DNA of 61,922 nt, taken from IMG/VR virus record IMGVR_UViG_3300009678_000065, positions 1-61,922 of that record; one strand, given 5' to 3'. A program made the position numbers and the translations under genes. Below, piece after piece: positions 1-61,922 of this stretch; positions within the stretch are counted from its first letter, which is position 1, and each line of letters opens with the position of its first letter. Under the pieces are notes generated by a model. The model saw only the letters and a list, made by a program, of their open reading frames with translations, ran no database searches and was not told where the DNA came from. The DNA is from a virus. Taxonomy: Duplodnaviria > Caudoviricetes.

Positions 1-14
1 GACTTCACGGCCGC
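1..14 (+). repeat. Terminal direct repeat GACTTCACGGCCGC (= 61909..61922); circular assembly overlap
   Basis: Identical 14-mer at both ends; helicase frame is continuous across it. Confidence 0.9.
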
Positions 15-648
15 GCCTGGTAACGCCACCGGCTGGGTACTCGACCTGCACACCAGCAAGCTGACCGAGGCCGCTGGCCCCGGCGACTTCATTCTCAGCC
101 GGGTCAACGCCCCGCTCGTCTCGATCGCGATGCAGCTGCTGCGCGCGGGCAAACGCACCCGCATCGCTGGCAAGGACATCGGCAAAGACCTTCTCGGGTT
201 GATCGGCCGGTTGAGCCGCACTGCCCGAAGTGTGCCGGAGTTCCTGGCCCGCCTGGAGGGTTGGACCGACCGCGAGGTGGCCCGCGCCATGAAGCTCAAG
301 AACCCCGACGCCCGGCTCGATGCCATCCACGACCAGGCAGAGATGCTGAGAGCGGTCGCGGACGGGGCCAGGAACGTTGGCGAGATTGAAGACCGCATCG
401 AGGCCCTCTTCACCAACGACGGCCTGGGAGACGCGGGCGTGATCACCTGCAGCAGCGTACACAAGGCCAAGGGCCTGGAGGCCAGCCGGGTGTTCGTGCT
501 GGCCGATACGCTTCGCAACGAGAACGACGAAGAGATGAACATCCAGTACGTCGCCTTCACCCGCGCCAAGGATACCCTGGTGATGGTGAGCGACTTCGCT
601 TTCGAGCGACCACTAGAGGCGGCAGCGGGAACGAAAGCTGCAGCCTAG
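1..648 (+). CDS. UvrD/Rep-like helicase, C-terminal part
   Basis: Frame 1 is open from base 1 (DFTAAPG..ILSRVNAPL); SF1 motifs V/VI SSVHKAKGLE and YVAFTRAK. Confidence 0.93.
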   Translation, partial: DFTAAPGNATGWVLDLHTSKLTEAAGPGDFILSRVNAPLVSIAMQLLRAGKRTRIAGKDIGKDLLGLIGRLSRTARSVPEFLARLEGWTDREVARAMKLKNPDARLDAIHDQAEMLRAVADGARNVGEIEDRIEALFTNDGLGDAGVITCSSVHKAKGLEASRVFVLADTLRNENDEEMNIQYVAFTRAKDTLVMVSDFAFERPLEAAAGTKAAA

Positions 649-659
649 AGGTGACAGTA

Positions 660-776
660 GCAACGGATCTGCCGGGCACCGAGTCTGGCAGATCTCTTGC
701 AACCAGGAATTGCCGAGGCCGACTGGCCTGGCAACAAACCCCGAAAGGGTCACGCGGCATACCGCCAGCGTGTGAG
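660..776 (+). ncRNA. Structured intergenic RNA / 5' leader with four tandem hairpins
   Basis: GATCTGCC..GGCAGATC, TTGCCGAGGCC..GGCCTGGCAA, ACCC-CGAAA-GGGT and CACGC..GCGTG stems, ending just before the RBS of 792. Confidence 0.4.
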
Positions 777-791
777 TAGGAGAGACACAAT

Positions 792-1037
792 ATGGACGTT
801 TCCAAGGTCACGGCGGCACTCACCGAGGCGCAGAACCAGCTCAACGCGGTCATCGACGAGGAGTTCAAGGCCCGTCGCATCAAGGGCCTGCGCCCGCTCA
901 CGTTGGCGCAGAACGCGATCACCCTGGCCGAGAAGCACGTCGCCACGGCTACGGAGCGCACCGCGCCGAAGGCGGAAGTCGCGGCCCCGGCCGCTGGCGA
1001 GAAGCCCGCTGCGGCCAAGAAGGCGGCAGGCAAGTAA
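792..1037 (+). CDS. Small helical protein with Ala/Lys/Pro-rich (histone-like) tail
   Basis: AGGAG RBS; strong GC3 bias; C-terminus EKPAAAKKAAGK. Confidence 0.75.
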   Translation: MDVSKVTAALTEAQNQLNAVIDEEFKARRIKGLRPLTLAQNAITLAEKHVATATERTAPKAEVAAPAAGEKPAAAKKAAGK

Positions 1038-1045
1038 CGGTTGGG

Positions 1046-1176
1046 CAGAGGAGCAGGGACCTTCGGTCCCTCTCCTCTGACTAGACGGCCGGGGATAGGT
1101 TTCCGGGGTAAAGCGCCCCTCGGTTATGAATCCAGACCGCGTGATGTGTGTACACCTGATCGCGGCCCCGGTCGTC
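1046..1176 (+). ncRNA. Long hairpin plus multibranch structured RNA candidate
   Basis: 1046-1079 CAGAGGAG-C-AGGGAC/GTCCCT-CTCCTCTG; 1084-1094 GACGGCCGGGG pairs with 1166-1176 CCCCGGTCGTC and encloses two inner stems. Confidence 0.45.
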
Positions 1177-1194
1177 CAGTGAGAGGAGTGTCTG

Positions 1195-1368
1195 ATGCTG
1201 AGTATGATTTTGAAAGTTCCACTGGCCGTCATCTACGCTATCGCCATCTTGACCATGATCGTGTGTTCGGTCCCCTTCATCGTGGCGGGGTTCGCCACGG
1301 GCTTTATCAAGTGGGCCTGGCAGATTGGCAACCGCCTGTCTGACCGCGCCTTCTTGCACTTCACGTAA
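1195..1368 (+). CDS. 57-aa membrane protein (below ORF-track cutoff)
   Basis: GAGGAG RBS; MLSMILKVPLAVIYAIAILTMIVCSVPFIVAGFATGFIKWAW hydrophobic segment. Confidence 0.65.
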   Translation: MLSMILKVPLAVIYAIAILTMIVCSVPFIVAGFATGFIKWAWQIGNRLSDRAFLHFT

Positions 1369-1384
1369 ACGGAGGACTCCACGG

Positions 1385-2275
1385 ATGCCGCTCATCAAGT
1401 ATCGGGACGTCAAGTTCCACCGGAGCACCTTGCTCCAGATCCAGATGGCCAACGCCATCATCGACGAGTACCAGCAGCAGGGTTTCGACCTCACGCTGCG
1501 CCAGTTGTACTACCAGTTCGTTTCCCGCGATATCATTCCCAACACGCTTCGCGCGTACAAGCAGCTGGGTGCCGTCGTTAACGATGCCCGCCTGGCGGGG
1601 TTGATCGACTGGAACGCGATCGTGGACCGCACCCGGTTCCTGCGCGCGTTGCCGCACTGGAGTTCCCCGGCCGACATCGTCCGCGCCGGAGCGCAGCAGT
1701 TCCGCATCGACCGTTGGGCCAACCAGCGCTACCGGCCGGAAGTCTGGATCGAGAAGGACGCCCTGGTCGGCGTGATCTCCCAGGTGTGCAACGCGCTGAG
1801 CGTGCCGTACTTCTCCTGCCGGGGTTACACCAGCCAGTCGGAGATGTGGGCAGCGGCCCAACGGCTCGAATCGTACGGCGACCACACGCCCGTGATCTTC
1901 CACTTCGGGGACCACGATCCGTCGGGCCTCGACATGACGCGCGACATCACCGACCGCCTGGAGATGTTCATGGGTGGGTTGCGCGTGGAACGCCTGGCGT
2001 TGAACTACGATCAGGTGCTCCAGTACAAACCGCCGCCGAACCCGGCCAAGACGACGGACGCACGCGCGAAGGCGTACATCAAGGAGTTCGGTCACGAGTC
2101 CTGGGAGTTGGACGCCCTCAGCCCCACCGCCCTGGCTGCGTTGATCCGGGGTGAGATTGAAGCGCTACAGGATCAGAAGATCTGGAAGGCCGACGAGCGC
2201 ACCGAGAAGAACGGTCGCGAGGAGTTGTCGTCGGTCGCCGGGGACTGGCGCAAGGCCGTAGACGCGGTCGCCTAA
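1385..2275 (+). CDS. Topoisomerase VI-A/Spo11-like WHD-TOPRIM protein (mini-A-like)
   Basis: LTLRQLYYQ (candidate catalytic Tyr), EVWIEKDAL, RGYTS, GDHDPSG (DxD), WELDAL; GGAGG RBS before ATG 1385. Confidence 0.8.
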   Translation: MPLIKYRDVKFHRSTLLQIQMANAIIDEYQQQGFDLTLRQLYYQFVSRDIIPNTLRAYKQLGAVVNDARLAGLIDWNAIVDRTRFLRALPHWSSPADIVRAGAQQFRIDRWANQRYRPEVWIEKDALVGVISQVCNALSVPYFSCRGYTSQSEMWAAAQRLESYGDHTPVIFHFGDHDPSGLDMTRDITDRLEMFMGGLRVERLALNYDQVLQYKPPPNPAKTTDARAKAYIKEFGHESWELDALSPTALAALIRGEIEALQDQKIWKADERTEKNGREELSSVAGDWRKAVDAVA

Positions 2276-2280
2276 AGCTG

Positions 2281-2311
2281 AAAGGGAGGTGGTCATGGCC
2301 ACCTCCCTTTT
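2281..2311. terminator. Bidirectional intrinsic terminator between convergent units
   Basis: AAAGGGAGGTGG-TCATGG-CCACCTCCCTTTT inverted repeat with A/T flanks. Confidence 0.8.
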
Positions 2312-2347
2312 GGGACTCAATCCCATTTTCAACACGGGCATGGACGG

Positions 2348-2584
2348 TTACTTCCTCAGTAACGCGTCCCGCTCCTCGATCGCCTGGCGCAGGTACTGAG
2401 CCAAGTCCAGGGCCTCCTCGTACGCATCCCGAAGGGCATCGCGGCCGTTGAACGGCTGCAGCAACGTGCCGTACCGCTTGAGGCCGACGGCCTTGCGGCC
2501 CTCCATGTCCTGGATGACCAGGTCTTGGATGCAAGGACCGTCGTTCACGATCGGAGCCGGTTGCTCCTCTGGAACGGACGTCAC
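2348..2584 (-). CDS. Small MazG/dNTP-pyrophosphohydrolase-like protein
   Basis: GRKAVGLKRYGT..DALRDAYEEALDLAQYL; GTG overlaps the upstream stop (GTGA). Confidence 0.55.
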   Translation of the reverse strand: MTSVPEEQPAPIVNDGPCIQDLVIQDMEGRKAVGLKRYGTLLQPFNGRDALRDAYEEALDLAQYLRQAIEERDALLRK

Positions 2585-2907
2585 TTGCGGCCCGCCTCGA
2601 CGTGAGCGTAGACCAACGCGTACCCGTGGAGATCCACCAGGTTGTCGCGTTTGGGTTTGCGCGCCTGCCGCGCCAGCTTCATGCCCGCCAGCAGCAGAAC
2701 CACGTCCTCGGCCGTCAGCGGGGCCGTCAGTTTGTGCGCCAGGAGGCCGCTCCACACCTGGGCCTGGGCTTCGTACGCGGGCAACGGCGAGCCGTACGCC
2801 GCCATCCGATCGCCGTTGACCAGGGCGTTGGCCTCGGCCATGTGATCCTCGCCGGGCTTGCCGGTACCCGTTTCCAACCGCTGTTCTCGTTCGTTATCGG
2901 TTGCCAT
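2581..2907 (-). CDS. DUF6378-like phage protein
   Basis: ALVNGDRMAAYGSP..KLARQ..KRDNLVDLHGYA. Confidence 0.7.
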   Translation of the reverse strand: MATDNEREQRLETGTGKPGEDHMAEANALVNGDRMAAYGSPLPAYEAQAQVWSGLLAHKLTAPLTAEDVVLLLAGMKLARQARKPKRDNLVDLHGYALVYAHVEAGRK

Positions 2908-2918
2908 TTCAACTCTCC

Positions 2919-3248
2919 TTAGCATCGCGTTTTCGTTTTAGCTTCACTGATCTTTCGTCTGGTCTCCTCACTCACTGGATGCCCGGTGAGTGCCGTAGAG
3001 ATTCTTCTCTTATGGTCGTCGGTACAAACGTACGCGGGACCGCGCTTGGTGTACTTCATTCCTTTTGTGAACTGGTGGCCCTTGAGATCATCGCGTGTTT
3101 TGTCCTCGTGGCAGTTGGCGCAGATATACTGGATGTTGAATTCGTCATCTGAACCACCTTTCCATCTTGGAATGATGTGATCTCGATGCAGAGAGAAGCG
3201 CCACGTTCCGCACTTCGAGCAGTGTCCGGTGTGGCGCTTCTTTCTCAT
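2919..3248 (-). CDS. HNH endonuclease with NUMOD3-like tail
   Basis: CSKC..DHIIP..GG..N.Q.ICANCH; SEETRRKISEA; lower GC. Confidence 0.85.
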   Translation of the reverse strand: MRKKRHTGHCSKCGTWRFSLHRDHIIPRWKGGSDDEFNIQYICANCHEDKTRDDLKGHQFTKGMKYTKRGPAYVCTDDHKRRISTALTGHPVSEETRRKISEAKTKTRC

Positions 3249-4525
3249 TACTTAACTAGAATGGGCCACGTGCAGGTCCGACCGCGCTTCTTGTCAATCA
3301 GGAACAGTGCCTGCTTGGGTGGCTCGAAGTCGGCCTTGATCGACAGCGCAAAAGCGTTGTAGCCGATGAGCGACCCGTTGCAGATGAAGTTGCCGCCATC
3401 ACGCATTTGATGAAAATGACCAAAAACGTCGAGGTCTGCGTGACGGCCCTTGTTCCACTGCGCGATGGCCTTGTTGACCGGGATGTAGATGCCGCCCACG
3501 CCACCACCGTACTTGACCGAATGGCCGTGGTGGAAGCGGATCGTCTGATCGTAGATCTGCACGTAGCTGTGCATCCCTTCGGGGATGATGAACTTCACGC
3601 GAGGCTCCTCGCGGAAGTACGCGGCCAGGTGGACGTACATCAGGTACTCCAGGCTGTGGCCGTTCTCCGACGCGAACCGGGTCTTCTGCGTGGTGCGCGC
3701 GTGGTTCCCCGAATGGCAGGGGATGACCAGGTCGTAGTTTGACTCGGCCAACAGGAACTCGATGCCCGAGACGATCATGTTCTGCGCTTCGATCAGCGCG
3801 GCGATCGGCTGGACTTCGTTCATGTCGGTGTCGTGGATGTCGTTGGTGATGAAATCGCCCAGCAGCGCCAGGACGATCGTGGGGATCTTGATGTCCTGCG
3901 CCAGGAGGTTCGTGAGCCGCAGGCCCTTTTGGAAGAACCGCGTCGAACGGTAGCGGGCGATCTCCAGGTTGAACGTGTTCAACCCGCTGACCTCCGGGCC
4001 AACGTTCTCTTCGACGTGCCAGTCGCTGGCGCACATCACGGCCGTGGCTTCCGACGTGCCGCTCTTGGTGCTCGGCTCGATCAGGAAGGTCTGCAGGCCG
4101 TCACTGATCTCCGTCACAGCGCTGAGTTCCTTGGCCTGTCGTTCGATGGTGTCCACCGCTTCGTCGTAGCGCTGCTTCAAGTACGAGATCTCGTTCTGGA
4201 CGCGCCGACGTTCGCGGTCCTCCGACACCGTCGTACTGTGCCGTTGCTTCTGCATGCACTCCGCGCACAGACCGCTCTTGCTGTCGCGGGCAATGACGGC
4301 GGGGCAATGCAAACAGATGCGGTCGGGCAGACGCTTGCTCTCCCGCAGACACTTCGTGCAGAGGCCCGTCTGGTTCTTCTGCGAGATGTTCTCCGGGCAC
4401 TTGGCGCATCGACGCTGCACCGGCTTGCGACTCTCCACCAGGCACTTCTGACACAGGCCCGTGGAACTGTCGCGGCCAATCATCGTCGGACACTTGACGC
4501 ACTTACGATCTTTTCTGCTAGACAT
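3248..4525 (-). CDS. Calcineurin-like metallophosphoesterase with three N-terminal Cys4 zinc-finger repeats
   Basis: SDWH, LGDF, SGNH, HHGH, GHFH motifs; 3x CxxC-x12-CxxC repeats. Confidence 0.8.
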   Translation of the reverse strand: MSSRKDRKCVKCPTMIGRDSSTGLCQKCLVESRKPVQRRCAKCPENISQKNQTGLCTKCLRESKRLPDRICLHCPAVIARDSKSGLCAECMQKQRHSTTVSEDRERRRVQNEISYLKQRYDEAVDTIERQAKELSAVTEISDGLQTFLIEPSTKSGTSEATAVMCASDWHVEENVGPEVSGLNTFNLEIARYRSTRFFQKGLRLTNLLAQDIKIPTIVLALLGDFITNDIHDTDMNEVQPIAALIEAQNMIVSGIEFLLAESNYDLVIPCHSGNHARTTQKTRFASENGHSLEYLMYVHLAAYFREEPRVKFIIPEGMHSYVQIYDQTIRFHHGHSVKYGGGVGGIYIPVNKAIAQWNKGRHADLDVFGHFHQMRDGGNFICNGSLIGYNAFALSIKADFEPPKQALFLIDKKRGRTCTWPILVK

Positions 4526-4536
4526 GTGGTTTCCCT

Positions 4537-5034
4537 TTAAAGCGTGTAGTCCACGCCGGTCAACATCATCTGAGCCAGGCGATCTGCCCGACCGAACTTC
4601 TTACCTTCGCCGTCGTCTACCTGGTTGGCCCACTTCGAGCGGAACATGCAGCGCACCGCCTTGGACCAGTTGCGGATCTTGATGGCCGCGATCGTGTCCT
4701 TGAACGACAGCGCCCTGAACCCCAGGTTGAAAGCCATGTCGAGCACCACGCGCTGGCGAACCTCGTCGAGCTTCTTGTACTCGGGGAAATGAACAATGAC
4801 CGCTTTCTCAAAGCGATCGATGTCTGAGTCCAGTACCTTCATGGCGTCAGCCTTGGTGAAGGTGCTGTTCTCGTTAACGGTGCGACCGAGGATGCGAGAC
4901 AGCTCAGGCCATCCGCGCGCGTCAATGTTGAACCCCACCAAGATCGTGAGGTAGCCCTCGGTGCATCGGTACGGCTTGTACCGAATGCCCTCGTGCATGA
5001 TCAACTGCTCGGCCATGCGAACTTTATTCACCAT
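4537..5034 (-). CDS. Endolysin, T4-lysozyme-like (GH24)
   Basis: HEGIRYKPYRCTEGYLT (E-x8-C-x5-T triad), VLDMAFNLG, SKWANQV. Confidence 0.88.
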   Translation of the reverse strand: MVNKVRMAEQLIMHEGIRYKPYRCTEGYLTILVGFNIDARGWPELSRILGRTVNENSTFTKADAMKVLDSDIDRFEKAVIVHFPEYKKLDEVRQRVVLDMAFNLGFRALSFKDTIAAIKIRNWSKAVRCMFRSKWANQVDDGEGKKFGRADRLAQMMLTGVDYTL

Positions 5035-5644
5035 GAATGGTCCCTTCCAGAATGCCCTTCATCATTGGTTGGTGGCGAGGTTCCCGAAGAACCTCGCCGT
5101 GGTCCGCGCCGGGCACCTGAAGGTTTTCGGCCAATGGGTGCTTGCGCTCGATGCCCACGTGGCCGTCGAACAAACCACCCAGCCACTGCCAACGGTCCCT
5201 GCGTCCGCCGTACGTGTGAACCCAGCGCTTGATGTTGGGCTTGGCCAGGAGAGCGGTCGGCATCATGTCTGCGCGCACCGGCCCGCTGATGTCGATCAGC
5301 AATGCGATCTTCAGACCGCGCGCGGCTGCATAGAGCACCACCTGCAGGCCGTGTGAGTGTGAGATCACCACCAGGTCTTCAGGTGCGATCAGCTTGTCCG
5401 GGCAGCGCGGTGGCACCGCGTAGTGGTACAGGTTCTCACCGGCCGCTCGGTAAACCACCAGATCGTCGTCGCCAAAGCCAATGCCGCCCAAGCGCGAGGA
5501 CCAGACGAAGGGTTCGTCGGGACACACCAGCTCATGGCCTGGCACCGTGGGAATAAAATCGTGGAACGGTGCGCCAGGGGAATACCAGTCCTTGCGGAAA
5601 CCATCCCACCCGTGCGTGCCTGGAATCAAAATGACTTGCTTCAT
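5024..5644 (-). CDS. Alpha/beta hydrolase (lipase/esterase-like)
   Basis: VILIPG N-terminus, nucleophile elbow VISHSHG, C-terminal His (GADHG). Confidence 0.7.
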   Translation of the reverse strand: MKQVILIPGTHGWDGFRKDWYSPGAPFHDFIPTVPGHELVCPDEPFVWSSRLGGIGFGDDDLVVYRAAGENLYHYAVPPRCPDKLIAPEDLVVISHSHGLQVVLYAAARGLKIALLIDISGPVRADMMPTALLAKPNIKRWVHTYGGRRDRWQWLGGLFDGHVGIERKHPLAENLQVPGADHGEVLREPRHQPMMKGILEGTIHGE

Positions 5645-6192
5645 TTTTCCTCGGACGCGGTGGACTGAGAGATCTTCAGGACGCGACAGGGAGCCAATGA
5701 GTTCAGTTTGAAGCGGATGACCTCAACACCGTATTCGGCCAGCTCGCGCTGCGCGCCATTCTTGAGTTTGGTTTTGATGGTGCCCTTACGTTGTTCAGCG
5801 AGCAGGGCATCCCACGTCAAAGACGGTAGCACATCGCTCAGGGTCGTTGAAGCAATTTCCGCCACAGCGGTGTCGGCATCGTGAGTCGTGGTCAGTAGCT
5901 TGAGTAGGTCGGTCACTGAGTAGGTGAGCGTGCCACTGGCAATAAAAGTTTTGTTGTCGAGAGACACCATCGTTTGGGTCTCGATCGACACGGTCTGTCG
6001 GACGACTGGGAATTTATCAAAGTTGGAATTCCACGGCCACCACCACCACGCTTTCCCTGGAGCGCAGAAGACAGGGTCTTTTCCATTGACCGTATGGACA
6101 GCGCCCTCCGTGGTGTCGAGCACGACTCGGCGCGGGATGAACTGTCCAACCCACTCCGCAATCTGTCCGATCCAAGCGAGGGCGCTGTCCAT
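5641..6192 (-). CDS. SPFH/Band-7 domain protein
   Basis: QTVSIETQTMVSLDNKT..YSVTD..YGVEV pattern. Confidence 0.75.
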   Translation of the reverse strand: MDSALAWIGQIAEWVGQFIPRRVVLDTTEGAVHTVNGKDPVFCAPGKAWWWWPWNSNFDKFPVVRQTVSIETQTMVSLDNKTFIASGTLTYSVTDLLKLLTTTHDADTAVAEIASTTLSDVLPSLTWDALLAEQRKGTIKTKLKNGAQRELAEYGVEVIRFKLNSLAPCRVLKISQSTASEEK

Positions 6193-6198
6193 GATTTG

Positions 6199-7116
6199 TT
6201 ACCTCTGCGGAGTCGGTGCCCACAGGTTCGTGGGTCGTCCGCCATCCGGGCCGGGCAGCGTGCCGCTCTGAAACCGCGCGCCCGGTGCGCCAGCGCCGCC
6301 GATCACGTCCAGGCCGCGCCAGAAGCGCGTTTCAAGGCCCTGGTTCAAATAGGTGATCATGTCCTCGCCGTACTTGTCGCCGGGCACGTCGGAGCCACAC
6401 GCCGTGGCGGTGCAGCCCTGCTCCCCTCGGCTCTTGGTGATCAACCCCCAGCCGTACGTACGATCGTCAGGCGCATCGTCACCGGCTCGTAGCGCGGCAG
6501 CAGCCTCGCGGACGTACAGGTGACAAGCGATGTCGCTGCCACCCTGGCAAGCGCTGTAGTTGGGTGACTTGTTGGCGACCGCTTGCAAGCAACCCTGGCT
6601 GATGATGCCAAAGGCACGATTCTTCGCCTTGGAACATTCACTCACCGGAGTCGTTGGCGTTGGCGGCATGACCACAACAGGAGGCGGTGGAGGTAGCGTC
6701 GAGACCAAGTTGAACACGTGATCGCCGGGCGGCACGTCTCGGGTTTGAGTCGCGTAGTCCTTGGCCGACACCCGAAGTACGGTGGAACCCTGGACCCCGA
6801 AGTTGGCGAAGCCGCTGCCGTCGCTATTGCGCGAGGTGTTGTCGCCCTGGTTCTCGACCAGCGCGCCGACGATCGGCTGCCCGGCGACGTCGAACACGCG
6901 CACGTTGAGGTTCTGGAAGGGCCGGGTGTCCTCGACCACGGGCGGTTCCACGGGCGCGGGTGGCGCGGGCGGTTCCACAACCACGGGCGGTTCCACGGGC
7001 GTGGCGGGCGGGGTGACGACAGGCGGTGGAGTCACGACGATATCAATCGGTGGCAACTTCAGACCACACGACGCCGCGAACACACCAACGAGTAGAGCTA
7101 CGACAATACGCTTCAT
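6199..7116 (-). CDS. Lipoprotein with Pro-rich linkers, carboxypeptidase-regulatory-like beta-sandwich and Cys-containing C-terminal domain
   Basis: MKRIVVALLVGVFAAS-C lipobox at an ATGA overlap; DVAGQPIVGALV..SDGSG..VSAKDY. Confidence 0.65.
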   Translation of the reverse strand: MKRIVVALLVGVFAASCGLKLPPIDIVVTPPPVVTPPATPVEPPVVVEPPAPPAPVEPPVVEDTRPFQNLNVRVFDVAGQPIVGALVENQGDNTSRNSDGSGFANFGVQGSTVLRVSAKDYATQTRDVPPGDHVFNLVSTLPPPPPVVVMPPTPTTPVSECSKAKNRAFGIISQGCLQAVANKSPNYSACQGGSDIACHLYVREAAAALRAGDDAPDDRTYGWGLITKSRGEQGCTATACGSDVPGDKYGEDMITYLNQGLETRFWRGLDVIGGAGAPGARFQSGTLPGPDGGRPTNLWAPTPQR

Positions 7117-7445
7117 TTGTGAATGCCTCCTGAAAGGTAACTGGTGATATACGAAAGGCCCGCAGCGATCATTCCACCGATGACGGTCGTGGTGACCCAA
7201 CGGATACTTCTTTGAGCACGAGTGACCGCACCTTCCACCTCGGTCAATCGTTTCTCCTGGTCGGCGGGTGGCGTCTGCTCAATAACCGTCACCCGCAATT
7301 CGTGATCCGCAATGGTCATCAAGAACGTATCGACCTTGCTCTCCAGACGGTTGCTGTCCTCCTTCATGTCCTTTTTGAGTGACGCGATGTCCTCGCTGAG
7401 TTCGTGCTTCATCTCAGTCAGGAACCGCTGCATGTCGAATTCCAT
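7113..7445 (-). CDS. Coiled-coil protein with C-terminal TM helix (holin/XhlA-like candidate)
   Basis: Heptad N-terminus then WVTTTVIGGMIAAGLSYI; first gene after the tail tip. Confidence 0.5.
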   Translation of the reverse strand: MEFDMQRFLTEMKHELSEDIASLKKDMKEDSNRLESKVDTFLMTIADHELRVTVIEQTPPADQEKRLTEVEGAVTRAQRSIRWVTTTVIGGMIAAGLSYITSYLSGGIHK

Positions 7446-7457
7446 TGCTCAGTTCCT

Positions 7458-10400
7458 TTACACAATCACGCTTGAGGATACTTTAGCGTATCTGCACCAC
7501 ATACCAAATGCTGACCCACCACCACCACCAGTCTGACCTGCAATAGCGAATGCAGTGAAGGCCGGAAACACTCCGCTGGGGAATGTATATGTCTTTTGAA
7601 AGTCGTTGATGATCACTTGAAACGAAACGGTGCTGAGCATGTTGATCTGGATATCATAGATCGTGTCACGAGTCTCTTCAAACAAAGTCTCATTGATGAA
7701 CGCGATGTTAGGGTTGGTCATGTTCCGAACAATCACGCTCCAGAGCGTCGGGTTGCTGCCGCTACCCTTGATTGAACAAACATAAATTCCGCTCATCGCA
7801 CCCGAGGTAGTTGTGGAGCCTGTGAGTCCTCTCGGAGCAATGCCCCACTGGTATCCGTTGCCGTTACCACGCAGACCCTCAGCGGTAGTTGGACTCATAA
7901 CAATCGTGCGACACTGCGGAAGATGCTCCAGAAAAATTGGCTGGTCATTCGATGCAAAGGCCGGGTTGGCACCGCTGCCAGCGCTTGCTAGTTTCCAAGC
8001 GTAGCCCTTCGCAATTTTGCCTGTCTGGGTTGGCCCCGCGCTACACGTCAGCGTGGTTCCGTTCAGCAAGAGAATCTCCGCGAGGATCGCTGACGTTGAA
8101 GCGATAAACACTTCATGGTACGTCGTGCCACCCGTAGTGTTCAAAGATGAGTACACATTAGGGATAGGGAACACACCACCTGATCCCTTGCCGGTCTTGT
8201 CGTCCAGGTAACGCAGGAAATCATTAAACGTGAAGCGCGACGACGACGTCGCAGTCACGTTGTAACGTGGTTCCAATTCGTCCGACTCATCGTAGAACTG
8301 ATCCATCATTACATCGGAGATCACGAAGTCACCAAAGATCGGCGGGTAGGTCAGATTGAACGGCACCGTGACACCGCGATGTGACTTCGGGTCACGGGTC
8401 GCGTAGGTCACCGTCCGCACCGGCCACGCGCCCTTCAGTTCCGTGAGGCCTCGCTGCACCATCTGCGGAAAGGTCAGAAGGTTATCGTCGGTCACCATAA
8501 ACTCGTGGACGCCATCGGTTGGCAGACCGTTGTCGTCAATCTCAACTAGACCACACACCTTCTGTGACTCGACGTCGTCCATTTGCAAGAAGGGCCGTAC
8601 CGGCGTGCCTCCCCCAAAGAGCCAATCCGCTTGAATGATGGCCTGCGTTAGTGGGGCAGCCAGCTTAATCTGCGCCGTGCTCAGAATGGATGCGTAAGCA
8701 ATCACGCGGTGGCCGATCGAGAGAAAACCCCCGGTCGGATTGAAGCGTGAGGTGTCCGCCACCGTGATCGTGTTTGTTCCAGCAGCTGCGTCCAGTGCCA
8801 TGATCGTCCCCTTGCCGCGCACGAACACACGGTTGCGGAGCTGCGACCAATCCAGTGTCAACGTCACCGGCGTAGTCTTGATCATCGACTCGTTTTCATC
8901 GTCAATGATGTCGGGCGCGATAATGGCTTCCAGATCGGGACCCAATTCGTCCTCGATGCCAGGAGGCTGGTTGGTCACTGACCGTTCGCCACCGACGAGA
9001 CTCATGCCAAAGGCAAACGTCGCAACGTTCGAGGTGTTATCCAGGATCAGTCCGACCATCTTGGTGCTGGTGCGGTCGAAGTCCGGCGTACCCTCCACGA
9101 TCGGAATGAACGGCGTAAAGATTGACGCGTAGATCTTTCGGAAGACGCAGTTCAATGTGCCGATCGGTGGAAAAATCGGAATGTTGGAAAGTGTCGCTTT
9201 GAACGATCCATTAAAGAGAATGGCCAGAGTCTGTAGAGTTCCACGAGTCTCGGTGCCGTCCTGGTACACACCAGTCACTCGGAACGACCAGTACCCAGGC
9301 TGCGCGTCTCGATCAGGGAACGCACCCCCGTCATCAACCTCGGTTGTAGATTCGATCGCTGTCAACACCCCAATGGGAGCCACCGGAGGCGGCAGCGTAC
9401 GGCTGATCGTAGACGGCTTGATGGCCAGCGCTGGAGTCGCCGTCGTGGTCACGTTGTCCGCGATCACGGCGTACTCGATCAGGCCCGTTCCGCCGACACC
9501 CGAGGAGTCGCCAATGCGGATGGCGTAGATCACGCGGGCGGTCGGGTTGCGCGAACCTACGGCCGGGCCAATGGGAATGTTTGAGAACGTCGGCAGCAAC
9601 GTGCCGTCCAGGTAGATCGGACCAGCCAGTGCGCTCAACTTCGACTCAAAGAGTCCACCACCCGCGAGGTTCTCCATGACGGTCGCGACGTCCTGGGTGG
9701 CGAAGTTGACGTCGCCAGCGACAGGTGGCTGGTGGCCCGCCCACCCCTCACCAATTTTCACACCGTTCACATCGTACATGACCCAGCCACGACTAAAGCC
9801 CAGGCCATAGGAACCGTTCGAGACGGTCCCGGTCATGTTCAACGCCATCGCTTGATCGGACAGCTGCACGTAACCAGGCGACGGCGGAATCGGAATCGAA
9901 GGATGCGGAGTCGTGAATGTCTTCGCAGTTCCGTAACGGAACGTCGTGAAGAAGTACCAGTAGCCCTCTTTGAGATCCTGTCCCAACGCGGACGTGGTGC
10001 TGAGTGCCACGGTCATCGCTGCCGCACCAAATCCAGGGATGGTCACGGGCGGCAGACTCGGCTCTTCAAATGCCGCCTTATACAGATGCACCTCTCGGTT
10101 GTAGTCCAGGTAGAAGTGACCGTTGCCGATCTTGCTGGCGATGTTCGAGAACACCGTGAGCATGTCCTCTGACCCGTCCAACGCCATCGAGATCTTCGGG
10201 AGTCGCGCCTGGATAAAGTTCGTCAGGAAGCCGGGCGCATACGCAGAGATCAACGCTTCCGCCACGTCGCTGGCGCTGACGTTATTGAACACACCGAACG
10301 GACGCAGGTGGTTGAAACGATACGAGTGATCGGTGCAGCCAGCCGACCACACAAAATTCTCTCTGGCGTCCTCGTAGCTCTGCGAGAAGCTCGTCACTTG

Positions 10401-11156
10401 ACCGGAGAACAAGATGTTGTCGAGCTTGTCCTTAAAAGTCGTGCGCTCCAGGCCCACCGGAGGCGTGCCCGATCCATCAATCACGAAGCCTGCGGTGTTT
10501 GAACCGCCGTCCGTAGCCTCGGTCACGGTTACCGACGGACTGCGACGAATATCACCGCCGAACACCGCAGCAGTGTAGCTGAAGAGAAACTTCCCCACGA
10601 TCGTGTACCCCGAAGGCTCCACGATTTCGACGTCCACCAGGCCGGAAGCGTGCGCGGGCGTGATGGCGCGGTACATTGTATCGTCCACGAACTCGATGCC
10701 GGTCGCCAGCTCACCGCCGAAGTAGACCAGCGCGCCCGCGATGAAGTTGAAGCCGATGATGCTCAACTCCGTGCCACCAAGGACCGATCCACGATTGTTG
10801 GACACGCTAACGATGTGACCTTCGACAAACGTAAATGCCTGAATCCGTGTGCCCTCTTCTCCGTTGTGATTGTTGATCACCGTGATGTCCACGACGCCCT
10901 CGTCGTGCGTGGGCGACTCGCATGTAATTTCCTGCGAGGACACCACCACCACGTTCAGCGCGGGTTCATCTCCAAAGAGGACCGTAACGTCAGAGGCGAA
11001 TCGGAAGCCAGTGATCGTAATCGTATCCCCGCCTACGACTCGTGACGCAGACGGAGATACGTTCTCAATGACCGGGAACGACTCAAAGCCCTGAGTAGGG
11101 CGAAGAGGCGGTCCCTTACGACTCGGACCCTGCGTAGGCTTCAGGTCGGGACGCAT
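7458..11156 (-). CDS. Large tail tip/host-specificity protein with two N-terminal IPT/TIG domains
   Basis: PVIENVSP..GGDTITITGFRF..VLFG and GGTELSIIGFNF IPT repeats; hub-like SQLRNRVFVRG; located after the tape measure. Confidence 0.8.
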   Translation of the reverse strand: MRPDLKPTQGPSRKGPPLRPTQGFESFPVIENVSPSASRVVGGDTITITGFRFASDVTVLFGDEPALNVVVVSSQEITCESPTHDEGVVDITVINNHNGEEGTRIQAFTFVEGHIVSVSNNRGSVLGGTELSIIGFNFIAGALVYFGGELATGIEFVDDTMYRAITPAHASGLVDVEIVEPSGYTIVGKFLFSYTAAVFGGDIRRSPSVTVTEATDGGSNTAGFVIDGSGTPPVGLERTTFKDKLDNILFSGQVTSFSQSYEDARENFVWSAGCTDHSYRFNHLRPFGVFNNVSASDVAEALISAYAPGFLTNFIQARLPKISMALDGSEDMLTVFSNIASKIGNGHFYLDYNREVHLYKAAFEEPSLPPVTIPGFGAAAMTVALSTTSALGQDLKEGYWYFFTTFRYGTAKTFTTPHPSIPIPPSPGYVQLSDQAMALNMTGTVSNGSYGLGFSRGWVMYDVNGVKIGEGWAGHQPPVAGDVNFATQDVATVMENLAGGGLFESKLSALAGPIYLDGTLLPTFSNIPIGPAVGSRNPTARVIYAIRIGDSSGVGGTGLIEYAVIADNVTTTATPALAIKPSTISRTLPPPVAPIGVLTAIESTTEVDDGGAFPDRDAQPGYWSFRVTGVYQDGTETRGTLQTLAILFNGSFKATLSNIPIFPPIGTLNCVFRKIYASIFTPFIPIVEGTPDFDRTSTKMVGLILDNTSNVATFAFGMSLVGGERSVTNQPPGIEDELGPDLEAIIAPDIIDDENESMIKTTPVTLTLDWSQLRNRVFVRGKGTIMALDAAAGTNTITVADTSRFNPTGGFLSIGHRVIAYASILSTAQIKLAAPLTQAIIQADWLFGGGTPVRPFLQMDDVESQKVCGLVEIDDNGLPTDGVHEFMVTDDNLLTFPQMVQRGLTELKGAWPVRTVTYATRDPKSHRGVTVPFNLTYPPIFGDFVISDVMMDQFYDESDELEPRYNVTATSSSRFTFNDFLRYLDDKTGKGSGGVFPIPNVYSSLNTTGGTTYHEVFIASTSAILAEILLLNGTTLTCSAGPTQTGKIAKGYAWKLASAGSGANPAFASNDQPIFLEHLPQCRTIVMSPTTAEGLRGNGNGYQWGIAPRGLTGSTTTSGAMSGIYVCSIKGSGSNPTLWSVIVRNMTNPNIAFINETLFEETRDTIYDIQINMLSTVSFQVIINDFQKTYTFPSGVFPAFTAFAIAGQTGGGGGSAFGMWCRYAKVSSSVIV

Positions 11157-11157
11157 C

Positions 11158-11712
11158 TTAGTTCATCCCGTATGCGCCGAACTGGTGCAGCTGACATGAC
11201 CCGGTGGCCACGGTCTGCGTGAAGAACAGGTTCAGAGCGAGCGATGTAGTCGTATCGACGTTGCCTCCGACCGCAGGCGCGGAGTTCCAGGGCAGTACGG
11301 CGGTCAGCACTCCCTTGGGTGCGGTTGCCGGAACACCCAGGATGTCCTCGCAGGTCCACTGGCCCTGTCCAAAGAAGTTACCCGTTGCGCCAATCGCGCG
11401 ACACGTCAACAGCACTTCAAGGTGCCAACCCACGTTGGTATGCGCGGCCACGGTGTCAAGCAAGACGGCCAGGCCGTCGAACACCACGATGCCGCCCAAA
11501 CGAATGTCGAAGCGCGCGGTGCCAGGTGTGGTAATCAGCGACGAGATGCGTCCCGAGGCTTTGACCAACACTTGCTTGCCCACGAAGTCAAAGTAGTTGG
11601 CGGGCAGCGTCTTCACCGCCGACGCGGGAAGCAGGGTGGTCGCCGCAGCGGCAGTCACGGCGGTGCCGTTCTCCGATGAGGTGATCAGGGTTTCAACATA
11701 TCCAAGAGCCAT
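11158..11712 (-). CDS. Putative minor tail/virion beta-rich protein
   Basis: Between tape measure and tail tip; Thr/Ala/Gly-rich; GGAG RBS. Confidence 0.55.
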   Translation of the reverse strand: MALGYVETLITSSENGTAVTAAAATTLLPASAVKTLPANYFDFVGKQVLVKASGRISSLITTPGTARFDIRLGGIVVFDGLAVLLDTVAAHTNVGWHLEVLLTCRAIGATGNFFGQGQWTCEDILGVPATAPKGVLTAVLPWNSAPAVGGNVDTTTSLALNLFFTQTVATGSCQLHQFGAYGMN

Positions 11713-11727
11713 GTTCTGTTCTCCTTA

Positions 11728-14571
11728 TTACTTGAAGTTGAGTTGACGTCCGGTCTTGAAGTCGCGGATGAGGATCTGCGAGATCTTCCGCGCTGACTCC
11801 TCGGCCGTACCGTTCACGTAAAAGTGGTTCGTGACGTTGCCCATGCCGCCAAACTTGTCGAGTGGAACGATCACCTCGGGTCCATGCAGCATGGCCAGCG
11901 TGCCATCCTTGAAGTCTCCGAAGCCACCCTCGCGGAAGCCAGGGATGCGAGGACCCGAAGGAATCCACGACTGAACAGTGCCAGACTGGTAGGCCTCACG
12001 CATTTCCTGAAACGAAAATCCACGTGCGGCCATCGCCATTGCGTCGGCAACAGGGATGCCCCACTTCTTTGCGAAATCTGAAAGATTCGCGCGAGTGATG
12101 TCGAAACTACCACCCTGCAGCTGCTTGGCCTGAAACTCGGACAGCGTCATGATCTCGCCGCCCAAGGTTCGCACTTTCGTTGCCGAGTCCTCGATCGCGC
12201 GGCCAACCGTGTCTTCCCACACCTGACCCAGCGTCGAAACGGCCTCGGCCTGCTTGGAAGTCTCTTCGATCACGTTGGTCGTGTTGGCGTCCATCAAACC
12301 GTTAGCGATCGTGCTCCACTGACCCAGATCTCGCTTGCGCTGTTCGAGCAGCCGCGCCGACTCACGAATCTCACGGTCGGTATGCGACGTGACGTCTTTC
12401 ATGAGCAAGTCGTATGCGTTCTGTGCCTCGTCCACCAGCATCTCGTAGTGATCGCGAGACAGTTCGTTGGCCTCGTTGCGCTTGCTGATCTCCGCATCGA
12501 TAGTCGCGTCAAACTTCGCCATCTGCGCGTCGAGCATCTCAGTGGTGAGTTTGCCCTGCAGCTTCAGGCTTTCCAACGATGCCGCAAGCTTGCGCTCCTC
12601 GCCCTCGATCCAGTCGTTGATGTTGTTGCCGTGGGCCTCGTTGATGATGTCCAGGGTCTCCTGATTGACCGCCTGGATCTCTCGCGCGGCCTTCACCGCT
12701 TCCACCGCAGCCTCGGCCTGCGCCTTGGTCAGCTTGGGGAACGCCTGGTAAAGTTCCTCGACCGACGCGCCCAGCTTGGCGTACTCCATCACGCTGGCGC
12801 GCAGATCCCCGTTGACACCCTTGAGAGTATCCTGCCAGGTGGTGCCGAGAGCATTCAACGCCGTCCAAGCCAGTTCATACTCCTTGGTGCGCGCGGTGGT
12901 GTCGGCCAGATCATCGTCCTGGTGTTCCAATGCCTCATTAGCCTTATTTATTGCTTCTTCAGCAGCAGCCAATGCCTCTGCTACTTTATCATTTTGTGCT
13001 TTGTATTCTTTGGCCATCTCCGCATCAGCGGCCATACTCTTGGCAGTCTTATCGGCCGCGATCATGGCGTCCTGCTCGGCCTGCGTGAAGCCCTGCAGTT
13101 CCAGACCTAGCTCCATGAACCAATCGCTCACCGCTTCGGTCTGTCCCAACTCGTAGGCCGCAAACAAAGCGGCAGCATAGATCGCGGCCATCGCCAAGGG
13201 ACCAAGCGTAGCAGCGATGGACCCCGCCAGTAGTTTGAACGACGCAGCCGTCTGCGCGATCGAGCTGAAGTCCATCACGGCCCACATGATGCTGGCCTGC
13301 GTACTCATGGTGGCGAAGCCCGCGCCGATGGAGGTGAGCAACGCCGGGAGAGCCTGGAAGCCCGAGGTGATGGTGGCGAGGCTGGCCGTCACGTCGAGGA
13401 CGCTGGAGCTGGCCGCTTCCACGCCAGACGACAACAGGTACATGCCAGCAGCCGCGATGGCGCTGCGCTCCGCAACCCGCTTCATCCAGTCAGGCAGCGC
13501 GTCCCAGGTGCCAATCACCGCATCGTACACGCCAACGACCACGCCCTTGATGATGTCAAACGCGCCCTTAAGCAGCGGGCCGTACTTCTCCCAGGCATCC
13601 ACGGCCCGGTCCCACAACTCCACCGCTCCGTCGCGCATCTTGCCAAACCAGCTCACGATGATCGGTGCCCATTCGGTCACCACGTCGGCTGCGCTCTCAA
13701 TGCCTGACATGAAGGTTTCCATGAAGACATCGGAGCCACCGAACGTCTCAAAGATGGAATCCCGGATCGACAGGAACGCATCAACCACTTTCGGGGAGGC
13801 TGCCACGTTCGAGATCAGGTTGTCGTAAAAATTGTCCCAAGCCGTGCTGACCTGCGCGATGATCTCATCGACGCCGTCCGTCTGCTCACCCAGTCGCTTG
13901 GTGGCGTCGGACACGGCATTCAAGATGGCGATGCGCGCGGCTTCCTGCTTCTCCTGCGTCGTCAGACGCTCGGAGGTGGTGCCCAGCTGCTTGGCGTACT
14001 CTTCCTCGGCCTTGGCCAGGTCGATCTTGCCGGTGAGCAGCTGCACCGACCGCACCTGGCCAGTCAGCATCGCGGTGTTCACCGTATCAAACGCGTCAGC
14101 GACGTCGATGCCCTTGGCCTGGGCCAGCGCGAAACCACCGTCGGCCAGGGTCTTCATCTGCTCGTCGGTGAGCTGAATGCCTGCCGCGAACTGATCGTTC
14201 ACGGTCTTCATGAGGGTGAAGTCGTCGATCGTGTTATGGGTACCCTCGCGGAGGACACCCAACATGGTTTCACCAGCGCGATCAGCACCCTCGGCCAGAC
14301 GGTTGAAGTTCTCTTCAACGTCGGCAATGCCCGCGCCCTCGGTCGTGAAGTCCTCGACCAGACCAATGGTGACGTCCATCACCTTGTCGAAGGCCTTCAT
14401 AGCCAATTCGCCAAGGATGAAGCCGCTCGCCAGGGTCTTCACCGAGTTGTTCATGCCACCGAAACTCTCGTCGAGTCGATTGACCTTGGCGAGGACCGCC
14501 TCCATCGTGGTGGAGATCTTGTCCTCAAAGGTAATCTGCCCGGCGAGGGTTCCGATGTTCACGTTGTTCAT
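11728..14571 (-). CDS. Tape measure protein
   Basis: 947 aa, Ala-rich helical, W-spaced repeats, central hydrophobic segment, C-terminal GFREGG..MLHGPEVIVPL; follows tail chaperones. Confidence 0.92.
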   Translation of the reverse strand: MNNVNIGTLAGQITFEDKISTTMEAVLAKVNRLDESFGGMNNSVKTLASGFILGELAMKAFDKVMDVTIGLVEDFTTEGAGIADVEENFNRLAEGADRAGETMLGVLREGTHNTIDDFTLMKTVNDQFAAGIQLTDEQMKTLADGGFALAQAKGIDVADAFDTVNTAMLTGQVRSVQLLTGKIDLAKAEEEYAKQLGTTSERLTTQEKQEAARIAILNAVSDATKRLGEQTDGVDEIIAQVSTAWDNFYDNLISNVAASPKVVDAFLSIRDSIFETFGGSDVFMETFMSGIESAADVVTEWAPIIVSWFGKMRDGAVELWDRAVDAWEKYGPLLKGAFDIIKGVVVGVYDAVIGTWDALPDWMKRVAERSAIAAAGMYLLSSGVEAASSSVLDVTASLATITSGFQALPALLTSIGAGFATMSTQASIMWAVMDFSSIAQTAASFKLLAGSIAATLGPLAMAAIYAAALFAAYELGQTEAVSDWFMELGLELQGFTQAEQDAMIAADKTAKSMAADAEMAKEYKAQNDKVAEALAAAEEAINKANEALEHQDDDLADTTARTKEYELAWTALNALGTTWQDTLKGVNGDLRASVMEYAKLGASVEELYQAFPKLTKAQAEAAVEAVKAAREIQAVNQETLDIINEAHGNNINDWIEGEERKLAASLESLKLQGKLTTEMLDAQMAKFDATIDAEISKRNEANELSRDHYEMLVDEAQNAYDLLMKDVTSHTDREIRESARLLEQRKRDLGQWSTIANGLMDANTTNVIEETSKQAEAVSTLGQVWEDTVGRAIEDSATKVRTLGGEIMTLSEFQAKQLQGGSFDITRANLSDFAKKWGIPVADAMAMAARGFSFQEMREAYQSGTVQSWIPSGPRIPGFREGGFGDFKDGTLAMLHGPEVIVPLDKFGGMGNVTNHFYVNGTAEESARKISQILIRDFKTGRQLNFK

Positions 14572-15032
14572 CTACGTGATCTCGCTCTCTTCAGCTGCTG
14601 CGCCGTGGGCCTGGCCGGTCTTGCTGGCTTTGCCGGTGGACGTTGCGGCCTAGGTTTCGACAAGGCCTTCGACAGTGCGAAGTGCATCTTGGCGATCGAT
14701 TTCATGTGCTGCCAACCAGCGGTTGGCGGGGTCTCGGTCTTGCCTGGCGCATCCGGTTTCGTTTCGACGTCCTTGAATTCCAATAGGAAGTCGCTCGGAC
14801 TCATTCGTTTACGCGACCCACCCCGCATCAGCGTGGTGTTGTAGATCGCCGCGCAGATCGATGCAGCGTGGTAGTCGGCCCGTCGGTCCCCGAAGGGTTC
14901 GATCAGGTCAAACGCCCTCCACCACATCAGGTCGTCGAAGGACATGCGCTCCAGCATCCCTTCGACGTCCGTCTTCTTCAGGTAACCGGCCAACCGATGG
15001 GCAAAACGACGAAAGTCGTCTGCCCTTAGTCG
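14568..15032 (-). CDS. Tail assembly chaperone, -1 frame extension (gpGT/DUF4035-like)
   Basis: -1 frame reads KRLRADDFRRFAHRLAGYL..EPFGDRRADYHAA. Confidence 0.8.
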   Translation of the reverse strand, partial: RLRADDFRRFAHRLAGYLKKTDVEGMLERMSFDDLMWWRAFDLIEPFGDRRADYHAASICAAIYNTTLMRGGSRKRMSPSDFLLEFKDVETKPDAPGKTETPPTAGWQHMKSIAKMHFALSKALSKPRPQRPPAKPARPARPTAQQLKRARSRR

Positions 15033-15433
15033 TTTTTTCGGGCTTGCATCTCCGCTTCAGGATTCTCCAGCGCGGGCTTGTCGCCTTCCTTCTCGGCGTC
15101 CTTGAGTTCCTTCGGAACAGGGAACCCGTTCAGGAGGAGCACCTTGCGGAGGACCTTGCCGTTCTCCTGGGCGTCCTTCGCAGCGAAGTCCTTCACGGCC
15201 TCGTCGTATTCCTCGGGCGAGTACCGCGCGCCGGTGTCGTCGGTGACCGACTTCACGAGCAGGCGCAGCCCTGAGATCTTCTTCTTGAGCGGGTCGGCGT
15301 TGCCTTCGACCCACTCCAGCATGTCAGCGGACGACACGGAACCGATGCGGACGTCTTCCCCGTAGGCCGCAACGTTGTCGTACTTGACGTTGTTGACTTC
15401 TTTCGTGCGGAGCTTCGCAAGTGAAACAGACAT
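15026..15433 (-). CDS. Tail assembly chaperone (gpG-like)
   Basis: AAGGAG RBS; ends ..ARKND* over the slippery site; upstream of the tape measure. Confidence 0.8.
   Translation of the reverse strand: MSVSLAKLRTKEVNNVKYDNVAAYGEDVRIGSVSSADMLEWVEGNADPLKKKISGLRLLVKSVTDDTGARYSPEEYDEAVKDFAAKDAQENGKVLRKVLLLNGFPVPKELKDAEKEGDKPALENPEAEMQARKND
15032..15038 (-). other. Programmed -1 frameshift heptamer A AAA AAC
   Basis: CGA AAA AAC GAC TAA; a -1 shift joins the 14568 ORF. Confidence 0.8.
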
Positions 15434-15444
15434 TCAAATTCTCC

Positions 15445-15879
15445 TTATCCTGGACGTCGAACTGCGATCACGTTGAACGAGAAACGAGCTTGCTTACGGT
15501 CGTCCACCCCGGCATCGAACGGCTCCTGGAGTGGATTGATCTCACGGTACCAGCCTGAAAACTGAAACGACTGCGGTTCACGATAGACCAGCACGTTACG
15601 GATGCCTACCAGCGCGTCGTAGGCCAGCTGCGCCTTTGCCCGCGCGTTCTTGGATGAGTCCGCCCGCGCTAGGATCTGCGCGGCCGGGCGGATGTACGCG
15701 GGCGTGATGACCCTGTTCTGAGTTCGTTCTGGACCGGACCCGGAAGTTTCAGTGACGGTGATCGTCGCCGCGCCAGACGATAGCATTGGCACGGTCTGCT
15801 TCGTGGACACAAAGATATCCACGTTCAGCGTTCCCACGCCTGCCTCCTGCAGCAGCGTTACGATATCATCGGTCCACAC
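15445..15879 (-). CDS. Tail terminator / minor-capsid-like neck protein
   Basis: GVGTLNVDIF..ETSGSGP..RPAAQILARA..RFSFNV; neck position. Confidence 0.7.
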   Translation of the reverse strand: MWTDDIVTLLQEAGVGTLNVDIFVSTKQTVPMLSSGAATITVTETSGSGPERTQNRVITPAYIRPAAQILARADSSKNARAKAQLAYDALVGIRNVLVYREPQSFQFSGWYREINPLQEPFDAGVDDRKQARFSFNVIAVRRPG

Positions 15880-15884
15880 GGTGT

Positions 15885-16253
15885 TTATTTTCTCTCCCGG
15901 CAACGACGCGCTGCCGCTTCTCTTCGCTCTGGAGTCCAAGTAGCCCGTTGACGTTCCCTTTGTTCGTCGGTCCACTTCCACCTTTTCCGGTGAGGACCAC
16001 GTTTCTTTCCAAGCTGCCGGGCGCTGTGCGCTGCCCTCTGCTCAGGCGTCCATTTTGTGCCCCTGCTACGTGAACTCACGATGGCTTTGTACTCCGGGGA
16101 CCTGTGTTCGGCGTGCGTTTTATCCTCGTGGCAGTTCGCGCACAAATATTGCCAGTTAGATTCATCGTCCGCGCCTCCCATCCATTTAGGAATGACGTGG
16201 TCTTTATGAAGAGACTCGCGCCACACCCCACACTTAATGCAATACCCACTCAT
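15885..16253 (-). CDS. HNH endonuclease (paralog of 2919..3248) inserted among neck genes
   Basis: CIKC..DHVIPKWMGG..NWQYLCANCHEDKT; WTPEQR repeats. Confidence 0.85.
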   Translation of the reverse strand: MSGYCIKCGVWRESLHKDHVIPKWMGGADDESNWQYLCANCHEDKTHAEHRSPEYKAIVSSRSRGTKWTPEQRAAHSARQLGKKRGPHRKRWKWTDEQRERQRATWTPERREAAARRCRERK

Positions 16254-16639
16254 GAGTTCCAGGCTTTGTTTAGATCGATCCGTTTGGCCACGCGTGCTGC
16301 CATGAACGGTCTGGACTCCAAGAGAACACTTTCGATGTACTTCGCCTGTCCAACAGGATGATAGGCGTCAAGGTCTTCGTGAACGTAGATGGCGTAGGGC
16401 GCGGACGGCCCTCCAGCGACAATATTAGTCCAGACCGCATTGCCCTGTCGAGTAGGACCTTCCACATGTTCTGATGCACGAAGCTCACCAAACTCGACAG
16501 GTGTTCGTCGCTTAACTTCTTTAAGTTCGATCTGAGTCTCTTGATACAGTGCCTTGTCAGTCTGCTTCTGAAGATTACCCGCGAAGCGTCTGGCCTTGGC
16601 CGCAAATTGAGAGACTCCGTTAAGACTCGCTCCGGCCAC
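16250..16639 (-). CDS. HK97 gp10-like neck/tail completion protein
   Basis: KRRTPVEFGELRAS..YAIYVHE..GQAKYIE. Confidence 0.8.
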   Translation of the reverse strand: MAGASLNGVSQFAAKARRFAGNLQKQTDKALYQETQIELKEVKRRTPVEFGELRASEHVEGPTRQGNAVWTNIVAGGPSAPYAIYVHEDLDAYHPVGQAKYIESVLLESRPFMAARVAKRIDLNKAWNS

Positions 16640-17384
16640 GTGACTCTCTCCACTCGCGCAATTCCTTGTCGAGGTTGGCAGGGAGACGCTGCCCAACCTG
16701 TCGCCACCACACAGTCTCTTCAGCCACTTCCAAACAACGAGCTGATGCTACTGGTTCGATGACAGGGTTGGGATCGTCATAAGGCATCACGACGTTGACG
16801 TCTGCGGCAGCGAAAGGCTGCCCCGTTCTGATCGTCTCGTACTTCGCCGTGATCGCCTGCCGCTCCTCGCGGGTGCGAATGAGGAACACGTGGTGCTCAA
16901 GAAAGGCCGTTGCTGGCGCGCGGTAGGCCGGGTACGCGTGCGCGGCGTGGATCTTCACCGGGCGTCGGGACTGCCGCGCCACGCTCAAACGTGCCTGGAA
17001 GTCGGGGAAGTACGGCTGCTTGGCGATGCAATGCTGGACATCGGGCCACAGGTGCGCCCGCGAGAAGAACCAGGAGTCCCGACGAAACCACTCGTCGGTC
17101 TTCAACCAGTCGATCATGCCAGTTGAGCACCGTTCGTCGTCGTCAACCCGAAGGATGTAGTCGCCGGTGCAGGCGTCGAGAGCCTGATCGATCAGCTCTT
17201 CAAAGTACGATCCTTGGACCATGACATGCTTGATGTCATAGTCCTCCGCGAACCGCCGTGCGCGATCACCATGCGCGCCCAGGACAAACTCCGCGCCCAG
17301 CATGCGCGCCAGCATCTGAAATTCCAACAGGAACAACCTGGTGACCACTGTCGCATCACTGACGCACACGATACTGAGTTTCAT
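16620..17384 (-). CDS. GT-A fold (GT2-like) glycosyltransferase
   Basis: MKLSIVCV, ACTGDYILRVDDDE, PDFQARL. Confidence 0.78.
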   Translation of the reverse strand: MKLSIVCVSDATVVTRLFLLEFQMLARMLGAEFVLGAHGDRARRFAEDYDIKHVMVQGSYFEELIDQALDACTGDYILRVDDDERCSTGMIDWLKTDEWFRRDSWFFSRAHLWPDVQHCIAKQPYFPDFQARLSVARQSRRPVKIHAAHAYPAYRAPATAFLEHHVFLIRTREERQAITAKYETIRTGQPFAAADVNVVMPYDDPNPVIEPVASARCLEVAEETVWWRQVGQRLPANLDKELREWRESRGRSES

Positions 17385-18307
17385 TTGCTCTCCCGCACCA
17401 TCTGAGCTACTCGGTTGAAGTCGTCAGGAAACACTGCTCGATCATCGCGTCCGTCGATTAGCTGGAGGCCATGACCGTTTATTACGAAGTTCCAGGGCTG
17501 GACGTCGCCGTGCCTTTCGGCCGGGCGCGGGTACGACTCTACCATGCGCGCGACGTCCTCGCGCAGCGGAAAGGCCCCGCCCAGGCTGAGGAAGGTCTGC
17601 AGGTTGATGCCCGCGATCCAATTGCGCGTTTCGTTCTTGCGATGGAGCGTCACGATGCGCTGGCTTGGCGACGACAAGATGGTGACGCCACCCAACTCCA
17701 GATCATCGGGCGCGGTGAAGTACGCACGTCGGAGTGAGTTGCCGGGTGTCTCGAACAACCACATCGGCCGGTTGACCGGACCCACGTGGCTGGGCGTCTC
17801 GGCCAAGCGCGATGCCACCTGGCTATACAGCAGGTCGTAGATGTGCATGGCGTTGCTGTAGTTCAACGCCGATCCTTCACCGCTCGCGGGCGTCTCGATC
17901 ACCAGGTGGTCGCCCAGACGAAACAGCGACCGCAGCACGCTCTCGTATCGTTCAAAGTGGTGGACGACATTCAGCGCCAGCACCACGTCGAACTGTTCAC
18001 AGTTGGCTAGCTGCCACACGTCGTCCTCGCGCATGCGGTGCTTGAGGTGAAGGACGTTGGTCTTCTCGTTGGCTAGGCACTGGTAGAGCAAGCGCGGGTC
18101 GTCGTCGATCGCCACGATGGTGGCCTGTGGGAACTCCTCCGCGATCCGAAATGAGAAGTACCCGAGGGACGCGCCAAGGTCCAGCACGGTGAACGGCCGG
18201 GTGTACTTCGCCAGCAGCGGGCGCAGAGCCTCGTAACGGGACGCGCATTCGCGGACGCCGGTGCCCACGTTGCGGCCCTTCACCCACTGGTCTTGATACT
18301 GCTCCAT
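17381..18307 (-). CDS. SAM methyltransferase fused to kinase-like domain (WbdD-like)
   Basis: VLDLGASLGYFS, FDVVLALNVVHH; C-terminal RHGDVQPWNF..LID. Confidence 0.7.
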   Translation of the reverse strand: MEQYQDQWVKGRNVGTGVRECASRYEALRPLLAKYTRPFTVLDLGASLGYFSFRIAEEFPQATIVAIDDDPRLLYQCLANEKTNVLHLKHRMREDDVWQLANCEQFDVVLALNVVHHFERYESVLRSLFRLGDHLVIETPASGEGSALNYSNAMHIYDLLYSQVASRLAETPSHVGPVNRPMWLFETPGNSLRRAYFTAPDDLELGGVTILSSPSQRIVTLHRKNETRNWIAGINLQTFLSLGGAFPLREDVARMVESYPRPAERHGDVQPWNFVINGHGLQLIDGRDDRAVFPDDFNRVAQMVRESK

Positions 18308-18945
18308 CAGAGATACCTGTTCTTGAGCAGGACGTCGTCAGGAAAGACTTCAAGGACGCCGAATTCGGGCAGCATTTCCTTGATGCGGTTGAGCGTGGGC
18401 TGGCCCTCGTACATTTCCTCGTTGCTGTACTCGGTGTAAAAGTACCGAGTGCTTCTGAGTGTGCGCTGAGCACCCTGGATGAGATCCGCTTCCGCGCCCT
18501 GCACGTCGGCCCAGATCAAGTCAATGATCTGTCCCTCCATCTCGACCAGGGCCAGCGAGTCCAACCGCACCGATGGCACGGTGATCGACCGCTCGAACCG
18601 ACACCACGGGTACCGTCGTAGGTGGTTCTTCGGGCGACGAGTCGAACCGGAGTAGTGCCAGGTGAGGCCCGGCCACTGCGCCGTGGGTCGGCCATCGCTC
18701 TGGTGGAACGTCACCTCGCCATCCACTTGACCTACCGCCTTGGTGATCAGGCGGGCGCGCGGATCGGTCACGCGCTGGCGGAACAGTTCAGCAGCGTACG
18801 GTTCCGGCTCGAAGCTGTAGACGGTTGCGTACGGAAACAGGTCGAGGAACATCTGCGTGTGTTCCCCGTCGTTGCATCCGACGTCGAGGATCAACGGGTC
18901 CTCGCGTCGGATCAGCTCACGAATGCGCTCAGGCTTCAAGGGCAC
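18307..18945 (-). CDS. FkbM-family O-methyltransferase (NoeI-like)
   Basis: ILDVGCNDG, YSFEP, IDLIWADVQGAE, YTEY..MYEGQ. Confidence 0.88.
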   Translation of the reverse strand: MPLKPERIRELIRREDPLILDVGCNDGEHTQMFLDLFPYATVYSFEPEPYAAELFRQRVTDPRARLITKAVGQVDGEVTFHQSDGRPTAQWPGLTWHYSGSTRRPKNHLRRYPWCRFERSITVPSVRLDSLALVEMEGQIIDLIWADVQGAEADLIQGAQRTLRSTRYFYTEYSNEEMYEGQPTLNRIKEMLPEFGVLEVFPDDVLLKNRYL

Positions 18946-20101
18946 CCTCGATCGACTCCGCAAAGCGAGTCGCAATGTTGGTCCAGTTAAACCGTTCTTC
19001 GTTGGCCAGCAGCCAGCTTCGACGACCGAACTCCTCGCGCAACATCTCCGATCGGTAGAGCCTGTCGAGGGCATCGATGACATCCTTCTTCGCCGGGGCC
19101 GCGCCGATCATGCCGTTCACGTCGGGCATCACGCCCTCACTGTCGCAATCGGTGAGCCAGAAGGCGTCCTTGCCCCATTCCGCCAGGGCTGCAGTGCGCC
19201 CGGCCACAACCGGCAACCCGCAGGCTGCGGCCTCCAGGGCGGTCAACCCGAAGCCTTCGCCCAGGGCGGTGGTCAGATAGACGTTGGCTGCCTGGTAAGC
19301 AGCCGCGACGTACTTTTCCGGGGCACCGTTGTAGATGTCCTTCGGCGCAGCCAGGATCAATCGGTCCTCGACGCCATAGTACTTCGCCAGCTGGTCGCAG
19401 TCGATCGCAGCGGTGCTGCCCGGCAGGACGTGCATGTACAGATAGGCGTCTCGGATCTTGTTCGCGGTGATCCACTCCGCGAAGTAGATGATCGAGAGGT
19501 CGATGCGCTTGCGAGTCTGGTTGCGGTTGACGTTCACGACGATGAAAGAGTCGTCGGGCACGTCCGCATGGATGCCCAGCATGTGGCGCGCGGCCACGCG
19601 ATCACCGGGCTTGAAGACATCGGTGTCCACTCCCAACGGGATCACGTCGGTAGACACCTTCTTCTTGAGGCCACCTTTGATGGTCTCGTTGCGGCCGAAC
19701 TCCGTCCAGAAGATTGCCTTGGCCAGGCCGTTCAACTTTTCGCCGCCCACGTTCTTGCCCTCGACAGCGATGATGCCCACCAGCGGTGTCTCACCGTAGC
19801 CCTCGGCGTAGATCGCTCGACCGTACAGAGGTACGTGCCAGGGGTTGGTCTGCATGACGATCACGTCAGGTTTTGCCCGAGGAAGGACGTCGGACAAGCG
19901 GCCAATCCCGAGGGCATCCTTGCCCGGCCACGCTGGATAGATGTCGTACGTGCGCGGGGAGTCCACCATCGAGTCGCCGGTGAAGTTGACTCCGATGGCC
20001 GCGCACTTGAATCTGGTGGACAGGATCTTGAGGATTTGATCCGCTGCCCGGCCGAAGCCGCTGCTGCAGGACGCGTCACCGATGTACAGAAGAGACTTCA
20101 C
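18929..20101 (-). CDS. GT4 (GT-B) glycosyltransferase
   Basis: SGFGR, IPLGVDTDVF, NRNQTRKR, GEGFGLTALEAAACGLPVV. Confidence 0.9.
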   Translation of the reverse strand: MKSLLYIGDASCSSGFGRAADQILKILSTRFKCAAIGVNFTGDSMVDSPRTYDIYPAWPGKDALGIGRLSDVLPRAKPDVIVMQTNPWHVPLYGRAIYAEGYGETPLVGIIAVEGKNVGGEKLNGLAKAIFWTEFGRNETIKGGLKKKVSTDVIPLGVDTDVFKPGDRVAARHMLGIHADVPDDSFIVVNVNRNQTRKRIDLSIIYFAEWITANKIRDAYLYMHVLPGSTAAIDCDQLAKYYGVEDRLILAAPKDIYNGAPEKYVAAAYQAANVYLTTALGEGFGLTALEAAACGLPVVAGRTAALAEWGKDAFWLTDCDSEGVMPDVNGMIGAAPAKKDVIDALDRLYRSEMLREEFGRRSWLLANEERFNWTNIATRFAESIEGALEA

Positions 20102-20658
20102 AAAGCCACCCACTCCTTCGGAAAGCCTACGCGCACCACCTTATCAGCGTGCCAAGCCTTCGGATAGACGACGATCTTATTTGGATTCGGATTGAGATAC
20201 GCCGCCCACCATGAGAACGAGCTGTTGGCGATGATGTTGTGACGGCAGCTGGCCATCAAGTTCAGGTCTTCGATCTCGGTGCGCCCAGCCGAGTAGGTGT
20301 ATCGCTCTCCATACCACCGAGTCTTGCAGTACTCAATGTGATCGGAGAAGAATAGGAACCTGGTGTCGGTGGGGAACATCGCCATCGCTCTATCGTAGTA
20401 ATCCGTCTCCCACAGCTGGACGAACCCAGCGTGCTTGACATAGTCCCCGCGACGAATGTGAACCGCCACGAACGGTTCCTTCATTGGTTCGATGCCCTCG
20501 CTGAAGGCTTCCTTGATGTACTCCTCGGACCCGGCAAAGTGCTCCGGCGACTGCAGCCAGATGTCCGGGGTCAGACCACGACGCTGCTGCGCGTACAGGT
20601 ACGCCAGCTGAAACATTTGATTTCCCAACCGCCCGCTCATCAACCAGATCGGAATCAT
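20098..20658 (-). CDS. GT11 alpha-1,2-fucosyltransferase-like
   Basis: GRLGNQMFQ, VHIRRGDY, FSD, IIANSSFSWWAAYL. Confidence 0.9.
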   Translation of the reverse strand: MIPIWLMSGRLGNQMFQLAYLYAQQRRGLTPDIWLQSPEHFAGSEEYIKEAFSEGIEPMKEPFVAVHIRRGDYVKHAGFVQLWETDYYDRAMAMFPTDTRFLFFSDHIEYCKTRWYGERYTYSAGRTEIEDLNLMASCRHNIIANSSFSWWAAYLNPNPNKIVVYPKAWHADKVVRVGFPKEWVAL

Positions 20659-21302
20659 GTACGCCTCGCATGCACGACGACGCGATGGTCTTCGTGAACG
20701 GTTTCTGCAGTGAAGCCCACCATCTTCAGCCAGTGATGCACCAACGGAACGTTGGGACCGAAGAACTTATGGTGGAACGAGTTGGGATTGTCCGACTCCA
20801 TATAGACCAAGGCCGGGCGCGTCTCCGTAAAATGTTCACGGCCCTCTTGGCTGGCCGACGCGGTATACGTTTCCAGGATCAGGAGATCATCAACGACGCT
20901 GGCTACGCTTTCAAGGGCCAGCAGCGGGTGCCGCAGGTGGTAGAGCACGCCGAGAAAGAACACCACGTCGAACTTGCCGATGCGCTCCGGGGTGTGGTCT
21001 AGGATGTCGAGGTCGATCGCTTCGACCTTGGACCCGAGGGCTGCATGGGCGTAATCAAACCCAGCCTTGCCCGTGGACTGATGCCACATCCAATGGTCGG
21101 TCGCCACTACGCGCGCGGCCCCACGCTTCTCAGCTTCAAACGCGTAGAAGCCGTCCCAGGTACCGATGTCGAGCACCGATTTTCCGGTCAGGTCGGGCAG
21201 GCAGAGCTTTCGGACTTCGCCCTCGGGGAAGCAACGGCCAGGGGTGACCACCCCATCGCCCAGGTCGATGGAGTGCCACCAGTTGATGTCAGTAATTTTC
21301 AT
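20655..21302 (-). CDS. Class I SAM methyltransferase (CmoB/DUF1698-like)
   Basis: WWHSIDLG..VTPG, VLDIGTWDGFYAFEAEKRGA, FDVVFFLGVLYHL. Confidence 0.85.
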   Translation of the reverse strand: MKITDINWWHSIDLGDGVVTPGRCFPEGEVRKLCLPDLTGKSVLDIGTWDGFYAFEAEKRGAARVVATDHWMWHQSTGKAGFDYAHAALGSKVEAIDLDILDHTPERIGKFDVVFFLGVLYHLRHPLLALESVASVVDDLLILETYTASASQEGREHFTETRPALVYMESDNPNSFHHKFFGPNVPLVHHWLKMVGFTAETVHEDHRVVVHARRT

Positions 21303-21580
21303 GTCCTGACATCCTCCTCTTCGAGGAAGGATTTTAGATCCTTTCTGTAGTGAAACCACTCATTGTGAATTCGTAGATGAGCAAATCGTGTGTGAAAACT
21401 ATGCTCATCAGCAAGAGTGCCAGGCAGGAACAAAAGAACTTTTAGTGGATACGGACTATGTCGTCGAAATTCAACCATGCGGTCAACGCGATTTTTAGTG
21501 GTGAAGCCAATTTTCACTGCGTCGTTATTACACAGTACAAAATAGACATGACCCCTAGTTGTACCGCCACGAAAACCCAT
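21299..21580 (-). CDS. GIY-YIG (T5orf172-like) nuclease
   Basis: VYF..VKIGFT..E..H.RF..R..EWF; AT-rich. Confidence 0.8.
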   Translation of the reverse strand: MGFRGGTTRGHVYFVLCNNDAVKIGFTTKNRVDRMVEFRRHSPYPLKVLLFLPGTLADEHSFHTRFAHLRIHNEWFHYRKDLKSFLEEEDVRT

Positions 21581-21596
21581 TTGTCACCTGTAGTGG

Positions 21597-22013
21597 TCAC
21601 GTTCCGCGAACGGTTGACCCCAGGATAGTCTCGTTGACAAAGGGTTGGCCGGTAGCGGAGTCGGCAAACCCTCCTGTCTGCACGATCGGTGCCGTCCCGC
21701 CGTCAGGCAGGACGAATTTGTCGCGCGGGTCGATCGGCTGCTCTCGGGTCTTCCCCGCGTTGGGCGACGTAGGGGCAATGGGGTCCAACCAAATCAGGCT
21801 GGCGAACGACATCACCAACGCCCCGTTCGACGTCATACGCTGCCGCTTGGTGAGATCCACCAGGGCGCGACGAACGACGGGCGCGGCAAACAGGTCCGTG
21901 CCCTCACCGTCGTCACCCACACAAGCGTAGTGAGTGACGTTCAATTTCATCGACTCAAACTGCGGCGACATGACTGCCGCAATCTGTCCGCGAATCAGGT
22001 CCTCGTAACCCAT
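21597..22013 (-). CDS. Head closure protein
   Basis: Position after the adaptor; IDPRDKFVLPDG. Confidence 0.6.
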   Translation of the reverse strand: MGYEDLIRGQIAAVMSPQFESMKLNVTHYACVGDDGEGTDLFAAPVVRRALVDLTKRQRMTSNGALVMSFASLIWLDPIAPTSPNAGKTREQPIDPRDKFVLPDGGTAPIVQTGGFADSATGQPFVNETILGSTVRGT

Positions 22014-22014
22014 G

Positions 22015-22593
22015 TTAGATGGCCTCGAAGATCGTCGGTCGTGAGATGTTGGGCTGCGCGAACCAAGACGGCACGAGCAGTCGTCGGACTTCGTCGGGCA
22101 CCACGTTCGATACGTAGTTGAGGTCGGACTGCATCTTGCGGATGGCTACGTCGGCCGCTTCCCGTGACGACTGCTGGCCCTGGACATCCGAAAAGGTCAG
22201 CGCCACCGAACCAGCCTTCAGCGACGTGACGCCCTTGCGGAGCGGATCATTGTCGCCCAGGCGGTCGCCCGCGCCAAGCTGCAACGCCATCTCGCACTGA
22301 GCGTTCTTGAGGTCCACTGGCACGACGGTGATAGCGATGGCAAACCCGTTGCGGGTCAACATGCCGCTGCGCGGCCAGGTCAGAGCCTGTACATCGTCCA
22401 CCGCCGTGCCCGTCCAGGTAAAACACGCGTCCAACGAGCGGGCCGCTGCCTGCAACGCAGCTTCCTTTTGCGCGTCGGTCGCGGCAGTGAACCAGGTCAG
22501 CGAGGGCACACGGTTCGCAGCGTACGCGTTGAACTCAGCCAGTGTTGCGTAGGTGTTTGCGGACGCGCTTCCGGGCGTCTCGATCAGTGCCAT
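22015..22593 (-). CDS. Head-tail adaptor (DnaT-like domain family)
   Basis: ANTYATLAEFNAY..QALTWPR..VPVDLKNAQCEMA. Confidence 0.8.
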   Translation of the reverse strand: MALIETPGSASANTYATLAEFNAYAANRVPSLTWFTAATDAQKEAALQAAARSLDACFTWTGTAVDDVQALTWPRSGMLTRNGFAIAITVVPVDLKNAQCEMALQLGAGDRLGDNDPLRKGVTSLKAGSVALTFSDVQGQQSSREAADVAIRKMQSDLNYVSNVVPDEVRRLLVPSWFAQPNISRPTIFEAI

Positions 22594-22599
22594 CTGCGG

Positions 22600-22860
22600 T
22601 TACCTCTTCTTGAAGGACTTACCAATAATGATGCGCTTGTCGATGCCTCGACCGTTCCACTTGCGCTCCAACTCACCGCCCGCTGTCCAACCGTGACCTA
22701 GCCTGGCCGCGAACCCCACGCGTGCGCCCCGGTCATCGATGACCGTCACCATCACCGCGTCGTGATCCTCCGGGATCGATGCCAGGAGGGCCGACTGTTC
22801 AGCCATTGCCTGTTCGAGAAACGTCGGAGGTTGGTTCAGCTTGCTCAGGAGGTCTGTCAT
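22600..22860 (-). CDS. Hypothetical protein
   Basis: ATG after the capsid terminator; fills the gap to the adaptor gene. Confidence 0.5.
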   Translation of the reverse strand: MTDLLSKLNQPPTFLEQAMAEQSALLASIPEDHDAVMVTVIDDRGARVGFAARLGHGWTAGGELERKWNGRGIDKRIIIGKSFKKR

Positions 22861-22873
22861 GTTGGACTCTTTC

Positions 22874-22907
22874 AAAAGGTGCCTGGGGACCCGAGGGACC
22901 CCAGGGC
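22874..22907 (-). terminator. Putative terminator after major capsid gene
   Basis: CCTGGGG..CCCCAGG stem followed by ACCTTTT on the minus strand. Confidence 0.55.
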
Positions 22908-22913
22908 TTGGTG

Positions 22914-23969
22914 TTACCCGTTGATGTGGCAAACGCCCGACCGACCCGCAGCGTCCGACCGGATCAGCGGAACGCCGATCGCAAACGCCTTGAAGTTGAT
23001 CTCGAAGCCACCGTACTCGTCCCACTGCACGGTCTGCAGCTGCTCGCCCTGGACCCAGCAGGTGACGTCCTGCGTAGCCTGAACGATGATCACGTTGCCC
23101 GAGGGCAGCTGGTCGGCCACGCGAATGGCCTTGATGCCCTCGATCTTTTCGAGACGCTCCCGAATGGTACCCGTCGAGTTCGTGCCAGCGGTTGGCACGT
23201 AATCGCCGTCGAGATGGACGCCCGCATCGGACGGAACGTACACCCAGAAGGGACCGAACATCCGGTTCGCGTGCAGCGCGGTGCGCGCGGCCTGAAGGTC
23301 AGCCAGGTAGCTCGGGCCGGTCTTCGTGCCATCGCCCCAGTCCTTGCCGCCGTCGAAGCTCACCGAGGTGACGCGGTCGGGCTGCGTCATGTAGCCGTAG
23401 ATCGGCAGCGAACCGAACTGCGGACCACCCTGGAACAGCATCTTTTCGAGCTGTTCCGCCACAACGCGGCCCGCCGTGCGGACCTGAGTCGTGTCGAGGG
23501 CTTCACCACGCTCCTTGGACGCCGCGAGGGCGCGCAGGTTGATGAAGAAGTCCTTGTGGGTAATCGGCAGCGGGATCTGCGACAGCTCGAACTCCTGACG
23601 ATCGTTGCCGGTGCGGCTGATGCCGTCCAGCGAGGTCGTCGCGGGGTCCATGTCCGTCACCTTCTCGTAGCCGAAGACCATCTTGCCCAGGGAGTTGGGC
23701 ACCGGACGCGTCAGGCCAGCAGCGACGAGGTCGCCAACGCCCACGAGCCGAATGACCGCTTCCTGTACGAGAGCGTCGTCGAAGAACTGCCAGTCCTCTT
23801 TGCGGAGCGTATCCAGCGTACGCAGTGCCGCAGCGTTGAGGGCGCGTCCTTCGGCCATCGCCTTCTTCAGCTGGGAGGTGGCCCAACGACCACCGGAACC
23901 GCTGAACAGCGCCTTGGCATCCGACATGAACGTCGGGGCCGGAGCTGACTTGCGTCGATTGGTTGCCAT
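22914..23969 (-). CDS. Major capsid protein, HK97 fold, Linocin-M18/encapsulin-like
   Basis: LRKEDWQFFDDALV, IPLPITHKDFFINLRALAAS, GRVVAEQLEKMLF, GPFWVYVP; follows protease and decoration genes. Confidence 0.85.
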   Translation of the reverse strand: MATNRRKSAPAPTFMSDAKALFSGSGGRWATSQLKKAMAEGRALNAAALRTLDTLRKEDWQFFDDALVQEAVIRLVGVGDLVAAGLTRPVPNSLGKMVFGYEKVTDMDPATTSLDGISRTGNDRQEFELSQIPLPITHKDFFINLRALAASKERGEALDTTQVRTAGRVVAEQLEKMLFQGGPQFGSLPIYGYMTQPDRVTSVSFDGGKDWGDGTKTGPSYLADLQAARTALHANRMFGPFWVYVPSDAGVHLDGDYVPTAGTNSTGTIRERLEKIEGIKAIRVADQLPSGNVIIVQATQDVTCWVQGEQLQTVQWDEYGGFEINFKAFAIGVPLIRSDAAGRSGVCHING

Positions 23970-24030
23970 GTTGCTTGTCTCCTATCTCTTCTCTGCGAAA
24001 AGTCCCCGATCAACCGGGAACGGGGTTGTC

Positions 24031-24468
24031 TTACAGGAACTGAACGCGGAGTGCGGTCTCGACCGCCACTGCGCCCAGGGTCTCCATCGCACGCGCGATG
24101 GGCTTGGTCGAGCCCTCGGCGTAGGTGCCGTCGCCTGCGCTCTGGAGCAGGTCGTCTTCGGAGATGTTCTGACCGGACGCGACGTAGCCCACGGCCTCTT
24201 CGCCCGACTTGAACACGCCGACCTTGACCCGGTCGCCAGACGCGTAGGCAGCCGCGCCCGCGTAGCTGCGGTAGGTGTCATCGATGCCCCGACCCAGCTC
24301 GTCGCGTTCCAGCGCCACCGCGTTGGGCACGCTGCCCGTGGTGCCGGTCTGCTTGAGCAGAGTCGTGACGCCCTTGACGAGGTAGCCCGGCTTGATTGCT
24401 TCGCCAGCCGACCCTTCCTCGCTCACAATCGGGGTACCCCGAAGGACGATTGAACGCTTGTTAGCCAT
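24031..24468 (-). CDS. Capsid decoration/cement protein
   Basis: AGEAIKPGYLV..YASGDRV..DLLQSAGDG; immediately upstream of the capsid gene. Confidence 0.7.
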   Translation of the reverse strand: MANKRSIVLRGTPIVSEEGSAGEAIKPGYLVKGVTTLLKQTGTTGSVPNAVALERDELGRGIDDTYRSYAGAAAYASGDRVKVGVFKSGEEAVGYVASGQNISEDDLLQSAGDGTYAEGSTKPIARAMETLGAVAVETALRVQFL

Positions 24469-24521
24469 TTCTCAGTCTCCTGTCTCTCTGAACCGTGTGA
24501 AAACGTTGTCCCGCCGCACTA

Positions 24522-24950
24522 TTACGGCAGGAAGATCTGACCGCCACTCGGCCGGATCGAGATGCTCGCTTCCTGAGCACCGTCAACCGGAGCCTTCAGA
24601 GCGATGTTGGTCACGAAGCCTGAGAACATCCAGGTCGCGCCATCGGGGAACTCGATGTCGTACTTGTCCTTCGAGCCAGTCGCCCATGCGTCGAGCAGCC
24701 CGGTGGATGCGTCGTGAGTCGCTTCGTCGAACGGCAGCCAGTTCACCATGAACTGCAGTTCGCCCTTGCGGCGGATACCGACGACGTACGAGTCGTCATC
24801 GGAGTTGTGGGTCGTCGTCTCAATCGGGTTACGGCTCAGAGGCGGAGGCGTGATGTCACGCAATTCCGCAACCGGAGTACCGTTCCGCTTGATGATCGTA
24901 CCGTGCGCGGAGATGCCGTTCGATTCCGCCCCGGTATTGATGACAGGCAT
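24522..24950 (-). CDS. Major tail tube protein (lambda gpV-like)
   Basis: VAELRDITPP.LSR..IETTTH..GIRRKGELQFMVNWLP..IEFPDG.TW.FSGFVT..SIRPSG; no other intact tube gene in the tail module. Confidence 0.85.
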   Translation of the reverse strand: MPVINTGAESNGISAHGTIIKRNGTPVAELRDITPPPLSRNPIETTTHNSDDDSYVVGIRRKGELQFMVNWLPFDEATHDASTGLLDAWATGSKDKYDIEFPDGATWMFSGFVTNIALKAPVDGAQEASISIRPSGGQIFLP

Positions 24951-24984
24951 GCTTTTCTTTACCTCTCTCGATTACCGGATGAAC

Positions 24985-26583
24985 TTACTTCTGACCGCGA
25001 GCGGCACGAATCTCCGCGCCGAGGTCCTTCGGTGCCGGGGCTTCGCCCGTCGCCGTTTCCGGCTGACGCGCACTGCCCTGCCCGCTGTAGTCGATGGCCG
25101 CACGCACGTTCGATCCGGCCAGCGCCACGAGCTGATCGAGATCAGCCTGCGACTTGGCGTTCAGCTGCTCGTCGGTCATCTGGCATCGGCCAGTGTCCTT
25201 GAGTGCCTTGATCGTGTTGGCCTTCTTGGCTGCCGACGCCGAACGAATCTCCGCGAACGAGTCGCGGACATCAGCCGGGGCCTTCGCCAGGAGGTCTTCG
25301 AGCGTCGGTTCCTTCACTTCCGCAGCGGCGGGCGCAGCGGCAGCAGCCGGGGCCGCAACGGGCGCGGCAGCGGCAGGGGTTTCGGTCGTTGCGGGCGCGG
25401 CGGGCGCGGCCGGGGTTTCCGGTGCGGCCGAGTGCGCCTCGAAACGAGCGAACTGCTCGTCGTTGGCCGCTTCGAGCATCGCTCGATCGGCTTCCGTGAA
25501 CACCTTGCTCTTGCCGATCAGAGCGGTGACTCGTTCTGCTTTCTGCATTGCCTTCTCCTCGATAGTGGGCTGTGGATGCTGACAAGAACACGGCTTGCCC
25601 GACGCCGCGACCTTGGGTTCGACGTCGCCAGCAGCCGTTACCGGCTCGTAGCGCGTCACTGCTTCGACTTCCGTTGGTTCGCCGTTGAGCGTCACCGCCC
25701 CATTGCTATCGAGGGTGAACGCCATGTCGTACAACTTGTAGGTGTACACGGGGTACACCTCGTATCCCGGACCCGGAGCGGGCGGGGCATAGTGGGAGCA
25801 GTTGAACACGACGTTGGTGGGGTTCTGCACCGGGTACCACGTATCCACGTAGGAACAGTTGGGGTACTTCGCTCGAACCGCCGTGTACAACTTGCTGCGG
25901 AGGTCGTTGTCGGTCATGTCTTCGGTGTTCATGAGCGACCGCAGCCCCGGCATCGCTGCCAGGACCCGCGCCATGAACCCACTCTCTGTCTTCACTGCGG
26001 CTCCTTTCGGTTTGCTTGCGGCACGAACACCGCAACCCATCTCGACGCTGCAAGCGCCCTCGTCGGTCTCGGGCAACAGAGCCAGGTGGTCGGGCATCAG
26101 CCCCGTCCACTTGCCCTTGTAGGACTTGCCCAGGTACGTGCCCTCGGTATCGTCGGTGGACACTTGCACACCAACGGAAATTTCGACGGCCTCACCGTCC
26201 TTGATGCGCTGAAGCAACTTTGGAGCGAGCTTCTCAGCACGCTCGACGTTGATCCAAGCCTCCATCGTGAGCTTGTCGTCCTTTGCCTTCGAGTTGAAGA
26301 CGATGCCGATCTGTTCAGCCTCCAACACCTCTGGGGTGTTGCCGAGGATCGGACGGCCGTCGCGCATCGGATGCCCGAGGAACACCGGGCGACCGTTCCA
26401 CCCGGCTGGCGCGCGTGAAAACTCCTCGGACGGCACGAACTCCGCATCCGTGGCGTTCATCGCGTGGACCACGCCCTCGACCAGCGCCACGACGGGCACG
26501 ACCAGGTGTTCCTGGTCGTTGTACCGCTCGGTGCGGACCTTATAGCCCTTGAGGGCGAGTAGCGTGCTGCGAGTAGCGGACAT
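24985..26583 (-). CDS. Prohead protease (DUF2213-like) / scaffold fusion
   Basis: VVPVVALVEGV, WNGRPVFLGHP, EISVG, PDHLALLP, GACS..GCG; Ala/Pro-rich scaffold C-terminus. Confidence 0.8.
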   Translation of the reverse strand: MSATRSTLLALKGYKVRTERYNDQEHLVVPVVALVEGVVHAMNATDAEFVPSEEFSRAPAGWNGRPVFLGHPMRDGRPILGNTPEVLEAEQIGIVFNSKAKDDKLTMEAWINVERAEKLAPKLLQRIKDGEAVEISVGVQVSTDDTEGTYLGKSYKGKWTGLMPDHLALLPETDEGACSVEMGCGVRAASKPKGAAVKTESGFMARVLAAMPGLRSLMNTEDMTDNDLRSKLYTAVRAKYPNCSYVDTWYPVQNPTNVVFNCSHYAPPAPGPGYEVYPVYTYKLYDMAFTLDSNGAVTLNGEPTEVEAVTRYEPVTAAGDVEPKVAASGKPCSCQHPQPTIEEKAMQKAERVTALIGKSKVFTEADRAMLEAANDEQFARFEAHSAAPETPAAPAAPATTETPAAAAPVAAPAAAAAPAAAEVKEPTLEDLLAKAPADVRDSFAEIRSASAAKKANTIKALKDTGRCQMTDEQLNAKSQADLDQLVALAGSNVRAAIDYSGQGSARQPETATGEAPAPKDLGAEIRAARGQK

Positions 26584-26810
26584 CAGTTCACCTTTCCAGG
26601 GGTGTCGAGCAACATCAACATACTCATCAGAGCATTGCGGATGTCGCTGTTGTCGGGCCGAGTGTCCTTCGCCAGGAGCACCGCGTTCCGAGTCATCGTC
26701 AAGTAGGCCGCGAACACTTCTTCAGCGTTAGTGCCCTGCGCGGCATGCTTCATTCCGGCGTTCGCGGCGGTCATCAGCCTGCGAACTTGGTCCTCGCGGA
26801 CAATGTTCAT
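26583..26810 (-). CDS. Hypothetical protein
   Basis: Coupled start/stop on both sides. Confidence 0.55.
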   Translation of the reverse strand: MNIVREDQVRRLMTAANAGMKHAAQGTNAEEVFAAYLTMTRNAVLLAKDTRPDNSDIRNALMSMLMLLDTPGKVN

Positions 26811-27748
26811 CAGTTTTTCAGTGCCAACCCCGTAGTGCAGCGGCATCGTGGATGCGCTGGTGGCCCATCGATCTGTGCGCCGTCAACGTTGAACTTGCCA
26901 CCGAGAGGCTTCTTCTCGCCATCCATCGGCAGACAAATCGGGCAAGTCTTGTCATCCGGTGTGGTGATCCACTCCTCTTCTTCGTCGCCGTTGAGGAGTC
27001 CATCGTCCACGGCCTGCGCCCACGCTTCGCGCTGGCCTCCGTTGCTTGCCGCCATCGTTTCCGTTCGTGCGATCGTTTCGGCGCGGGACTCATCACCAAT
27101 GAGTTCGGTGATTTTGTCGGCCAAGTCGTGGGTGTCGAACTCACCATCGACGGTTCGTTCGACCAGGTCCTTCACGCGTTCGCGTGTGACCCGTGACATC
27201 TCGTCAATCAGCTCGCCTACGTGCTCGTCTACCCACTCCAACGCTTGTGGGTTCGTCTTGTCGAAGGCAAAGCCTTTGATCTTCGGTGCGGTCACCCGTA
27301 GGTGACCTGCCAACACTGTAGTCGCATCAGGTTCGTCGTTCAACAAATCTTTTGCGTCTTCATCAAGACCATCTGCGTCACTGTTTGACTCATCGAGCAG
27401 AGCATCAACACCACTCAACGCACGTTTAGAGTTATTGAGTCGCTCAGCTGCAGCAGTACCTGCAGCACCCTGGACCTTGGTCAACACTTCAGTGAAGGGT
27501 TTGCGGAATGCTCGATCGAATTCCTTGAGAGCACCATCGATGATCGACTCCACGCGGGCGACGTCGCCCGCCTTCAGAGCCAACTGCAGCGCGGCCTGGG
27601 GGATCTTGGCCTTGGCTCTGGCAAACGCCTTGTTTGCGACCTTGCGGGCGCGTGGTTGGAACCGATCCGCAGCCGTGTGGACGTGTTCCCAGCGGTTCTT
27701 ACGAACCGCCAGGAGCAACAACTGCGCGAGCACCCGAAGTGAGGCCAT
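26810..27748 (-). CDS. Mu gpF / SPP1 gp7-like minor head protein
   Basis: RAETIARTE, W..TPDDKTCPIC..DG, PPAHPRCRC. Confidence 0.88.
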   Translation of the reverse strand: MASLRVLAQLLLLAVRKNRWEHVHTAADRFQPRARKVANKAFARAKAKIPQAALQLALKAGDVARVESIIDGALKEFDRAFRKPFTEVLTKVQGAAGTAAAERLNNSKRALSGVDALLDESNSDADGLDEDAKDLLNDEPDATTVLAGHLRVTAPKIKGFAFDKTNPQALEWVDEHVGELIDEMSRVTRERVKDLVERTVDGEFDTHDLADKITELIGDESRAETIARTETMAASNGGQREAWAQAVDDGLLNGDEEEEWITTPDDKTCPICLPMDGEKKPLGGKFNVDGAQIDGPPAHPRCRCTTGLALKN

Positions 27749-29181
27749 TACCGACGGGCCTCTCGGATGATCGTCGCCAACATGTTCATGTCGTTCGCGT
27801 TGATGGCTCGCTCCATCGCACGCAAGAGCACCTTCTCTTCGGTCTTGGCCTTCGGAGCAGCGCTACCGTCCGCGTTCTCGTCGCCACCACCAACTGAATC
27901 GTTGACCACCTCTTCGAGAGGCGGCAGATCCAGGACCTTCTCGCGGATATCGTCGGGCGTGACGACCGTTTCGCCCGCTGCGCTGTTCAACGACGCCCAC
28001 TTCGCGGCAATCTCAGCGCGCTGCGTGTCGTCCATCACGCGAAGAGCGGAGAACTTGACCTCGTACTTCTTGTTCTTGGCCTCGGGCAGCACGCCCAGCT
28101 CCTGGAACCGCGCCACCATCGGCCGCACGACGTACGGGATGGCAAAGTCGTTGCGACGATCGACGACTCGATCGTCCCAGTTGCTACGATCCTGTGTGGA
28201 AGCGAGCTGACCACGCTCGCTTCCCATCAGAATGCGCTGCGGAATGCCCGTGCCCGCGCTGATGATCGACACGATCGACTCCACCGGGCCGGAGAAGTCG
28301 GCCACCTGGCTGCCCAGGTTGTTCACCTTGACGCCGCGCGTGAGCAACAGGCGTCGAAGATCGTGCTCGTATTCGTGCAGCTGCTTCTTGAGTGCGACCT
28401 TGCTCTCAGGTGAGAAGTCGAGCGTCGGGTCCAGATCGAACTGCATCCCGCTATCAGCACGCTTCCAGAAGGCCTCGGCACCCGCTCCTTTGACCTTCTC
28501 CAGGTCATCCAGGTCGTTCCAGATGCACTCCAGGCGCGGCTCGCCGTAGATGCTGTCATCCAAAAGACCATCCGCGATGTGAATCACGCGCGTCCAGTGG
28601 ACGTTCTTGGCGATGTTCGCACTGTTCTGTGCGGTCGTGCTGTTCATCGACGTCCGTTTCACGTTGTAGAAGGTCGGCAGGCCAAAGCGCGGGTTCTTGC
28701 TGTCGATCTCGAACAGCTGAATGGTCGCATCCTCCTCCGCGTACGGAGTGAGGTAAGCAATCTCGTCCGCGCCCGCGTTGAGCAGCGGCTGGTCCAGTTC
28801 ACCAGGCGCACCAATCAAGAGGATCGAGTACCGGCCGATGCCCGCGAGGACATCCGCACGGTAGATCTTGTCCCAGATGTTGAGGCGGTCGTTCAGGTCA
28901 GTCCACGCTTGCTCGAAATCGGTCGTGACGGTCGGCTTCTCATCGTCCACCAGCTCCGCACCGCCGCGCCAGGTTGCCTTCGGCAGCGCCTTGACGATCC
29001 GGTTGGCGACCGCGTTCCGACGGTACCGCGCACGATAGTCCGCAGGCTCTAGCACTCGCTTGTAGCCCAGCGCGCGGTACATGTCACGACGCCCACCGAA
29101 CATCTGACTGGCGATGTTCCACAGGCGCGACCGTCCACCACCCAGGGCGTCGGCCATTGCTCGAATGTCCATGATTCCCAT
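27748..29181 (-). CDS. Portal protein (DUF1073-like)
   Basis: ANRIV..P..TW, HWTRVIH, SAGTGIPQRILMG, VVTPDDIRE; upstream of gpF. Confidence 0.85.
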   Translation of the reverse strand: MGIMDIRAMADALGGGRSRLWNIASQMFGGRRDMYRALGYKRVLEPADYRARYRRNAVANRIVKALPKATWRGGAELVDDEKPTVTTDFEQAWTDLNDRLNIWDKIYRADVLAGIGRYSILLIGAPGELDQPLLNAGADEIAYLTPYAEEDATIQLFEIDSKNPRFGLPTFYNVKRTSMNSTTAQNSANIAKNVHWTRVIHIADGLLDDSIYGEPRLECIWNDLDDLEKVKGAGAEAFWKRADSGMQFDLDPTLDFSPESKVALKKQLHEYEHDLRRLLLTRGVKVNNLGSQVADFSGPVESIVSIISAGTGIPQRILMGSERGQLASTQDRSNWDDRVVDRRNDFAIPYVVRPMVARFQELGVLPEAKNKKYEVKFSALRVMDDTQRAEIAAKWASLNSAAGETVVTPDDIREKVLDLPPLEEVVNDSVGGGDENADGSAAPKAKTEEKVLLRAMERAINANDMNMLATIIREARR

Positions 29182-29207
29182 TACTCTCTCCTAATGCTGT
29201 TGTCGGT

Positions 29208-29552
29208 TTACAGAGAAATGAACACTTCGACCGACAGTGGCACGGACACAATCGCACCGTCATCAAACGCGCAGCACACGCGAACGGCGAAGGCGGGGTC
29301 TTCGATGGGGTTGCCACTAAAGGTGATATCAAGTTCCCCGTTGACCACGGCAGCCAGACTCATGGAATTCGTGGGCACCCCCATAGGATCATCAGGAGCT
29401 GCGTAGTACAACGCCACTGGCCTGACACCAGCAAGGCCCTTGCAGTTCCTATCGCGGAACCTAAAGGACACCGTTTGACTGGGGCCAGCTCCCTCAAGCT
29501 CAAACACTGGACTCACCGTCACGAAACTATTGGCTGCTGAAATGCTCGACAT
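29208..29552 (-). CDS. Hypothetical protein
   Basis: Tightly packed minus-strand ORF between TerL and portal. Confidence 0.5.
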   Translation of the reverse strand: MSSISAANSFVTVSPVFELEGAGPSQTVSFRFRDRNCKGLAGVRPVALYYAAPDDPMGVPTNSMSLAAVVNGELDITFSGNPIEDPAFAVRVCCAFDDGAIVSVPLSVEVFISL

Positions 29553-29867
29553 TTACTCTCTCCCAATGACCGTGGCGACCACGGATTTGAAACCGATAAC
29601 CTTGGCCATCTCATCGACGACCACGACGGTCAGTGTGCACTTGCCGCCCGACGTGATCTTGAACGTCAAGCGGTGCGGTTTATCGTCCCAGTCCCAAGAG
29701 GAACTGGAGTAGTACCCATTGTCACAATCCAACTCGGCGCGGACGGCGCGGCCCTCCTTGATGGAGACGTTGGCCTGCAGAACCGTCGGAGCAAACGAGA
29801 TGGCCGGGGTCAGCGACACCCGAAGGAAGACATCAAGCAGCGCGACGGCTATCAGCGGGCATGACAT
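29553..29867 (-). CDS. Hypothetical protein with hydrophobic N-terminus and Ig-like beta content
   Basis: Hydrophobic N-terminus; alternating beta pattern. Confidence 0.5.
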   Translation of the reverse strand: MSCPLIAVALLDVFLRVSLTPAISFAPTVLQANVSIKEGRAVRAELDCDNGYYSSSSWDWDDKPHRLTFKITSGGKCTLTVVVVDEMAKVIGFKSVVATVIGRE

Positions 29868-30024
29868 CGGCGTTGCTCTGTTGACGCATCATCTGATCGA
29901 GCTGCCGAAGGTAGCCCTCGATGTAACTCACGCGCTGGTTCAACGCGGAGTACGCGTCGATCGCTTTGTAGGTGGCCGTGGCCACCATGACTCCTACCAA
30001 CATGCCGAGCAGGAACTTTCTCAT
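29833..30024 (-). CDS. Small TM plus coiled-coil protein
   Basis: MRKFLLGMLVGVMVATA..; ATGA overlap. Confidence 0.55.
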   Translation of the reverse strand: MRKFLLGMLVGVMVATATYKAIDAYSALNQRVSYIEGYLRQLDQMMRQQSNADVMPADSRRAA

Positions 30025-30233
30025 CGCATCACCTCGACCATCAACAGCAGCGAGACGCTGGCGTTGGCCAGGCCACGCTTGAGTGCAGCCATCAGATCCA
30101 CAAGCTTGTGCTCGCAAGTATTCCGTTTGCAGTAGCAGTCGTTGGGACAAGGACAGACGTTCGGATTCTCGTTCGCGTGCTCGCAGAGCCACGGTCCTTT
30201 CACCAAGACCGGGCGCTTCAGTTGATCGGTCAT
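30021..30233 (-). CDS. Small Cys-rich protein
   Basis: GGAGG RBS; CEH..CPCPNDCYC..C. Confidence 0.5.
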   Translation of the reverse strand: MTDQLKRPVLVKGPWLCEHANENPNVCPCPNDCYCKRNTCEHKLVDLMAALKRGLANASVSLLLMVEVMR

Positions 30234-30327
30234 TGCACCCACCTCCACACGCTGCGAACGCGCAGCGCGATCCGATGCCACTTGGCCAGGTCCCGTGAAA
30301 AGCGACAGGCGAACAGCCACGCGCGCA

Positions 30328-30546
30328 TCATGAGTCTTGGCCCTTGTACACAACGTATGCAGCGAACAAATAATTCTCTCCGTACTTACCTGTCTTAGCC
30401 AGGCTGTACTGCACGTCGAGCACGTTCGCGGGTGTCAACGTCTTGAGGAACGTATTCACAATCTCTTCGAGCGATGCACCCGTCGCCGGAGTGGTGGGCT
30501 GTAGGGTGTCAGCCAGGAACGTTTTGGTGAGTGTTTTCACAGCCAT
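30328..30546 (-). CDS. Hypothetical protein
   Basis: Starts 3 nt after the TerL stop. Confidence 0.6.
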   Translation of the reverse strand: MAVKTLTKTFLADTLQPTTPATGASLEEIVNTFLKTLTPANVLDVQYSLAKTGKYGENYLFAAYVVYKGQDS

Positions 30547-30549
30547 GTA

Positions 30550-32100
30550 TCACCAACTACAATCCGCTTGGACCTTCGGGGTCTCCAGCAACACTGCGTT
30601 GAACGCGGTGGCCGAGGCGTCCACCTGGTCGTCGTGCTTCACGGTTGGGAAGTCACGCAACTCATTGATGTACTTTTGCACCCAGGCTGCACCACGCGGG
30701 AGGTAGACGTTGCCCGCGTTCACCTGCGCACGATAGGGCTTCGAGTAGATCGTCTTGTTGACGTTCTTCGGGACCTCAGCGTAGTCGTATCCCTTGAGCA
30801 GCTTGGCCCGCGCACTGGTGACCGCCTTGCCAGACGATCCGCCCTCACGCTCTTCGCGCTGGGCCACCGCAATGCCATCCGCTTCGGCCGTCGAACGCAT
30901 CAAGAGGTCCACGCCCTCCGGTCCAAGGTTCTCGGACTTCACATCGAGGAGGTAGTAGCGACCAGTCGGGGTCGCCTTCTTGCGTCCGTCCTCGACACGC
31001 TGATCGATCTCCTCGCCCATCTTCACGCCGACCGTAGGATCGCCGCCACCTTCGGTCGCGCCTGTGTCCCAGCCACGTGCGATACGCATCAGCGCTGGCG
31101 GCACATCGTAGAACTTGAACATCTCGATCTTGAACAGTCGTCCGCCCTTCGCGGCGGGACGCTGCTGGAGCTGGCCCGGTGCGTCTTCGACCAAGTCCAT
31201 CTCCAACTGCTTGACCTTGGCTTCGTTGAACAGCGCGGGCCACAACAGTTCACCCTCGACGGTGCGTCGGTCGCGCGGGTCACTCTGGTAGCCCTCAGGT
31301 TCCTGGTCCGATGGCTCACGTGACTTCTCGAACCGCATCGGCCAGCACACGTGGACGTACGACTCGAACGTCGGGCCGTTCAGCAGGAAGCCCGAAAGGT
31401 CTTCTTCGTGGAGTCGCTGGCCCAGCACGATGATCGCAGCGTCGATGCCCGCTCCGCGCGTGGTCACCGTGCCTGAGAACCAATCGGTGACTGTCTTGCG
31501 AAGCGTGTCGCTCTGAGCATCGATCGCTGTCGATGCGTCGTCGATCAGGATGAAGTCAGGGTGGAGACCCGTGCCCTCGCCGCCGACCGACGTACCAATG
31601 CGCCAACCACCTGCGACCGAGTCGAAGCGTCCCTTCTCATCCTGGTCAGCCTTCAGCTTCAACGGCCAGTACGACTGGAACCAATCACTGCGGATGATCT
31701 TGCGCGATGAGATGTTGGCGTCGTACGCACGCGGGGCCGAGTAGGAAGCGGTGAGGATCTTGAGCTTGGAGTTGCGTGCCCACAACCAACACGGAAAGAA
31801 CACGCTGACCAACAGCGTCTTCATCGTGCCAGGTGGAACGTTGATGATGGTGCGCTTGACCCGGCCCTCGGCTACGTCTTCAAGGTGCAGGCACAGCTCT
31901 TCGATGTGCCAGTTACCAACGAACGCGCGGTTGGGTTCAACGATGTGCCACGACGCCTGGACGAACGCGTAGAGAGACGAGGACAAGCGTCGGGCCGCGA
32001 CCTGCTGTCGCAACGCTGACGCTCGTTCGATCTGATCTGATGCGTTGTCGAGTACTGCAGTGGCAACGGCCAAGGGCCAACTCCTTCCGAGTTGCGTCAT
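30550..32100 (-). CDS. terL: Terminase large subunit
   Basis: INVPPGTMKT (Walker A), ILIDD (Walker B), GWDTG, FP..KHDDQVDA nuclease motif. Confidence 0.93.
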   Translation of the reverse strand: MTQLGRSWPLAVATAVLDNASDQIERASALRQQVAARRLSSSLYAFVQASWHIVEPNRAFVGNWHIEELCLHLEDVAEGRVKRTIINVPPGTMKTLLVSVFFPCWLWARNSKLKILTASYSAPRAYDANISSRKIIRSDWFQSYWPLKLKADQDEKGRFDSVAGGWRIGTSVGGEGTGLHPDFILIDDASTAIDAQSDTLRKTVTDWFSGTVTTRGAGIDAAIIVLGQRLHEEDLSGFLLNGPTFESYVHVCWPMRFEKSREPSDQEPEGYQSDPRDRRTVEGELLWPALFNEAKVKQLEMDLVEDAPGQLQQRPAAKGGRLFKIEMFKFYDVPPALMRIARGWDTGATEGGGDPTVGVKMGEEIDQRVEDGRKKATPTGRYYLLDVKSENLGPEGVDLLMRSTAEADGIAVAQREEREGGSSGKAVTSARAKLLKGYDYAEVPKNVNKTIYSKPYRAQVNAGNVYLPRGAAWVQKYINELRDFPTVKHDDQVDASATAFNAVLLETPKVQADCSW

Positions 32101-32173
32101 CCCTCCAGTCGTTGTGTAGGTTGAGTGCTACCGCGAGTGGTACGTCGTATACCGACGTCCAGGTTGTGTTGGG

Positions 32174-32857
32174 TTACCCCTTGGTCTCCTGGCCCTCGAC
32201 CACCCCGGTAGCTTGAACGAGTAAGGGTACCGCACGCGCTGAAGGAATCGCAAGGGATTCTCGTACTTGGCGCGAGGCAATCTTTCCTTTAAACACGTCC
32301 AGTGCCTCAAGCAACATGCTCAGCTCTTCAAATTCCTGTTCGCTCAGTTGAGATACGTCTAGGTAGTGTTCGTCCACCGCCTTTGCAGTCAGGTCGATCG
32401 ATGACCTTGGTCCAAAGCCAGTACGATTGAGTAGCTGCCATCGAAGTGAGGCAATATACTTTTTGTATTTGAGTGTGCCATTTGGGTATCCACACGTGTC
32501 ACACGATTCCTCCATCGATTGATCAATCTCATCGAGGATGCCTTCGATCGCGGGCATGCGCGCGATAGCCAGAAGCCTCTCGGCCTTGGCCACCGTCTGC
32601 GGTGCTCTCTCGCCGTGCTTCCTGCACACCGGGTACCCTGCCTTTGGTGATCGTCGGCACGGTAGACCGTTCGCTGTCTGCAGTGATCCACAACCGCCCG
32701 CGCCCTTGACCACGCGGACCATGTCGTGAAGACGCTCGGTGCGATCGTCGCCAACCAACTGCGCCAGCTCGTTCAACCACAGATCAACGCGCGGCAACTG
32801 CGCGATCTGGTTCCCGGCCACCAAGGATGTCTTCCCGTCCAACTGTTCTTCTTTCAC
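32174..32857 (-). CDS. Terminase small subunit candidate
   Basis: Directly upstream of TerL; C..C..CRKHG zinc motif, LLNRTGFG, DVSQLSEQE. Confidence 0.65.
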   Translation of the reverse strand: MKEEQLDGKTSLVAGNQIAQLPRVDLWLNELAQLVGDDRTERLHDMVRVVKGAGGCGSLQTANGLPCRRSPKAGYPVCRKHGERAPQTVAKAERLLAIARMPAIEGILDEIDQSMEESCDTCGYPNGTLKYKKYIASLRWQLLNRTGFGPRSSIDLTAKAVDEHYLDVSQLSEQEFEELSMLLEALDVFKGKIASRQVRESLAIPSARAVPLLVQATGVVEGQETKG

Positions 32858-33300
32858 GGCCTGTTTCTCCTGGGTCCGATAATGCGTCTTATGTTAACTT
32901 GGCTTCGCCACGTTTCGCCTTGAATTGCGCCACATTCCTGCGGTCTTCGCTTTGGCACGGTCCTTGATTCGTGGTGTCCTGGGACCTTCGCCCCTCGTGG
33001 ACTCACCCACACCTGGGCGTCACCAGTCAAGCCCCTGCTGTAACCTCGCAGGATTAAAAGGGTTACGGCCCGTGGTGCTGTACGCCTGGCACCAGGCCAG
33101 CGCACGACCAGGCGATCGGGTCTTGGGCCTTGGCCCACCGGGCCGCGAACGCGGGCCTACGTTCGTCGCACCAACGGTGGACGTTCCGTGGGCCTCGCGC
33201 CAAGCACGTAGGTCCACCACGCGCGGGCCTCGGGCAACGGCGGGGGAAACGCGCGCGTCGGTCCTCGCGCCTGCGGGTTTCGAGCCGTGGCTCATAGGGT

Positions 33301-33591
33301 TGGACGGTGATGCCCGAAGTGTAGAGCCATCACCGTCCACATCACCGTCCAGGCTTTTTGCCATATTAAGGCCTACTTCTTTCAATGGACGGTGATGGAC
33401 GGTGATGTACGAGATGATTGGCTAATTGGTATACTGTCATCGCAGCCCTCTGAAATTCCCGTTCACCGATTTGGTGGCCTCAACCCCGTCCATCACCGTC
33501 CACCCTCTCTTAACTCTTGTTGGCTCAGCACTTTAACCAGCGCCGGGGATGCGATTTTCATCACCGTCTGGACGGGGATGATCCCCGTCCA
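33301..33591. repeat. Iteron-like array of CATCACCGTCCA (about 10 exact or near copies, both orientations); candidate replication origin
   Basis: Copies at 33301(rc), 33328, 33340, 33386(rc), 33396(rc), 33491; variants at 33481, 33559, 33569(rc), 33580; immediately downstream of the primase-helicase. Confidence 0.7.
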
Positions 33592-33607
33592 CAAGACCGA
33601 TCGCGCA

Positions 33608-35857
33608 TCAAAATGGCAGGTTCTTCTTCGGGTTCCCAGAGTCGGTTGGCCCATTGGACACAGGCCCGTCGCTCTCTTCCCACGTTGTTTTCGTCCCTGC
33701 CATCGAATCAAACAGCTCGCGCGCTTCGTTCAACGGCAGCACAGTACGTCGAGCTGACCTAGTGCCATCGGCCGCGCGTGCTCGCACTTCCTTCCCGAGC
33801 CAGGGCTTGAGCACCCGGCGTGCCATGTCGATCTCTGAGACTCGTCGGTTGATCTTCATGTCATCACACCACCGAAGGTACTCGGCATGGACGATACGGA
33901 CTGACACATCGTTGGGCCAAGGTTCGTCGTTCAGCTCGCCCATACGCAGGCGATCTTTCCACCACCGTTGCTCCGGTGTCAACGACATCTCCTGTTGTTC
34001 CCGCAGCTCGTTGGTCATAGGCACACGACGGATGTCATCGTGGTCCACCTGGCGCGTCAACAGGTACGACAGCAGGGCCGCTTTGCCCGCGTTGTTCATC
34101 TCCTTGTTGATGGCGTTGAAGTACGCGTGGTCTTGAAGGTGCGCGCTGCTGACCTTGAGTGAGAAGAACCGTCGCTCTTTGAACGACGCCTGGTGGGCGT
34201 GGTCGTTATTGGTCGCCATGATCAGGTGGATGCAGTTGTTCTCTTCGACGACGTCGATGCCCTTCCGCTCAATCGAGAGCGTGGGTTCGCTGATCAACCG
34301 CTTCAGTGATCCCAGGTCCTTCTTGTCGCCCGCGAAGAAGGCCTCGTCAGCGAAGATGACGATCTTGCTGCTGATGGCCGCGTTGAATTTGCCAGCGAGC
34401 TGTTCAGTGCGATCGAGGTGGGTGTAGTGACGGCCGAACAGGCTGCCGAACGTACGGGCAAAGGTTCCTTTGCCCGTACCTAGTTCGCCTTTCATCATCA
34501 CACTCACTTCGATGGGAATGCCAGGTTGCTGGACTGTAAGAGCCATCCACTTCAGGAGGTAGTCGTAGTACTCTTGGTTGCCGTCGCAGATCACCTCGAA
34601 CATCATGTCCAGGTACTTCTGACACCCAGCCTTGGCGTGTTGGTCCGCCCACTCGCGGAGCGTGTCGCGACTGGATCGATCGGCTTCGTTCTCCGGCAAC
34701 AACGGCTCGACCGAGAATCCAATCCAGAGGTTGTAGTCCTTCTCGTGACAGGTCAGTGGAGGTGGCCAGAAGCCTACCGTGCGATAGGATCTCTTCTTCG
34801 GGTGCTCGCGCCAGATCTCGAACTTGGTGCGAAAGACGTTGACCTCGGCCGTGGTTTCCTTGCCGTCGTCACCCTTGGTCTTCTGTTTCTTGGTGCCGAT
34901 CTTCACGCGCTGGTTGGCGTACTCCTCGAACAGTGCACGGGCTGGTTGGAAGACCACGCCGGTGTCGGTCTCCAGGCCGTACACGTAGTCCTTGCCGACG
35001 CGGGCACCGAAGCGATGGGCATTCATCTCGCTCACCAGGCCGTCGAACACCGCAGTGTTGGAACCGTACCACTTGATGAGAAGTGCGACGACCTCTTTGC
35101 CCAGCTCTGCTTCCAGGTAAGGTCCGCCAGCGATCTTGCCACCAGCGTCGAAGTTCAAGACGGTGTCGCGCGCTACACGTGTGCGATCCTCGATCTCGTC
35201 GTCCTTGGCGATGGTAGCTGCCAGGCGAATGATGTCCTCGATCTCCTTGGACGCCAGGCCACGTGCGGCCAAGAACCCAGCCGCGTGGCCCGCAGCGTTG
35301 TGCCGCGCGCCACTCGGCCAGTGACGCGCCAGCAACGCAGCCGTGGCCGTCGAACGCGCGGCCAGGCGCAAGAGTTCCTGCTCCACGGTGGCGGGGACGT
35401 CGCCGGGCAGGTCCGATGGCTGGCCGTCCACGAGCCAGAAGAGCTTCTCTCCACTGGGGTGAGTGCTCGCTGGTACTACGGTCTGCCCTCCAGTGGAGCG
35501 AAGCTCGACGAGGACCTTGCCATCGGTGTCCAGCCACCGCTCGCTCTTGTTGACGCCTTTGGCGATGTACCAGTAGTGGCTGACGCCCACGCTTTGCCGA
35601 CCGTGCCTTCGCGCGGTTGGCAACATGATGTCGTTGGCCGCGATGACGGCCTCTGGGCAGTCCAGGTCTACGTCCACCAGGTGACCGGATGGTTCGCCCA
35701 GGCGGATGCCGATGTTGTCGTTCTCCAGAAAGTCCTCGACGGAGAACGTGCGGTTGACCCAGTCTTTAACTTCAGGAGCCTTGCGGCCGTAGGGGATCGG
35801 TAGCACCGACCACCCTTCAGACATGTATCGTTGGACCAGAAAGCGGGTGTCACTCAT
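33608..35857 (-). CDS. Bifunctional primase-polymerase (Prim-Pol) fused to SF3/D5-like helicase
   Basis: NIGIRLG..DVDLD, HYWY, TVVPASTHPSG; GELGTGKGT, FADEA, ATN, RRF. Confidence 0.92.
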   Translation of the reverse strand: MSDTRFLVQRYMSEGWSVLPIPYGRKAPEVKDWVNRTFSVEDFLENDNIGIRLGEPSGHLVDVDLDCPEAVIAANDIMLPTARRHGRQSVGVSHYWYIAKGVNKSERWLDTDGKVLVELRSTGGQTVVPASTHPSGEKLFWLVDGQPSDLPGDVPATVEQELLRLAARSTATAALLARHWPSGARHNAAGHAAGFLAARGLASKEIEDIIRLAATIAKDDEIEDRTRVARDTVLNFDAGGKIAGGPYLEAELGKEVVALLIKWYGSNTAVFDGLVSEMNAHRFGARVGKDYVYGLETDTGVVFQPARALFEEYANQRVKIGTKKQKTKGDDGKETTAEVNVFRTKFEIWREHPKKRSYRTVGFWPPPLTCHEKDYNLWIGFSVEPLLPENEADRSSRDTLREWADQHAKAGCQKYLDMMFEVICDGNQEYYDYLLKWMALTVQQPGIPIEVSVMMKGELGTGKGTFARTFGSLFGRHYTHLDRTEQLAGKFNAAISSKIVIFADEAFFAGDKKDLGSLKRLISEPTLSIERKGIDVVEENNCIHLIMATNNDHAHQASFKERRFFSLKVSSAHLQDHAYFNAINKEMNNAGKAALLSYLLTRQVDHDDIRRVPMTNELREQQEMSLTPEQRWWKDRLRMGELNDEPWPNDVSVRIVHAEYLRWCDDMKINRRVSEIDMARRVLKPWLGKEVRARAADGTRSARRTVLPLNEARELFDSMAGTKTTWEESDGPVSNGPTDSGNPKKNLPF

Positions 35858-36194
35858 AGGAACGCTTCTGCGCTTCGTTCTCTTCGCGCGTTTGCCAGGC
35901 CAGGTGGCCGGGGTTCACGCAGCGTGAGTTCTCGCCGTAGGGACATGTGTGACCAGCTTCGTGCTGATCGGTGGGTGGAGGCCCAGCGTACCACGTCAGG
36001 AGGAGCCGCGCCACTAACACGACGCGCGTACCTCTCCCGCCTAACTGGATCACCGGCCGCGCGCCTCGTCGGCTCTTGATGAAAGCGCCGAGCCAGTTCC
36101 AGCAGCCGGTGGTCTCGTCCTCCAGGATCTTAGAGACGACGCGACCGAGGAGAGTACGGGTACCCTCCTCGATCGGTTGAGCGACGTTGCCCAC
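35850..36194 (-). CDS. HNH endonuclease (zinc-binding loop type)
   Basis: GCWNWLG..HTC..CVNPGHL..T..EN. Confidence 0.8.
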   Translation of the reverse strand: MGNVAQPIEEGTRTLLGRVVSKILEDETTGCWNWLGAFIKSRRGARPVIQLGGRGTRVVLVARLLLTWYAGPPPTDQHEAGHTCPYGENSRCVNPGHLAWQTREENEAQKRSYE

Positions 36195-36490
36195 TACGCG
36201 TTGATCGGTGCGCCCATCACTTCAAAGTTGTGATTGGGCAGGTCCACCTTCGTGAGAAGATCCAGCCGCGTGAGCGGCGAGGGTTTCCCAACTGCCCGTC
36301 TGGTCTTGGGGTCGATCGCTTGCACCTTGACGTACGGCACGTTGCCGCTCCACGTTGGACGCACCGCGATCTCCAAGACGTGCGCCAGGGTGACCCAGAG
36401 GCTCGACGATTGCCGCCCTGGGTAGATGAGGTAGTCCCCGACCTTGATCGGTTTGCCGAGGACGTCGGTGACGACAAGCGGTTCGTTCAT
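36194..36490 (-). CDS. Small beta-barrel (SH3-like) hypothetical protein
   Basis: DVLGKPIKVGDY; coupled to neighbours. Confidence 0.55.
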   Translation of the reverse strand: MNEPLVVTDVLGKPIKVGDYLIYPGRQSSSLWVTLAHVLEIAVRPTWSGNVPYVKVQAIDPKTRRAVGKPSPLTRLDLLTKVDLPNHNFEVMGAPINA

Positions 36491-37059
36491 AGCGGGAGTA
36501 GCTCCTTGTTGGGCAGGTAGTTGAGCGTCATGGTGATCTCGCCCATCCGACGCAGGCCGGGGATCATCACCTGGTCTCGATCGGGCGTGCCACCGAATTG
36601 CCCGCCGTACGTCACGTCGATCATCTCCCGGTGCATGGACGGCGCGCTGATCGACTCCAGTTCCGCCACCACGACCCCATCGATCTCCAGCATCGTCGGC
36701 TTGGCCGAGCGAACCTTCGCAGCCCTACTTCGGGGTTCCCGAACAGGACGTGGGGCGGGGCATCGCACGCTGACCTCTTTGAATTCGCCTGTAGGCCGGA
36801 TGCCGATGTCCATTGTGGCCTGGCCGTCATCGGACTCGTTCATCGTCTGGTTGGTCACGAAGCCCATGAACTCGTAGCTGATGGTCTGGCCGTGCTCTTG
36901 GAAGGTGATCAGGAACTTCTTGACCCCATCTGCGAGAGCCGTTGGCGCAAGAACCGTGGGCGCTTCCGGCGCGAGGGCACGTTCGAGCACCACCTGCGGG
37001 TTGACCGCGAGGGCCGCGCCTGCGGCACCCATCCATTGGAGGAAGGTTCGGCGGTTCAT
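36487..37059 (-). CDS. Tat-signal protein that is a circular permutant of the tail tube protein
   Basis: MNRRTFL twin-arginine signal; aa ~42-91 align to tube aa ~87-136 and aa ~121-183 to tube aa ~17-73. Confidence 0.8.
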   Translation of the reverse strand: MNRRTFLQWMGAAGAALAVNPQVVLERALAPEAPTVLAPTALADGVKKFLITFQEHGQTISYEFMGFVTNQTMNESDDGQATMDIGIRPTGEFKEVSVRCPAPRPVREPRSRAAKVRSAKPTMLEIDGVVVAELESISAPSMHREMIDVTYGGQFGGTPDRDQVMIPGLRRMGEITMTLNYLPNKELLPL

Positions 37060-37343
37060 GATGGGACGTCTTCCAAGTAGAGACCAGCGTTTCTCGTGTC
37101 GGCCACGTAGTCGTGTGTGCCCATCTGGTCATGCGCAGGGTTCATGTGGGTGTGCCAGATTGAGTCTTTGATGCGACCGCACCTACACGGCGCAGGACCG
37201 TTGCGCTCCAGGATCGCCGCGTCCAGTACACCGTGAAGAGCCTGGTGCATGAAGGCGCGGAACTTCCTCGTGAACGCCTTGTTGCCCGCGCGACGACGGG
37301 AACGCCGTCGTCGCATGCGGAGCAGTTGCTTGTTGCGGCTCAC
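37056..37343 (-). CDS. Arg-rich hypothetical protein
   Basis: Coupled overlaps with both neighbours. Confidence 0.55.
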   Translation of the reverse strand: MSRNKQLLRMRRRRSRRRAGNKAFTRKFRAFMHQALHGVLDAAILERNGPAPCRCGRIKDSIWHTHMNPAHDQMGTHDYVADTRNAGLYLEDVPS

Positions 37344-37630
37344 ATCGTCACCAAAGGAACGTTCAGTTCCACGTGGTATTCGTAGAGACCGTCACCGATG
37401 TAGCGACGGTGCAACGTGTGGTTGCCGAACGATGCCTTCCGTACGTTGCGTAGCTGCGCGCTGACGCTGGCCGGAGGATCGTTGGTGGCTTGGGAGATCT
37501 GCGGCAGCGTACGCCACACCCCATCCCTCATCAGGTTGAAGATGCGTTCGTACTGCGAAGCCAACCGTTCTCCATCTCTGGGGCGTTGGTAGTCAGCCCC
37601 AGAGAATCGTCCCACTTGTGGAGTGTCCAT
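37340..37630 (-). CDS. Winged-HTH DNA-binding protein
   Basis: IFNLMRDGVWRTLPQISQAT..ASVSAQLRNVRK..GLYEY. Confidence 0.75.
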   Translation of the reverse strand: MDTPQVGRFSGADYQRPRDGERLASQYERIFNLMRDGVWRTLPQISQATNDPPASVSAQLRNVRKASFGNHTLHRRYIGDGLYEYHVELNVPLVTM

Positions 37631-37637
37631 GCCCGGC

Positions 37638-37868
37638 TTACCGACGGCGCTCGACGACGCCTTCCAGGGCCGCGATGTCGGTGCGGAGGTTCGAGATGCG
37701 CGGCGCGTTGTCTTCCTGCACGCGCTTGGCGTCAGCGCTCTCGGCCTGGAGGTTCTTCAGCTCCGACTGCATGGTCGAGATGCGGAGGTTGAGCGAGTAC
37801 GTGCTCAGTCCCGAGTGATCGCGGGCGGTGATCTGCGCGCGGGTTGGTGCCTTGGCCTTGCTTCCCAT
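37638..37868 (-). CDS. Small coiled-coil protein
   Basis: GAAGGAG RBS; heptad pattern. Confidence 0.6.
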   Translation of the reverse strand: MGSKAKAPTRAQITARDHSGLSTYSLNLRISTMQSELKNLQAESADAKRVQEDNAPRISNLRTDIAALEGVVERRR

Positions 37869-37902
37869 GTGTGTGCTCTCCTTCGTGGTTGACGTTCGTG
37901 AA

Positions 37903-37963
37903 ACCGCCCGAGCGGGAATTGCACCCGCGCGACCCTGGCCGCGATCTGATGTCACTAGGCGGT
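37903..37963 (-). ncRNA. Small tRNA-like RNA (T-arm, no anticodon arm)
   Basis: ACCGCCT/GGGCGGT closing stem, GCGGCC/GGTCGC stem, GCGGG-TGCAATT-CCCGC 5-bp/7-nt T-arm. Confidence 0.45.
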
Positions 37964-37969
37964 CGTTGA

Positions 37970-38572
37970 CTACCTCGCCCAGCCCGCGTCGATCGACGGG
38001 TTGGTGTCCTGGACACAGACTTCGTACTCAAACCCCAGGACCTTCTGGTTCGAGCGGTTCTCCATGCGCCGGATGACTCCGCGATAGAAGTCCTCCGCGC
38101 TGAAGGGACTGACCGACCGCTTGGTGAGGTACCAGCGGTTGCCGCGATACAGGTCGCGGCTCGACATCGGGATGTTGCCCAGCATCGGGCCTTCCAGCTT
38201 GACGTGGCACTCGTAGTACACCGGCCGCTCTTCGGCGGTCATGATGTTGACTTCGTGCTTGACCCGAACAACGCGCGCGTCCTTGTAGTCGGCCCCGAGC
38301 TTCTCGATCAACACTTCGGGGTCCTCGCCCAGGGCACACATCAGCTGCAAGTTCATGTTGTTCAGCTCGATGTGCAGCGGCTTGACGTCGAGGTCGTGGC
38401 AGAAGTTGAACCAGTCAATCGGGTTGATGTCCTCGACGGTGACGTGGTACTCCTCGATGCGTTCAGCGGGCTTGAAGGGGCTGTGATCACCCTTGTGGTT
38501 TTTGTCGAGGGCGCAGAGCACTAGCTCCGAACCCGCTTCGATCTTGAAGTCACACGTTTCACGCTTCGCCAT
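37970..38572 (-). CDS. Hypothetical protein with ExHV/RxKxE motifs
   Basis: EYHVTV, RVKHE, YYECHVK, EVCVQDTN..DAGW; TAATG coupling. Confidence 0.6.
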   Translation of the reverse strand: MAKRETCDFKIEAGSELVLCALDKNHKGDHSPFKPAERIEEYHVTVEDINPIDWFNFCHDLDVKPLHIELNNMNLQLMCALGEDPEVLIEKLGADYKDARVVRVKHEVNIMTAEERPVYYECHVKLEGPMLGNIPMSSRDLYRGNRWYLTKRSVSPFSAEDFYRGVIRRMENRSNQKVLGFEYEVCVQDTNPSIDAGWAR

Positions 38573-39012
38573 TAGTTTCTCCCAAAGACTCGGTAACGGG
38601 TTTCCACCATCCACACTCGGTCGGTCCCGAGTTCACGAAAGAAGTACACCGCGCCTGTAATCGTCACGGTGATGCGGTCGCGCCAGGTCTTCTCCCAGGC
38701 CACCGACCAGTCTTGCTCGAAGAACGTGCCGCCCTGCTTTAGATCGAACCACCAGGACCCGCTAACCGTGAAGTTGGCTACGCACATTTCCACGCCAGGC
38801 ACGGATGCGAGCGTCCATGTCCCGGTTGCGATGTTGTACACCCGGCCGTGGGTGGCGGTGAGGTCCAGCGTTTGCGCGCGGGCGGGCGTTGGTGCAAGAA
38901 CCAGGGCCAGCAGCACGCTGAGCAGGCAGATCTGGATGAAGCGCTTGGCAAGGAACACCAGCAGCTTGGCGGTGAGCAACCCGGCGACGACGGCGAGGAG
39001 GGGTGTCAACAT
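38572..39012 (-). CDS. Exported small beta-barrel-like (outer-membrane-type) protein
   Basis: Hydrophobic leader ending ARA-Q, then amphipathic aromatic beta-strands. Confidence 0.55.
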   Translation of the reverse strand: MLTPLLAVVAGLLTAKLLVFLAKRFIQICLLSVLLALVLAPTPARAQTLDLTATHGRVYNIATGTWTLASVPGVEMCVANFTVSGSWWFDLKQGGTFFEQDWSVAWEKTWRDRITVTITGAVYFFRELGTDRVWMVETRYRVFGRN

Positions 39013-39279
39013 TTGTGGTCTCGTGTTGGGAACGAACCCTACGGCTGCAAGCCCTGGTCCAGTTTGATCTCGTAGGGCTGGCCGTTGATGGTGACCCTGC
39101 AGCCACCGTACGTGAGCGTGGCCAGCGTGAACAGAATGCACACGACACCGATTGCACCGAGAAACGATTTCATCGACTCAACTCCTTCAAAGCCCGCGCG
39201 CAAATGTACGCGCGGATGGGATCGCAACACATCACCAGCACGTAGGCGACGGCCAGCGCAATGATCACGAGTGGAACGC

Positions 39280-39528
39280 TCATGGTTCTCCTGCTTCCTT
39301 GTACAGTCGTGCGGCCGACTTCTGTTCGCGGGCCGTTGCCTGCGGTAGGTCCTCGCAGAATGGACACTCTACTTGGCCTGTCTGCACCTGCTTCTCCAGG
39401 TAGCCTGGTGGCAGCGATGCCAGCTGGTGTTGGGTCAGGCTGATCTTGTGGTGGCACTCCAACCAGATGATCATCCGACGCTGCGAGGCCATCGCGTCAA
39501 CGACCCGCATGATCTTTTGCATTCTCAT
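39280..39528 (-). CDS. Zn-finger hypothetical protein
   Basis: LECHH..CPFC; ATGA overlap. Confidence 0.55.
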   Translation of the reverse strand: MRMQKIMRVVDAMASQRRMIIWLECHHKISLTQHQLASLPPGYLEKQVQTGQVECPFCEDLPQATAREQKSAARLYKEAGEP

Positions 39529-39857
39529 AGGTCGTACCCGAAGGGATCGTCGGGGTTGAGCCGGGCCTGGGCCGCGTCCTCGGCCTGCTTGGCCAGGCGA
39601 CGGGCCTGCCGACGTTCGGCGCGGTGCGTCAACCACTTGGAGAACCGACCCCAGACGCCCATGCGGGGACCAGGGCGACGGCACGGGCCGCATCGCGGCG
39701 GTGAAGACGACGGCGGGTTGAACATGGCGACGATCACCAGCACCACCGCGCCTAGCATGACCCTGTCGCTGTCATAGATTCCTCTTGGCCCACTTCCAAG
39801 TGACGTGGCCGATGAAGATGCCGAGTCCCGCGCCCACCAACCCGGCAAGTACGTGCA

Positions 39858-40460
39858 TCACTTGCGCCAGCTCACTCCGAACCTGGCGTAACGCACTGCG
39901 AACTGCGCGCGGACCATGTCGGGAGTCATGTGCGTCATGTACTTCGGCAGGCGCGGAGCAATCTCTCGCATCTGCTTCACCGTTGAATGGGTGATCCACT
40001 CTTCGGCCACGGCCTGGTCAAGGTCGTAGTTCACCTTGAAGTCGCGCTGGTAGCGCAGGGTAATGCGCTCGAACACCGCAGCCAGGTCGTCGGCCACCTT
40101 GATCTCGTGCTTCTCTTCGGGTGTCAGCCCGTGGTACCCGAGGGCCAAGGCGCAAGCCTCGTCCCACTGCGCCTCCAGCGCGCGGAACCACACCATCTCG
40201 GGTGCGTGTTTCAGCTTGCTGGACATATCACCGAGGTAGGCTTCCGGGTTGTCGTGGTTCAGCGCTGGGAAGGACAAGGCCGGGCGCACCAGGTCTCCCA
40301 CGAGACAGGCGTGCTGCCCGACCGCATAGAACTGTCGGATCTGGCCGGTGTACCTGCAGAGGTTGGCCAGGGCGACGATGATGTCCTCGATGGAGATGTC
40401 AGCTGGCTTGGGGTTGCCCAAGTCCAGCCGACGTCCCGTGGCCGTGAAGAAGGCAATCAC
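39858..40460 (-). CDS. HD-domain phosphohydrolase (YfbR/YfdR-like)
   Basis: IEDIIVALANLCRYTGQ..QH..HDNPEAYLGD..IKVAD. Confidence 0.85.
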   Translation of the reverse strand: MIAFFTATGRRLDLGNPKPADISIEDIIVALANLCRYTGQIRQFYAVGQHACLVGDLVRPALSFPALNHDNPEAYLGDMSSKLKHAPEMVWFRALEAQWDEACALALGYHGLTPEEKHEIKVADDLAAVFERITLRYQRDFKVNYDLDQAVAEEWITHSTVKQMREIAPRLPKYMTHMTPDMVRAQFAVRYARFGVSWRK

Positions 40461-40699
40461 GCGCGTGTGACGGCGCGGGCGCGTTCGCCCTTGCCCGGTT
40501 CCTTGTTGGGTTCGGTGTACGGCTCGAACACTACGTCGATGCCCTCTTCCAGTTCCTCAACCGGGATGTCCGTGTTGTTGAAGTGAAAGAAGCGTTCGAC
40601 GCCGCCCTCGTCCTTGATGAAACCGTAGCCCGCGCCACACCCTCGTTCGATGCGGGCACCTGGCTTGGCCTTCTTGATCGCAATGATGCGTCCGTTCAT
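40457..40699 (-). CDS. Cold-shock domain protein
   Basis: GYGFIK (RNP1), FFHF (RNP2), KGERARAV. Confidence 0.85.
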   Translation of the reverse strand: MNGRIIAIKKAKPGARIERGCGAGYGFIKDEGGVERFFHFNNTDIPVEELEEGIDVVFEPYTEPNKEPGKGERARAVTRA

Positions 40700-40713
40700 G
40701 TGACTCCCCGGAG

Positions 40714-41109
40714 TTAAGCTGCTGTTTGTTGGAGTGATGCACGTCGCGCTGACTCTGCACGTTGGCGATGGCGTTGCCGCTTCAGCGCCTTGCTGAGAGC
40801 CTTACCCAGCCGTTGGCCAGGCAAAACGTGTCGCAGGCTTCCATCCGTAAAGAACTGCATGGGCTTCTTGTCGAGCATGCGAACGAAGGCACCGGCGATG
40901 CCGCGCGCCACTGGAACCCTGTGCAGGTTCTTGAGAGTGGTGTAGGGAGTGCGAGGACGGTACTTCTTCTTGCCCTTGGGACGCTCCTGTAGCATCCCAG
41001 GAATGTCGCGGGCCGCTTTCACCAGGCGGGCAAAGGACTTGCCGACGCCAGCCATCTCGGCTCTCGTGCGCTTGAGGTTCTCTTTGAACTGCTTGACCAC
41101 ACCCATCAT
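40714..41109 (-). CDS. Highly basic hypothetical protein
   Basis: GAAGGG RBS; K/R-rich. Confidence 0.55.
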   Translation of the reverse strand: MMGVVKQFKENLKRTRAEMAGVGKSFARLVKAARDIPGMLQERPKGKKKYRPRTPYTTLKNLHRVPVARGIAGAFVRMLDKKPMQFFTDGSLRHVLPGQRLGKALSKALKRQRHRQRAESARRASLQQTAA

Positions 41110-41182
41110 GTTCGTGTCCCCTTCGTTTTGATCGTTGAGATGCGAGGTGCTCGACCACCAGGTGGTGATCGAGCGGTCCTCG

Positions 41183-41353
41183 TTACGCCAGCTTGAAGCC
41201 GACGCGCTTGGCCAGGAGCGATTCGATGAAGCTGTTGAGCGACACGTCGCCCGCAGCCTTGATCACCGCTGCCTTGAGTCCCTTGCGGAACCGCAGGACC
41301 ACCTGCTCTCGGCCGGTGCCCGCCTTCTTCGCTGCCTTCTTCTTGGTTGCCAT
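41183..41353 (-). CDS. Ribbon-helix-helix (Arc/HicB-like) regulator
   Basis: QVVLRF..LKAAVIKAA..SLNSFIESLL; AGGAG RBS. Confidence 0.75.
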   Translation of the reverse strand: MATKKKAAKKAGTGREQVVLRFRKGLKAAVIKAAGDVSLNSFIESLLAKRVGFKLA

Positions 41354-41417
41354 CTGCTGACTCCTGTAGTGGTCGGTTGCCGTTGGATGCCGGTCCCTGC
41401 TGCAAGCAGCGTGCCGG

Positions 41418-42176
41418 TTAGTGTCGAAGGAACGTGACGTCGTTCTTGGTGCCCTTGAAGCAATAACCGCACGCTTCGCAATTCGGTTGACGCTTGGTCT
41501 CCTCCGGGCACACGTAGCTGGCACCGCCGTCGAGCGTGGCCAGGTTATGCGTCACTGGGTCCTCGGCGTGGGCGGCAACCTGCTGTGGCGTGCCGCCCCG
41601 TACGTCGCCGTCAATCCAGGCCCGACGCCAACCCGAAGGAGGCATCTCGGGGATCGATTCGTCCATCGACGCGAACATCTGCACGTTCGGCAGCGCCCGA
41701 AGGGTCTCCAGGTACGGGAGCAACTCAGCTACGCGCCAGGACCGGGTGTACACCCACATCGTGACGTCCGGCCGCTCCTTCATCCGGGTGATCCAGTTCT
41801 CGATGTACGATATCGAGTCGAAGTCACCGCTGACGTGCAGGCGTAGCAGCTTAGCGTCGGCGGGGATCTCCGGAACGTCCATGCCCCGATTGGCCCGCCA
41901 CATCTGTTCCACCGCGCCGTGCTCCTGGACTGGGCGCACCGCGTAGCAGATCTTGCGGCACTCCTCGCTCGACCCTGGGCAGGTTCCCGTGTCCTTCACG
42001 CCCCACGAACTCATGCGGCTGACGTCGAGACCCAACGCCGGTTGAGTATCGAGGCCGGGCATACGGGAGAACGTGTACACGCCCAAACCGATCTTGAGAT
42101 TGCCGCGACCGAACCGCGAGATGACTACCCCACGCGTATCCGGAATATGCACGACCAACTTGCCAGTAAGATCCAT
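41418..42176 (-). CDS. Gp88-like (radical-SAM-fold) protein
   Basis: GNLKIG, TCPG..C...CYA, RLHVSGDF, WVYTRSW, CPE..CEACGYC. Confidence 0.75.
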   Translation of the reverse strand: MDLTGKLVVHIPDTRGVVISRFGRGNLKIGLGVYTFSRMPGLDTQPALGLDVSRMSSWGVKDTGTCPGSSEECRKICYAVRPVQEHGAVEQMWRANRGMDVPEIPADAKLLRLHVSGDFDSISYIENWITRMKERPDVTMWVYTRSWRVAELLPYLETLRALPNVQMFASMDESIPEMPPSGWRRAWIDGDVRGGTPQQVAAHAEDPVTHNLATLDGGASYVCPEETKRQPNCEACGYCFKGTKNDVTFLRH

Positions 42177-42663
42177 AGATGCTCCGGTCCCAAGGACCCA
42201 GATAAGGGGCGGTCGCCCCGGTGAACGTGACGGTCGGCCCGTTGGGCAGTACGGGCGGGATCTGGGTTTCGTTGGGCCGCAGAATGTCTGCAGCCTGTTG
42301 TGGCGTGAGCGGTCGCGCCTGGGTGAACCTGATGACACCCTGGGCGAACGCCGGGGCCGACAAGAGCAGGAGCAATATCACCGGCGTGATCCTCGTGACG
42401 ATCCACTTCTTGGTGCCCTGGGGATCACCATGAGTCGTGACCTCGATCATCCGGCAGCCCTCCGGCACGTGCAAATGCAGAGCGACGTTTGCATCGCCCT
42501 CCCATTCAAACGACCTGGTGACAGCTACTCCGAGATGAACCTGTGCGATGTCGTCCGCAGGGAAGTCCATCTGAATGCGGGTGACGTCCTGAACGGGGTG
42601 ACCGTCCAGTTCGATGGCGGTGGCTCCGTGCGGCCCTGGTGTGCTGATCTTGACCTGACTCAT
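41851..42663 (-). CDS. Scrambled tail-tube-like N-terminal domain + signal/TM segment + low-complexity tail
   Basis: GGAGG RBS; HG.T.I...G.PV, VT.I....P.D and IEVTTH match segments of 24522..24950; PVILLLLLSAPAFAQ. Confidence 0.6.
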   Translation of the reverse strand: MSQVKISTPGPHGATAIELDGHPVQDVTRIQMDFPADDIAQVHLGVAVTRSFEWEGDANVALHLHVPEGCRMIEVTTHGDPQGTKKWIVTRITPVILLLLLSAPAFAQGVIRFTQARPLTPQQAADILRPNETQIPPVLPNGPTVTFTGATAPYLGPWDRSIYGSYWQVGRAYSGYAWGSHLAVRSRQSQDRFGRVHVLPYARPRYSTGVGSRRQPHEFVGREGHGNLPRVERGVPQDLLRGAPSPGARRGGTDVAGQSGHGRSGDPRRR

Positions 42664-42674
42664 GACTCCCTCCG

Positions 42675-43679
42675 TTATGCTGCCTTGTTGGTGTCGTAGT
42701 ACTCTTGCAACGCGTTCTTGATGCGGGTCTCCGCGATCGTGAAGTACTCGGCCTCCCGCTCGATGCCGATGTAGTTCCTGCCCTCTAGGACGGCTGCGAC
42801 TCCGCACGTGCCACTGCCCATGAACGGGTCAATGATCGTGCCTCCCGGCCGACTGACCAGACGGATCAACCGCCGCATCAGTTCGATGGGCTTCACGGTC
42901 GGATGAAAGTTCTGCGCCATGACGTCCTTGACGACCTTGCCCTTGGCGTTGGACGTCATGTGCGAGAGCCGGTTGTCCTTAACGACTTCCGGCAGATCGC
43001 CGCAGTAGGCGTCTCGATCCTTCGGGGACGGCTTCGGCACGAAGAACGAAGCCTTGTTCTCCATGACCATGCGCGCGAGATCTTCGTCGAGGGCCACGGC
43101 CTCCTCCGAGACCATCACGTTGGTCGGATGCTTGCCATCCTCTGCCTTCCAACCCTGGGCGTTCAGTTGGCCGCGTCCCGTCGTCTTGAACAACTTGTTC
43201 AAGTCCTTGAGGTTACCCATCTGACCCATGAACCTACCACACAGGATGGGTTCAAAGCCAGGCCGTGGGTCGTTGGGGTTCTTGACCTGGCCCGAGGCGT
43301 ACAACCAGGCGAACCCGCGTACGATGGGTAGCCCAGCCAGGCGGTAGCCGCGCCCGAGGAGGTCGAGCGTAGTGCTATCGGAGAAGGCCAGGACGTGCCC
43401 TCCAGCCCAGAGTCTGTCCATGACCCCGCGCACCCAGCCTTCGGTGAACTTGGCGAACGCTTCTGAGTCTTGCGACAGGTCGCCGCCACCCCGCTCGTCT
43501 TCAAAGGAATCCCAGTCCTTGGAACCTCCGAAGTCAAAGCCGTACGGCGGGTCGCACACGCAGGCATCGGCCTTGGAAATTTTGCCAGGCGTCGGGTACA
43601 TGCTTTTGAAGTCCATGTTGTTGAGGAGTTCCAAGCAATCCCCATTGTGCAAACTGATGACTAGTGGCTTTGCACTCAT
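42675..43679 (-). CDS. N6A/N4C DNA methyltransferase (beta class)
   Basis: GDCLE, CDPPY, HPTVKP, IIDPFMGSGT. Confidence 0.92.
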   Translation of the reverse strand: MSAKPLVISLHNGDCLELLNNMDFKSMYPTPGKISKADACVCDPPYGFDFGGSKDWDSFEDERGGGDLSQDSEAFAKFTEGWVRGVMDRLWAGGHVLAFSDSTTLDLLGRGYRLAGLPIVRGFAWLYASGQVKNPNDPRPGFEPILCGRFMGQMGNLKDLNKLFKTTGRGQLNAQGWKAEDGKHPTNVMVSEEAVALDEDLARMVMENKASFFVPKPSPKDRDAYCGDLPEVVKDNRLSHMTSNAKGKVVKDVMAQNFHPTVKPIELMRRLIRLVSRPGGTIIDPFMGSGTCGVAAVLEGRNYIGIEREAEYFTIAETRIKNALQEYYDTNKAA

Positions 43680-44039
43680 TATGTAATCCCTTTCCCAAAA
43701 GTGTCCTTAGTGATGAGCTGGTTCGGCCTTACAGATGAGCTGGAAACCAGGCACGCATGTTGAATAATGAAAAGACCAACGGAGGGCAATCAAGCCCAAA
43801 CGGATGGAGGGTAGACAAATGGCAAAGAGACTCAACAACGAATCGCTGGTGCGCGTCGAACCGCTCTCGCAATGACACTGAGGGACGTCGGTCGGGATCA
43901 ACCCGGCCGACGTTCTCATCTGCAATGGGGCCTGGTCCGAGTCGCACGGACAGCATCGTCATTTGAGGAAGGTGTGCCGGTTGTACGGGTCCCTTCGTTT
44001 GGACGCTAGTAGCTTTCACTTCTCCAGACCTTGTCTCGA

Positions 44040-44846
44040 TTAGAAGGGAACCTTGTCCTTCTTCTTGTTGCCGCCCTGGCTCTCCGGGGCCTCGTCTGCC
44101 GCGCCATCCGGCGCATCGTTCACGACCTGCTCGTCGGTCGGGATCGCCTTGTCCTTGATCTGTTCGTAGATCTTCTTGGCGTACGCAGCCTGCTCGACGC
44201 TCGGCTTGCCCGCCGTCTCGACCGCGAACACGCCGAACTTGCCAGCGTCGTTCTGCTGCAGCTGCGACGTGATCTTGAACTTGGCGATGAAGGCCGGACC
44301 CTGGATGGACCCTGCCCACTTGGCCAGCGTCTGTCCCGCGCCGAACGACTTCGACTTGAACGAGACGATCGCCAGCTCCGGGTACGCGCCGTTCAGGATC
44401 AGGACGACCCAGTCGTACACGCGCACACCTTCGGGGTGTGGCTTGCCCTTGCCCTTCCAGTTCTTCTTCTCTTCCTCGGTGGGCCACTCGCAGCGCGGGT
44501 CGTCCCAGGCGATCTCCTCGCCCATGCGGCCGTTCTCGTCGGGCAGGTACGCGCGCTTGCGGTGACGCAGCAGCTGGACTTCGACGGGACCCTTGCCGAA
44601 GACCTGCTTGGTCTCCGTGTTGTAGATGTCGCCCAGCTGGATGCCGGGGATGTAAGCGTCCCCCGTTTCATCCTTGGCCTTGGACGTCAACTGCGCGAGG
44701 GCCAAGAACGCGGGCTTCCAGTCGGCGGCAGTGATGCCTTCCTTGCCGCTCATGTCGTTCGCGCTGTACCCTTCCATTGGCGCGAACGTTTCCGCGATGG
44801 CCGTGTTGCCGCTCTGTGCGGCCAGACGAGTGTCTTCCGTGCTCAT
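44040..44846 (-). CDS. Putative single-stranded DNA-binding protein
   Basis: Replication context; acidic flexible tail ending VPF. Confidence 0.55.
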   Translation of the reverse strand: MSTEDTRLAAQSGNTAIAETFAPMEGYSANDMSGKEGITAADWKPAFLALAQLTSKAKDETGDAYIPGIQLGDIYNTETKQVFGKGPVEVQLLRHRKRAYLPDENGRMGEEIAWDDPRCEWPTEEEKKNWKGKGKPHPEGVRVYDWVVLILNGAYPELAIVSFKSKSFGAGQTLAKWAGSIQGPAFIAKFKITSQLQQNDAGKFGVFAVETAGKPSVEQAAYAKKIYEQIKDKAIPTDEQVVNDAPDGAADEAPESQGGNKKKDKVPF

Positions 44847-44851
44847 GCTCT

Positions 44852-45406
44852 CTACTCCTTCTTTGATGACTTGACGCGCGACAGGTCGGCTTTGAGAAAG
44901 ACCTTCACGCCAGGAACCGAACTCCGAACCTCCGTAGTGTCTTCCTCGCCGTTCTCACCAGGGATGGTGATGACTTGTAGTTCGCCCCTGGCCGCTTCAT
45001 CTTTCACGAATGATTTGAGACGGCTGGCCAGCTCCGTGTTGGAGAGGTTGAGCTGATCCTCCATGCCGTGGGTGCGGAAGTACTCGACGATCGCTGCGGG
45101 GTCTTCGCACACCGGGTAAGGCTCAAACTTCTCCGTCCAGGTGTAGCCGTTGACCATCGCGCCATCGACACCCTTCGCTGCGAGACGCTTGCGGATGAGG
45201 ATCTCGCGGGCGTCCATCTTGAGTTTGTTCGCCTTCACCAGGGCGGCAAGGTCGTCGGACTCTTTCCACAGCGCGTTGTACTCGTCGGTGAGCTGGCCGA
45301 TGTCGGCCGCGTCGATCTTGTTCAGTTCCTCGCCCAAGGCCATGTCCCGAAGCGTCGGAGCCTTCTCTGGAACCTTGCCTTTGAGGTGCGCCCATTTACT
45401 TGCCAT
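44852..45406 (-). CDS. Conserved phage replication-region protein
   Basis: Coiled N-terminus, LKSFVK..VPGVKVF; between SSB-like gene and helicase. Confidence 0.6.
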   Translation of the reverse strand: MASKWAHLKGKVPEKAPTLRDMALGEELNKIDAADIGQLTDEYNALWKESDDLAALVKANKLKMDAREILIRKRLAAKGVDGAMVNGYTWTEKFEPYPVCEDPAAIVEYFRTHGMEDQLNLSNTELASRLKSFVKDEAARGELQVITIPGENGEEDTTEVRSSVPGVKVFLKADLSRVKSSKKE

Positions 45407-45412
45407 GCGGTT

Positions 45413-45709
45413 TCAACTCCCTGCAGGAATCGTGCCTGCCATTTGTGTCCCCGGTTGGGGACACCGTTTCCGTTGGATCACCGCGACGAGGTCGCGTGGC
45501 CCAACGAGCCTGGCCCCGCACCGAATGGCGAGGTCACGTTTGGTGACGCAGACATCGAAGTGCTCTCGATGCGTGCCCGCGTCTTGAAGGTGCCGTCGAT
45601 CGACACCGATCGTGTCGGCCATCGCCAGCAACTCATTGGTGGTGTCCGCGATCATGTGGCACATGAACATGCCGCGATAGCGCGCCCGGTAGTTGTCAAC
45701 GTAGATCAT
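45413..45709 (-). CDS. DUF4031 protein
   Basis: MIYVD..CHMIADT..EL..MA..IG..HFD..R..AI..GA. Confidence 0.85.
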   Translation of the reverse strand: MIYVDNYRARYRGMFMCHMIADTTNELLAMADTIGVDRRHLQDAGTHREHFDVCVTKRDLAIRCGARLVGPRDLVAVIQRKRCPQPGTQMAGTIPAGS

Positions 45710-46025
45710 GGGTGGGCACCAGAACATCGATGTGTTGATCCACCCATCGAGTGTAGAACCAGAACCGCACGCCCACTTTACGCTTGCCCGGATCAGAGCA
45801 GCGTCCGTCCATCCAGTGGGCGCGGATGGTGATCAAATGCCACCACGGCCAGGTCTGAGGACCGTGCGTGGGGTTCCATTTCCACTTCCAGTCGTCGCGA
45901 GCACTGTACGTGAGGAATGATCTCACCCACGGATGGTCGCGCCACATCGTAGCGTGGTAGATGAAGAGAGAACCCTCTTCCATGAGCAACCACACGAGCA
46001 TGCCGAACGCAATCAAGTAGATCAT
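45696..46025 (-). CDS. Trp-rich membrane protein
   Basis: N-terminal TM; ATGA overlap. Confidence 0.5.
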   Translation of the reverse strand: MIYLIAFGMLVWLLMEEGSLFIYHATMWRDHPWVRSFLTYSARDDWKWKWNPTHGPQTWPWWHLITIRAHWMDGRCSDPGKRKVGVRFWFYTRWVDQHIDVLVPTHDLR

Positions 46026-46402
46026 TTGATTTTCCTTAAGTAGCGTGCCGCAGCACGAAGTACCACCGGGTTTTCTCCAAACAAGGACAGGCCACTGTTG
46101 CAGCGACGACAGAGCAAGCCACGAATGACTTTCGTTTTGTGGTTGTGATCCACGGCGAGACGGCTACGCTTGCCGGTGACTTGGTGCTTGATGCGTTCTG
46201 GTCGTCGGCAGATCGCACACCGATGTAATTGCTTCCGTGAGAGTCGATCGTAGTCTTCCTTCGTGAGGCCCAGACGTCGCGCAGTCCACGTTCCGATCTT
46301 CTGGTGGTAGTGTTTCTTGACGTTGGACAGAGCCTTGGTGCGATTGTTCCAGTAGTACTTTCGACTGGACGCACGATGAACGGCCTTGGACTTGTATGGC
46401 AT
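46022..46402 (-). CDS. Endonuclease VII-like HNH nuclease
   Basis: CAIC..LAVDHNH..IRGLLC..CN. Confidence 0.88.
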   Translation of the reverse strand: MPYKSKAVHRASSRKYYWNNRTKALSNVKKHYHQKIGTWTARRLGLTKEDYDRLSRKQLHRCAICRRPERIKHQVTGKRSRLAVDHNHKTKVIRGLLCRRCNSGLSLFGENPVVLRAAARYLRKIK

Positions 46403-48069
46403 CAGCCTTCGTCCTGTAGCTTCTGACGCCAGGTGGCCGTGGTCCACTGAGCAATGTCATCCTTGCCGCGAAGGGCCGCGAGGATATGATGGTCGATGGT
46501 ACGCTGGCCTTTGGGGCCGGTGGCGACCACGTCCACGTACTGAATCTTCTCCGTTTGGCCTGGCCGGTCAATGCGCCCGCGTGCCTGCAGGAACACCCGA
46601 AGGTTAAAGTCGTGGCTCAGGTTCACGGCCATGCTGGCACCCGAGAGGTTGAGGGCCGCGCCGCCCGCCTGTGGGCTGCCGACCACGCCGTTCTTGCGGT
46701 CGGGGATGATGGCCGGGTTCAACGCGCGCACGGCCAGCTCACGCTCGGCCTTCTTCTGCCCGCCGTACAGCAGGAACATCTCGCGGTCCAGGTGTCTCTT
46801 CGGGGACCCAGGCTCGAACGCCGCAGCGCAACGCTCGATCTCCTTGCGGAAGCGTGCCCACACCAACAGCCTGGGGGGTAAAGGATCGATGTGCGACAGC
46901 CAATCGAGAAACCCATCGAGCTTCTCGCGGCCGATCTCCTTGGTTTCCGCTTCAACTAGCGCTGGGATGAATCCACTCTCCTCATCGATCAAGTCGTCGA
47001 GGCTGGCCATCTCCGGGTCCACGCCCTCCATCGACATGTCAAACTCACGGATGCCACCAAGGTAGCCGCTGGTGATCTGGGCCAGGCGCAGGCCGCGCAC
47101 GATCGCTTGCTGCGTCATGCTGGCCTTGGAGATTCCCGAGCCGTCGTCGATCCATGCGAGCATGTTGTCTCGCATGTCCCTGTACATTTTCCAGGTGGTT
47201 TTATCGTCGAGCTTGGCCTCCACCATCACTGGATCAAGAATATCCGGTAGGTCGAAGCACTCTCGAGTCTTTCGTCGCAGCACGTGCGGAGCGACCTTGG
47301 CGCGCAACTCCTCCAGATTCTGCCATCCGACGATCATGGGGAAGTTGACGTTGGGCTTCAGCAACGCATAGTGCTGACGGAAGCGGGTCGTGGAGGTAGA
47401 GATCTTACTGCGGCCAAAGCGGTCCCGGTACTCGAACCCGAGAATGCTGTCGTCCAGCATCTTCATCTGGGCGTTAAGATCCATCGGGTTGTCAGCGATG
47501 GGAGTGCCGTTCAACAGGGTGACCCGCTTGGCCATCTTGCGTATCGTGTACGCTGCCTTGAACTGGACCGCGCCCTGGTCCTTGAGCATCCATGATTCGT
47601 CGCAGACCAACCAGAACCTACGCAGGGCCAGGTACTTGAGCAGAGGATGGAGACGCTCTTCGCGTCGGACGAATTCATAGTTGGTCACCAGCCATCGTAG
47701 AAACGTGTCTTCGTCGGTGCGTGAACCGTGGATGCCTCGCTGCACCCGCAGGTCCGGGTTGGCGATCGAGTACTCTCGGCAAGCGTACGGCACCGTGGGC
47801 CAGCTGTGCTTGGCGATTTCGCCCAGGGCCGGGTCCGGGTTGGCCCACACACCTCGCGCGAACGCCGGGCAGAGCACCAGGATCAGGTCCAGTTCACCAG
47901 CCTCGAACAGCAACTGGGCCGCGTCAATAATCTGTTTCGTCTTACCGCATCCGACCTCGTCGGCAAGCAGGAAGATGTCTCGCTCGACGAGAGCGAACAC
48001 TCCGTCCCTCTGATGTTGCTTCGGCGGGTACGTGCATCGGTGTTCCCAGGAGGTGGTTGTGGTCGTCAT
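46402..48069 (-). CDS. SNF2-family SF2 helicase
   Basis: LADEVGCGKT, VCDESW, LNGTPI, QARGRIDRPGQ. Confidence 0.92.
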   Translation of the reverse strand: MTTTTTSWEHRCTYPPKQHQRDGVFALVERDIFLLADEVGCGKTKQIIDAAQLLFEAGELDLILVLCPAFARGVWANPDPALGEIAKHSWPTVPYACREYSIANPDLRVQRGIHGSRTDEDTFLRWLVTNYEFVRREERLHPLLKYLALRRFWLVCDESWMLKDQGAVQFKAAYTIRKMAKRVTLLNGTPIADNPMDLNAQMKMLDDSILGFEYRDRFGRSKISTSTTRFRQHYALLKPNVNFPMIVGWQNLEELRAKVAPHVLRRKTRECFDLPDILDPVMVEAKLDDKTTWKMYRDMRDNMLAWIDDGSGISKASMTQQAIVRGLRLAQITSGYLGGIREFDMSMEGVDPEMASLDDLIDEESGFIPALVEAETKEIGREKLDGFLDWLSHIDPLPPRLLVWARFRKEIERCAAAFEPGSPKRHLDREMFLLYGGQKKAERELAVRALNPAIIPDRKNGVVGSPQAGGAALNLSGASMAVNLSHDFNLRVFLQARGRIDRPGQTEKIQYVDVVATGPKGQRTIDHHILAALRGKDDIAQWTTATWRQKLQDEG

Positions 48070-48331
48070 GCTCTATTGGTTGAGTGACCATAGTGCCCTC
48101 CATCCGTTTCACGCAGCGCCAGCAGTCGCCGCCGCAGTTCATCCTTGGATCGTCCGGTGCTGCCGACCGCCAGTGGACCATCTGGCGACCGCAGGTCTTA
48201 CATTTGCCTGGATTGATATCGTGGGTCCGAGGCACTGACGACCTCCGTCCGTGGAAACAACTTGGACCCGAGATAGGCGAGAGCGAGGTACGCCGCGCCC
48301 ATCCCAGCTAGAATATCGATGATCGTGTGGT

Positions 48332-49330
48332 TCAAGCTGACTCCTTCGTTGGATACTTGCCGTCGATGGCTGCTTTGCAGATGGCCTTGACCTCCGGCGA
48401 CATGCCCGTGGCCGTGAACGCTATCCACTCTAGGTCGCGTTTGGTCATCATGTCAAGCCTTTTGCCAGACCATTTCTTGCCAAAGTTCACAACCGCCGCG
48501 CCATCCTTCCACACGATCTTCCCTTCGGGGTCGATCGCGTTCGGGTCGCGCGGGTAGCACAGTTCGTGGAGTTCGGCCAACGTACGGGGCAGGTTGGGGA
48601 AACGTTGCAGCTGGGCCACGATGACCCGCAACGACGCGTGAACGTCGGCGGACGCACCGTGCGCGCCAGCGTGGTCCTCATCCAGGAACGCCCGTACGGC
48701 ATCGCTGAGGCTGCGTCCCTGGGCGACCTGCCAGAGCCGGTACCCGTCCAGAATGCGGGCACCACTGTACGACCAGACCTTGCTCACCCGCTCGAACTCG
48801 GCTTTGATGAGCGGCAGGTCGTAGCTCTTCATGTTGTACCCGCCGTAGTCACAGTCTTGGAATCCACGCAGAAAGCTGTCGGCCAAGGCCGCAAATGTGG
48901 GTGCGTCCTTCACCATCTCGTCGGTGATGCCGTGGCCCTCGTAGACACCACCCTCCCCGAAGGTGGCCTCCTTGGGAATCGGGATGGTGGGGTTGATGTA
49001 CGTGTGCCAGTCGCGCATCGAGCCGTCCGGTTTGATCTCCGTGAAGTGCAGAGAGCAGATGCGGTCGGTCGATGGGTTGCGTCCGGTGGTCTCGGTGTCC
49101 AGGATGAACAGCGGGCGGTCCAACGGCACCAGTTCGATGAGAGACTTCACCGCTTGCAAGAGCAAGATCCGTCGGTGCTGGATCTCCATCATCCGTTTGT
49201 AGTTGGCCTCGTGCTCTTCAAAGGTCAGCTGGTGGCCAGGGCACTCCGGCAGCAGGCTGCCCTCCGCGCCACCGCATACCAGGCAGTTGGCCAGGCCGTC
49301 GTCGCGGCCTTCTTCTAGTTGATGTTCCAC
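48332..49330 (-). CDS. DEDDh 3'-5' exonuclease (DnaQ-like) with N-terminal Cys motif
   Basis: ILDTETTG, GYNMKSYDL, AHGASADV, VNFGK. Confidence 0.88.
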   Translation of the reverse strand: MEHQLEEGRDDGLANCLVCGGAEGSLLPECPGHQLTFEEHEANYKRMMEIQHRRILLLQAVKSLIELVPLDRPLFILDTETTGRNPSTDRICSLHFTEIKPDGSMRDWHTYINPTIPIPKEATFGEGGVYEGHGITDEMVKDAPTFAALADSFLRGFQDCDYGGYNMKSYDLPLIKAEFERVSKVWSYSGARILDGYRLWQVAQGRSLSDAVRAFLDEDHAGAHGASADVHASLRVIVAQLQRFPNLPRTLAELHELCYPRDPNAIDPEGKIVWKDGAAVVNFGKKWSGKRLDMMTKRDLEWIAFTATGMSPEVKAICKAAIDGKYPTKESA

Positions 49331-49335
49331 GGGTT

Positions 49336-49590
49336 CTACTTTCGGGGTGGCGGTGCTTCTTGCACGCTGCCGTCTCTGAGAATCAACCCGGTGGTCCGAT
49401 GGCACTTCGGACAGGCGGACGCGATGGCACCGCCTTGGTTGACGGGGACCGTCCATACGTGTTGGCACCCTGGGTCCTTCTCAGTGCCCTTGCAGATCAC
49501 TTCACCGGAGTACCGCCAACCGATCCGCGCGCCCTCGACGGCGCTGCCGCCACCGAGTCGAGCGAAGGGTGAGTCTGGGTCCATTGGCAT
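49336..49590 (-). CDS. Zn-ribbon protein
   Basis: C..PGC..CPKC. Confidence 0.55.
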   Translation of the reverse strand: MPMDPDSPFARLGGGSAVEGARIGWRYSGEVICKGTEKDPGCQHVWTVPVNQGGAIASACPKCHRTTGLILRDGSVQEAPPPRK

Positions 49591-49825
49591 TACGTGGTCC
49601 TCTTGATGGCCGCGCAGATTTCGTCGCGGATGGTGGTGATGCGTCGGTGGAAACCCTCCGTCTTGTCGAGCGGCACGAACGGCTGCTTGCGCGCGATCAG
49701 CGGATGCAGGTGCGTGGTGACAATGATCACCGCTCGATGCGCGACGTTCTCCGGGTAGTGAATGGTGCAGTGGTCCCGGCCCTCGTTGGCCTGGGCGATG
49801 CAGCCTGGGTACTTGCAGGGGTTGA

Positions 49826-50050
49826 TCACTTCTTCATCACCCCAACGCCCAGAGGCCATTCCAGAACTCCGTCAGGGCCGGGCACCGGCCACCGTGACAG
49901 CTGGTAGATCTTGTCGCACGCGGGGTTCTGACAGGGCCTCGTCGCGCCCACTGCACCGACCAACATGAAGCTGGTCTTGCATGGACACTCGATCTGAATG
50001 GTGATGAAGAAGTCCGTGACCTTTGGTTGACCGATGATCGGAATGTTCAT
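49826..50050 (-). CDS. Zn-ribbon protein
   Basis: CPC..CQNPAC; ATGA overlap. Confidence 0.5.
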   Translation of the reverse strand: MNIPIIGQPKVTDFFITIQIECPCKTSFMLVGAVGATRPCQNPACDKIYQLSRWPVPGPDGVLEWPLGVGVMKK

Positions 50051-50556
50051 GGCTTGATTCCCTGTAGCGATTTGATGACCAGGATCGTTGGGATCGTGTA
50101 CGACCAATCGTTGACGGTGATCGCCCCGTGAACGTTCAGGGCGCTGATGACGTCGCCCCGCGTGAATTCCCCGAGGGACGTCACCATCGGTTCAGTACCG
50201 ATCTTGTTCCACTCGCTTGGCCCGGCCACCCTGGGCCACAGCTTGGCGAACAGCGCGCGTGGTTGCCACACGGTGACCTGGTAAGGATCGTCTTCGTAGA
50301 CGACCACCCAGGACCGTCCGCCATGCACCGCGCCCAGGCGATGGCACAAGGACAGCTGCGCTCCGTCGCAGATCTCCTTGAGCGACCGACCGACCTTCTG
50401 GTGCTTCAGTTCGATGCCCGCCCACCTGGCCAGCATGTGAACGGAGATGTCCGGGATACCTCGGGTTCCGGTGTCCATATGCTTGAGGACCTCGGAGCCG
50501 GGTAAGCGGCCCCGAAGGTCCTTCAAGACTTCCACGGTGATCGATCGCTCGTTCAT
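50047..50556 (-). CDS. VRR-NUC / PD-(D/E)xK nuclease
   Basis: E.S..RGIPDI..GIELK..Q. Confidence 0.75.
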   Translation of the reverse strand: MNERSITVEVLKDLRGRLPGSEVLKHMDTGTRGIPDISVHMLARWAGIELKHQKVGRSLKEICDGAQLSLCHRLGAVHGGRSWVVVYEDDPYQVTVWQPRALFAKLWPRVAGPSEWNKIGTEPMVTSLGEFTRGDVISALNVHGAITVNDWSYTIPTILVIKSLQGIKP

Positions 50557-50888
50557 GCACCCTTGATCTGAACACCGTGTTTCATCGCGTCGAGCACCGA
50601 TCGCTCGACCTTGCGTTTGATCCGATCGAGGGCCTGCTGTACTGGTACGCCGCCGTCGAACGTTGTCGTGCATCGACAGTTGGGAGTCGGCGGAAACACG
50701 TCCGAGTCCTTGATGACCGCCTCGCTCAGCCCGTACGTGTACGCCGGGCCACCGAAGTCCATCTGCAACCGTACCTGGTCAGGCGTCTTCACGAACATCG
50801 CGCGCCGACGTCGGCCTGGGTCGATGTACAGTCTCTCGCCTGTCATCACCCGATCGAGTAGCTGCGATTGCCAGGCGGCAACCGGCAT
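50553..50888 (-). CDS. Mosaic protein with TerL-, portal-, gpF- and tape-measure-like micro-motifs
   Basis: WQSQLLDRVMTGERLYIDPG / KTPDQVR / PPTPNCRCTT / RKVERSVLDAMKHGVQI; start codon uncertain. Confidence 0.5.
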   Translation of the reverse strand: MPVAAWQSQLLDRVMTGERLYIDPGRRRRAMFVKTPDQVRLQMDFGGPAYTYGLSEAVIKDSDVFPPTPNCRCTTTFDGGVPVQQALDRIKRKVERSVLDAMKHGVQIKGA

Positions 50889-50910
50889 CGAGGTGATGAG
50901 CGACCAGAGA

Positions 50911-51912
50911 TCAGTAAGAGACCTGAAATGGACGCACCAGGACCGAGATCCCGGTGAGGTCCTTTCCGGCGATCTTGTTCTCGGTGGCGTAGTCCACCAT
51001 GACAGCGGTCTTCGCCGCCGCCTCGTCCTTGGCCAGGAACGGCGCGACCACCTTGGCGATCTCGGTCGGCGTGCCCTTGTCGTCCACCTTCACCACCACC
51101 GCATCAAAGATTCTCATGTCGTCTGTCTCCTTAAAGTTGAGTGCGAAACTCATTTTACCGCTCCGAAGTATGCCGTTCGCGTAGCCTACGTTCGGTGTGA
51201 TCCACTCCTTCGTGATCAACTCCTTCAGGCGACGCTTCTGTTCCAGCGTCTGCTCCATGTACTCGTCACAGTCCTTGATCGTCGCATATGCGTCGTGCAG
51301 CACCGGCTTGCCGTAGGTCGGGTCGGCGGTGAGAATGTGGTAGGGGATGCCCAGGTTCTTCGACATCTGAACCAGCTGCGACTTGGCCAGCGACTCCGCG
51401 TGGTAGTCGCGCCGTTCAGTGTTAGACACGACGTGAACCGACACCCGGCCGCGTAGGGGATCGAGCTGGCCGACGTATCCGCTGACTTGGGTTTCTTGGC
51501 CCTCAAGCACCAGATGCACCATCTGGTTGTGAGCGAACAGAGCCTCGAAGCCCGAAAAGTACCTTTCGGGAACGTGGAAGGTAACGACCTTCAGCGAGGG
51601 CTTGATGTAGCTGTCGTGGCCGAAGGTGGTGTCCCGTGGTCCCTCGTAATGTAGGTCGATCGTCTCGCCATCGAGGATGGCGAAGTGGGTGAAGCTCACC
51701 TCGATGGGCGGGCATTCGACGGTCACGTTCCAGTGAGGCTTGTTCTTCATGCGCTGGGTCTTGATGATGATCCCTTCGATCTTGCCCACGTCGGTGGTGC
51801 TGGCGTCAACGCGCATCCGCTTGCCCACCGGGTAGTACATGATCTGTCCGTCAGTGCAGACAAACTCCACGCGCCGATTGCGCGGGTCACCAATCTTAAA
51901 ACGTACACTCAT
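50911..51912 (-). CDS. Multidomain protein with tube-like and portal-like segments; probable nested in-frame start at 51117
   Basis: TAATG coupling at 51912; AAGGAG 9 nt before ATG 51117 (MRIFDAVVV..VLVRPF). Confidence 0.6.
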   Translation of the reverse strand: MSVRFKIGDPRNRRVEFVCTDGQIMYYPVGKRMRVDASTTDVGKIEGIIIKTQRMKNKPHWNVTVECPPIEVSFTHFAILDGETIDLHYEGPRDTTFGHDSYIKPSLKVVTFHVPERYFSGFEALFAHNQMVHLVLEGQETQVSGYVGQLDPLRGRVSVHVVSNTERRDYHAESLAKSQLVQMSKNLGIPYHILTADPTYGKPVLHDAYATIKDCDEYMEQTLEQKRRLKELITKEWITPNVGYANGILRSGKMSFALNFKETDDMRIFDAVVVKVDDKGTPTEIAKVVAPFLAKDEAAAKTAVMVDYATENKIAGKDLTGISVLVRPFQVSY

Positions 51913-52220
51913 TATCGTCTCATCCAACCAGAGGACTGCTTGGTTTTACGTGGCTTGTTGCGTGTCCGTTGCCAAGGGCCGGTGTCCAGTAAAAGCTCCA
52001 GGGCGTCCACGAATTGCTTCAGGTCGCCGTCGTTTCTGAACCATTCTCCGGTCACTCGTTGCACGTTGAACCATTGGTGCAATTCCTTCTCCATCCTCGG
52101 TGACCCGGCGACCAGCTTGACGGGACCGTCTGGTTCCAGCTCCCTGGCCCGTCGCTTTGGGTTTCGACTGAATCCAATCTTCACCAGACCAGCCTTCGGT
52201 GCGAAGTACACAAAGCTCAT
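51912..52220 (-). CDS. GIY-YIG (T5orf172-like) nuclease
   Basis: FVYF..VKIGFSRNP..R..EKELH.WF..GEWF. Confidence 0.82.
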   Translation of the reverse strand: MSFVYFAPKAGLVKIGFSRNPKRRARELEPDGPVKLVAGSPRMEKELHQWFNVQRVTGEWFRNDGDLKQFVDALELLLDTGPWQRTRNKPRKTKQSSGWMRR

Positions 52221-54343
52221 TTGGACTCAGCCCACGACGGCCCGGTGTTCGACGCCCAGAGGATTGGCACCCGGCAGTCGAGTCTTTGTTGGTTTAAGAA
52301 CTCCTTCATGCGTGGAAGCGTCTGCGGATCAATGAGGTCGCCGCACAGTTCGTCATGGACCGTGAAACGAGGAACGAATCCCAGGGTGTGTCGCTCCTTG
52401 TATACGTCGATCAACGCCACCTTGTTATCGTCAGCGGCCGTGCCCTGGATCACGCGGTTGAGGGCCGAGTACATTCTGTCGCCCGACCGGAACCGCGCCC
52501 GCCGCCCCAGGGCCGTCATCACGTAGCCCCGGTGATCCTTGGTGCAATAACGCTTGCAGCCGTCGTCGTGGCCCGGTTTGGCCGTGTCTGAGGCCAGGTT
52601 CAGCAGGTCCCGAACTTCGGGGAACATCGAATGGTACGTTTCGTACAGGGCCTTGGTCTTGGCTACCCGAGGGTCATTGGCCGCGACCTTGTTGCCGTGC
52701 CGCTGCTGGATGCCGCGCAGCTCCAGGAGTTCCGACTCGGTGATCTCGCCCACCATGAAAGCGATCTTCAACATGCCCGCGCCGTAGAGCGAAGCGAAGT
52801 TGAGGTTTTTGACGTGGGTTCGCTCGAAGTCTTTCTTGGTGTGCTCCAGGATCAAACCGTGGACCAGGACGTGGTAGTCCGTCATGGGGTCCCTGCGGTA
52901 GGAGTCGATCAGTCGTTCTGACTCTGAGTACGACACAAAGCGTCGGTACTCGATCTGCGCCATGTCGGCTGTGAACCACACCGCATCTGGGTTGGCCTGC
53001 CTGTCGGGCACGAACAACTTACGGACGATGTAGTCCTGGGTGGGGTTGAAGTCCTGCTTGGGATTGAACTGAGACTTGACGCCATACACCTGTTGGATGT
53101 TTCCACCGTCTTTCTTCTGACGACCGTTCTCATCGTAGTACTGCATGGCAGCCGACGAGAACCTACCGCTCACCGCGCCACCCGCTCCGCTGCCATCCTT
53201 TTTGTCTCGCTCGTAGGGCAGCTGGTGAAGTTCGTAGCGGAGGATACCGCTGCTGCTCACCGACCGTAGATACTTGACCAGGAACTTAGACCGCAGGCTG
53301 GCGATCGAGATAGCCTTGCGGACCAACGGAATCACCGGGTGATCGATCGCGGCCAGCAGGTCGTCGGCGTAGCTGTCGTTGCGCTCGCCCTTCTCGTTGG
53401 CTTCAGCGGCCTTCGGCGGGTCGATGTTGATCGCCCGGAACATTCGTGCCAGGTCGTCGCGCTTGTTGGGAGTGTCCAACAGCACGCCGGTCATGCGCTG
53501 GATCTCCAGCAGCAGGTGCTGAACGTCGCGTTCCGATTGGTCACACCACAGCGTCAGCTTCTCGACGTCGATAGGAGCACCGTTGTGTTCCATCTCGACG
53601 ACCACCGGGATGATGCCATCCTCGACAGCGCGCACCCGGTGCAGGTCCTGTTCGGTCAGCTGCGGCCACATGGCCTTCTGCAGCATGGCGACCATCAACA
53701 CGTCGTGTTCCGCGCGCCGGGCCACCAGGCCAGCTGGGTACTCCGCGAAGCGGCCCGCGTCGAGTTGGTAGCCGTCCGTCTCCGTCATCTTGCCCGCGTC
53801 ACTGCCGAGGAACGCGGCCACCAGGTCCTTCTGGTTGAAGTGGGTGCGGTGGTCGTCCAACAGCGCTGCGTAGTGCGCCACGTCCCCGAAGGTGCAGCCC
53901 TGGGCGTCCAGGTCGATGCCATCCTTGCGGAACAGGTGCAGGTCAAACTTGGTGCGAATGTTCACGACCCGTTTGTCGCGCAGCTCTCGGGTAGCCCACT
54001 CCTTGTATCGATCGATTGGGATGTTGGGTCCGATCTTGTGACGGATCGGCAGGTAGCGCGTCACACCGTCGGGCGTCCAGATGCCGGTGCCAATGATCTC
54101 GTCGTCGCGCCACCACGCCAGGCCCGTGGACTCGTGGTCGATGATGACTTCGTCGAACTGAGAGAGGTCGGGTAGCTCCGGGACCTGCCAGTCCTTCACG
54201 CTGTCGAGCATTTGGTTATAGGACCGACGCAACGGAATGTCGGCCACCTGGCGACGGTACTCCTGGCGACGTTGGTGGTGTTGCACCAACGCCGCTGCCG
54301 CTTCCTTCTGCTCTATCTGTGGAATCGAATCAAAGAGATCCAT
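52217..54343 (-). CDS. Family A DNA polymerase with 3'-5' exonuclease domain
   Basis: DHESTG (ExoI), KFDL, SGRFSS, ADMAQIEYR (A), KNLNFASLYG (B), QGTAAD, VHDEL (C). Confidence 0.95.
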   Translation of the reverse strand: MDLFDSIPQIEQKEAAAALVQHHQRRQEYRRQVADIPLRRSYNQMLDSVKDWQVPELPDLSQFDEVIIDHESTGLAWWRDDEIIGTGIWTPDGVTRYLPIRHKIGPNIPIDRYKEWATRELRDKRVVNIRTKFDLHLFRKDGIDLDAQGCTFGDVAHYAALLDDHRTHFNQKDLVAAFLGSDAGKMTETDGYQLDAGRFAEYPAGLVARRAEHDVLMVAMLQKAMWPQLTEQDLHRVRAVEDGIIPVVVEMEHNGAPIDVEKLTLWCDQSERDVQHLLLEIQRMTGVLLDTPNKRDDLARMFRAINIDPPKAAEANEKGERNDSYADDLLAAIDHPVIPLVRKAISIASLRSKFLVKYLRSVSSSGILRYELHQLPYERDKKDGSGAGGAVSGRFSSAAMQYYDENGRQKKDGGNIQQVYGVKSQFNPKQDFNPTQDYIVRKLFVPDRQANPDAVWFTADMAQIEYRRFVSYSESERLIDSYRRDPMTDYHVLVHGLILEHTKKDFERTHVKNLNFASLYGAGMLKIAFMVGEITESELLELRGIQQRHGNKVAANDPRVAKTKALYETYHSMFPEVRDLLNLASDTAKPGHDDGCKRYCTKDHRGYVMTALGRRARFRSGDRMYSALNRVIQGTAADDNKVALIDVYKERHTLGFVPRFTVHDELCGDLIDPQTLPRMKEFLNQQRLDCRVPILWASNTGPSWAESK

Positions 54344-54523
54344 GCAACGGTCGGCTCACCTTGGGAGGACCGTAGTATAGGACGTTGACTTCCTCGACCT
54401 CTTCGACGGTCGGGACGCCGCACCCCAGGTTCTGCATGCGCGGGTCGCTGCTCTGCTTGGGTTGATCTCGTAGAGGCTTGCGCGTGTGGCTGAGCAACAT
54501 CGTGTCTTCGATACAGTCTTTGA

Positions 54524-55429
54524 TCATGCTACGTTCCGAATCGACTTCAGTGTGTCTGTCAGGTTGGTAAGCGTGGTGAACCGGGGATCGGCCACCGTGA
54601 AAACGAGCGGAGAGTTCGGTGAGCCGTTCTCGATGCCGTGGGCCGCGAGTTGGTTCGCGGCATCCTGGCCAACGGCGATAATCATCTGGAGGGTGGGGAG
54701 GAGAGCCGCTTTGACACCATCAGAATTGTATGCCCACAGGGCGTTGGTGAAAGCCAGGCTCTCCTCTCTCCAGCCACTGTACCACAGCGCGCGATTCAAC
54801 GTCGCTGCAGCAAGATCTTTCATGGAGAAGGCGGGGAGGTACATCGAGTCGCTGGTGACGACCAGGGCCTTGGCGCGCGGGGAACCAATCAGCATCGCGG
54901 GCATGGTTGGTTCAACGTGCCAGGCCGCAAGGTCCGCCTGCGTCGGTTGATTGTCCGTTTCGTAGTTGAAGAGATGCGCGGTGGGTGTTCGGTTGGCCAG
55001 GCTGACCCACTTCTCGTACGCTCCCCGAAGGAAAGCTGGAGTTTGGTAGATCGGACGCTCCCGACCGTCCAGCATCACGTTCTTCAGCATCGTGACGTAC
55101 GAGGGCAGGCAAATCACCGTCTGGATACCCAGGGCGCGTTCGACTCGACGCACCAGGACCACTTCCTCATCGGTGATCGATGACCCATCTCGTAGCATGG
55201 GGCCGTAGAGAGTCTCCGACAGGTAGAAGCGATCGAACGCGGTGTTGTCCGGTGACTCCATCAGCTTTCGGGCGTAGGCCACTGGCGCGTCGTCCACGCC
55301 CGCCCACCCGGCCTGGGTCGTGCCACCGACGCCACCGCGCAGGGACTTCAGGTGGATGCGGTCGAGGCCAAGCCTCTCGATGACGGTGCTTTTGCCCGCG
55401 CCGTCCGGGCCTTCGACGATAAGTTTCAT
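54524..55429 (-). CDS. Thymidylate-kinase-like P-loop kinase fused to a degenerate UDG-like domain
   Basis: IVEGPDGAGKST, FDRFYLSETLYG; C-terminal LIGSPRAKALVV..FTNA..IIAVGQDA. Confidence 0.7.
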   Translation of the reverse strand: MKLIVEGPDGAGKSTVIERLGLDRIHLKSLRGGVGGTTQAGWAGVDDAPVAYARKLMESPDNTAFDRFYLSETLYGPMLRDGSSITDEEVVLVRRVERALGIQTVICLPSYVTMLKNVMLDGRERPIYQTPAFLRGAYEKWVSLANRTPTAHLFNYETDNQPTQADLAAWHVEPTMPAMLIGSPRAKALVVTSDSMYLPAFSMKDLAAATLNRALWYSGWREESLAFTNALWAYNSDGVKAALLPTLQMIIAVGQDAANQLAAHGIENGSPNSPLVFTVADPRFTTLTNLTDTLKSIRNVA

Positions 55430-56091
55430 TTATGGTGATCTCTTCTAAAACTTGCTCTAAATTCTCTCCTGAGAGAAAGTAACTCAATAACGTTTTCTGG
55501 GAGATACCCATAGACGATTTCAGTGTACTTTCTCCAGGCGTTAAGCCTATTTCGTTTTGCGGCCTCCCGTCCCCTGGACGTTTGTCGCCACTGGCGGCAG
55601 CGTTCAAGATACTTGGGGCCTTGTCTAGAGCGTTTCTGTGACGCCAGTCTGCTTTTGCGATTCTTAATCTTGTGCCTGTGATAGGAGTCACGCGCCTGTT
55701 TTAACAATCTCTCTCGTCTACAGGATAAACAAAATATAGATCGTGTTCGGTGGCCCTTTGTGGGTTTAAACGAACTCGCACAAGCTCTGCAAGAACGTAT
55801 TAAAGGTGGCTGGACCTTATGTTTATAATAACTCTTTAACCTTCTCTTACGTATACATGTGGCGCGATAACAGAATTTAGTGTAGGGGTTTTGCTTTGGT
55901 TTGAATAGTCTTCCACACTCACTGCAGTCGCGTGTTGCTGCTATTTTACTCTGATACCGGGCGCGCACTTGCCTGAGAAATCTCGTGTGCCTACAGGACA
56001 CACAAAATCTAGTTCGAGAATAATAACCCTCTAGTGGTTTAAAGAGAGTCCCACACTCCTGACATTTTTTAACTGAAGTGTGGGACTTCAC
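55426..56091 (-). CDS. AT-rich, basic protein with three CxxC..FC..C zinc-finger repeats
   Basis: CQECGTLFKP, CSECGRLFKP, CRACASSFKP; abrupt drop in GC. Confidence 0.65.
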   Translation of the reverse strand: MKSHTSVKKCQECGTLFKPLEGYYSRTRFCVSCRHTRFLRQVRARYQSKIAATRDCSECGRLFKPKQNPYTKFCYRATCIRKRRLKSYYKHKVQPPLIRSCRACASSFKPTKGHRTRSIFCLSCRRERLLKQARDSYHRHKIKNRKSRLASQKRSRQGPKYLERCRQWRQTSRGREAAKRNRLNAWRKYTEIVYGYLPENVIELLSLRREFRASFRRDHHK

Positions 56092-56092
56092 T

Positions 56093-56314
56093 TTACTTAA
56101 CCTTCTTCGCCGCCGCAGCCTCGATCGACATGCGGTTCGTCTCGCTGGCGCGGAGCCGGGCGTAGCCACCGATCACGACCGCGCCGATCTTGGCTTTGTC
56201 CATGTAGGTTTTGTTGGTGGTGCCCTCGTAGGCAAAGAACGCCCTGATGCGCTTGGCCCCTTCGATGGCCGTGGTCTCGAACTCGTCCAACGTCTTATCG
56301 CTGATTGCTCTCAT
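56093..56314 (-). CDS. Hypothetical protein
   Basis: GGAGG RBS; strong GC3 bias. Confidence 0.6.
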   Translation of the reverse strand: MRAISDKTLDEFETTAIEGAKRIRAFFAYEGTTNKTYMDKAKIGAVVIGGYARLRASETNRMSIEAAAAKKVK

Positions 56315-56480
56315 GTTCAATCCTCCTTTTAACTTCCGTGATAACCTTCTTAACGTAACGACGTGCCCATGACGGAGATCTTTGTGGTCTTCCCAGTACT
56401 GTCGCTAGCCATTCTACGTTTTCCTGACTAATACGCATCGGGCGATATTCAGGTAGCTGGTAGGTGTCTTCAAGTTTCAT
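56295..56480 (-). CDS. Small putative DNA-binding protein
   Basis: RPMRISQENVEWL.. RHH-like pattern. Confidence 0.4.
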   Translation of the reverse strand: MKLEDTYQLPEYRPMRISQENVEWLATVLGRPQRSPSWARRYVKKVITEVKRRIEHESNQR

Positions 56481-56531
56481 GCGTGAGCCCCTCTTGCTGC
56501 TGTAGGCTTGATGAGATCCGGTACTCCGTTG

Positions 56532-56825
56532 TTATTCTTCCGTTACCTTAACAAACTGGTCGCCGGGTTCCGGCGTCCAGGGCCTTACTGTTCTAATAGA
56601 CTCTAACAGGTGTAGTGTCGCACACGCAAACGTGCGATCGGTAGTCGTCATGTTGTCTTCGCTTGCGTGACAAAGCATATCACGGATGATATGAATTTGT
56701 GCCTCTTGCGTGCGTGCCAGGCTTTCTGCCCAGGTTCGTAGCTGATGTACATCAGTTGGATCGAGTTTCATCGACATCATCTTCTCATTCCGACGTTGCG
56801 TTTCAGTGCGTGAGTTTGTTTTCAT
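56532..56825 (-). CDS. Hypothetical protein
   Basis: ATGA coupling. Confidence 0.45.
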   Translation of the reverse strand: MKTNSRTETQRRNEKMMSMKLDPTDVHQLRTWAESLARTQEAQIHIIRDMLCHASEDNMTTTDRTFACATLHLLESIRTVRPWTPEPGDQFVKVTEE

Positions 56826-57052
56826 AGACCGTCCATGTCCTTCTGTCGCCCCAGGATGTAGTCAGGCCTTCGTGCGTTGTTCGGCGGGCACACGCAGAGG
56901 ATGCGCCAGCCCTCGTTCAGTCGTCGCTGCAGGTTGTCGGTGCAACAGTCCTCTTCGACGATTACCTCGTCCACGGTCAGCAGCCCCAGGTTCGGGATGT
57001 GGACGTGAACGACGTAATCTTTACCGTCAGGCAGGACGGTTTGCAAGGGCAT
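56822..57052 (-). CDS. Conserved phage hypothetical protein
   Basis: DCCTDNLQ..L.EGWRILCVCP..RRPDYILG. Confidence 0.6.
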   Translation of the reverse strand: MPLQTVLPDGKDYVVHVHIPNLGLLTVDEVIVEEDCCTDNLQRRLNEGWRILCVCPPNNARRPDYILGRQKDMDGL

Positions 57053-57059
57053 TGTGCCC

Positions 57060-57278
57060 TTAAAGCTTTTCACCGTGAAGTGCAGACCGATCGACGTCAG
57101 GCGCGGGCCGTCCGTCTCGATGTCGATGAGCGTCTCGCGCGGCCAGTTGTACCCCTTTGAGAGCCTCCTCTCCAGTTGGTGCCCCGGCGATGCTTGCTTG
57201 CATCACCGCCAGGCTGGCGGGGTTCTGAGCGAGCTTCTCAAACTCCGCTCGGTAGTCGAATTCGATGCGGGCGATCAT
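57060..57278 (-). CDS. Hypothetical protein
   Basis: ATGA coupling. Confidence 0.45.
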   Translation of the reverse strand: MIARIEFDYRAEFEKLAQNPASLAVMQASIAGAPTGEEALKGVQLAARDAHRHRDGRPAPDVDRSALHGEKL

Positions 57279-57766
57279 GCGGCCACCGTCCGCAGGTACA
57301 ACCGGGCCTTCAGCATCGCTCCCTTGTTACCGGAACCCGAGGGTGGTTTGACTTTTGAGTAATCAGTCTTGCTGCACTTCGGGCAGTCGGCCACCTTCGG
57401 TTTGCAGAAGCATGTGGGTTTCATTTGTAGTCCTCGCAGATCTGTCGAAGGCGCGCTTTCCCCGCGCCGTACAAACTTCCGCCGAGAAGGATCTTCGCGC
57501 AGCTGCGACACGTCGGTGCGTAAACTGTAGATGTCGAGCGGATTGTTCCGCTTGGCCTTGGGCATGCGTGGCTTGCCGCACATCGGACACCGGCCGCGCA
57601 GTTTGCGCCAGATGCGTTTGAGCCACCACCGTTCCTCTGGGAACCAGAGGAACTCGCTGGCATATCCGATCGGTGGACAGGTGACCAATGCTATGGGATG
57701 CTGGATGATCAGCGCGGCGATGATGCCCAGCAACGCGGACGTCAGGATGTGGCCGAGGAGTCTCAT
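57275..57766 (-). CDS. Membrane-anchored Cys-containing hypothetical protein
   Basis: N-terminal TM; CPMC and CPKC. Confidence 0.45.
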   Translation of the reverse strand: MRLLGHILTSALLGIIAALIIQHPIALVTCPPIGYASEFLWFPEERWWLKRIWRKLRGRCPMCGKPRMPKAKRNNPLDIYSLRTDVSQLREDPSRRKFVRRGESAPSTDLRGLQMKPTCFCKPKVADCPKCSKTDYSKVKPPSGSGNKGAMLKARLYLRTVAA

Positions 57767-58140
57767 TTGTCAATCCCACTGCAGGTGCAGCGTGGGTCCT
57801 TCGGCATCGGTTTCTGCGGTGGCGCGTTGTTGGCGTCGTACTTCCAGCACTTGGGGTTGCCGCATCCCATGCCGACGTGGACGTCGCCGTTGTGATTGTC
57901 GTCGTGGCAGGCCAACGGGCAGATGTGATTTGGGCCGACCCACTTGATCAGGTAGTTCTCTTCCTTGATCAGTTTGGCCTTCTTGAGTCGCTCGATCACC
58001 GTATTGTAAGCCTCCAGGGACAGAGAACCCATCACCGTGGCGTAGAGGTGGCCGGAAGGAATCTCCCCGGCCTGGCGGACGGCTTCAGCGACCACCATGA
58101 TCAAGGTCATGGCCGCGCGTTGATCTGATGGGGTGCTCAT
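57763..58140 (-). CDS. Winged-helix-like protein with Cys-rich tail
   Basis: EAVRQAGEIPSGHLYA..LKKAKLI. Confidence 0.55.
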   Translation of the reverse strand: MSTPSDQRAAMTLIMVVAEAVRQAGEIPSGHLYATVMGSLSLEAYNTVIERLKKAKLIKEENYLIKWVGPNHICPLACHDDNHNGDVHVGMGCGNPKCWKYDANNAPPQKPMPKDPRCTCSGIDK

Positions 58141-58589
58141 GCTGCACGCTCCCAGTAGATCGGGCAGAGACCGTTCTCGATGCGGTCCTTGTGGCCAGGC
58201 TTGAAGACGACGATCATGGTGCCGTAGGGGCACGGTTGCTCCGCGCCCACGTGTTGGATCTTCGACCGCATCACGTGGATCTCGTGGGCGTGGCCGAGGA
58301 CCAGCTCTTGAAAGTACTTGGTGCTGATCGTCTCGACCCGGATCACCGCGCAGTGCGGTGTCGAGTGCAGGCGGGCCAACGCGCGGGCACGTGAGAGCCG
58401 ATCGTCGTCGCCCTCGTCCTGGATGCCCAGCGGGGTCACCAGGGTCACGCCGGGTACGATGCCCCGGATCAACGCCAGCGTTTCGCAGTCGTATTCCTTC
58501 GCGCCCTCGCCGGTGGTGATGCGCGCGGAGTTTCGTGGCTTGGAGGTTCCGTTGTTGCGATGCATCGCCTTGCGGTTCTTGTGACTCAT
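58137..58589 (-). CDS. Degenerate phage Dam (N6A methyltransferase)-like protein lacking NPPY
   Basis: TKYFQELVLGHAHEIHVMRSKIQH..PCPYGTMIVVF resembles the Dam C-half; LVTPLG in place of NPPYG. Confidence 0.5.
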   Translation of the reverse strand: MSHKNRKAMHRNNGTSKPRNSARITTGEGAKEYDCETLALIRGIVPGVTLVTPLGIQDEGDDDRLSRARALARLHSTPHCAVIRVETISTKYFQELVLGHAHEIHVMRSKIQHVGAEQPCPYGTMIVVFKPGHKDRIENGLCPIYWERAA

Positions 58590-58807
58590 GCTTTCTCCTT
58601 GGTAATAAACCCTTCGTCCGTCATCACTGCCTTGCGAGTCCTGGCAAACTGAAGACCCGCTAGAAACGCCAGGACCATCTTTTCCTGCAGAAGTTTTTGA
58701 GTTTCCTTGCTCAAATTGTTAAAGGCACCTCGACTCGGAACACGTGGCCGCACCCACTTTTGAGCAATCGATCGTCTGCGTAAAAGGCTATTGAGGTTCC
58801 GAGTCAT
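58586..58807 (-). CDS. Hypothetical protein
   Basis: ATGA coupling to the downstream gene. Confidence 0.45.
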   Translation of the reverse strand: MTRNLNSLLRRRSIAQKWVRPRVPSRGAFNNLSKETQKLLQEKMVLAFLAGLQFARTRKAVMTDEGFITKEKA

Positions 58808-59540
58808 ACGTCTTTTCCTTCAAGAGACCTGCTTGCTTGAGTCGGCTGATCAATGACGCGGGGAATTGCACGCCGAGGTCGGTGAGGCTCTGACCGATAG
58901 CCGCGACCAGTTCCGCTGACGTCGCTGAGTAGTCGGGTGGCTGTTGCCCGAAGAAGGACTTCACGAACTGAGCGGGCGCAGACTTCGGCCATTCCCCTTC
59001 GGGGTTGTGGACCAAGGGCCGTCCGCGCATGACCGGGAACCGATCGCCGGGCAGCTTGGCCGGGCGTTCCTTCTTCGGCTTGGGCACGCTCGCGACCTTG
59101 TCGCCATCAACCTCGTGGTGGCCAACGAACCCTGCGGCCTCGGCCGTCTCCGCTTGCACGATCGCGTTGACAACGGACCTGGCCGCGCCCTCTTTGACCG
59201 TGAGGCCGGTGCGCTTCGGCTTGGCCGACGACGCGGGCGAGGAGTCGTCGATCGGCAGGTGTTCCCAGGCTGCGTAGTCTTCACCGCATTTATACAATGC
59301 GCCAGTGAACTGGCCCTCGGTGTCGGAGAAGACAAACACCGAATCGACATCGGTGTACTTGGGATCTCGTCCGTAGACCAGGTCCACCGCTTTCTCGTGC
59401 GCGGCCTGCGCGCGAAGCGACCCGGTGATGCGGTCGGTGAACTGCTTGCCCTTGGCGTCCTCGCGCAGGAGCAGCAAGACGTAGGGACCCTGGTGCCGAT
59501 CGTAGATCGGTCTGAAGTTGAGCGGAGCGGGCGCGGTCAT
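58788..59540 (-). CDS. Hypothetical protein with C-terminal wHTH-like segment
   Basis: GGGAG RBS; SATSAELVAAI..SLISRLKQAGLL. Confidence 0.6.
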   Translation of the reverse strand: MTAPAPLNFRPIYDRHQGPYVLLLLREDAKGKQFTDRITGSLRAQAAHEKAVDLVYGRDPKYTDVDSVFVFSDTEGQFTGALYKCGEDYAAWEHLPIDDSSPASSAKPKRTGLTVKEGAARSVVNAIVQAETAEAAGFVGHHEVDGDKVASVPKPKKERPAKLPGDRFPVMRGRPLVHNPEGEWPKSAPAQFVKSFFGQQPPDYSATSAELVAAIGQSLTDLGVQFPASLISRLKQAGLLKEKTYDSEPQ

Positions 59541-59551
59541 TCGTCTCTCCC

Positions 59552-59728
59552 TTATGCGATGAACTTCTCGATCGTGATCTTGTCCACCGCGATCGTCGTG
59601 ACGCCCTCGATAAACGCCAGGGCCTGCTGCAGCGCAACCACCGTATCAGTGGTCTTGCTCCGAACCGTGATCGCTTCGACCTGGTGGTCGCCTGGCATCT
59701 CGACAAACGTAAAAGTGATCTTCAACAT
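59552..59728 (-). CDS. Small hypothetical protein
   Basis: GGAG RBS; MLKITFTFVE.. Confidence 0.5.
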   Translation of the reverse strand: MLKITFTFVEMPGDHQVEAITVRSKTTDTVVALQQALAFIEGVTTIAVDKITIEKFIA

Positions 59729-59747
59729 GATTGGCTCCAGGGTTCTC

Positions 59748-59954
59748 CTATTCACAGTGTTCACATCGATTGCAATTCCGCGTTGGCCCAGGTACTGCGC
59801 GGCTGCCAACCCGCCGTCCGCCCGCGAACACCGGCTCTCGCCGTCCGCCAGGCTGGTAGTTCAATTCCCCGCCGCACCCCTTCGGGCAAGCCCGAGGTTG
59901 GCGCGCGTGAAACTGGCACTCGGTTCCGGCCCGCTCGTTGCAAGCGCAGGTCAC
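59748..59954 (-). CDS. Zn-finger protein
   Basis: CAC..C..H, CPKGC, CNRC. Confidence 0.45.
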   Translation of the reverse strand: MTCACNERAGTECQFHARQPRACPKGCGGELNYQPGGRREPVFAGGRRVGSRAVPGPTRNCNRCEHCE

Positions 59955-60114
59955 TAGGTAGCCCCGTTGGAACGTGGGTGCAAGGTTCACGCCTGCTCCA
60001 GTAATCGCTGGCGGCAGTCTTCGCAGATCCCGTGGGAAGCGTAGCCCTTCTCCGGCGACTCCTCGAAGGTGCATTTGATCCGTTTGCACCAGGCGCAGAT
60101 GACCTCTTTGATGG

Positions 60115-60342
60115 TCACTTGGTTTCCGCCTTCCAAGCAGGCTCGCTCGACGTTGGCGCGGGGTCATCGCTCTTGGTGGCCCGGCCAGCCCAGTAGCCCT
60201 TCTCGTAGATCTTGTCGGGGTGGCTCTTGCCGTGCTTGCTCCACACCGCTGAACGCCCGGCCAACCCGTCGTTGCGTCCATCCCAGAAGCCCCAGTTGAA
60301 CCGGATGCGCGGGGTTGCCTTGGTAGCGGTTGTCGTTTTCAT
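60115..60342 (-). CDS. Early hypothetical protein
   Basis: RFNWGFWDGR..YEKGYWAG repeats. Confidence 0.55.
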   Translation of the reverse strand: MKTTTATKATPRIRFNWGFWDGRNDGLAGRSAVWSKHGKSHPDKIYEKGYWAGRATKSDDPAPTSSEPAWKAETK

Positions 60343-60382
60343 GATGGTGTAGACGGTGTCCTTGGTTAGTTGGTTCCGTTGG

Positions 60383-60709
60383 TTAGTCGCGCGCGTCGTA
60401 AAAGGTAATCGTGCCGTTGGCACGCTTGTTGTACACCAGGATCGTTCGGCTCTGGTTCGTCCGAATTTGCACCTGGTCAACGTTGGCCTGGCGCAGGTAG
60501 GCGCGGGCTGCCTGGACCGCGCGCAACGCGCCGTTGTACACAAAGGACCCGGAACCGGCCAACCGCCCGGCCTCGGCCGATTGATCCGCCGTCCAGCCCT
60601 GCCAGGCCGAACGCGCGCGGGTAATAGGGGTGAACCCGTTCTTGCGGGTCTTCCCGGCCTGCCAGTGCGACCCGGCGATTACCAAAGTGTAAGGGGTGAC
60701 GTTTGCCAT
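60383..60709 (-). CDS. First gene of the leftward early operon (probably leaderless)
   Basis: ATG lies 12 nt after the TGCA of a sigma54-like box; no clear SD. Confidence 0.6.
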   Translation of the reverse strand: MANVTPYTLVIAGSHWQAGKTRKNGFTPITRARSAWQGWTADQSAEAGRLAGSGSFVYNGALRAVQAARAYLRQANVDQVQIRTNQSRTILVYNKRANGTITFYDARD

Positions 60710-60721
60710 GCCCCGTACCAT

Positions 60722-60737
60722 TGCACGTTCGGTGCCA
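60722..60737 (-). promoter_or_regulatory. sigma54-like promoter TGGCACCGAACGTGCA (leftward)
   Basis: GG-N10-GC with TGGCAC -24 box; heads the minus-strand early arm. Confidence 0.6.
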
Positions 60738-60770
60738 GGCCCAATGCCCCGGATTCCGGCCACAATGCGA

Positions 60771-60785
60771 TGGCACGGTCCTTGC
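60771..60785 (+). promoter_or_regulatory. Consensus sigma54 site TGGCACGGTCCTTGC
   Basis: Matches TGGCACG-N4-TTGC; the same 14-mer occurs at 32953 upstream of terS. Confidence 0.5.
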
Positions 60786-60857
60786 CAAGTGACCACCCTT
60801 GAGACTGGGTGAGGCACGGATTTGCGCCACATTTTGGGCTAGTGTTCTACCCTGAGA

Positions 60858-60879
60858 CATGACAACAATTGTTGTCATG
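60858..60879. promoter_or_regulatory. Perfect 22-bp palindrome CATGACAACAATTGTTGTCATG (operator/enhancer candidate)
   Basis: Self-complementary; lies between the divergent promoters. Confidence 0.6.
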
Positions 60880-60939
60880 AACTCACAATTTGTGTCACGT
60901 TTCTGGGCCAAGAACCCCGGATAGTGGCCAGAACCCGGT

Positions 60940-60955
60940 TGGCAAGCAACGTGCA
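60940..60955 (+). promoter_or_regulatory. sigma54-like promoter TGGCAAGCAACGTGCA (rightward)
   Basis: GG-N10-GC; near-identical to the leftward box; ATG 12 nt downstream. Confidence 0.6.
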
Positions 60956-60967
60956 TTGTAAGGGGTC

Positions 60968-61069
60968 ATGAAAACGACCCTAGCCACCGCTCACGTCCGC
61001 AACCTGGAGGGTGCGGACGTCGCCACCTTCGGTGCGAACCTGGTAGAGAAGGTGGAGTACCAGCCATGA
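60968..61069 (+). CDS. 33-aa leader ORF translationally coupled (ATGA) to the helicase
   Basis: MKTTLATAHVRNLEGADVATFGANLVEKVEYQP*. Confidence 0.5.
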   Translation: MKTTLATAHVRNLEGADVATFGANLVEKVEYQP

Positions 61070-61922
61070 AATGGTCCATTGAGCAAGAAGCGATTTACGC
61101 TTGGTTTGAATCGGGCCTCGGCCACCTGGTGGTCGTCGCCCGCGCCGGTTGCGGCAAGACGACCACGATCATCGAGGGCATCGGTCGCGCGCCGGAACGC
61201 AAGAAGCTGCTGGCCGCTTTCAACGCGCGCATCGCGGAGGAACTGCAGAAGCGCTGCCCGGCCGGTGCGGTCGCCAAGACGATGCACGGCGTGGGCTACG
61301 GCCTGGTGCTTCGCAACTGGGAGGGCATCAAGATCGACAAGACGGGTGGCCGCGCAAAGATCCTCACCGAGTTGGTGTGCGGGGCCAAGGTGCCCGACGC
61401 CATCAAGCGCATCATCACCCGGCTGCATTCGCTCGGTCGCGAGAACCTGCCGATGGCGGTTCTACCTGAAGAGTTGTACGAGCTGGCCGAACGGTTCGAG
61501 TGCGTCCCCGACGAGCAGTGGGAGGAGGCTGGTTACGACGTTCACCGCATTTGCGCTTACGCGGTCGCTGCGATGGCCAAGGCCGCTGACGTACGACCGA
61601 TCATGATCGACTACTCAGACATGATCTTCCTGCCGATTCGGAACGGCTGGCTGGTCAAGACTTTCGACATGGTGGTGATCGACGAGGCCCAGGACATGAC
61701 GCCCGCGCAGCTGACGATCGCGCGCGGAGTCTGCAAGGGCCGCATCTGCGTGGTCGGAGATGACCGCCAAGCGATCTACGGGTTCCGGGGTGCCGACAGC
61801 GGTAGCCTGGGCCGCTTGAAGACGGAGTTGAACGCCAAGGTGCTTGGACTGAAAACCACTTACCGCTGCGCCACGAACGTGGTCGCGCGGGCCGCGCAGA
61901 TCGTACCCGACTTCACGGCCGC
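61066..61922 (+). CDS. UvrD/Rep-like SF1 helicase, N-terminal part (continues across the circular junction into 1..648)
   Basis: Absent from the ORF track; read by hand from ATG 61066: MKWSIEQEAIY..ARAGCGKTTT (Walker A)..VIDEAQD (Walker B)..VGDDRQAIYGFRGAD..TTYRC; runs off the end in frame with position 1. Confidence 0.93.
   Translation, partial: MKWSIEQEAIYAWFESGLGHLVVVARAGCGKTTTIIEGIGRAPERKKLLAAFNARIAEELQKRCPAGAVAKTMHGVGYGLVLRNWEGIKIDKTGGRAKILTELVCGAKVPDAIKRIITRLHSLGRENLPMAVLPEELYELAERFECVPDEQWEEAGYDVHRICAYAVAAMAKAADVRPIMIDYSDMIFLPIRNGWLVKTFDMVVIDEAQDMTPAQLTIARGVCKGRICVVGDDRQAIYGFRGADSGSLGRLKTELNAKVLGLKTTYRCATNVVARAAQIVPDFTA

Follow-up and report, generated by a model that had tools for sequence, protein, structure and literature searches.

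Four open reading frames (ORFs) were analyzed in the window, a 61.9-kb stretch of DNA that constitutes a complete virus record with nearly all of its genes on the minus strand, and all four ORFs are present on this strand at the positions originally predicted. They are referred to here as genes 1 to 4 and are listed in Table 1 together with their parts and related features. Genes 1, 2, and 4 sit between the primase and DNA polymerase genes. The native tail tube gene, which matched annotated major tail proteins in a tblastn search, is located in the head module. Genes 1 and 2, and likewise gene 4, thus lie outside the late structural genes, among which tube proteins of this family are encoded. 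We compared 42 replication-arm proteins with 38 late proteins using BLASTP with shuffle controls, and family alignments were compared with hhalign.

Table 1. Features of the window discussed in the text
Feature	Coordinates	Strand	Support
Native lambda-type tail tube gene, 142 aa	24522..24950	-	PF16461 44.4 bits (cut-off 26.1); phrog_158 E 5e-16
Late MuF-family head morphogenesis gene, C-terminal motif echoed in gene 3	26810..27748	-	PF04233 48.7 bits
Lineage-specific island, 8 genes including gene 1	36194..39693	-	
Gene 1, 190 aa, Tat signal and circularly permuted whole tail tube (TTP) domain	36487..37059	-	
Gene 1 residues 1-31, twin-arginine signal (NRRTFL)	36967..37059	-	Pfam TAT_signal 25.6 bits (cut-off 22.7)
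Gene 1 residues 38-99, counterpart of C-terminal half of native tube domain	36763..36948	-	C-half HMM E 3e-25
Gene 1 residues 100-120, Pro/Arg-rich linker between former native C- and N-termini	36700..36762	-	AF2 pLDDT 40-53
Gene 1 residues 121-190, counterpart of N-terminal half of native tube domain, with hairpin signature	36490..36699	-	N-half HMM E 8e-31
Gene 2, ORF as originally predicted	41851..42663	-	
Gene 2 residues 1-86, tube N-half-like domain	42406..42663	-	
Gene 2 residues 87-108, hydrophobic membrane segment preceded by basic residues	42340..42405	-	
Gene 3, 111 aa, ORFan with MuF-type C-terminal motif at residues 63-77 (50658-50702)	50553..50888	-	
Gene 4, 333 aa, cytoplasmic protein directly downstream of DNA polymerase	50911..51912	-	
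Gene 4 residues 175-262, tube N-half-like strand-loop-hairpin with G..R.....[FM]..N	51127..51390	-	
Gene 4 residues 263-333, conserved C-terminal module	50914..51126	-	hhalign 98.9%, E 1.2e-17

Tail tube domain and export signal of gene 1

BLASTP, shuffle controls, hhalign, and the Pfam TAT_signal model all agreed with the original prediction that gene 1 encodes a permuted tail tube protein with a twin-arginine (Tat) signal. In BLASTP, residues 118 to 186 of gene 1 aligned with residues 14 to 76 of the native tube protein (E 2e-7) and residues 41 to 91 with residues 88 to 136 (E 5e-4), and none of 200 shuffles matched the real score. The hhalign comparison of the 17-sequence gene 1 family with a 3-sequence tube alignment placed residues 114 to 188 on TTP residues 10 to 89 (98.3%, E 1.4e-14) and residues 48 to 93 on TTP residues 96 to 138 (96.7%, E 4.3e-10), spanning TTP residues 10 to 138 of 142 as two pieces in swapped order. 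The C-terminal half precedes the N-terminal half in gene 1 and in 17 of 17 family members, the reverse of the native order, and the charge of the linker joining the halves differs among these members.

Curated profiles recognized this domain in part, with phrog_158 matching the N-terminal half of gene 1 alone (E 1.2e-6) and no Pfam tube model matching gene 1 above its cut-off, while PF16461 matched 4 of the 17 family members at E<0.1. Apart from these tube models and the Tat models, gene 1 matched nothing in PHROG, Pfam, NCBIfam, or PADLOC. When the gene 1 family profile was searched against PDB, lambda-type tube proteins came out best, again with the halves swapped, at a weak score (E 0.048). 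An AF2 model built from the 17-sequence alignment had a pLDDT of 71 overall and of 81 to 91 in both half-domains; as Foldseek returned no match to this model at E<=0.001 in PDB or BFVD, the fold is assigned from sequence profiles and a medium-confidence model.

Gene 1 shares with the lambda gpV-type tube proteins (Phage_TTP_12 PF16461, Phage_TTP_11, phrog_158) both halves of the domain and the hairpin signature, but differs from them in its swapped halves and its export signal, and the tube-derived genes described here are found in the replication arm, not in the tail module. We regard the descent of gene 1 from the tube gene, and its architecture, as highly probable. Tandem duplication is the usual path to a circular permutant, and the permutation of gene 1 probably arose through tandem duplication followed by trimming. 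Known offshoots of the tube fold, including T5 pb6 with its tandem tube domains, Hcp, the N-domain of the distal tail protein, and the tail terminator, show that tube domains duplicate and gain new roles; unlike the predicted role of gene 1, all of these remain parts of injection machines.

The Tat motif of gene 1 is the only one among the 80 proteins of the window. Twin arginines were present in 16 of the 17 family members, with R3 and R4 at least 90% conserved and L7 invariant despite sequence identities of 29-77%, and TAT_signal matched 13 members at E<0.1; the NCBIfam Tat model TIGR01409 scored 15.2, under its cut-off of 16.7. Tat signals typically combine an h-region of weak hydrophobicity with a basic c-region residue. 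The h-region of gene 1 has a mean hydropathy of 1.35 over the 13 residues after the motif, with no 17-residue window reaching 1.7 or more, and its c-region holds an Arg. Ala-Leu-Ala, the sole Ala-x-Ala, occupies residues 29 to 31 and is followed by Pro, a residue that disfavors cleavage in this position, so cleavage of the signal is uncertain.

Gene 1 is translationally coupled to both adjacent genes through ATGA overlaps, and a dN/dS of 0.27 against the closest relative (G001) indicates a real coding gene under purifying selection. Its family is rare, comprising about 15 divergent metagenomic clusters in which the permutation and the Tat signal are retained. Gene context was available from two genomes carrying the gene. 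The permuted copy was absent from the five further relatives searched (G002-G006), including the 100% complete G003, and the four of these that gave matches (G003-G006) had native-order tube genes only. None of the eight genes in the island that contains gene 1 had a homologue in the compared parts of G003 and G005. The island also carries an AbiEi-like gene and a gene for a protein with two membrane segments.

Tube-like half-domains in genes 2 and 4 and a short motif in gene 3

Genes 4 and 2 share the N-terminal half alone with the lambda gpV-type tube proteins, and the curated Pfam and PHROG profiles matched none of genes 2 to 4. When the window was scanned in all six frames, genes 2 and 4 as single sequences scored no better than an E of about 0.07, and the best-of-38 BLAST scores of genes 3 and 4 were at background.

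The gene 4 family is small, with 6 sequences at 47-89% identity, and its comparison with tube alignments in hhalign gave 52-75% (E 1.4e-4 to 2.4e-5), values reached by none of 100 column shuffles. An N-half HMM matched 2 of the 6 members at E about 1e-6 and the copy in the window at 0.007; in each of the four members subjected to a shuffle control, none of 1000 shuffles reached the real score. The most conserved tube motif was kept in 6 of 6 members. At the syntenic locus, relative G003 has a mini-ORF corresponding to the tube N-half (94-95%, E 3e-8 to 9e-8) and a 207-aa protein that shares the C-terminal module of gene 4. Gene 4 thus probably contains a tube-fold N-terminal half, and the tube-like part of the original description stands at the family level, whereas its portal-like part found no support.

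In gene 2, only about 42177-42663 is conserved in its frame, and the last 108 codons overlap the GP88 gene (41418-42176) in a different frame. When a 3-sequence gene 2 family was aligned with the tube N-half in hhalign, its first ~80 residues scored 77% (E 2e-5) and 66% (E 5.4e-5), and none of 100 column shuffles reached these scores. The single-sequence BLAST score was at background, with 26 of 200 shuffles reaching it. The N-terminal domain is kept as a free-standing 109-aa protein in G003. The membrane segment of the scrambled tube protein originally predicted here is present and the similarity of the first ~80 residues to the tube N-half has moderate support, although not from single-sequence BLAST; on balance, we lean toward a tube origin of this domain.

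Gene 3 had been predicted to combine terminase, portal, gpF, and tape measure motifs. Neither BLAST nor hhalign placed portal, large terminase, or tape measure proteins among the top matches for gene 3 or gene 4, and the single similarity retained was to the C-terminus of the late MuF protein of the phage, limited to 15 residues around P.CRC (hhalign 29.9%, E 5.6e-4; 0 of 100 shuffles for that pair). The first Cys pair of the MuF C-terminus is missing from gene 3, the MuF/SPP1 gp7 model PF04233 did not match it at E<=10, and 19 of 200 shuffles reached its best-of-38 BLAST score. In a relative with a polymerase of about 50% identity, pieces with the MuF motif and the tube N-half are again present at this locus.

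Virion-protein pieces had been proposed in at least four replication-arm genes, and we find tube-derived sequence in three of the four named (genes 1, 2, and 4), while gene 3 retains the short MuF motif only. These results show that accessory genes of the replication arm originated from the phage's own lambda-type tail tube gene, the native gene being the parent of the derived copies.

Possible roles of the tube-derived proteins

Two of the proteins are predicted to be envelope-targeted, as had been proposed, gene 1 by its Tat signal and gene 2 by its membrane segment. We infer a Gram-negative envelope solely from the nearest isolates, which are phages of Brevundimonas, Rhizobium, and Erythrobacter. 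Of the 64 proteins shared with G001, gene 2 (63%) and gene 1 (74%) are the least conserved, most others being 95-100% conserved; the tape measure (87%) and tail-tip (77-79%) proteins belong to the divergent set as well. The genomes have a mosaic make-up, dS varying from 0 to 0.8 from one gene to the next, and dS is high for genes 1 and 2 (0.57-0.65), so their divergence may reflect mosaic exchange and not an arms race.

The reading we favor is that the tube-derived proteins would be non-polymerizing mimics that bind, in trans, a normal partner of the tube N-half. Gene 1, as an exported protein, and gene 2, tethered to the membrane, would most likely engage the tape measure protein or the tail tip when a superinfecting phage injects, and both would then be superinfection-exclusion proteins, one periplasmic and the other located at the inner membrane. 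For gene 4, in the cytoplasm, the targets would be intracellular factors that bind the tube. Taken as a whole, from descent to mimicry in trans and exclusion, this account is our best explanation but a tentative one, somewhat short of even odds; the mimic and exclusion function by itself is possible but doubtful. A more ambitious version, in which a kit of mimics in three compartments (periplasm via Tat, inner membrane, and cytoplasm) would intercept tube binders as a new class of exclusion and counter-defense, appears rather unlikely. At the envelope, such mimics could target the tape measure or the tail tip of a superinfecting phage, and in the cytoplasm either host sensors or the tail assembly of rivals.

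Envelope-located phage proteins that block DNA entry have been described, including TP-J34 Ltp, T5 Llp, P22 SieA, and T4 Imm and Sp. They are phage-encoded envelope accessory proteins that vary among close relatives, some being early proteins of virulent phages, and exclusion of the Ltp type has been treated alongside the tape measure protein. Searches of PHROG, Pfam, and PADLOC revealed no sequence relation of genes 1 to 4 to superinfection-exclusion proteins, and no family in these collections tied the four genes to known defense or counter-defense. We know of no exclusion protein among these five that derives from a structural protein or uses Tat. In the portions of the literature surveyed, we found neither a permuted, Tat-targeted tube copy nor tube half-domains fused within replication-arm genes.

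Alternatively, the tube fold could be a scaffold or a leftover, with gene 1 exported for some unrelated task in the envelope, for instance masking a receptor or binding the cell wall, and the pieces in genes 2 to 4 being recombination remnants or chance resemblances. The fold is reused for other jobs in Hcp, the distal tail protein, and the terminator, and this reading is also favored by the mosaicism of the genomes, the marginal single-sequence scores of genes 2 and 4, and the 15-residue extent of the gene 3 evidence. The tube signature positions are, however, invariant in the gene 1 and gene 4 families, and both the purifying selection on gene 1 and the recurrence of the tube N-half and MuF-motif pieces in a relative with a diverged polymerase argue against it, leaving it unlikely.

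Decoys that occupy host tube sensors of the DSR2 or Avs type ahead of the real tube protein were part of the original proposal. DSR2 is described as being set off by tail tube proteins and blocked by the phage protein DSAD1, and Avs proteins are reported to recognize core proteins, the tail tube among them, through their fold. As an accessory phage protein that vies with the tail tube protein for binding to a host sensor, DSAD1 would be the functional model for such decoys; it differs in that its description does not present it as tube-derived and in that gene 1 is predicted to be exported. Gene 4, which has no export signal and keeps the most conserved tube motif throughout its family, would suit a decoy, as would the replication-arm position of the tube-derived genes, which lie upstream of the late ones. 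Gene 1, the sole certain whole-domain copy, bears a conserved export signal that would take it out of the cytoplasm, which fits poorly with titration of DSR2 or Avs, or with poisoning of tail assembly, by this protein. Gene 4 and the membrane-tethered N-domain of gene 2 could each serve as a decoy or dominant negative, the evidence pointing neither way. With no known defense or anti-defense family matched and no portal or terminase mimicry, which the Avs part requires, decoys seem quite improbable.

Least probable is that the fragments cap or poison tube polymerization, whether in co-infecting phages or, turned on the phage itself, as a means of delaying its tube assembly: lone N-halves and a permuted domain would, going by the alignments, retain some subunit interfaces and lose others, and the free-standing N-half ORFs of G003 suit a capping fragment, but gene 1 is predicted to be exported from the cytoplasm, the site of tail assembly, and the phage's own 95%-conserved tube would be poisoned too unless it were spared by timing or specificity.

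Beyond their known part as building blocks, tail tube proteins have lately been recognized to trigger bacterial immunity. A family of permuted, exported tube proteins that is itself conserved would show that phages reuse structural folds outside the virion, and the tube half-domains in nearby replication-arm genes agree with such reuse. If these proteins are inert, they caution that early ORFans can be masked copies of late genes. If they are mimics, they would offer a testable way to new mechanisms of superinfection exclusion and counter-defense, and a natural case of protein evolution by permutation.

Genome context and the native tail tube gene

The window (61,922 bases) was rated 100% complete by CheckV, with a G+C content of ~60% and nearly all genes carried on the minus strand. 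Besides the genes in the table, we identified a head-tail adaptor, tail completion genes, terminator-like genes, and 2 tail chaperones among the late genes, along with an exonuclease-like gene in the replication arm. No integrase was found among the window genes scanned, a subset of all genes, and a megablast search of the region against isolate phages returned zero matches. The closest isolates identified via terminase and capsid were phages of Rhizobium, Erythrobacter, Acinetobacter, and Brevundimonas (33–36% identity), so the host is likely Gram-negative.

Coordinates of the main late genes, the replication genes, and the 4 candidate genes
Feature	Coordinates	Strand	Length (aa)	Location
Tape measure protein	11728-14571		947	late
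Major capsid protein	22914-23969			late
Native tail tube	24522-24950	-	142	late
DUF2213 protein	24985-26583			late
MuF-family protein	26810-27748			late
Portal	27748-29181			late
Large terminase	30550-32100			late
Primase-helicase	33608-35857			replication arm
Gene 1	36487-37059	-	190	replication arm
Gene 2	41851-42663	-		replication arm
Helicase	46402-48069			replication arm
Gene 3	50553-50888	-	111	replication arm
Gene 4	50911-51912	-	333	replication arm
DNA polymerase	52217-54343			replication arm

The native tube gene was the sole window gene matching curated tail tube models (PF16461, 44.4 bits, above the cut-off of 26.1; phrog_158, E 5e-16), and its tblastn search led to annotated major tail proteins. 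It occupies an unexpected position inside the head module, flanked by the DUF2213 gene and a decoration-like gene. Where a tube gene would normally sit, ahead of the tail chaperones (15445-15981), there is a terminator-like gene, and the Brevundimonas phage StAshley, the nearest isolate by capsid, shows a matching gap without a tube gene.

Five methyltransferase- or glycosyltransferase-like genes stand in a row at 17381-21359, between the head-tail connector and the tail genes, and this run is near-identical in G001, the closest related genome. The late glycosyltransferase-like protein 20098-20658 was weakly matched in BLAST by the 98-aa product of 36194-36490, directly downstream of gene 1 (E 0.003, 24% over 106 residues), and was also matched by the product of 50047-50673 (E 0.038). 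Further, 2 small paralogous proteins, which may be T5orf172-like, are encoded at 51912-52220 and 21299-21580 and match one another (E 1.6e-5). In the late copy, 21299-21580, G+C at third positions is 0.37, compared with ~0.75 nearby; this copy is absent from G001 and looks like a mobile insert.

A permuted tube domain with a predicted export signal

The original prediction described genes 1 to 4 as early decoys or mimics of this phage's virion and packaging proteins. An all-vs-all BLASTP comparison of 42 replication-arm with 38 late proteins gave 1 clear match, between gene 1 and the native tube, in 2 pieces of swapped order (E 2e-7 and 5e-4), with a score matched by 0 of 200 shuffles. Genes 2 and 3 stayed at background in this comparison, the real score being reached by 26 of 200 shuffles for gene 2 and, as best of 38, by 19 of 200 for gene 3.

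HMMER searches of 1.84 billion representative proteins yielded 20 matches to gene 1 at E ≤ 0.001, including ~14 full-length relatives (154–223 aa) and 3 ordinary tube proteins. The resulting 17-sequence family alignment spans 29–77% identity, and the swapped order of the halves is found in all 17 members. Profile-profile comparison of this family with 3 native-order tube proteins (lead P0022, 82% identical to the window tube) aligned gene 1 residues 114-188 with tube residues 10-89 (98.3%, E 1.4e-14) and residues 48-93 with tube residues 96-138 (96.7%, E 4.3e-10). Gene 1 therefore contains nearly the whole tube domain, with the C-terminal half (C-half) placed after a twin-arginine (Tat) signal and joined by a linker to the N-terminal half (N-half). 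A PDB sequence search with the family profile ranked tube proteins of the lambda type highest, again aligned with the halves swapped, at weak significance (E 0.048). AF2 given just 5 close sequences yielded an unusable model (pLDDT 51.5); with the family alignment, the model reached a pLDDT of 71.4, its first half-domain showing 3 long strands and its second 5, the signal and linker being disordered. Judged from these sequence comparisons, the family of gene 1 represents a novel version of the tail tube fold.

Both the N-terminus of mature gene 1 and its extreme C-terminus resemble the post-hairpin helix of native tubes, and in length the linker roughly equals the native N-terminal arm. In our reading, this is what a tandem duplication would leave once each end had been trimmed. 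The linker was also considered as a constantly basic element, which was rejected, as its net charge varies between -5 and +8 over the family.

The twin arginine is present as RR in 16 of the 17 members, with R3 and R4 at least 90% conserved and L7 invariant. The gene 1 signal scored above the cut-off of the Pfam Tat model, which 13 of 17 members match at E < 0.1, and slightly below that of the NCBIfam model. Because this predicted signal is conserved, the gene 1 product would be expected to act outside the cytoplasm.

Gene 1 overlaps both neighbors via ATGA; a promoter and terminator scan found 0 promoter-like sites around it and fewer terminator-like sites than the shuffled expectation, none of them its own. 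G001 (56 kb, 91% complete) encodes a native tube 95% identical to that of the window as well as the permuted gene at 74% identity. Among the 64 of 80 window proteins with a match in G001, most are 95–100% identical, and the least conserved are gene 2 (63%) and gene 1; the tape measure (87%) and tail-tip genes (77–79%) are also divergent. For gene 1, we obtained a dN of 0.154, a dS of 0.567, and a dN/dS of 0.27, with dS of 0.02–0.2 in its neighbors; by these substitution measures, it is a constrained coding gene within a mosaic, faster-diverging patch.

Five further relatives were located via the primase, 1 of them 100% complete. A permuted copy was found in none of these 5, and the 4 giving family-profile matches show native-order tubes only. 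The 8 genes at 36194-39693 have no homologue in the parts examined of 2 related genomes, G003 and G005, which places gene 1 in a lineage-specific island; in both genomes, the primase immediately follows the homologue of 39858-40460. The gene 1 family members looked up were all unannotated metagenomic singletons or pairs. Among viral contigs, gene 1 as query found only G001, and the members A3, P0006, and P0012 found no relatives. A metagenome scan for the family returned the same contig again, 2 scans of genome contigs found no relatives, matching only an unrelated Tat signal, and isolate phages contained no tblastn match to 2 divergent members.

Within the island, the 214-aa protein encoded at 37970-38614 matches PADLOC AbiEi models (E 3e-9 and 1e-7), with zero Pfam matches at E ≤ 0.05. 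The product of 38572-39141, for which no family match was found, has 2 strong hydrophobic segments followed by a ~100-residue tail, which makes it a further putative envelope protein of the island.

Tube-like and MuF-motif pieces in genes 2, 3, and 4

Gene 4 had nothing relevant in curated libraries or PDB sequences and no usable match in the protein Atlas, and as a single sequence it resembled the tube marginally (hhalign score 21.3, rank 4 of 80). The profile of its family, comprising the window copy and 5 homologues, matched the tube alignment at 52% (E 1.4e-4) and an N-half profile built from 20 sequences at 75% (E 2.4e-5), and 0 of 100 column shuffles matched the real score. The N-half HMM detected 2 members at E ~1e-6, a third at 0.0024, the window copy at 0.007, and the others at 0.085 and 1.8; 0 of 1000 shuffles reached each of 4 members tested. 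The family profile also found the native tube gene of the related genome G004 in a six-frame search (E 0.004), and the pattern G..R.....[FM]..N is kept in 6 of 6 members with the spacing seen in tube proteins. The tube C-half was undetectable in gene 4, and viral contigs searched with its relative P0029 yielded nothing. A permuted arrangement like that of gene 1 was rejected for gene 4, as it was seen only in a permissive alignment, with the C-half at 1.1%.

The gene 2 frame is shared with G001 only as far as ~42177; beyond this point, the GP88 gene is the conserved frame (PF17338, 72 bits), so the last 108 codons of the gene 2 ORF are doubtful. In the window and G001 alike, the frame stays open for these codons inside the GP88 gene (41851-42176), which may reflect an overlap, frameshifting, or merely an alternative frame that happens to be open in G+C-rich DNA. 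The G003 homologue is free-standing, 109 aa long, and ends at the GP88 start. Residues 87-103 of gene 2 form a real hydrophobic segment. The N-half HMM detected gene 2 at E 0.0045 among 115 proteins, with 2 of 1000 shuffles reaching the window copy and 0 of 1000 the G001 orthologue. For the 3-sequence gene 2 family, the match to the N-half profile was 77% (E 2e-5) and that to the gene 1 family, across 57 columns, 66%; column shuffling did not equal the real score in any of 100 trials. Gene 2 thus probably carries an N-half likeness.

When the N-half HMM was run on 1190 six-frame stop-to-stop segments of the whole window as a control, gene 1 and the native tube came out on top, followed by gene 2 at E 0.068, gene 4 at E 0.077, and then a match at E 0.58.

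Gene 3 is an ORFan with 1 near-identical relative, and its sole likeness to a late gene lies in 15 residues around P.CRC at the MuF C-terminus (hhalign 29.9%, E 5.6e-4; 0 of 100 shuffles of this pair reaching the score). The MuF profile did not match gene 3, and the protein Atlas gave a weak lead only, to a cluster with Phage_Mu_F in 10% of its members. Over 23,985 residues examined, P.CRC was seen at 3 places: MuF, gene 3, and a 207-aa protein at the syntenic locus of G003. The C-terminal module of gene 4 recurs at the end of this G003 protein (98.9%, E 1.2e-17), and the next ORF has a clear N-half (94–95%, E 3e-8 to 9e-8). The 2 ORFs overlap (G003 54775-55639; L027 1384-2248), the first ~50 codons of the second, counted from its putative start, lying in another frame of the first. 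Since these syntenic ORFs carry P.CRC, the gene 4 module, and the N-half, tube and MuF-motif pieces recur downstream of the polymerase; their combinations differ, and the G003 polymerase is ~50% identical to that of the window.

The original prediction of structural-protein pieces was upheld in part: most strongly for gene 1, well for gene 4, moderately for gene 2, and as a short motif only for gene 3. The proposed portal, terminase, and tape-measure likenesses failed, with none to the portal in gene 4.

Possible roles in phage conflicts

The original prediction proposed that these proteins titrate host defenses or poison the assembly of rival phages. The decoy idea rests on real biology, as DSR2 senses tube proteins and binding of the tube, among other core proteins, has been reported for Avs proteins. 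It is possible for the cytoplasmic gene 4 and a poor fit for gene 1, which carries a predicted export signal.

A part in phage-phage or phage-host conflict would fit 3 observations: accessory status, rapid divergence in company with the tape measure and tail-tip genes, and the predicted targeting of genes 1 and 2 to the envelope. In the literature as far as it was searched, no exported, permuted, or early-expressed tube paralogue is described. The best-known model to which these genes may be compared is that of exported or membrane proteins mediating superinfection exclusion, as known for Ltp, Llp, and SieA and for Imm and Sp of T4. It is plausible that a tube-like surface would attach to the tape measure or tail tip of a phage arriving at the cell.

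Follow-up and report, generated by a model that had tools for sequence, protein, structure and literature searches.

Tail tube proteins of the lambda gpV N-domain type (Pfam Phage_TTP_12 / Phage_TTP_11, PF16461 / PF16460; PDB 2K4Q, 6P3E, 9MFE) form a β-sandwich flanked by one helix that assembles into hexameric rings. Their chain runs from an N-arm through strands with an E-loop and the helix to the C-terminal strands. In lambda gpV, the helix and O-loop form the outer surface of the tube ring, while the N-, E- and C-terminal loops make ring-to-ring contacts (PMC10721106). The gene lies in the tail module, next to the terminator, chaperones and tape measure. Exported phage proteins can exclude other phages by acting on tail proteins: Ltp of Streptococcus phage TP-J34 is a surface lipoprotein (PMC3952083) and is reported to target the tape measure protein to stop DNA entry. 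Ltp is a Sec/lipobox lipoprotein of a temperate phage. A periplasmic protein that gates phage DNA entry is also represented by the bacterial HXS defence (PMC13128918). Classical Tat substrates, such as CueO, carry an S/T-R-R-x-F-L-K signal.

The stretch analysed here (the window, 61,922 nucleotides, IMG/VR record IMGVR_UViG_3300009678_000065) encodes a second, rearranged copy of its gpV-type tail tube protein, preceded by a twin-arginine signal motif. Relative to lambda-like tube proteins, both halves are homologous and the core motifs ..P..M.R..DVT.., G.RR.GE.T, FPDG, G.VT and P.G are kept, but the chain order is permuted, the native N-arm and C-tail are replaced by a linker, a Tat signal and spacer are added in front, and the gene lies outside the tail module. 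Ltp has an unrelated fold; here there is a Tat signal, no lipobox and an inferred tube-derived fold, and exclusion is only inferred. The N-terminus fits the consensus of classical Tat substrates, and the family profile even picks up the CueO signal-peptide chain 9E04_H, though only at E 0.48; the passenger, however, is a cofactor-less virion-protein paralogue encoded by a phage. HXS is host-encoded, matured by an rSAM enzyme and unrelated in sequence, and the Tat signal in that study is only an engineered CueO tag. No paper found in the literature searched describes a permuted, exported tail tube, in agreement with the original prediction, and none of the 4 occurrences of 'phage' in a 2026 Tat review concerns a phage-encoded Tat substrate (PMC13673990).

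Swapped order of the tube halves

The original prediction described a circularly permuted tail tube protein with a Tat export signal, opened near the single helix and lacking the native N-terminal arm, and this observation holds in each of these respects. The ORF begins with ATG, which overlaps the upstream stop, while its stop overlaps the downstream ATG, both as ATGA. The features are collected in Table 1.

Table 1 Features of the permuted gene and its native-order paralogue.
Feature	Coordinates (strand)	Residues	Observations
Whole ORF	36487..37059 (-)	190 aa	Tat signal, then a circularly permuted tail-tube domain
Twin-arginine signal	37003..37059 (-)	aa 1-19	MNRRTFLQ, then an uncharged h-region; ALA at aa 16-18; Pfam TAT_signal E 1.1e-5
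Pro/Ala-rich spacer	36928..37002 (-)	aa 20-44	42% Pro+Ala in the window's protein; mean pairwise identity in the family 0.22; role as tether or spacer inferred
Segment homologous to the C-terminal strands	36787..36927 (-)	aa 45-91 (native 95-136)	hhalign of this part alone against native tube proteins E 8.8e-15; family profile matches lambda gpV residues 105-156, E 0.004-0.01
Pro/Arg/Lys-rich linker	36709..36786 (-)	aa 92-117	Stands where the native C-tail and N-arm would be joined; no similarity to the native termini; lowest conservation in the family, 0.19
Segment homologous to the N-terminal strands and E-loop	36502..36708 (-)	aa 118-186 (native 14-76, up to about 80)	hhalign E 6.8e-20 and 5.8e-18
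Native-order tail tube protein (reference)	24522..24950 (-)	142 aa	Pfam Phage_TTP_12 E 1.9e-11; phrog_158 'major tail protein' E 5e-16; lambda gpV PDB chains E about 1e-4
15-nt exact match to 24606-24620	36850..36864 (-)		Encodes GFVTN

BLASTP of the 190-aa protein against the 142-aa tube protein aligns aa 118-186 with aa 14-76 (35% identity, E 3e-9) and aa 41-91 with aa 88-136 (38% identity, E 7e-6), so the order is swapped. A six-frame search of the whole record with a profile of 13 native tube proteins finds three regions and nothing else at E<=1: the native gene (8.7e-59), 36502-36717 matching profile positions 5-72 (1.1e-17), and 36781-36954 matching profile positions 79-135 (1.0e-7). The native gene, whose closest cultured relatives are annotated as major tail protein, is the only native-order tube gene found in six frames. 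Against curated models, the window's protein has no Pfam tube hit at E<=0.1 and matches phrog_158 at E 1.2e-6 over aa 127-185 only; among 21 family members, 6 match PF16460 and 5 match PF16461 at E<=0.01.

An exhaustive HMMER search reveals a diverse family known only from metagenomes. The 26 sequences examined, down to about 25% identity, all have the same permuted order. Three fragments, P0005 (114 aa), P0019 (86 aa) and P0031 (37 aa), were left out of all family counts, and one member, P0002, was left out of the family alignment and the tree but counted for the RR motif. A 1092-aa repeat protein (P0023) was rejected as a relative, since its similarity is weak, A/V/T-rich and inflated by its repeats. 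Significant alignment of the re-permuted sequence had been named beforehand as a test. Against native tube-protein relatives picked from the hits to the permuted family's own profile, rather than the curated tail-tube families, the re-permuted family profile aligns colinearly over residues 14-136 (114 columns, template 14-139, score 174, hhalign E 7.8e-31), whereas in the original order only 78 columns align (score 111).

Across the family, the break lies directly after the helix, between native residues 94 and 95; the N-part aligns to native residues 14-94 and the C-part to 95-136, together covering the parent without loss of core. The window's own protein ends at about native residue 80 and so lacks most of the helix. 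The linker region (counted in the family as aa 92-120) is 11-29 aa long, comparable to the 23 native residues it replaces, and 68 aa in one member. A basic linker is not a conserved feature, as net charge is +4 to +7 in only 9 of 21 members and the linker is not basic in the rest. On a tree, 21 permuted and 13 native proteins fall on the two sides of one branch (support 100/99), which fits a single old origin. The β-sandwich fold of the permuted chain remains inferred: the ESM Atlas model of the protein has low confidence (pLDDT 0.58), with structural matches to tube families at TM of only 0.27-0.44.

The 15-nt identity, GGCTTCGTGACCAAC, is real but was overread in the original prediction, which took it as a remaining DNA match. 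All five codons are the commonest synonymous codons of this phage, and the aligned blocks are otherwise only 52-56% identical in DNA. It is explained by a conserved motif written in preferred codons and is not a sign of a recent copy.

A conserved twin-arginine motif

Pfam TAT_signal matches aa 1-19 at 25.6 bits, above the cut-off of 22.7, while NCBIfam TIGR01409 scores 15.2 bits, just under its cut-off of 16.7. In the window's protein, the motif is followed by 21 uncharged residues, and this is the only ORF in all six frames of the window that fits an RR-plus-hydrophobic-run pattern. The motif [NST]RRxFL[QAK] occurs in 21 of 26 family sequences, and the other five simply begin further downstream; conservation of the RR motif in homologues, which the original prediction had also set as a test, thus holds outright. 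An uncharged run of 13 or more residues follows in 20 of those 21, against 0 of 12 native tube proteins. Pfam TAT_signal matches 9 of 21 members at E<=0.01. The signal region is the best-conserved part of the family, with a mean pairwise identity of 0.49 against 0.36-0.45 for the core strands. Signal-peptidase cleavage is uncertain, since several members, inspected by eye, have Pro directly after the best AxA-like site.

Genuine Tat export is considered likely, although it is inferred from sequence alone and presupposes a host Tat system and a periplasm that are themselves not established. Alternatively, the protein may stay in the cytoplasm and act on the phage's own tail assembly, for example as a cap, a timer or a chaperone-like tube mimic, with the RR-containing N-terminus serving as a membrane-targeting or chaperone-binding tag. 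The retention of core residues shared with the native tube protein and the sub-threshold NCBIfam score are compatible with this reading. It is nevertheless regarded as unlikely, because the full Tat consensus and h-region are kept across sequences only 25-35% identical and the gene lies far from the tail genes; a tube mimic kept in the cytoplasm would also be expected to poison assembly.

A conserved Tat signal joined to a rapidly folding domain, in a gene sitting among early genes, would also suit host take-over at the envelope. The protein could jam or occupy the Tat translocon, or mask a receptor or envelope protein so that progeny are not lost on cell debris, as T5 Llp does. This appears very unlikely, as it does not explain why the tube fold in particular, with its conserved core motifs, is kept.

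Gene context, distribution and selection

The gene lies between small ORFs and the HNH and primase genes, 12 kb from the tube gene and 20 kb or more from the rest of the tail genes; the tail module is at 7.4-16.7 kb, with the tape measure at 11728-14571. In the 3 loci with enough context (G000, G001 and L009), the gene lies beside primase/helicase genes, not in the tail module. Among the viral contigs searched, only G001 carries the gene, and further searches found nothing or, in one case, brought in a native-order tube gene in a normal tail module (locus L010). The full family alignment was too diverse for the search for related loci, so four sub-alignments were used instead. A metagenome scan gave two short contigs, and contigs of three further runs carry the gene. 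The contigs that encode the other family members are up to 19.7 kb long. A tblastn search of 50,697 phage records with 5 family members (the window's protein, P0009, P0007, P0025 and P0039) found nothing, as did a megablast search with 18 kb of the window, and plasmids gave no match. Two pattern scans of prokaryote genome contigs gave none, although they rest on a few degenerate peptide patterns and are weak negatives. A similarly weak search found no longer fused forms.

The gene is under purifying selection, with a dN/dS of 0.275 against the G001 orthologue, and has diverged much more than its flanks (dS 0.59 against 0.02-0.2). A mosaic boundary lies exactly at the start codon, in contig coverage where uncovered parts carry no meaning. 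This pattern is common in phage genes that act on hosts or rival phages. The E-loop carries a 7-8-aa indel between 74-77% identical orthologues, which could mean relaxed constraint rather than an arms race. GC is 0.61-0.63, equal to that of the flanks, and the idea of a compositional anomaly was dropped. The family is rare, and all 10 clusters looked up are singletons. Rarity and a purely metagenomic distribution might suggest a decaying remnant of a tube-gene duplication, or an assembly artefact, with an accidental RR N-terminus. This reading is strongly disfavoured by the intact reading frame in 26 diverged sequences from independent assemblies, the dN/dS value, the conserved motif and the contigs of further runs.

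No integrase or repressor was found among the ORFs tested, so any exclusion would be of the kind made by lytic phages. No tRNA was found, nor a spanin-like lipoprotein pair, with only one lipobox ORF present. The endolysin is a single-domain T4-lysozyme type. The nearest capsid is in Brevundimonas phages (36%) and the nearest terminase in Rhizobium phages (35%), weak hints toward a diderm or alphaproteobacterial host. A promoter and terminator scan gave 0 promoter-like sites and 2 overlapping terminator-like sites, at 40590-40607 only, no more than in shuffles. PDB sequence searches with 37970-38614, 38572-39012 and 5024-5644 gave nothing.

The predicted envelope location also allows a sensor or regulator, in which a periplasmic tube-like domain would detect tails or ejected proteins of superinfecting phages and pass this on to lysis timing, in the manner of T4 antiholin RI, an exported phage protein reported to have a cleavable signal peptide (Mehner-Breitfeld 2021, cited in PMC13673990). 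This is very unlikely, as the gene is about 30 kb from the lysis region at 4.5-7.4 kb and no holin partner was identified.

Proposed origin and action

The interpretation in the original prediction is only partly supported: its descriptive part stands on stronger ground than before, whereas this work gives no evidence for or against its functional part, either a bait that drags a tube-sensing defence protein or foreign tube subunits out through Tat, or superinfection exclusion. The analysis establishes the homology, the permuted order, the signal motif and its conservation, the gene context and the purifying selection. Actual export, the fold, the binding partner and the exclusion phenotype are inferred.

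That the protein is a permuted tube homologue is very likely. Most likely, a tandem duplication was trimmed at both ends, so that the strands after the helix now come first, a new Pro/Arg-rich linker follows, and the N-terminal strands, E-loop and (in most members) the helix come last, with the twin-arginine signal and Pro/Ala spacer added in front. In this view, the protein would be made together with the replication genes, fold in the cytoplasm and be carried by the host Tat system to the outer face of the cytoplasmic membrane or the periplasm, either released or left tethered. Given the arrangement of lambda gpV, the new termini, and so the tether to the signal, would lie on the outside, with the sandwich core and E-loop kept. 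There, it is hypothesized to act as a tube mimic that binds something that normally contacts tube subunits, namely the tape measure protein or the open tube end of an incoming siphophage. This would block genome delivery, amounting to superinfection exclusion or protection of the infected cell. Exclusion by tail mimicry is the favoured reading of the function, but it, and with it the whole chain of inference, is tentative.

Tat can carry folded proteins and bound partners, and the tube look-alike would be made before the virion genes, judging by gene position; an anti-defence bait removing a tube-recognising host sensor, or foreign tube subunits, by piggy-back export is therefore conceivable. 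It is ranked as very unlikely and below envelope-level exclusion, because a decoy for a cytoplasmic sensor needs no export signal, whereas the Tat region is the most conserved part of the family. No defence context or partner is known, and the family searches show no fusion to, or linkage with, any sensor-related domain. A more far-reaching possibility, which remains doubtful, is that phages have turned a virion building block into an exported weapon, which is sent through Tat already folded and waits at the membrane or in the periplasm to cap the tube end or trap the tape measure of incoming siphophages, perhaps carrying a bound partner out with it. This would be the first exclusion or counter-measure protein derived from a tail tube, and the first phage-specific family of Tat passengers.

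In conclusion, tail tube proteins are regarded as strictly cytoplasmic assembly units, and a conserved family in which that chain is re-threaded and given a twin-arginine export signal would show that the fold has been recruited for work at the cell envelope. The family is a clean natural example of circular permutation in a virion protein, and a predicted phage-encoded Tat passenger, a class of which no mention was found in the literature searched. It also provides a concrete candidate for a new way of blocking or sensing phage genome delivery. If the protein binds tape measure or tube ends, it could become a tool for studying the poorly understood periplasmic step of siphophage DNA entry.

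Gene organization and the predicted export signal

The complete 61,922-bp virus record has a GC content of 60% and carries nearly all of its genes on the minus strand. The ORF encoding the permuted protein sits in a tightly packed gene string consisting of small ORFs, this gene, a 98-aa ORF, an HNH endonuclease and a 749-aa primase. Its ATG overlaps the stop of the upstream ORF and its stop overlaps the ATG of the downstream ORF, both as ATGA. In a scan of 35800-41200, no promoter-like site was found, and the single terminator-like place detected is no more than is found in shuffled sequences. The neighboring HNH gene lies two genes downstream of the permuted gene and is 100% identical in protein to its copy in G001, a 56-kb relative; it is one of three separate HNH endonuclease genes in the record, one of which interrupts the tail module.

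Residues 1-19 pass the gathering score of the Pfam model TAT_signal (25.6 against 22.7 bits), but fall just short of NCBIfam TIGR01409 (15.2 against 16.7). The motif MNRRTFLQ is followed by 21 uncharged residues, and no other ORF in any frame of the window fits the RR-plus-hydrophobic pattern applied. Four genes upstream, a 146-aa protein has two hydrophobic N-terminal segments, ending in ..ARA followed by QT, and a beta-rich remainder. It looks exported or membrane-bound, is conserved in G001, has no PDB or PHROG match, and may be a second envelope-directed early protein. The only lipobox ORF in the window (MKRIVVALLVGVFAAS-C) is a 305-aa protein with Pro-rich stretches and a weak CarboxypepD_reg hit, located beside genes for an XhlA-like membrane protein, an SPFH protein and a T4-lysozyme-type endolysin.

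Coordinates of the permuted gene, the tail tube gene and other features of the record and of related loci
Position	Strand	Feature	Other locus
36487..37059	(-)	Permuted protein, 190 aa	
24522..24950	(-)	Lambda gpV-type tail tube protein, 142 aa	
15445-15981		Tail terminator (PF12691)	
15026-15981		Region set against the tube gene for the usual tube-gene slot	
16620-21359		Glycosyltransferase and methyltransferase block	
40590-40607		Terminator-like place	
37060-37637		Variable cassette of small genes just upstream of the permuted gene	L003 9552-10000
37060-37245		Stretch replaced in G001	
37353-37637		Stretch missing in G001	
37970-38614	(-)	214-aa ORF	
38572-39012	(-)	146-aa protein with two hydrophobic N-terminal segments	L003 8177-8617
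6199-7116	(-)	Lipobox ORF, 305 aa	
7113-7445		XhlA-like membrane protein	
5641-6192		SPFH protein	
4537-5034		T4-lysozyme-type endolysin	
35850-36194		HNH endonuclease	
15885-16253		HNH endonuclease	
2919-3248		HNH endonuclease	
		Family member P0010, with an insertion in the mid-linker	L008 109-780

Swapped halves of a tail tube protein

The 142-aa reference protein matches Pfam Phage_TTP_12 (E 1.9e-11), phrog_158 (E 5e-16) and gpV chains in the PDB (E about 1e-4), and its nearest cultured relatives are annotated as major tail protein. BLASTP of the two proteins aligns aa 118-186 of the permuted protein with aa 14-76 of the tube protein (E 3e-9) and aa 41-91 with aa 88-136 (E 7e-6). In a six-frame search of the whole record, a profile of 13 native tube proteins returns the native gene plus the two halves of this ORF in swapped order (E 1.1e-17 and 1.0e-7), and nothing else at E<=1, whereas PF16461 finds only the native gene. 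The original prediction of a signal-bearing protein with the two halves of the tube protein in exchanged order holds.

The native tube gene is oddly placed. The slot where a siphophage tube gene normally sits, between the tail terminator and the chaperones, is empty, so the gene encoding the 142-aa protein is the only detectable tube gene of the phage, although it lies in the head module, between the scaffold/protease and the decoration/capsid genes. The nearest cultured capsid relative, Brevundimonas phage StAshley, has no gene between scaffold and decoration. A block of glycosyltransferase and methyltransferase genes (phrog_2644, 2170, 8156, 9361, 14544) is inserted in the structural module between the head-tail adaptor and the Neck1/tail completion gene, which may mean that the virion is glycosylated.

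To locate the chain break, the columns of the family alignment were re-ordered and compared by hhalign with the native alignment. The re-permuted profile aligns over 114 columns (template 14-139 of 147, score 174, E 7.8e-31), while the original order aligns over only 78 columns (score 111). The C-like part alone gives E 8.8e-15 and the N-like part alone 6.8e-20, with a separate hhalign comparison giving 5.8e-18 for the N-like part. These E-values are for single comparisons, and the native set was picked from the hits to the permuted profile. The N-like part runs through native residues 14-94, including the helix, and the C-like part starts at residue 95, so the new termini lie just after the helix. 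The native N-arm (1-13) and C-tail (137-142) are replaced by a linker region of 11-29 aa, 68 aa in one member. In one family member, P0010 on locus L008, the mid-linker contains a 45-aa insertion with four Cys (..RCPRHP..KNCFTCQ..), possibly a small metal-binding knuckle. The protein of the window itself ends early and lacks most of the helix.

A diverged family and its origin

A word-indexed search identified four close relatives at 64-86% identity. An exhaustive HMMER search of 1.84 billion representatives with their profile gave 33 hits at E<=1e-3, comprising 18 proteins of 154-223 aa with the same permuted order, 12 native-order tube proteins of 133-155 aa, most of them matched in two stretches, 2 fragments, and 1 repeat protein that was dismissed as unrelated. 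A further profile search added four members. In total, 26 sequences were examined, leaving out three fragments, one of which, P0031 (37 aa), joins the h-region of the signal directly to the last strand of the protein and looks like a deletion variant or an assembly or gene-call artefact of the window's own gene. Of the 26 sequences, 21 carry [NST]RRxFL[QAK], and the five without it start downstream of that position; three of these five begin at the very Met that follows RR in their closest relatives, which read SISRRMFLASIPAL. An uncharged run of 13 or more residues follows RR in 20 of the 21, against 0 of 12 native tube proteins. The signal region is the most conserved part of the family, with a mean pairwise identity of 0.49, compared with 0.36-0.45 for the core strands and 0.19-0.23 for the linkers. 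Among the 21 aligned members, Pfam gives TAT_signal in 9, Phage_TTP_11 in 6 and Phage_TTP_12 in 5.

In a maximum-likelihood tree of the 21 re-permuted sequences and 13 native proteins, the two groups lie on either side of one branch with support 100/99. This fits one old permutation event followed by divergence, not repeated copying of each phage's own tube gene, although the artificial junction could inflate that branch. The 15-nt identity between the permuted and native genes encodes GFVTN in the commonest codons. The chance of identical codon choice for that peptide is about 0.03, and the aligned blocks are only 52-56% identical in DNA.

Between the window and G001, the tube protein is 95% identical, but the permuted protein only 74-77%. 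The permuted gene has a dN/dS of 0.275 and a dS of 0.59, whereas the flanking HNH, primase and 98-aa genes have dS values of 0.02-0.2. The 214-aa ORF, which has no family or PDB match, gives a dN/dS of 1.6 against G001, a figure that is unreliable with only 3% amino-acid difference. Homology between the two phages resumes exactly at the ATG of the permuted gene (37059). The small genes just upstream form a variable cassette, with one stretch replaced and another absent in G001 and in one X3 contig. Contigs from three other runs show the same junction at 37059, although this evidence comes from contigs only. The GC content of the gene is unremarkable.

Gene context rests on only three loci. On L009, the gene follows a helicase/primase gene, a small terminase gene and a 143-aa ORF. 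No copy was found in the cultured phages, plasmids or prokaryote genome contigs scanned, and all 10 clusters looked up are singletons from metagenome assemblies. Runs that hold the stretch are labelled groundwater (possibly the source) and freshwater or freshwater sediment, mostly with small shares.

Inferred role of the permuted protein at the cell envelope

The N-domain of lambda gpV is described as a beta-sandwich flanked by a helix, in which the helix and O-loop form the outer surface of the tube ring and the N-, E- and C-terminal loops make ring-to-ring contacts (PMC10721106). Mapped onto this structure, the permuted protein would keep the sandwich and the E-loop, fuse the two ring-contact arms into a linker, and place its new N-terminus, with the spacer and Tat signal, on the outer face. 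For residues 38-190, the nearest named clusters in the ESM Atlas are all phage tube families at score 0.90, but these are leads only, as the Atlas model of the protein itself is poor (pLDDT 0.58). Tat carries folded proteins, which suits a domain that evolved to fold in the cytoplasm. The protein is hypothesized to be an exported tube mimic, free or tethered, and interference with incoming tails, meaning the tape measure or the tube end, is tentatively favored as its role. This reading is by analogy with the surface lipoprotein Ltp (PMC3952083). The target of Ltp is reportedly the tape measure. While the homology, the swapped order and the conserved signal motif are established from the sequences, every step after translation, including export, folding, tethering and any action on tails, is inferred.

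Literature searches on tail tube or major tail proteins in connection with circular permutation or twin-arginine signals, and on twin-arginine export in superinfection exclusion, together with broader ones, found nothing that describes a permuted or Tat-exported tube protein. The permutation-related hits that could be judged from titles and abstract starts concern genome ends, and the one co-mention of Tat and tail tube that was examined lists pyocin parts in an exoproteome table. In a 2026 review of Tat (PMC13673990), none of the 4 occurrences of 'phage' is about phage-encoded substrates.

In conclusion, the original observation is confirmed and extended to a conserved family of apparently single origin. 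Its interpretation is supported in part: the identity as a permuted tube paralogue with a predicted export signal is well supported, while the function remains a hypothesis. The family differs from native lambda gpV-type tube proteins in its permuted chain and its twin-arginine signal, and its members may serve as exported tube mimics that interfere with incoming tails.

Follow-up and report, generated by a model that had tools for sequence, protein, structure and literature searches.

The open reading frame (ORF) that begins at ATG 42663 of the window, which is the whole 61,922-base stretch of viral DNA analysed here, is probably a selected early gene that arose as a fusion of two genes, that has a core taken from a tail tube family protein, and that encodes a single-pass membrane protein. 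The two genes concerned are found apart from one another in related phages. In the proposed arrangement the core of the first part (module 1) would join the N-terminal hairpin of the tube (residues ~2–34) to its C-terminal hairpin (residues 113 to ~135), the simplest route being a single deletion inside the tube, between two short motifs that resemble each other. This core would be followed in module 1 by ~40 residues of uncertain origin. The second part (module 2) would be a Sec-type signal with a conserved AxA|Q and then a Pro-rich exported peptide of ~52 aa. In the fusion the internal signal sequence would insert in an N-in/C-out direction, so that module 1 would lie on the cytoplasmic face and module 2 outside; a cut by signal peptidase I after A107, should it occur, would release module 2. 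The Arg-rich tail of 110 aa that ends the ORF would be an unselected consequence of entering the downstream GP88 gene in a stop-poor frame.

The open reading frame and its surroundings

The virus record is complete, with a G+C content of 60%, and nearly all of its genes are carried on the minus strand. The features discussed here are listed in Table 1. From ATG 42663 the frame is uninterrupted by stops, across the hydrophobic stretch, as far as TAA 41851. The motif GGAGGGAG that precedes the ATG is also present 5' of the ATG in the related phage L001 and 5' of the stand-alone module 2 gene of locus L011. GC3 is 0.65–0.95 in the ORF's own frame as far as ~42210, and the third-position G+C shifts to the frame of the GP88 gene near 42200–42210. 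Third positions account for 45 of the 72 substitutions between the window and L001 in module 1 (aa 1–93) and for 7 of 9 in the hydrophobic stretch, with dN/dS values of 0.10 (aa 1–93), 0.07 (aa 94–108) and 0.42 (aa 109–160). Because it has a Shine-Dalgarno sequence and an ATG, own-frame GC3, substitutions at third positions and low dN/dS, the ORF from ATG 42663 is a real gene under purifying selection. The four peptides quoted from it by the first-pass annotation are all in their places, in one minus-strand frame.

Table 1. Positions of the ORF, its parts and the related features within the window.
Feature	Position	Strand	Remarks
Whole open frame P0001	41851..42663	-	270 aa + stop; ATG 42663 to TAA 41851
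Shine-Dalgarno GGAGGGAG	42666..42673	-	2 nt ahead of ATG 42663
Module 1, all-beta domain of unnamed phage family	42385..42663	-	aa 1–93
Segment A, similar to tube N-terminal hairpin (tube 14–34)	42571..42627	-	aa 13–31; hhalign 26.0, P 8.5e-4
Segment B, similar to tube C-terminal hairpin (tube 113–133/140)	42523..42585	-	aa 27–47; hhalign 22.3, P 0.004
Segment C, weak likeness to tube 43–57	42397..42447	-	aa 73–89; hhalign 15.0, P 0.086
Predicted internal Sec-type signal sequence	42340..42409	-	aa 85–108: K85 K86 R91, hydrophobic core, A105-F-A107|Q108
Predicted exported module	42184..42339	-	aa 109–160: Pro-rich, conserved LTPxQAAxI, GPxV, LGPW[DE]
Arg-rich tail, putative read-through in the GP88 alternative frame	41851..42183	-	aa 161–270 + stop
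GP88-family gene (PF17338)	41418..42176	-	SD GGAG; Pfam E 8.8e-20
Mosaic cassette	41626..42666	-	63–87% identical to L001; flanks 96–100%
Tube, lambda-like tail-tube-family protein	24522..24950	-	142 aa; PF16461 E 1.9e-11; phrog_158 E 5.3e-16
Tat-signal protein, circular permutant of tube	36487..37059	-	PF10518 E 1.1e-5

The upstream neighbour of the ORF is a DNA methylase gene (42675..43679; PF01555, E 6.7e-27). Other surrounding genes encode an SNF2 helicase, endonuclease VII, a DUF4031 protein and a Pam3 gp34-like protein, and further ones an exonuclease, a family A DNA polymerase, a primase and a GH24 lysozyme. The ORFs scanned, which are part of those in the window, revealed no integrase. 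The ORF and the first two thirds of the GP88 gene are covered by a cassette of 1,040 nt (dS ~1), which is the most diverged patch in 9 kb otherwise 93–100% identical to L001. Judged from this pattern, the ORF/GP88 unit has evidently been exchanged by recombination.

The protein has no family match in Pfam (0 families at E≤1), PHROGs or NCBIfam, no tblastn match in the GenBank phages at E≤0.1 and no relative in the species-representative genomes scanned. A module 1 search of viral and metagenome contigs, which used a 7-sequence alignment, returned nothing but the phage L001 together with a near variant; P0019, a protein with module 2, was not found in the viral contigs. In the ESM Atlas, aa 1–94 gave only unnamed viral clusters at 0.79–0.81, which are leads only, and the 166 aa form gave no usable match. 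The best match in a PDB sequence profile search was flavivirus envelope domain III, at an E of only 0.84–0.92.

Two modules and their fusion

An exhaustive HMMER search of 1.84 billion representatives produced 33 matches. Twenty-nine of these match module 1 only (aa 1–94, E 1e-31 to 8e-4); they are 67–135 aa long, without the hydrophobic segment, and a few have Cys-rich tails, although some may be contig-end fragments, such as P0003 on a 1.1-kb contig. Three match module 2 only (aa 84–161), these being P0019 (E 7e-7), P0022 (3e-6) and P0029 (2e-4), and a single match, P0004, is fused. The window protein has full-length HMMER similarity to the module 1 family, which consists of stand-alone phage proteins of ~95–135 aa, and has the consensus common to them, GTxIExDGxEVxDVxDIxLxFPVDG ... 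HLHVPEG. Its similarity to the module 2 family extends over aa 84–160, and an ORF of L011 is matched by a profile of seven module 2 sequences at E 5.5e-7.

Both modules also occur singly at individual loci. In L006 there is a stand-alone module 1 of 109 aa between the methylase genes and GP88, which it overlaps by 14 nt. L011 has module 2 as a gene by itself, equipped with its own ATG and GAAGGAGGGAG and with an N-terminal signal peptide that ends in AYA|QQ; this gene is directly 5' of GP88 and extends into it. Module 2 of P0019 is preceded by an unrelated N-terminus of 85 aa. Since the modules are found singly in the HMMER matches and in L006, L011 and P0019, the ORF is a fusion of two modules, each of which is encoded by a gene of its own in related phages.

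The fusion is present in five distinct sequences, which are the window, L001 (71% identical to the window), L004 (a variant of L001), P0002 (62–65%) and P0036 (~50%, taken with its fragment P0004). The first-pass annotation's fusion of tube-like segments to a signal or transmembrane segment is thus borne out, being in frame and kept in all five. Module 1 is mostly stand-alone and without a membrane segment (29 of the 33 matches), and the tether therefore reflects the joining, within one clade, of module 1 to a secreted-protein gene that already existed.

Signal sequence and module 2

Residues 85–108 have the characteristics of a Sec signal, with a charged n-region, a core of at least 10 residues and small residues at -3 and -1. 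The core is formed by aa 92–104, with P104 preceding A105-F-A107|Q108, and the hydrophobic segment has a Kyte-Doolittle mean of 1.97 over 19 aa. In the AlphaFold model aa 95–113 are a helix. A-x-[AG]-Q is conserved in 7 of 8 module 2 sequences. In the window protein this signal is not N-terminal but begins at ~aa 85, behind a domain of 90 aa, whereas in the stand-alone L011 homolog it is at the N-terminus. Because the stand-alone homolog has the element in this position, module 2 is most likely exported. The positive-inside rule and the -3/-1 rule are the basis for the topology and cleavage calls, and on the predicted topology the tube-like module 1 should be on the cytoplasmic side in the fusion.

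The valine codon before the hydrophobic segment was given as GTC in the first-pass annotation. This is so for V89, in WIVTR, but V95, in PVILLL, is encoded by GTG, which is a possible start. It may be that the frame yields two products, either from an internal start at M72 or V95 or through a signal peptidase cut, so that a secreted module 2 acts alone and the fusion is incidental. A GGAGGG is located 7 nt ahead of the ATG of M72, and L001 has it ahead of a TTG in the corresponding position; GTG encodes V95 in the window as well as in L001, the AxA|Q is conserved, and L011 demonstrates module 2 standing alone. However, the GGAGGG arises from conserved P-E-G codons of module 1 and need not be a signal. 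The V95 position is T in P0036, so no start is conserved there, and a product started at V95 would be without a charged n-region. In addition, the fusion has been kept over ~50% divergence with a dN/dS of 0.07 across the junction. Two products, with an incidental fusion, are therefore unlikely.

The Arg-rich tail and GP88

The GP88 gene starts at ATG 42176 in the +1 frame and overlaps the ORF by 326 nt. The Arg-rich tail contains 19 K+R in 110 aa. In this region 40 of the 77 substitutions relative to L001 are at third positions of GP88. Stops in this alternative frame of GP88 are rare genome-wide, at 2.6% per codon, so that the probability of meeting no stop in 108 codons is 0.058; synonymous resampling gives P values for the open tail frame of 0.08 in the window and 0.03 in L001. 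In L006 the same alternative frame is open over GP88 codons 5–108, and a gene using it is absent. In view of the substitutions at GP88 third positions, the rarity of stops and the open frame in L006, we read the last ~110 codons as an apparently unselected read-through across the GP88 start. Selection for the open tail frame was considered and ruled out, as the frame is open in L006 without any gene using it. No slippery site for a programmed frameshift into GP88 was seen when the sequence was inspected by eye. Were the tail really made, its net charge of +12 would argue against export of the C-terminus.

The position of the ORF raises the question of a functional connection with GP88, which adjoins the downstream end of module 1 or module 2 in L001, L006 and L011. 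The ORF product could be a partner or tether for GP88, in which case module 1 would be the partner and the fusion would tether a GP88-linked process to the membrane. Module 1 is immediately 5' of GP88 in three lineages, with the short overlap noted in L006, and the cassette that is diverged from L001 takes in, as a single block, module 1 together with the first two thirds of GP88. This is an abundant phage group, with 330 tube clusters and 416 GP88 clusters (GP88 at E≤1e-10). GP88 is thus present in hundreds of contigs, but module 1 was found in only 33 representatives, and both modules are missing from 4 of the 7 viral loci that contain GP88. Furthermore, GP88 itself has no NCBIfam or PDB match and PF17338 is not named in the literature searched. 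There is accordingly only a small chance that module 1 is a GP88 partner. The literature matches to 'gp88' appear to be phage-specific gene numbers rather than the PF17338 family.

Similarity of module 1 to the tail tube

The protein used for comparison, referred to here as the tube, is encoded in the head-gene block and belongs to phrog_158, the 'major tail protein'. No tape-measure or other tube gene was recognised, and its role as the working tail tube is putative.

Three segments of the ORF product were likened to the tube in the first-pass annotation. The window sequence alone has no significant likeness to the tube. The best BLASTP E is 0.75, on a different segment pair; the Smith-Waterman score of 29, against 26.7±4.6 for shuffles, is reached by 30% of 2000 shuffles; and the three best ungapped segments in any order sum to 75, against 64.9±6.1, which is reached by 7% of 1000 shuffles. 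The likeness emerges, however, when the family is taken as a whole. A profile (A4) of 31 homologs of the module 1 family was compared with the tube by hhalign, and its three best local alignments, found by iterative masking, are the same three segment pairs, with a summed score of 63.3. The third is weak on its own. None of the 103 control chunks of ~142 aa, drawn from 48 other window ORFs, reaches this sum (28.0±4.0, maximum 44.4), and the best single score of the controls has a mean of 10.7 and a maximum of 19.7. Likewise, none of 300 shuffled tubes reaches the score of segment A (maximum 18.9).

Segments A and B overlap on aa 27–31. When A4 is aligned with a tube profile, segment A scores 27.9 (P 4.9e-4, probability 32%), although the hhalign probabilities are only 24–32% and 3% for the two pieces. 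A profile without the window's clade, made from 26 distant homologs, finds the same three segments with scores of 26.2, 22.5 and 13.4, where the maximum control sum is 35.0 (47 chunks of the structural module). With HMMER, the distant-homolog profile ranks the tube first among 50 window proteins at 13.4 bits and its Tat paralog second at 6.0, the best tube-unrelated window protein scoring 1.9 bits.

Individual family members also match the tube by BLASTP. P0021 does so with aa 17–38 against tube 12–33 (12 of 22 identical, E 2e-5) and with aa 35–53 against tube 113–131 (11 of 19 identical, E 4e-5), the two matches having four P0021 residues in common. P0021 was picked after inspection of 31 sequences, and a 31-fold correction leaves both matches near 1e-3. 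P0014 aligns over tube residues 2–33 at E 0.006. Eight independent GenBank tube proteins, 26–35% identical to the window tube, gave sums of 29.9–51.0 (mean 38.7), compared with a mean of 30.5 when reversed; the forward sum is higher in 7 of 8 (Wilcoxon P 0.02) and exceeds the control maximum in 2 of 8. Their best matches repeatedly involve the corresponding N-terminal, C-terminal and 'IE.T.H' segments, with the equivalent of segment C among the best three in 3 of the 8.

Similarity to the tube at the sequence level is therefore found for tube 12–33 and 113–131/140 only, and not for tube 35–112, so that just ~60 of 142 tube residues are matched. On account of the family-profile, HMMER, and P0021 and P0014 BLASTP matches, we conclude that the conserved core of module 1 (aa ~13–50) probably descends from the tube-family gene of this phage group. 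The two strong matches are colinear, tube 14–34 and then 113–140, and abut on a short motif that is present twice in the tube; one internal deletion (tube ~34–116) would therefore explain both without scrambling. The scrambled order previously put forward goes beyond the data, since it is the weak third match alone that departs from the tube order. A tandem tube was used to look for a colinear match spanning a permuted junction, and no longer colinear alignment was found.

The tube Pfam models match none of the 36 family members, even at E≤1. AlphaFold predicts aa 1–94 as seven strands and no helix, with a pLDDT of 83.1 and a pTM of only 0.49, and the searches with the 166-aa model gave no match in the PDB or BFVD. 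The tube fold is found with neither AlphaFold model. The complete tube fold of beta-sandwich, flanking helix and long hairpin is absent from module 1, which is a fragmentary tube derivative. A similar hairpin is found in other small phage proteins, phrog_10282 matching 3 of 36 family members on the hairpin stretch. A 69-aa ORF of L011 was considered as a miniature module 1 and rejected; the hairpin motif is visible in it, and its profile match is not significant (P 0.034).

Beta-hairpins with DG-type turns might come to resemble one another by convergence or chance, and the ORF would then be an uncharacterised early membrane protein. The failure of the pairwise tests on the window sequence, the HH probabilities of at most 32%, the want of a fold match and the similar hairpins elsewhere (phrog_10282 and the L011 ORF) are all in keeping with this. 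Yet two separate segments each beat the best of the 103 control chunks, P0021 has two segment matches with E about 1e-5, 7 of the 8 tube proteins score higher than they do when reversed, and the tube and its paralog rank first and second of 50 window proteins. Convergence is on this evidence distinctly improbable, and descent from the tube is the preferred explanation of the core.

Another tube derivative within the genome

The Tat-signal protein, already seen as a tube derivative in the first-pass annotation, is a genuine circular permutant of the tube. Its aa 118–186 correspond to tube 14–76 (hhalign probability 95.2%, P 2.7e-8) and its aa 40–91 to tube 87–136 (71.7%, P 3.5e-5). A circular permutant implies that the two ends of the tube are close together, which would make a sheet of the N- and C-terminal hairpins structurally plausible. 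Its presence in the same genome indicates that this lineage does recycle the tube gene, and repeated independent recruitment of tube pieces is plausible. Like the ORF product, the Tat permutant is tube-derived, encoded in the early region and equipped with an export signal. The two differ in that the permutant keeps tube 14–76 and 87–136, swapped, behind an N-terminal Tat signal, whereas the ORF product keeps the terminal hairpins only, and its Sec-type signal is internal and follows the tube-like part. The original observation is confirmed at the level of the family, and its interpretation is partly supported.

Possible functions

Anti-defence decoys and superinfection-exclusion proteins lack any sequence feature that defines them as classes. 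Ranked first, tentatively, is a role of the tube-like hairpins as decoy or competitor toward a factor that recognises the tube. It is placed first because the conserved part of the family is tube-like, most members are signal-less and the gene is in a variable early slot beside a methylase. A fuller version is less probable, and is offered as a speculative one: that the tube gene has been turned to non-virion use at least twice, and that an early decoy made from it titrates a tube-recognising factor, such as a host tube-sensing immune sensor or the assembly or ejection machinery of a competitor phage. In the same version, and with the same reserve, the decoy of the window's clade would be anchored at the inner face of the membrane by way of a captured secreted-protein gene.

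It is very unlikely that the ORF product acts on incoming tails. The same low probability attaches to a working, membrane-held tube mimic that engages the tails or ejection proteins of incoming phages in superinfection exclusion, alongside the Tat-exported permutant. The tube-derived core being the best conserved part of the family, the predicted membrane anchor, the second, exported tube derivative, the early-region position and a cassette diverged between near-identical genomes, as expected for an arms-race locus, would suit such a mimic, but the order of the parts puts the tube-like module toward the cytoplasm and not the periplasm, 29 of 33 relatives have no anchor, only ~60 tube residues are matched, and with no integrase among the ORFs scanned a lysogen in need of protection is not evident. 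The superinfection-exclusion proteins of siphophages that are small and either secreted or membrane-bound, such as HK97 gp15 and TP-J34 Ltp, are likewise small phage envelope proteins made outside the virion genes; they are from prophages, and among the ORFs scanned here there is no integrase. As to the membrane-tethered tube mimic of the first-pass annotation, the fusion to a signal or transmembrane segment stands, but a mimic is not supported by so few tube residues without a Pfam match or a fold.

Comparison with known tube-related proteins

Lambda-like tubes (PF16461/PF16460; phrog_158) have the N- and C-terminal hairpins in common with module 1, which in P0021 are 55–58% identical over 22 and 19 residues. 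Module 1 differs from them in being without tube ~35–112 (the long hairpin, helix and middle strands), in failing the Pfam models and having no fold match, and in having ~40 extra residues with an HxHxHVPEGC motif. It is also encoded in the replication/modification block, between the DNA methylase gene and GP88, and not among the virion (tail) genes.

Duplication of tube-fold proteins is known to have supplied other components of injection machines; the distal tail protein, the baseplate hub domains and T6SS Hcp are paralogs with such roles. These retain the fold in full and remain within injection machines, whereas module 1 is a fragment in a non-virion block. A fragmentary, internally deleted tube derivative that is family-wide, and fused to an export signal in one clade, is different from the known duplications. 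If the derivation is true, virion genes also feed the accessory 'dark matter' gene pool of phages. It is precisely the tube-like part that the family conserves, and this points to a common binding partner.

Host sensing of tube proteins has been described. The DSR2 defence is reported to sense tail tube proteins, and DSAD1 is a phage inhibitor of DSR2 (PMC10981675). DSAD1 shows that hosts sense tubes and that phages carry early counter-proteins, which is the logic of the decoy, although it is an analogy only. The word 'mimic' has 0 occurrences in PMC10981675, and the literature joining tail tube protein, superinfection exclusion and mimic has no tube mimic in its titles or the opening lines of its abstracts. 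A tube-derived decoy, if true, would be a new kind of counter-defence, given that hosts sense tube proteins. The results give an initial approach to two unnamed protein families and to the variable slot 5' of GP88 in an abundant group of environmental phages.

The tail-tube family in the window

A single tail-tube-family gene is recognised in the window, at 24522..24950 (-). It sits in the head-gene block (neighbours 22914..26583), flanked by a protease/scaffold-like 532-aa ORF on one side and by decoration-like and capsid genes on the other. Downstream of the Ad1 adaptor, the window shows no recognisable tape-measure, sheath or further tube gene. Glycosyltransferase- and methyltransferase-like genes form a run at 16620..21359 (-), within the structural block, with the head-tail adaptor on one side and two large ORFs, of 947 aa and 1232 aa, on the other.

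Judged by profile alignment, the Tat-signal protein of the window is a circular permutant of this tube-family protein. Tube residues 87-136 align with its residues 40-91 (hhalign, prob 72%, P 3.5e-5), and tube residues 14-76 with its residues 118-186 (prob 95%, P 2.7e-8).

The '..TLDG.P.E.V' hairpin motif of module 1, the tube-like N-terminal part of the fused ORF at 41851..42663 (-), is also present in a 69-aa ORF of the related phage locus L011, for which the profile match is not significant (P 0.034). It is on this same motif that phrog_10282 (67 aa) matches 3 of the 36 module-1 family members searched against PHROGs.

Overlap with GP88

Module 2, the signal and proline-rich part of the fused ORF, is a stand-alone gene in L011. 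In the window, in L011 and in L001, a related locus with a fused homolog, module-2 genes always run into the PF17338-family gene GP88 in an alternative frame, for 76-112 codons. At least ~20 codons of the L011 overlap may be truly dual-coding, because module 2 has its conserved GxPW motif within that stretch. In the window GP88 occupies 41418..42176 (-). The Cys clusters GTCPG..EC...CYA and CPEET.....C..C..C are invariant in 33 sequences of its family, which also share an HVSGDF motif; distant relatives, ~27% identical, are carried by Streptomyces and Mycobacterium phages.

The fused ORF and two thirds of GP88 lie in a 1,040-nt patch (window 41626..42666) with 63-87% identity to L001, compared with 96-100% in the flanks. 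A second patch diverged from L001 is located inside the SNF2 helicase gene (window 46862..47311).

Coordinates of overlaps and associated features
Feature	Sequence	Position	Strand	Remarks
Module-2 gene/GP88 overlap	window	41851..42176	(-)	
Module-2 gene/GP88 overlap	L001	6494..6834		
Module-2 gene/GP88 overlap	L011	2501..2730		
69-aa ORF	L011	1831..2040	(+)	directly after methylase
Tat-signal protein, 190 aa	window	36487..37059	(-)	PF10518, E 1.1e-5
SPFH/Band 7 domain protein	window	5641..6192	(-)	PF01145, E 3.4e-19; near lysozyme gene

Other window ORFs

Hydrophobic segments occur in another early-region ORF, at 38572..39141 (-), together with a site resembling A-x-A-Q (…APTPARAQT…); this ORF may encode a further exported or membrane protein of the early block.
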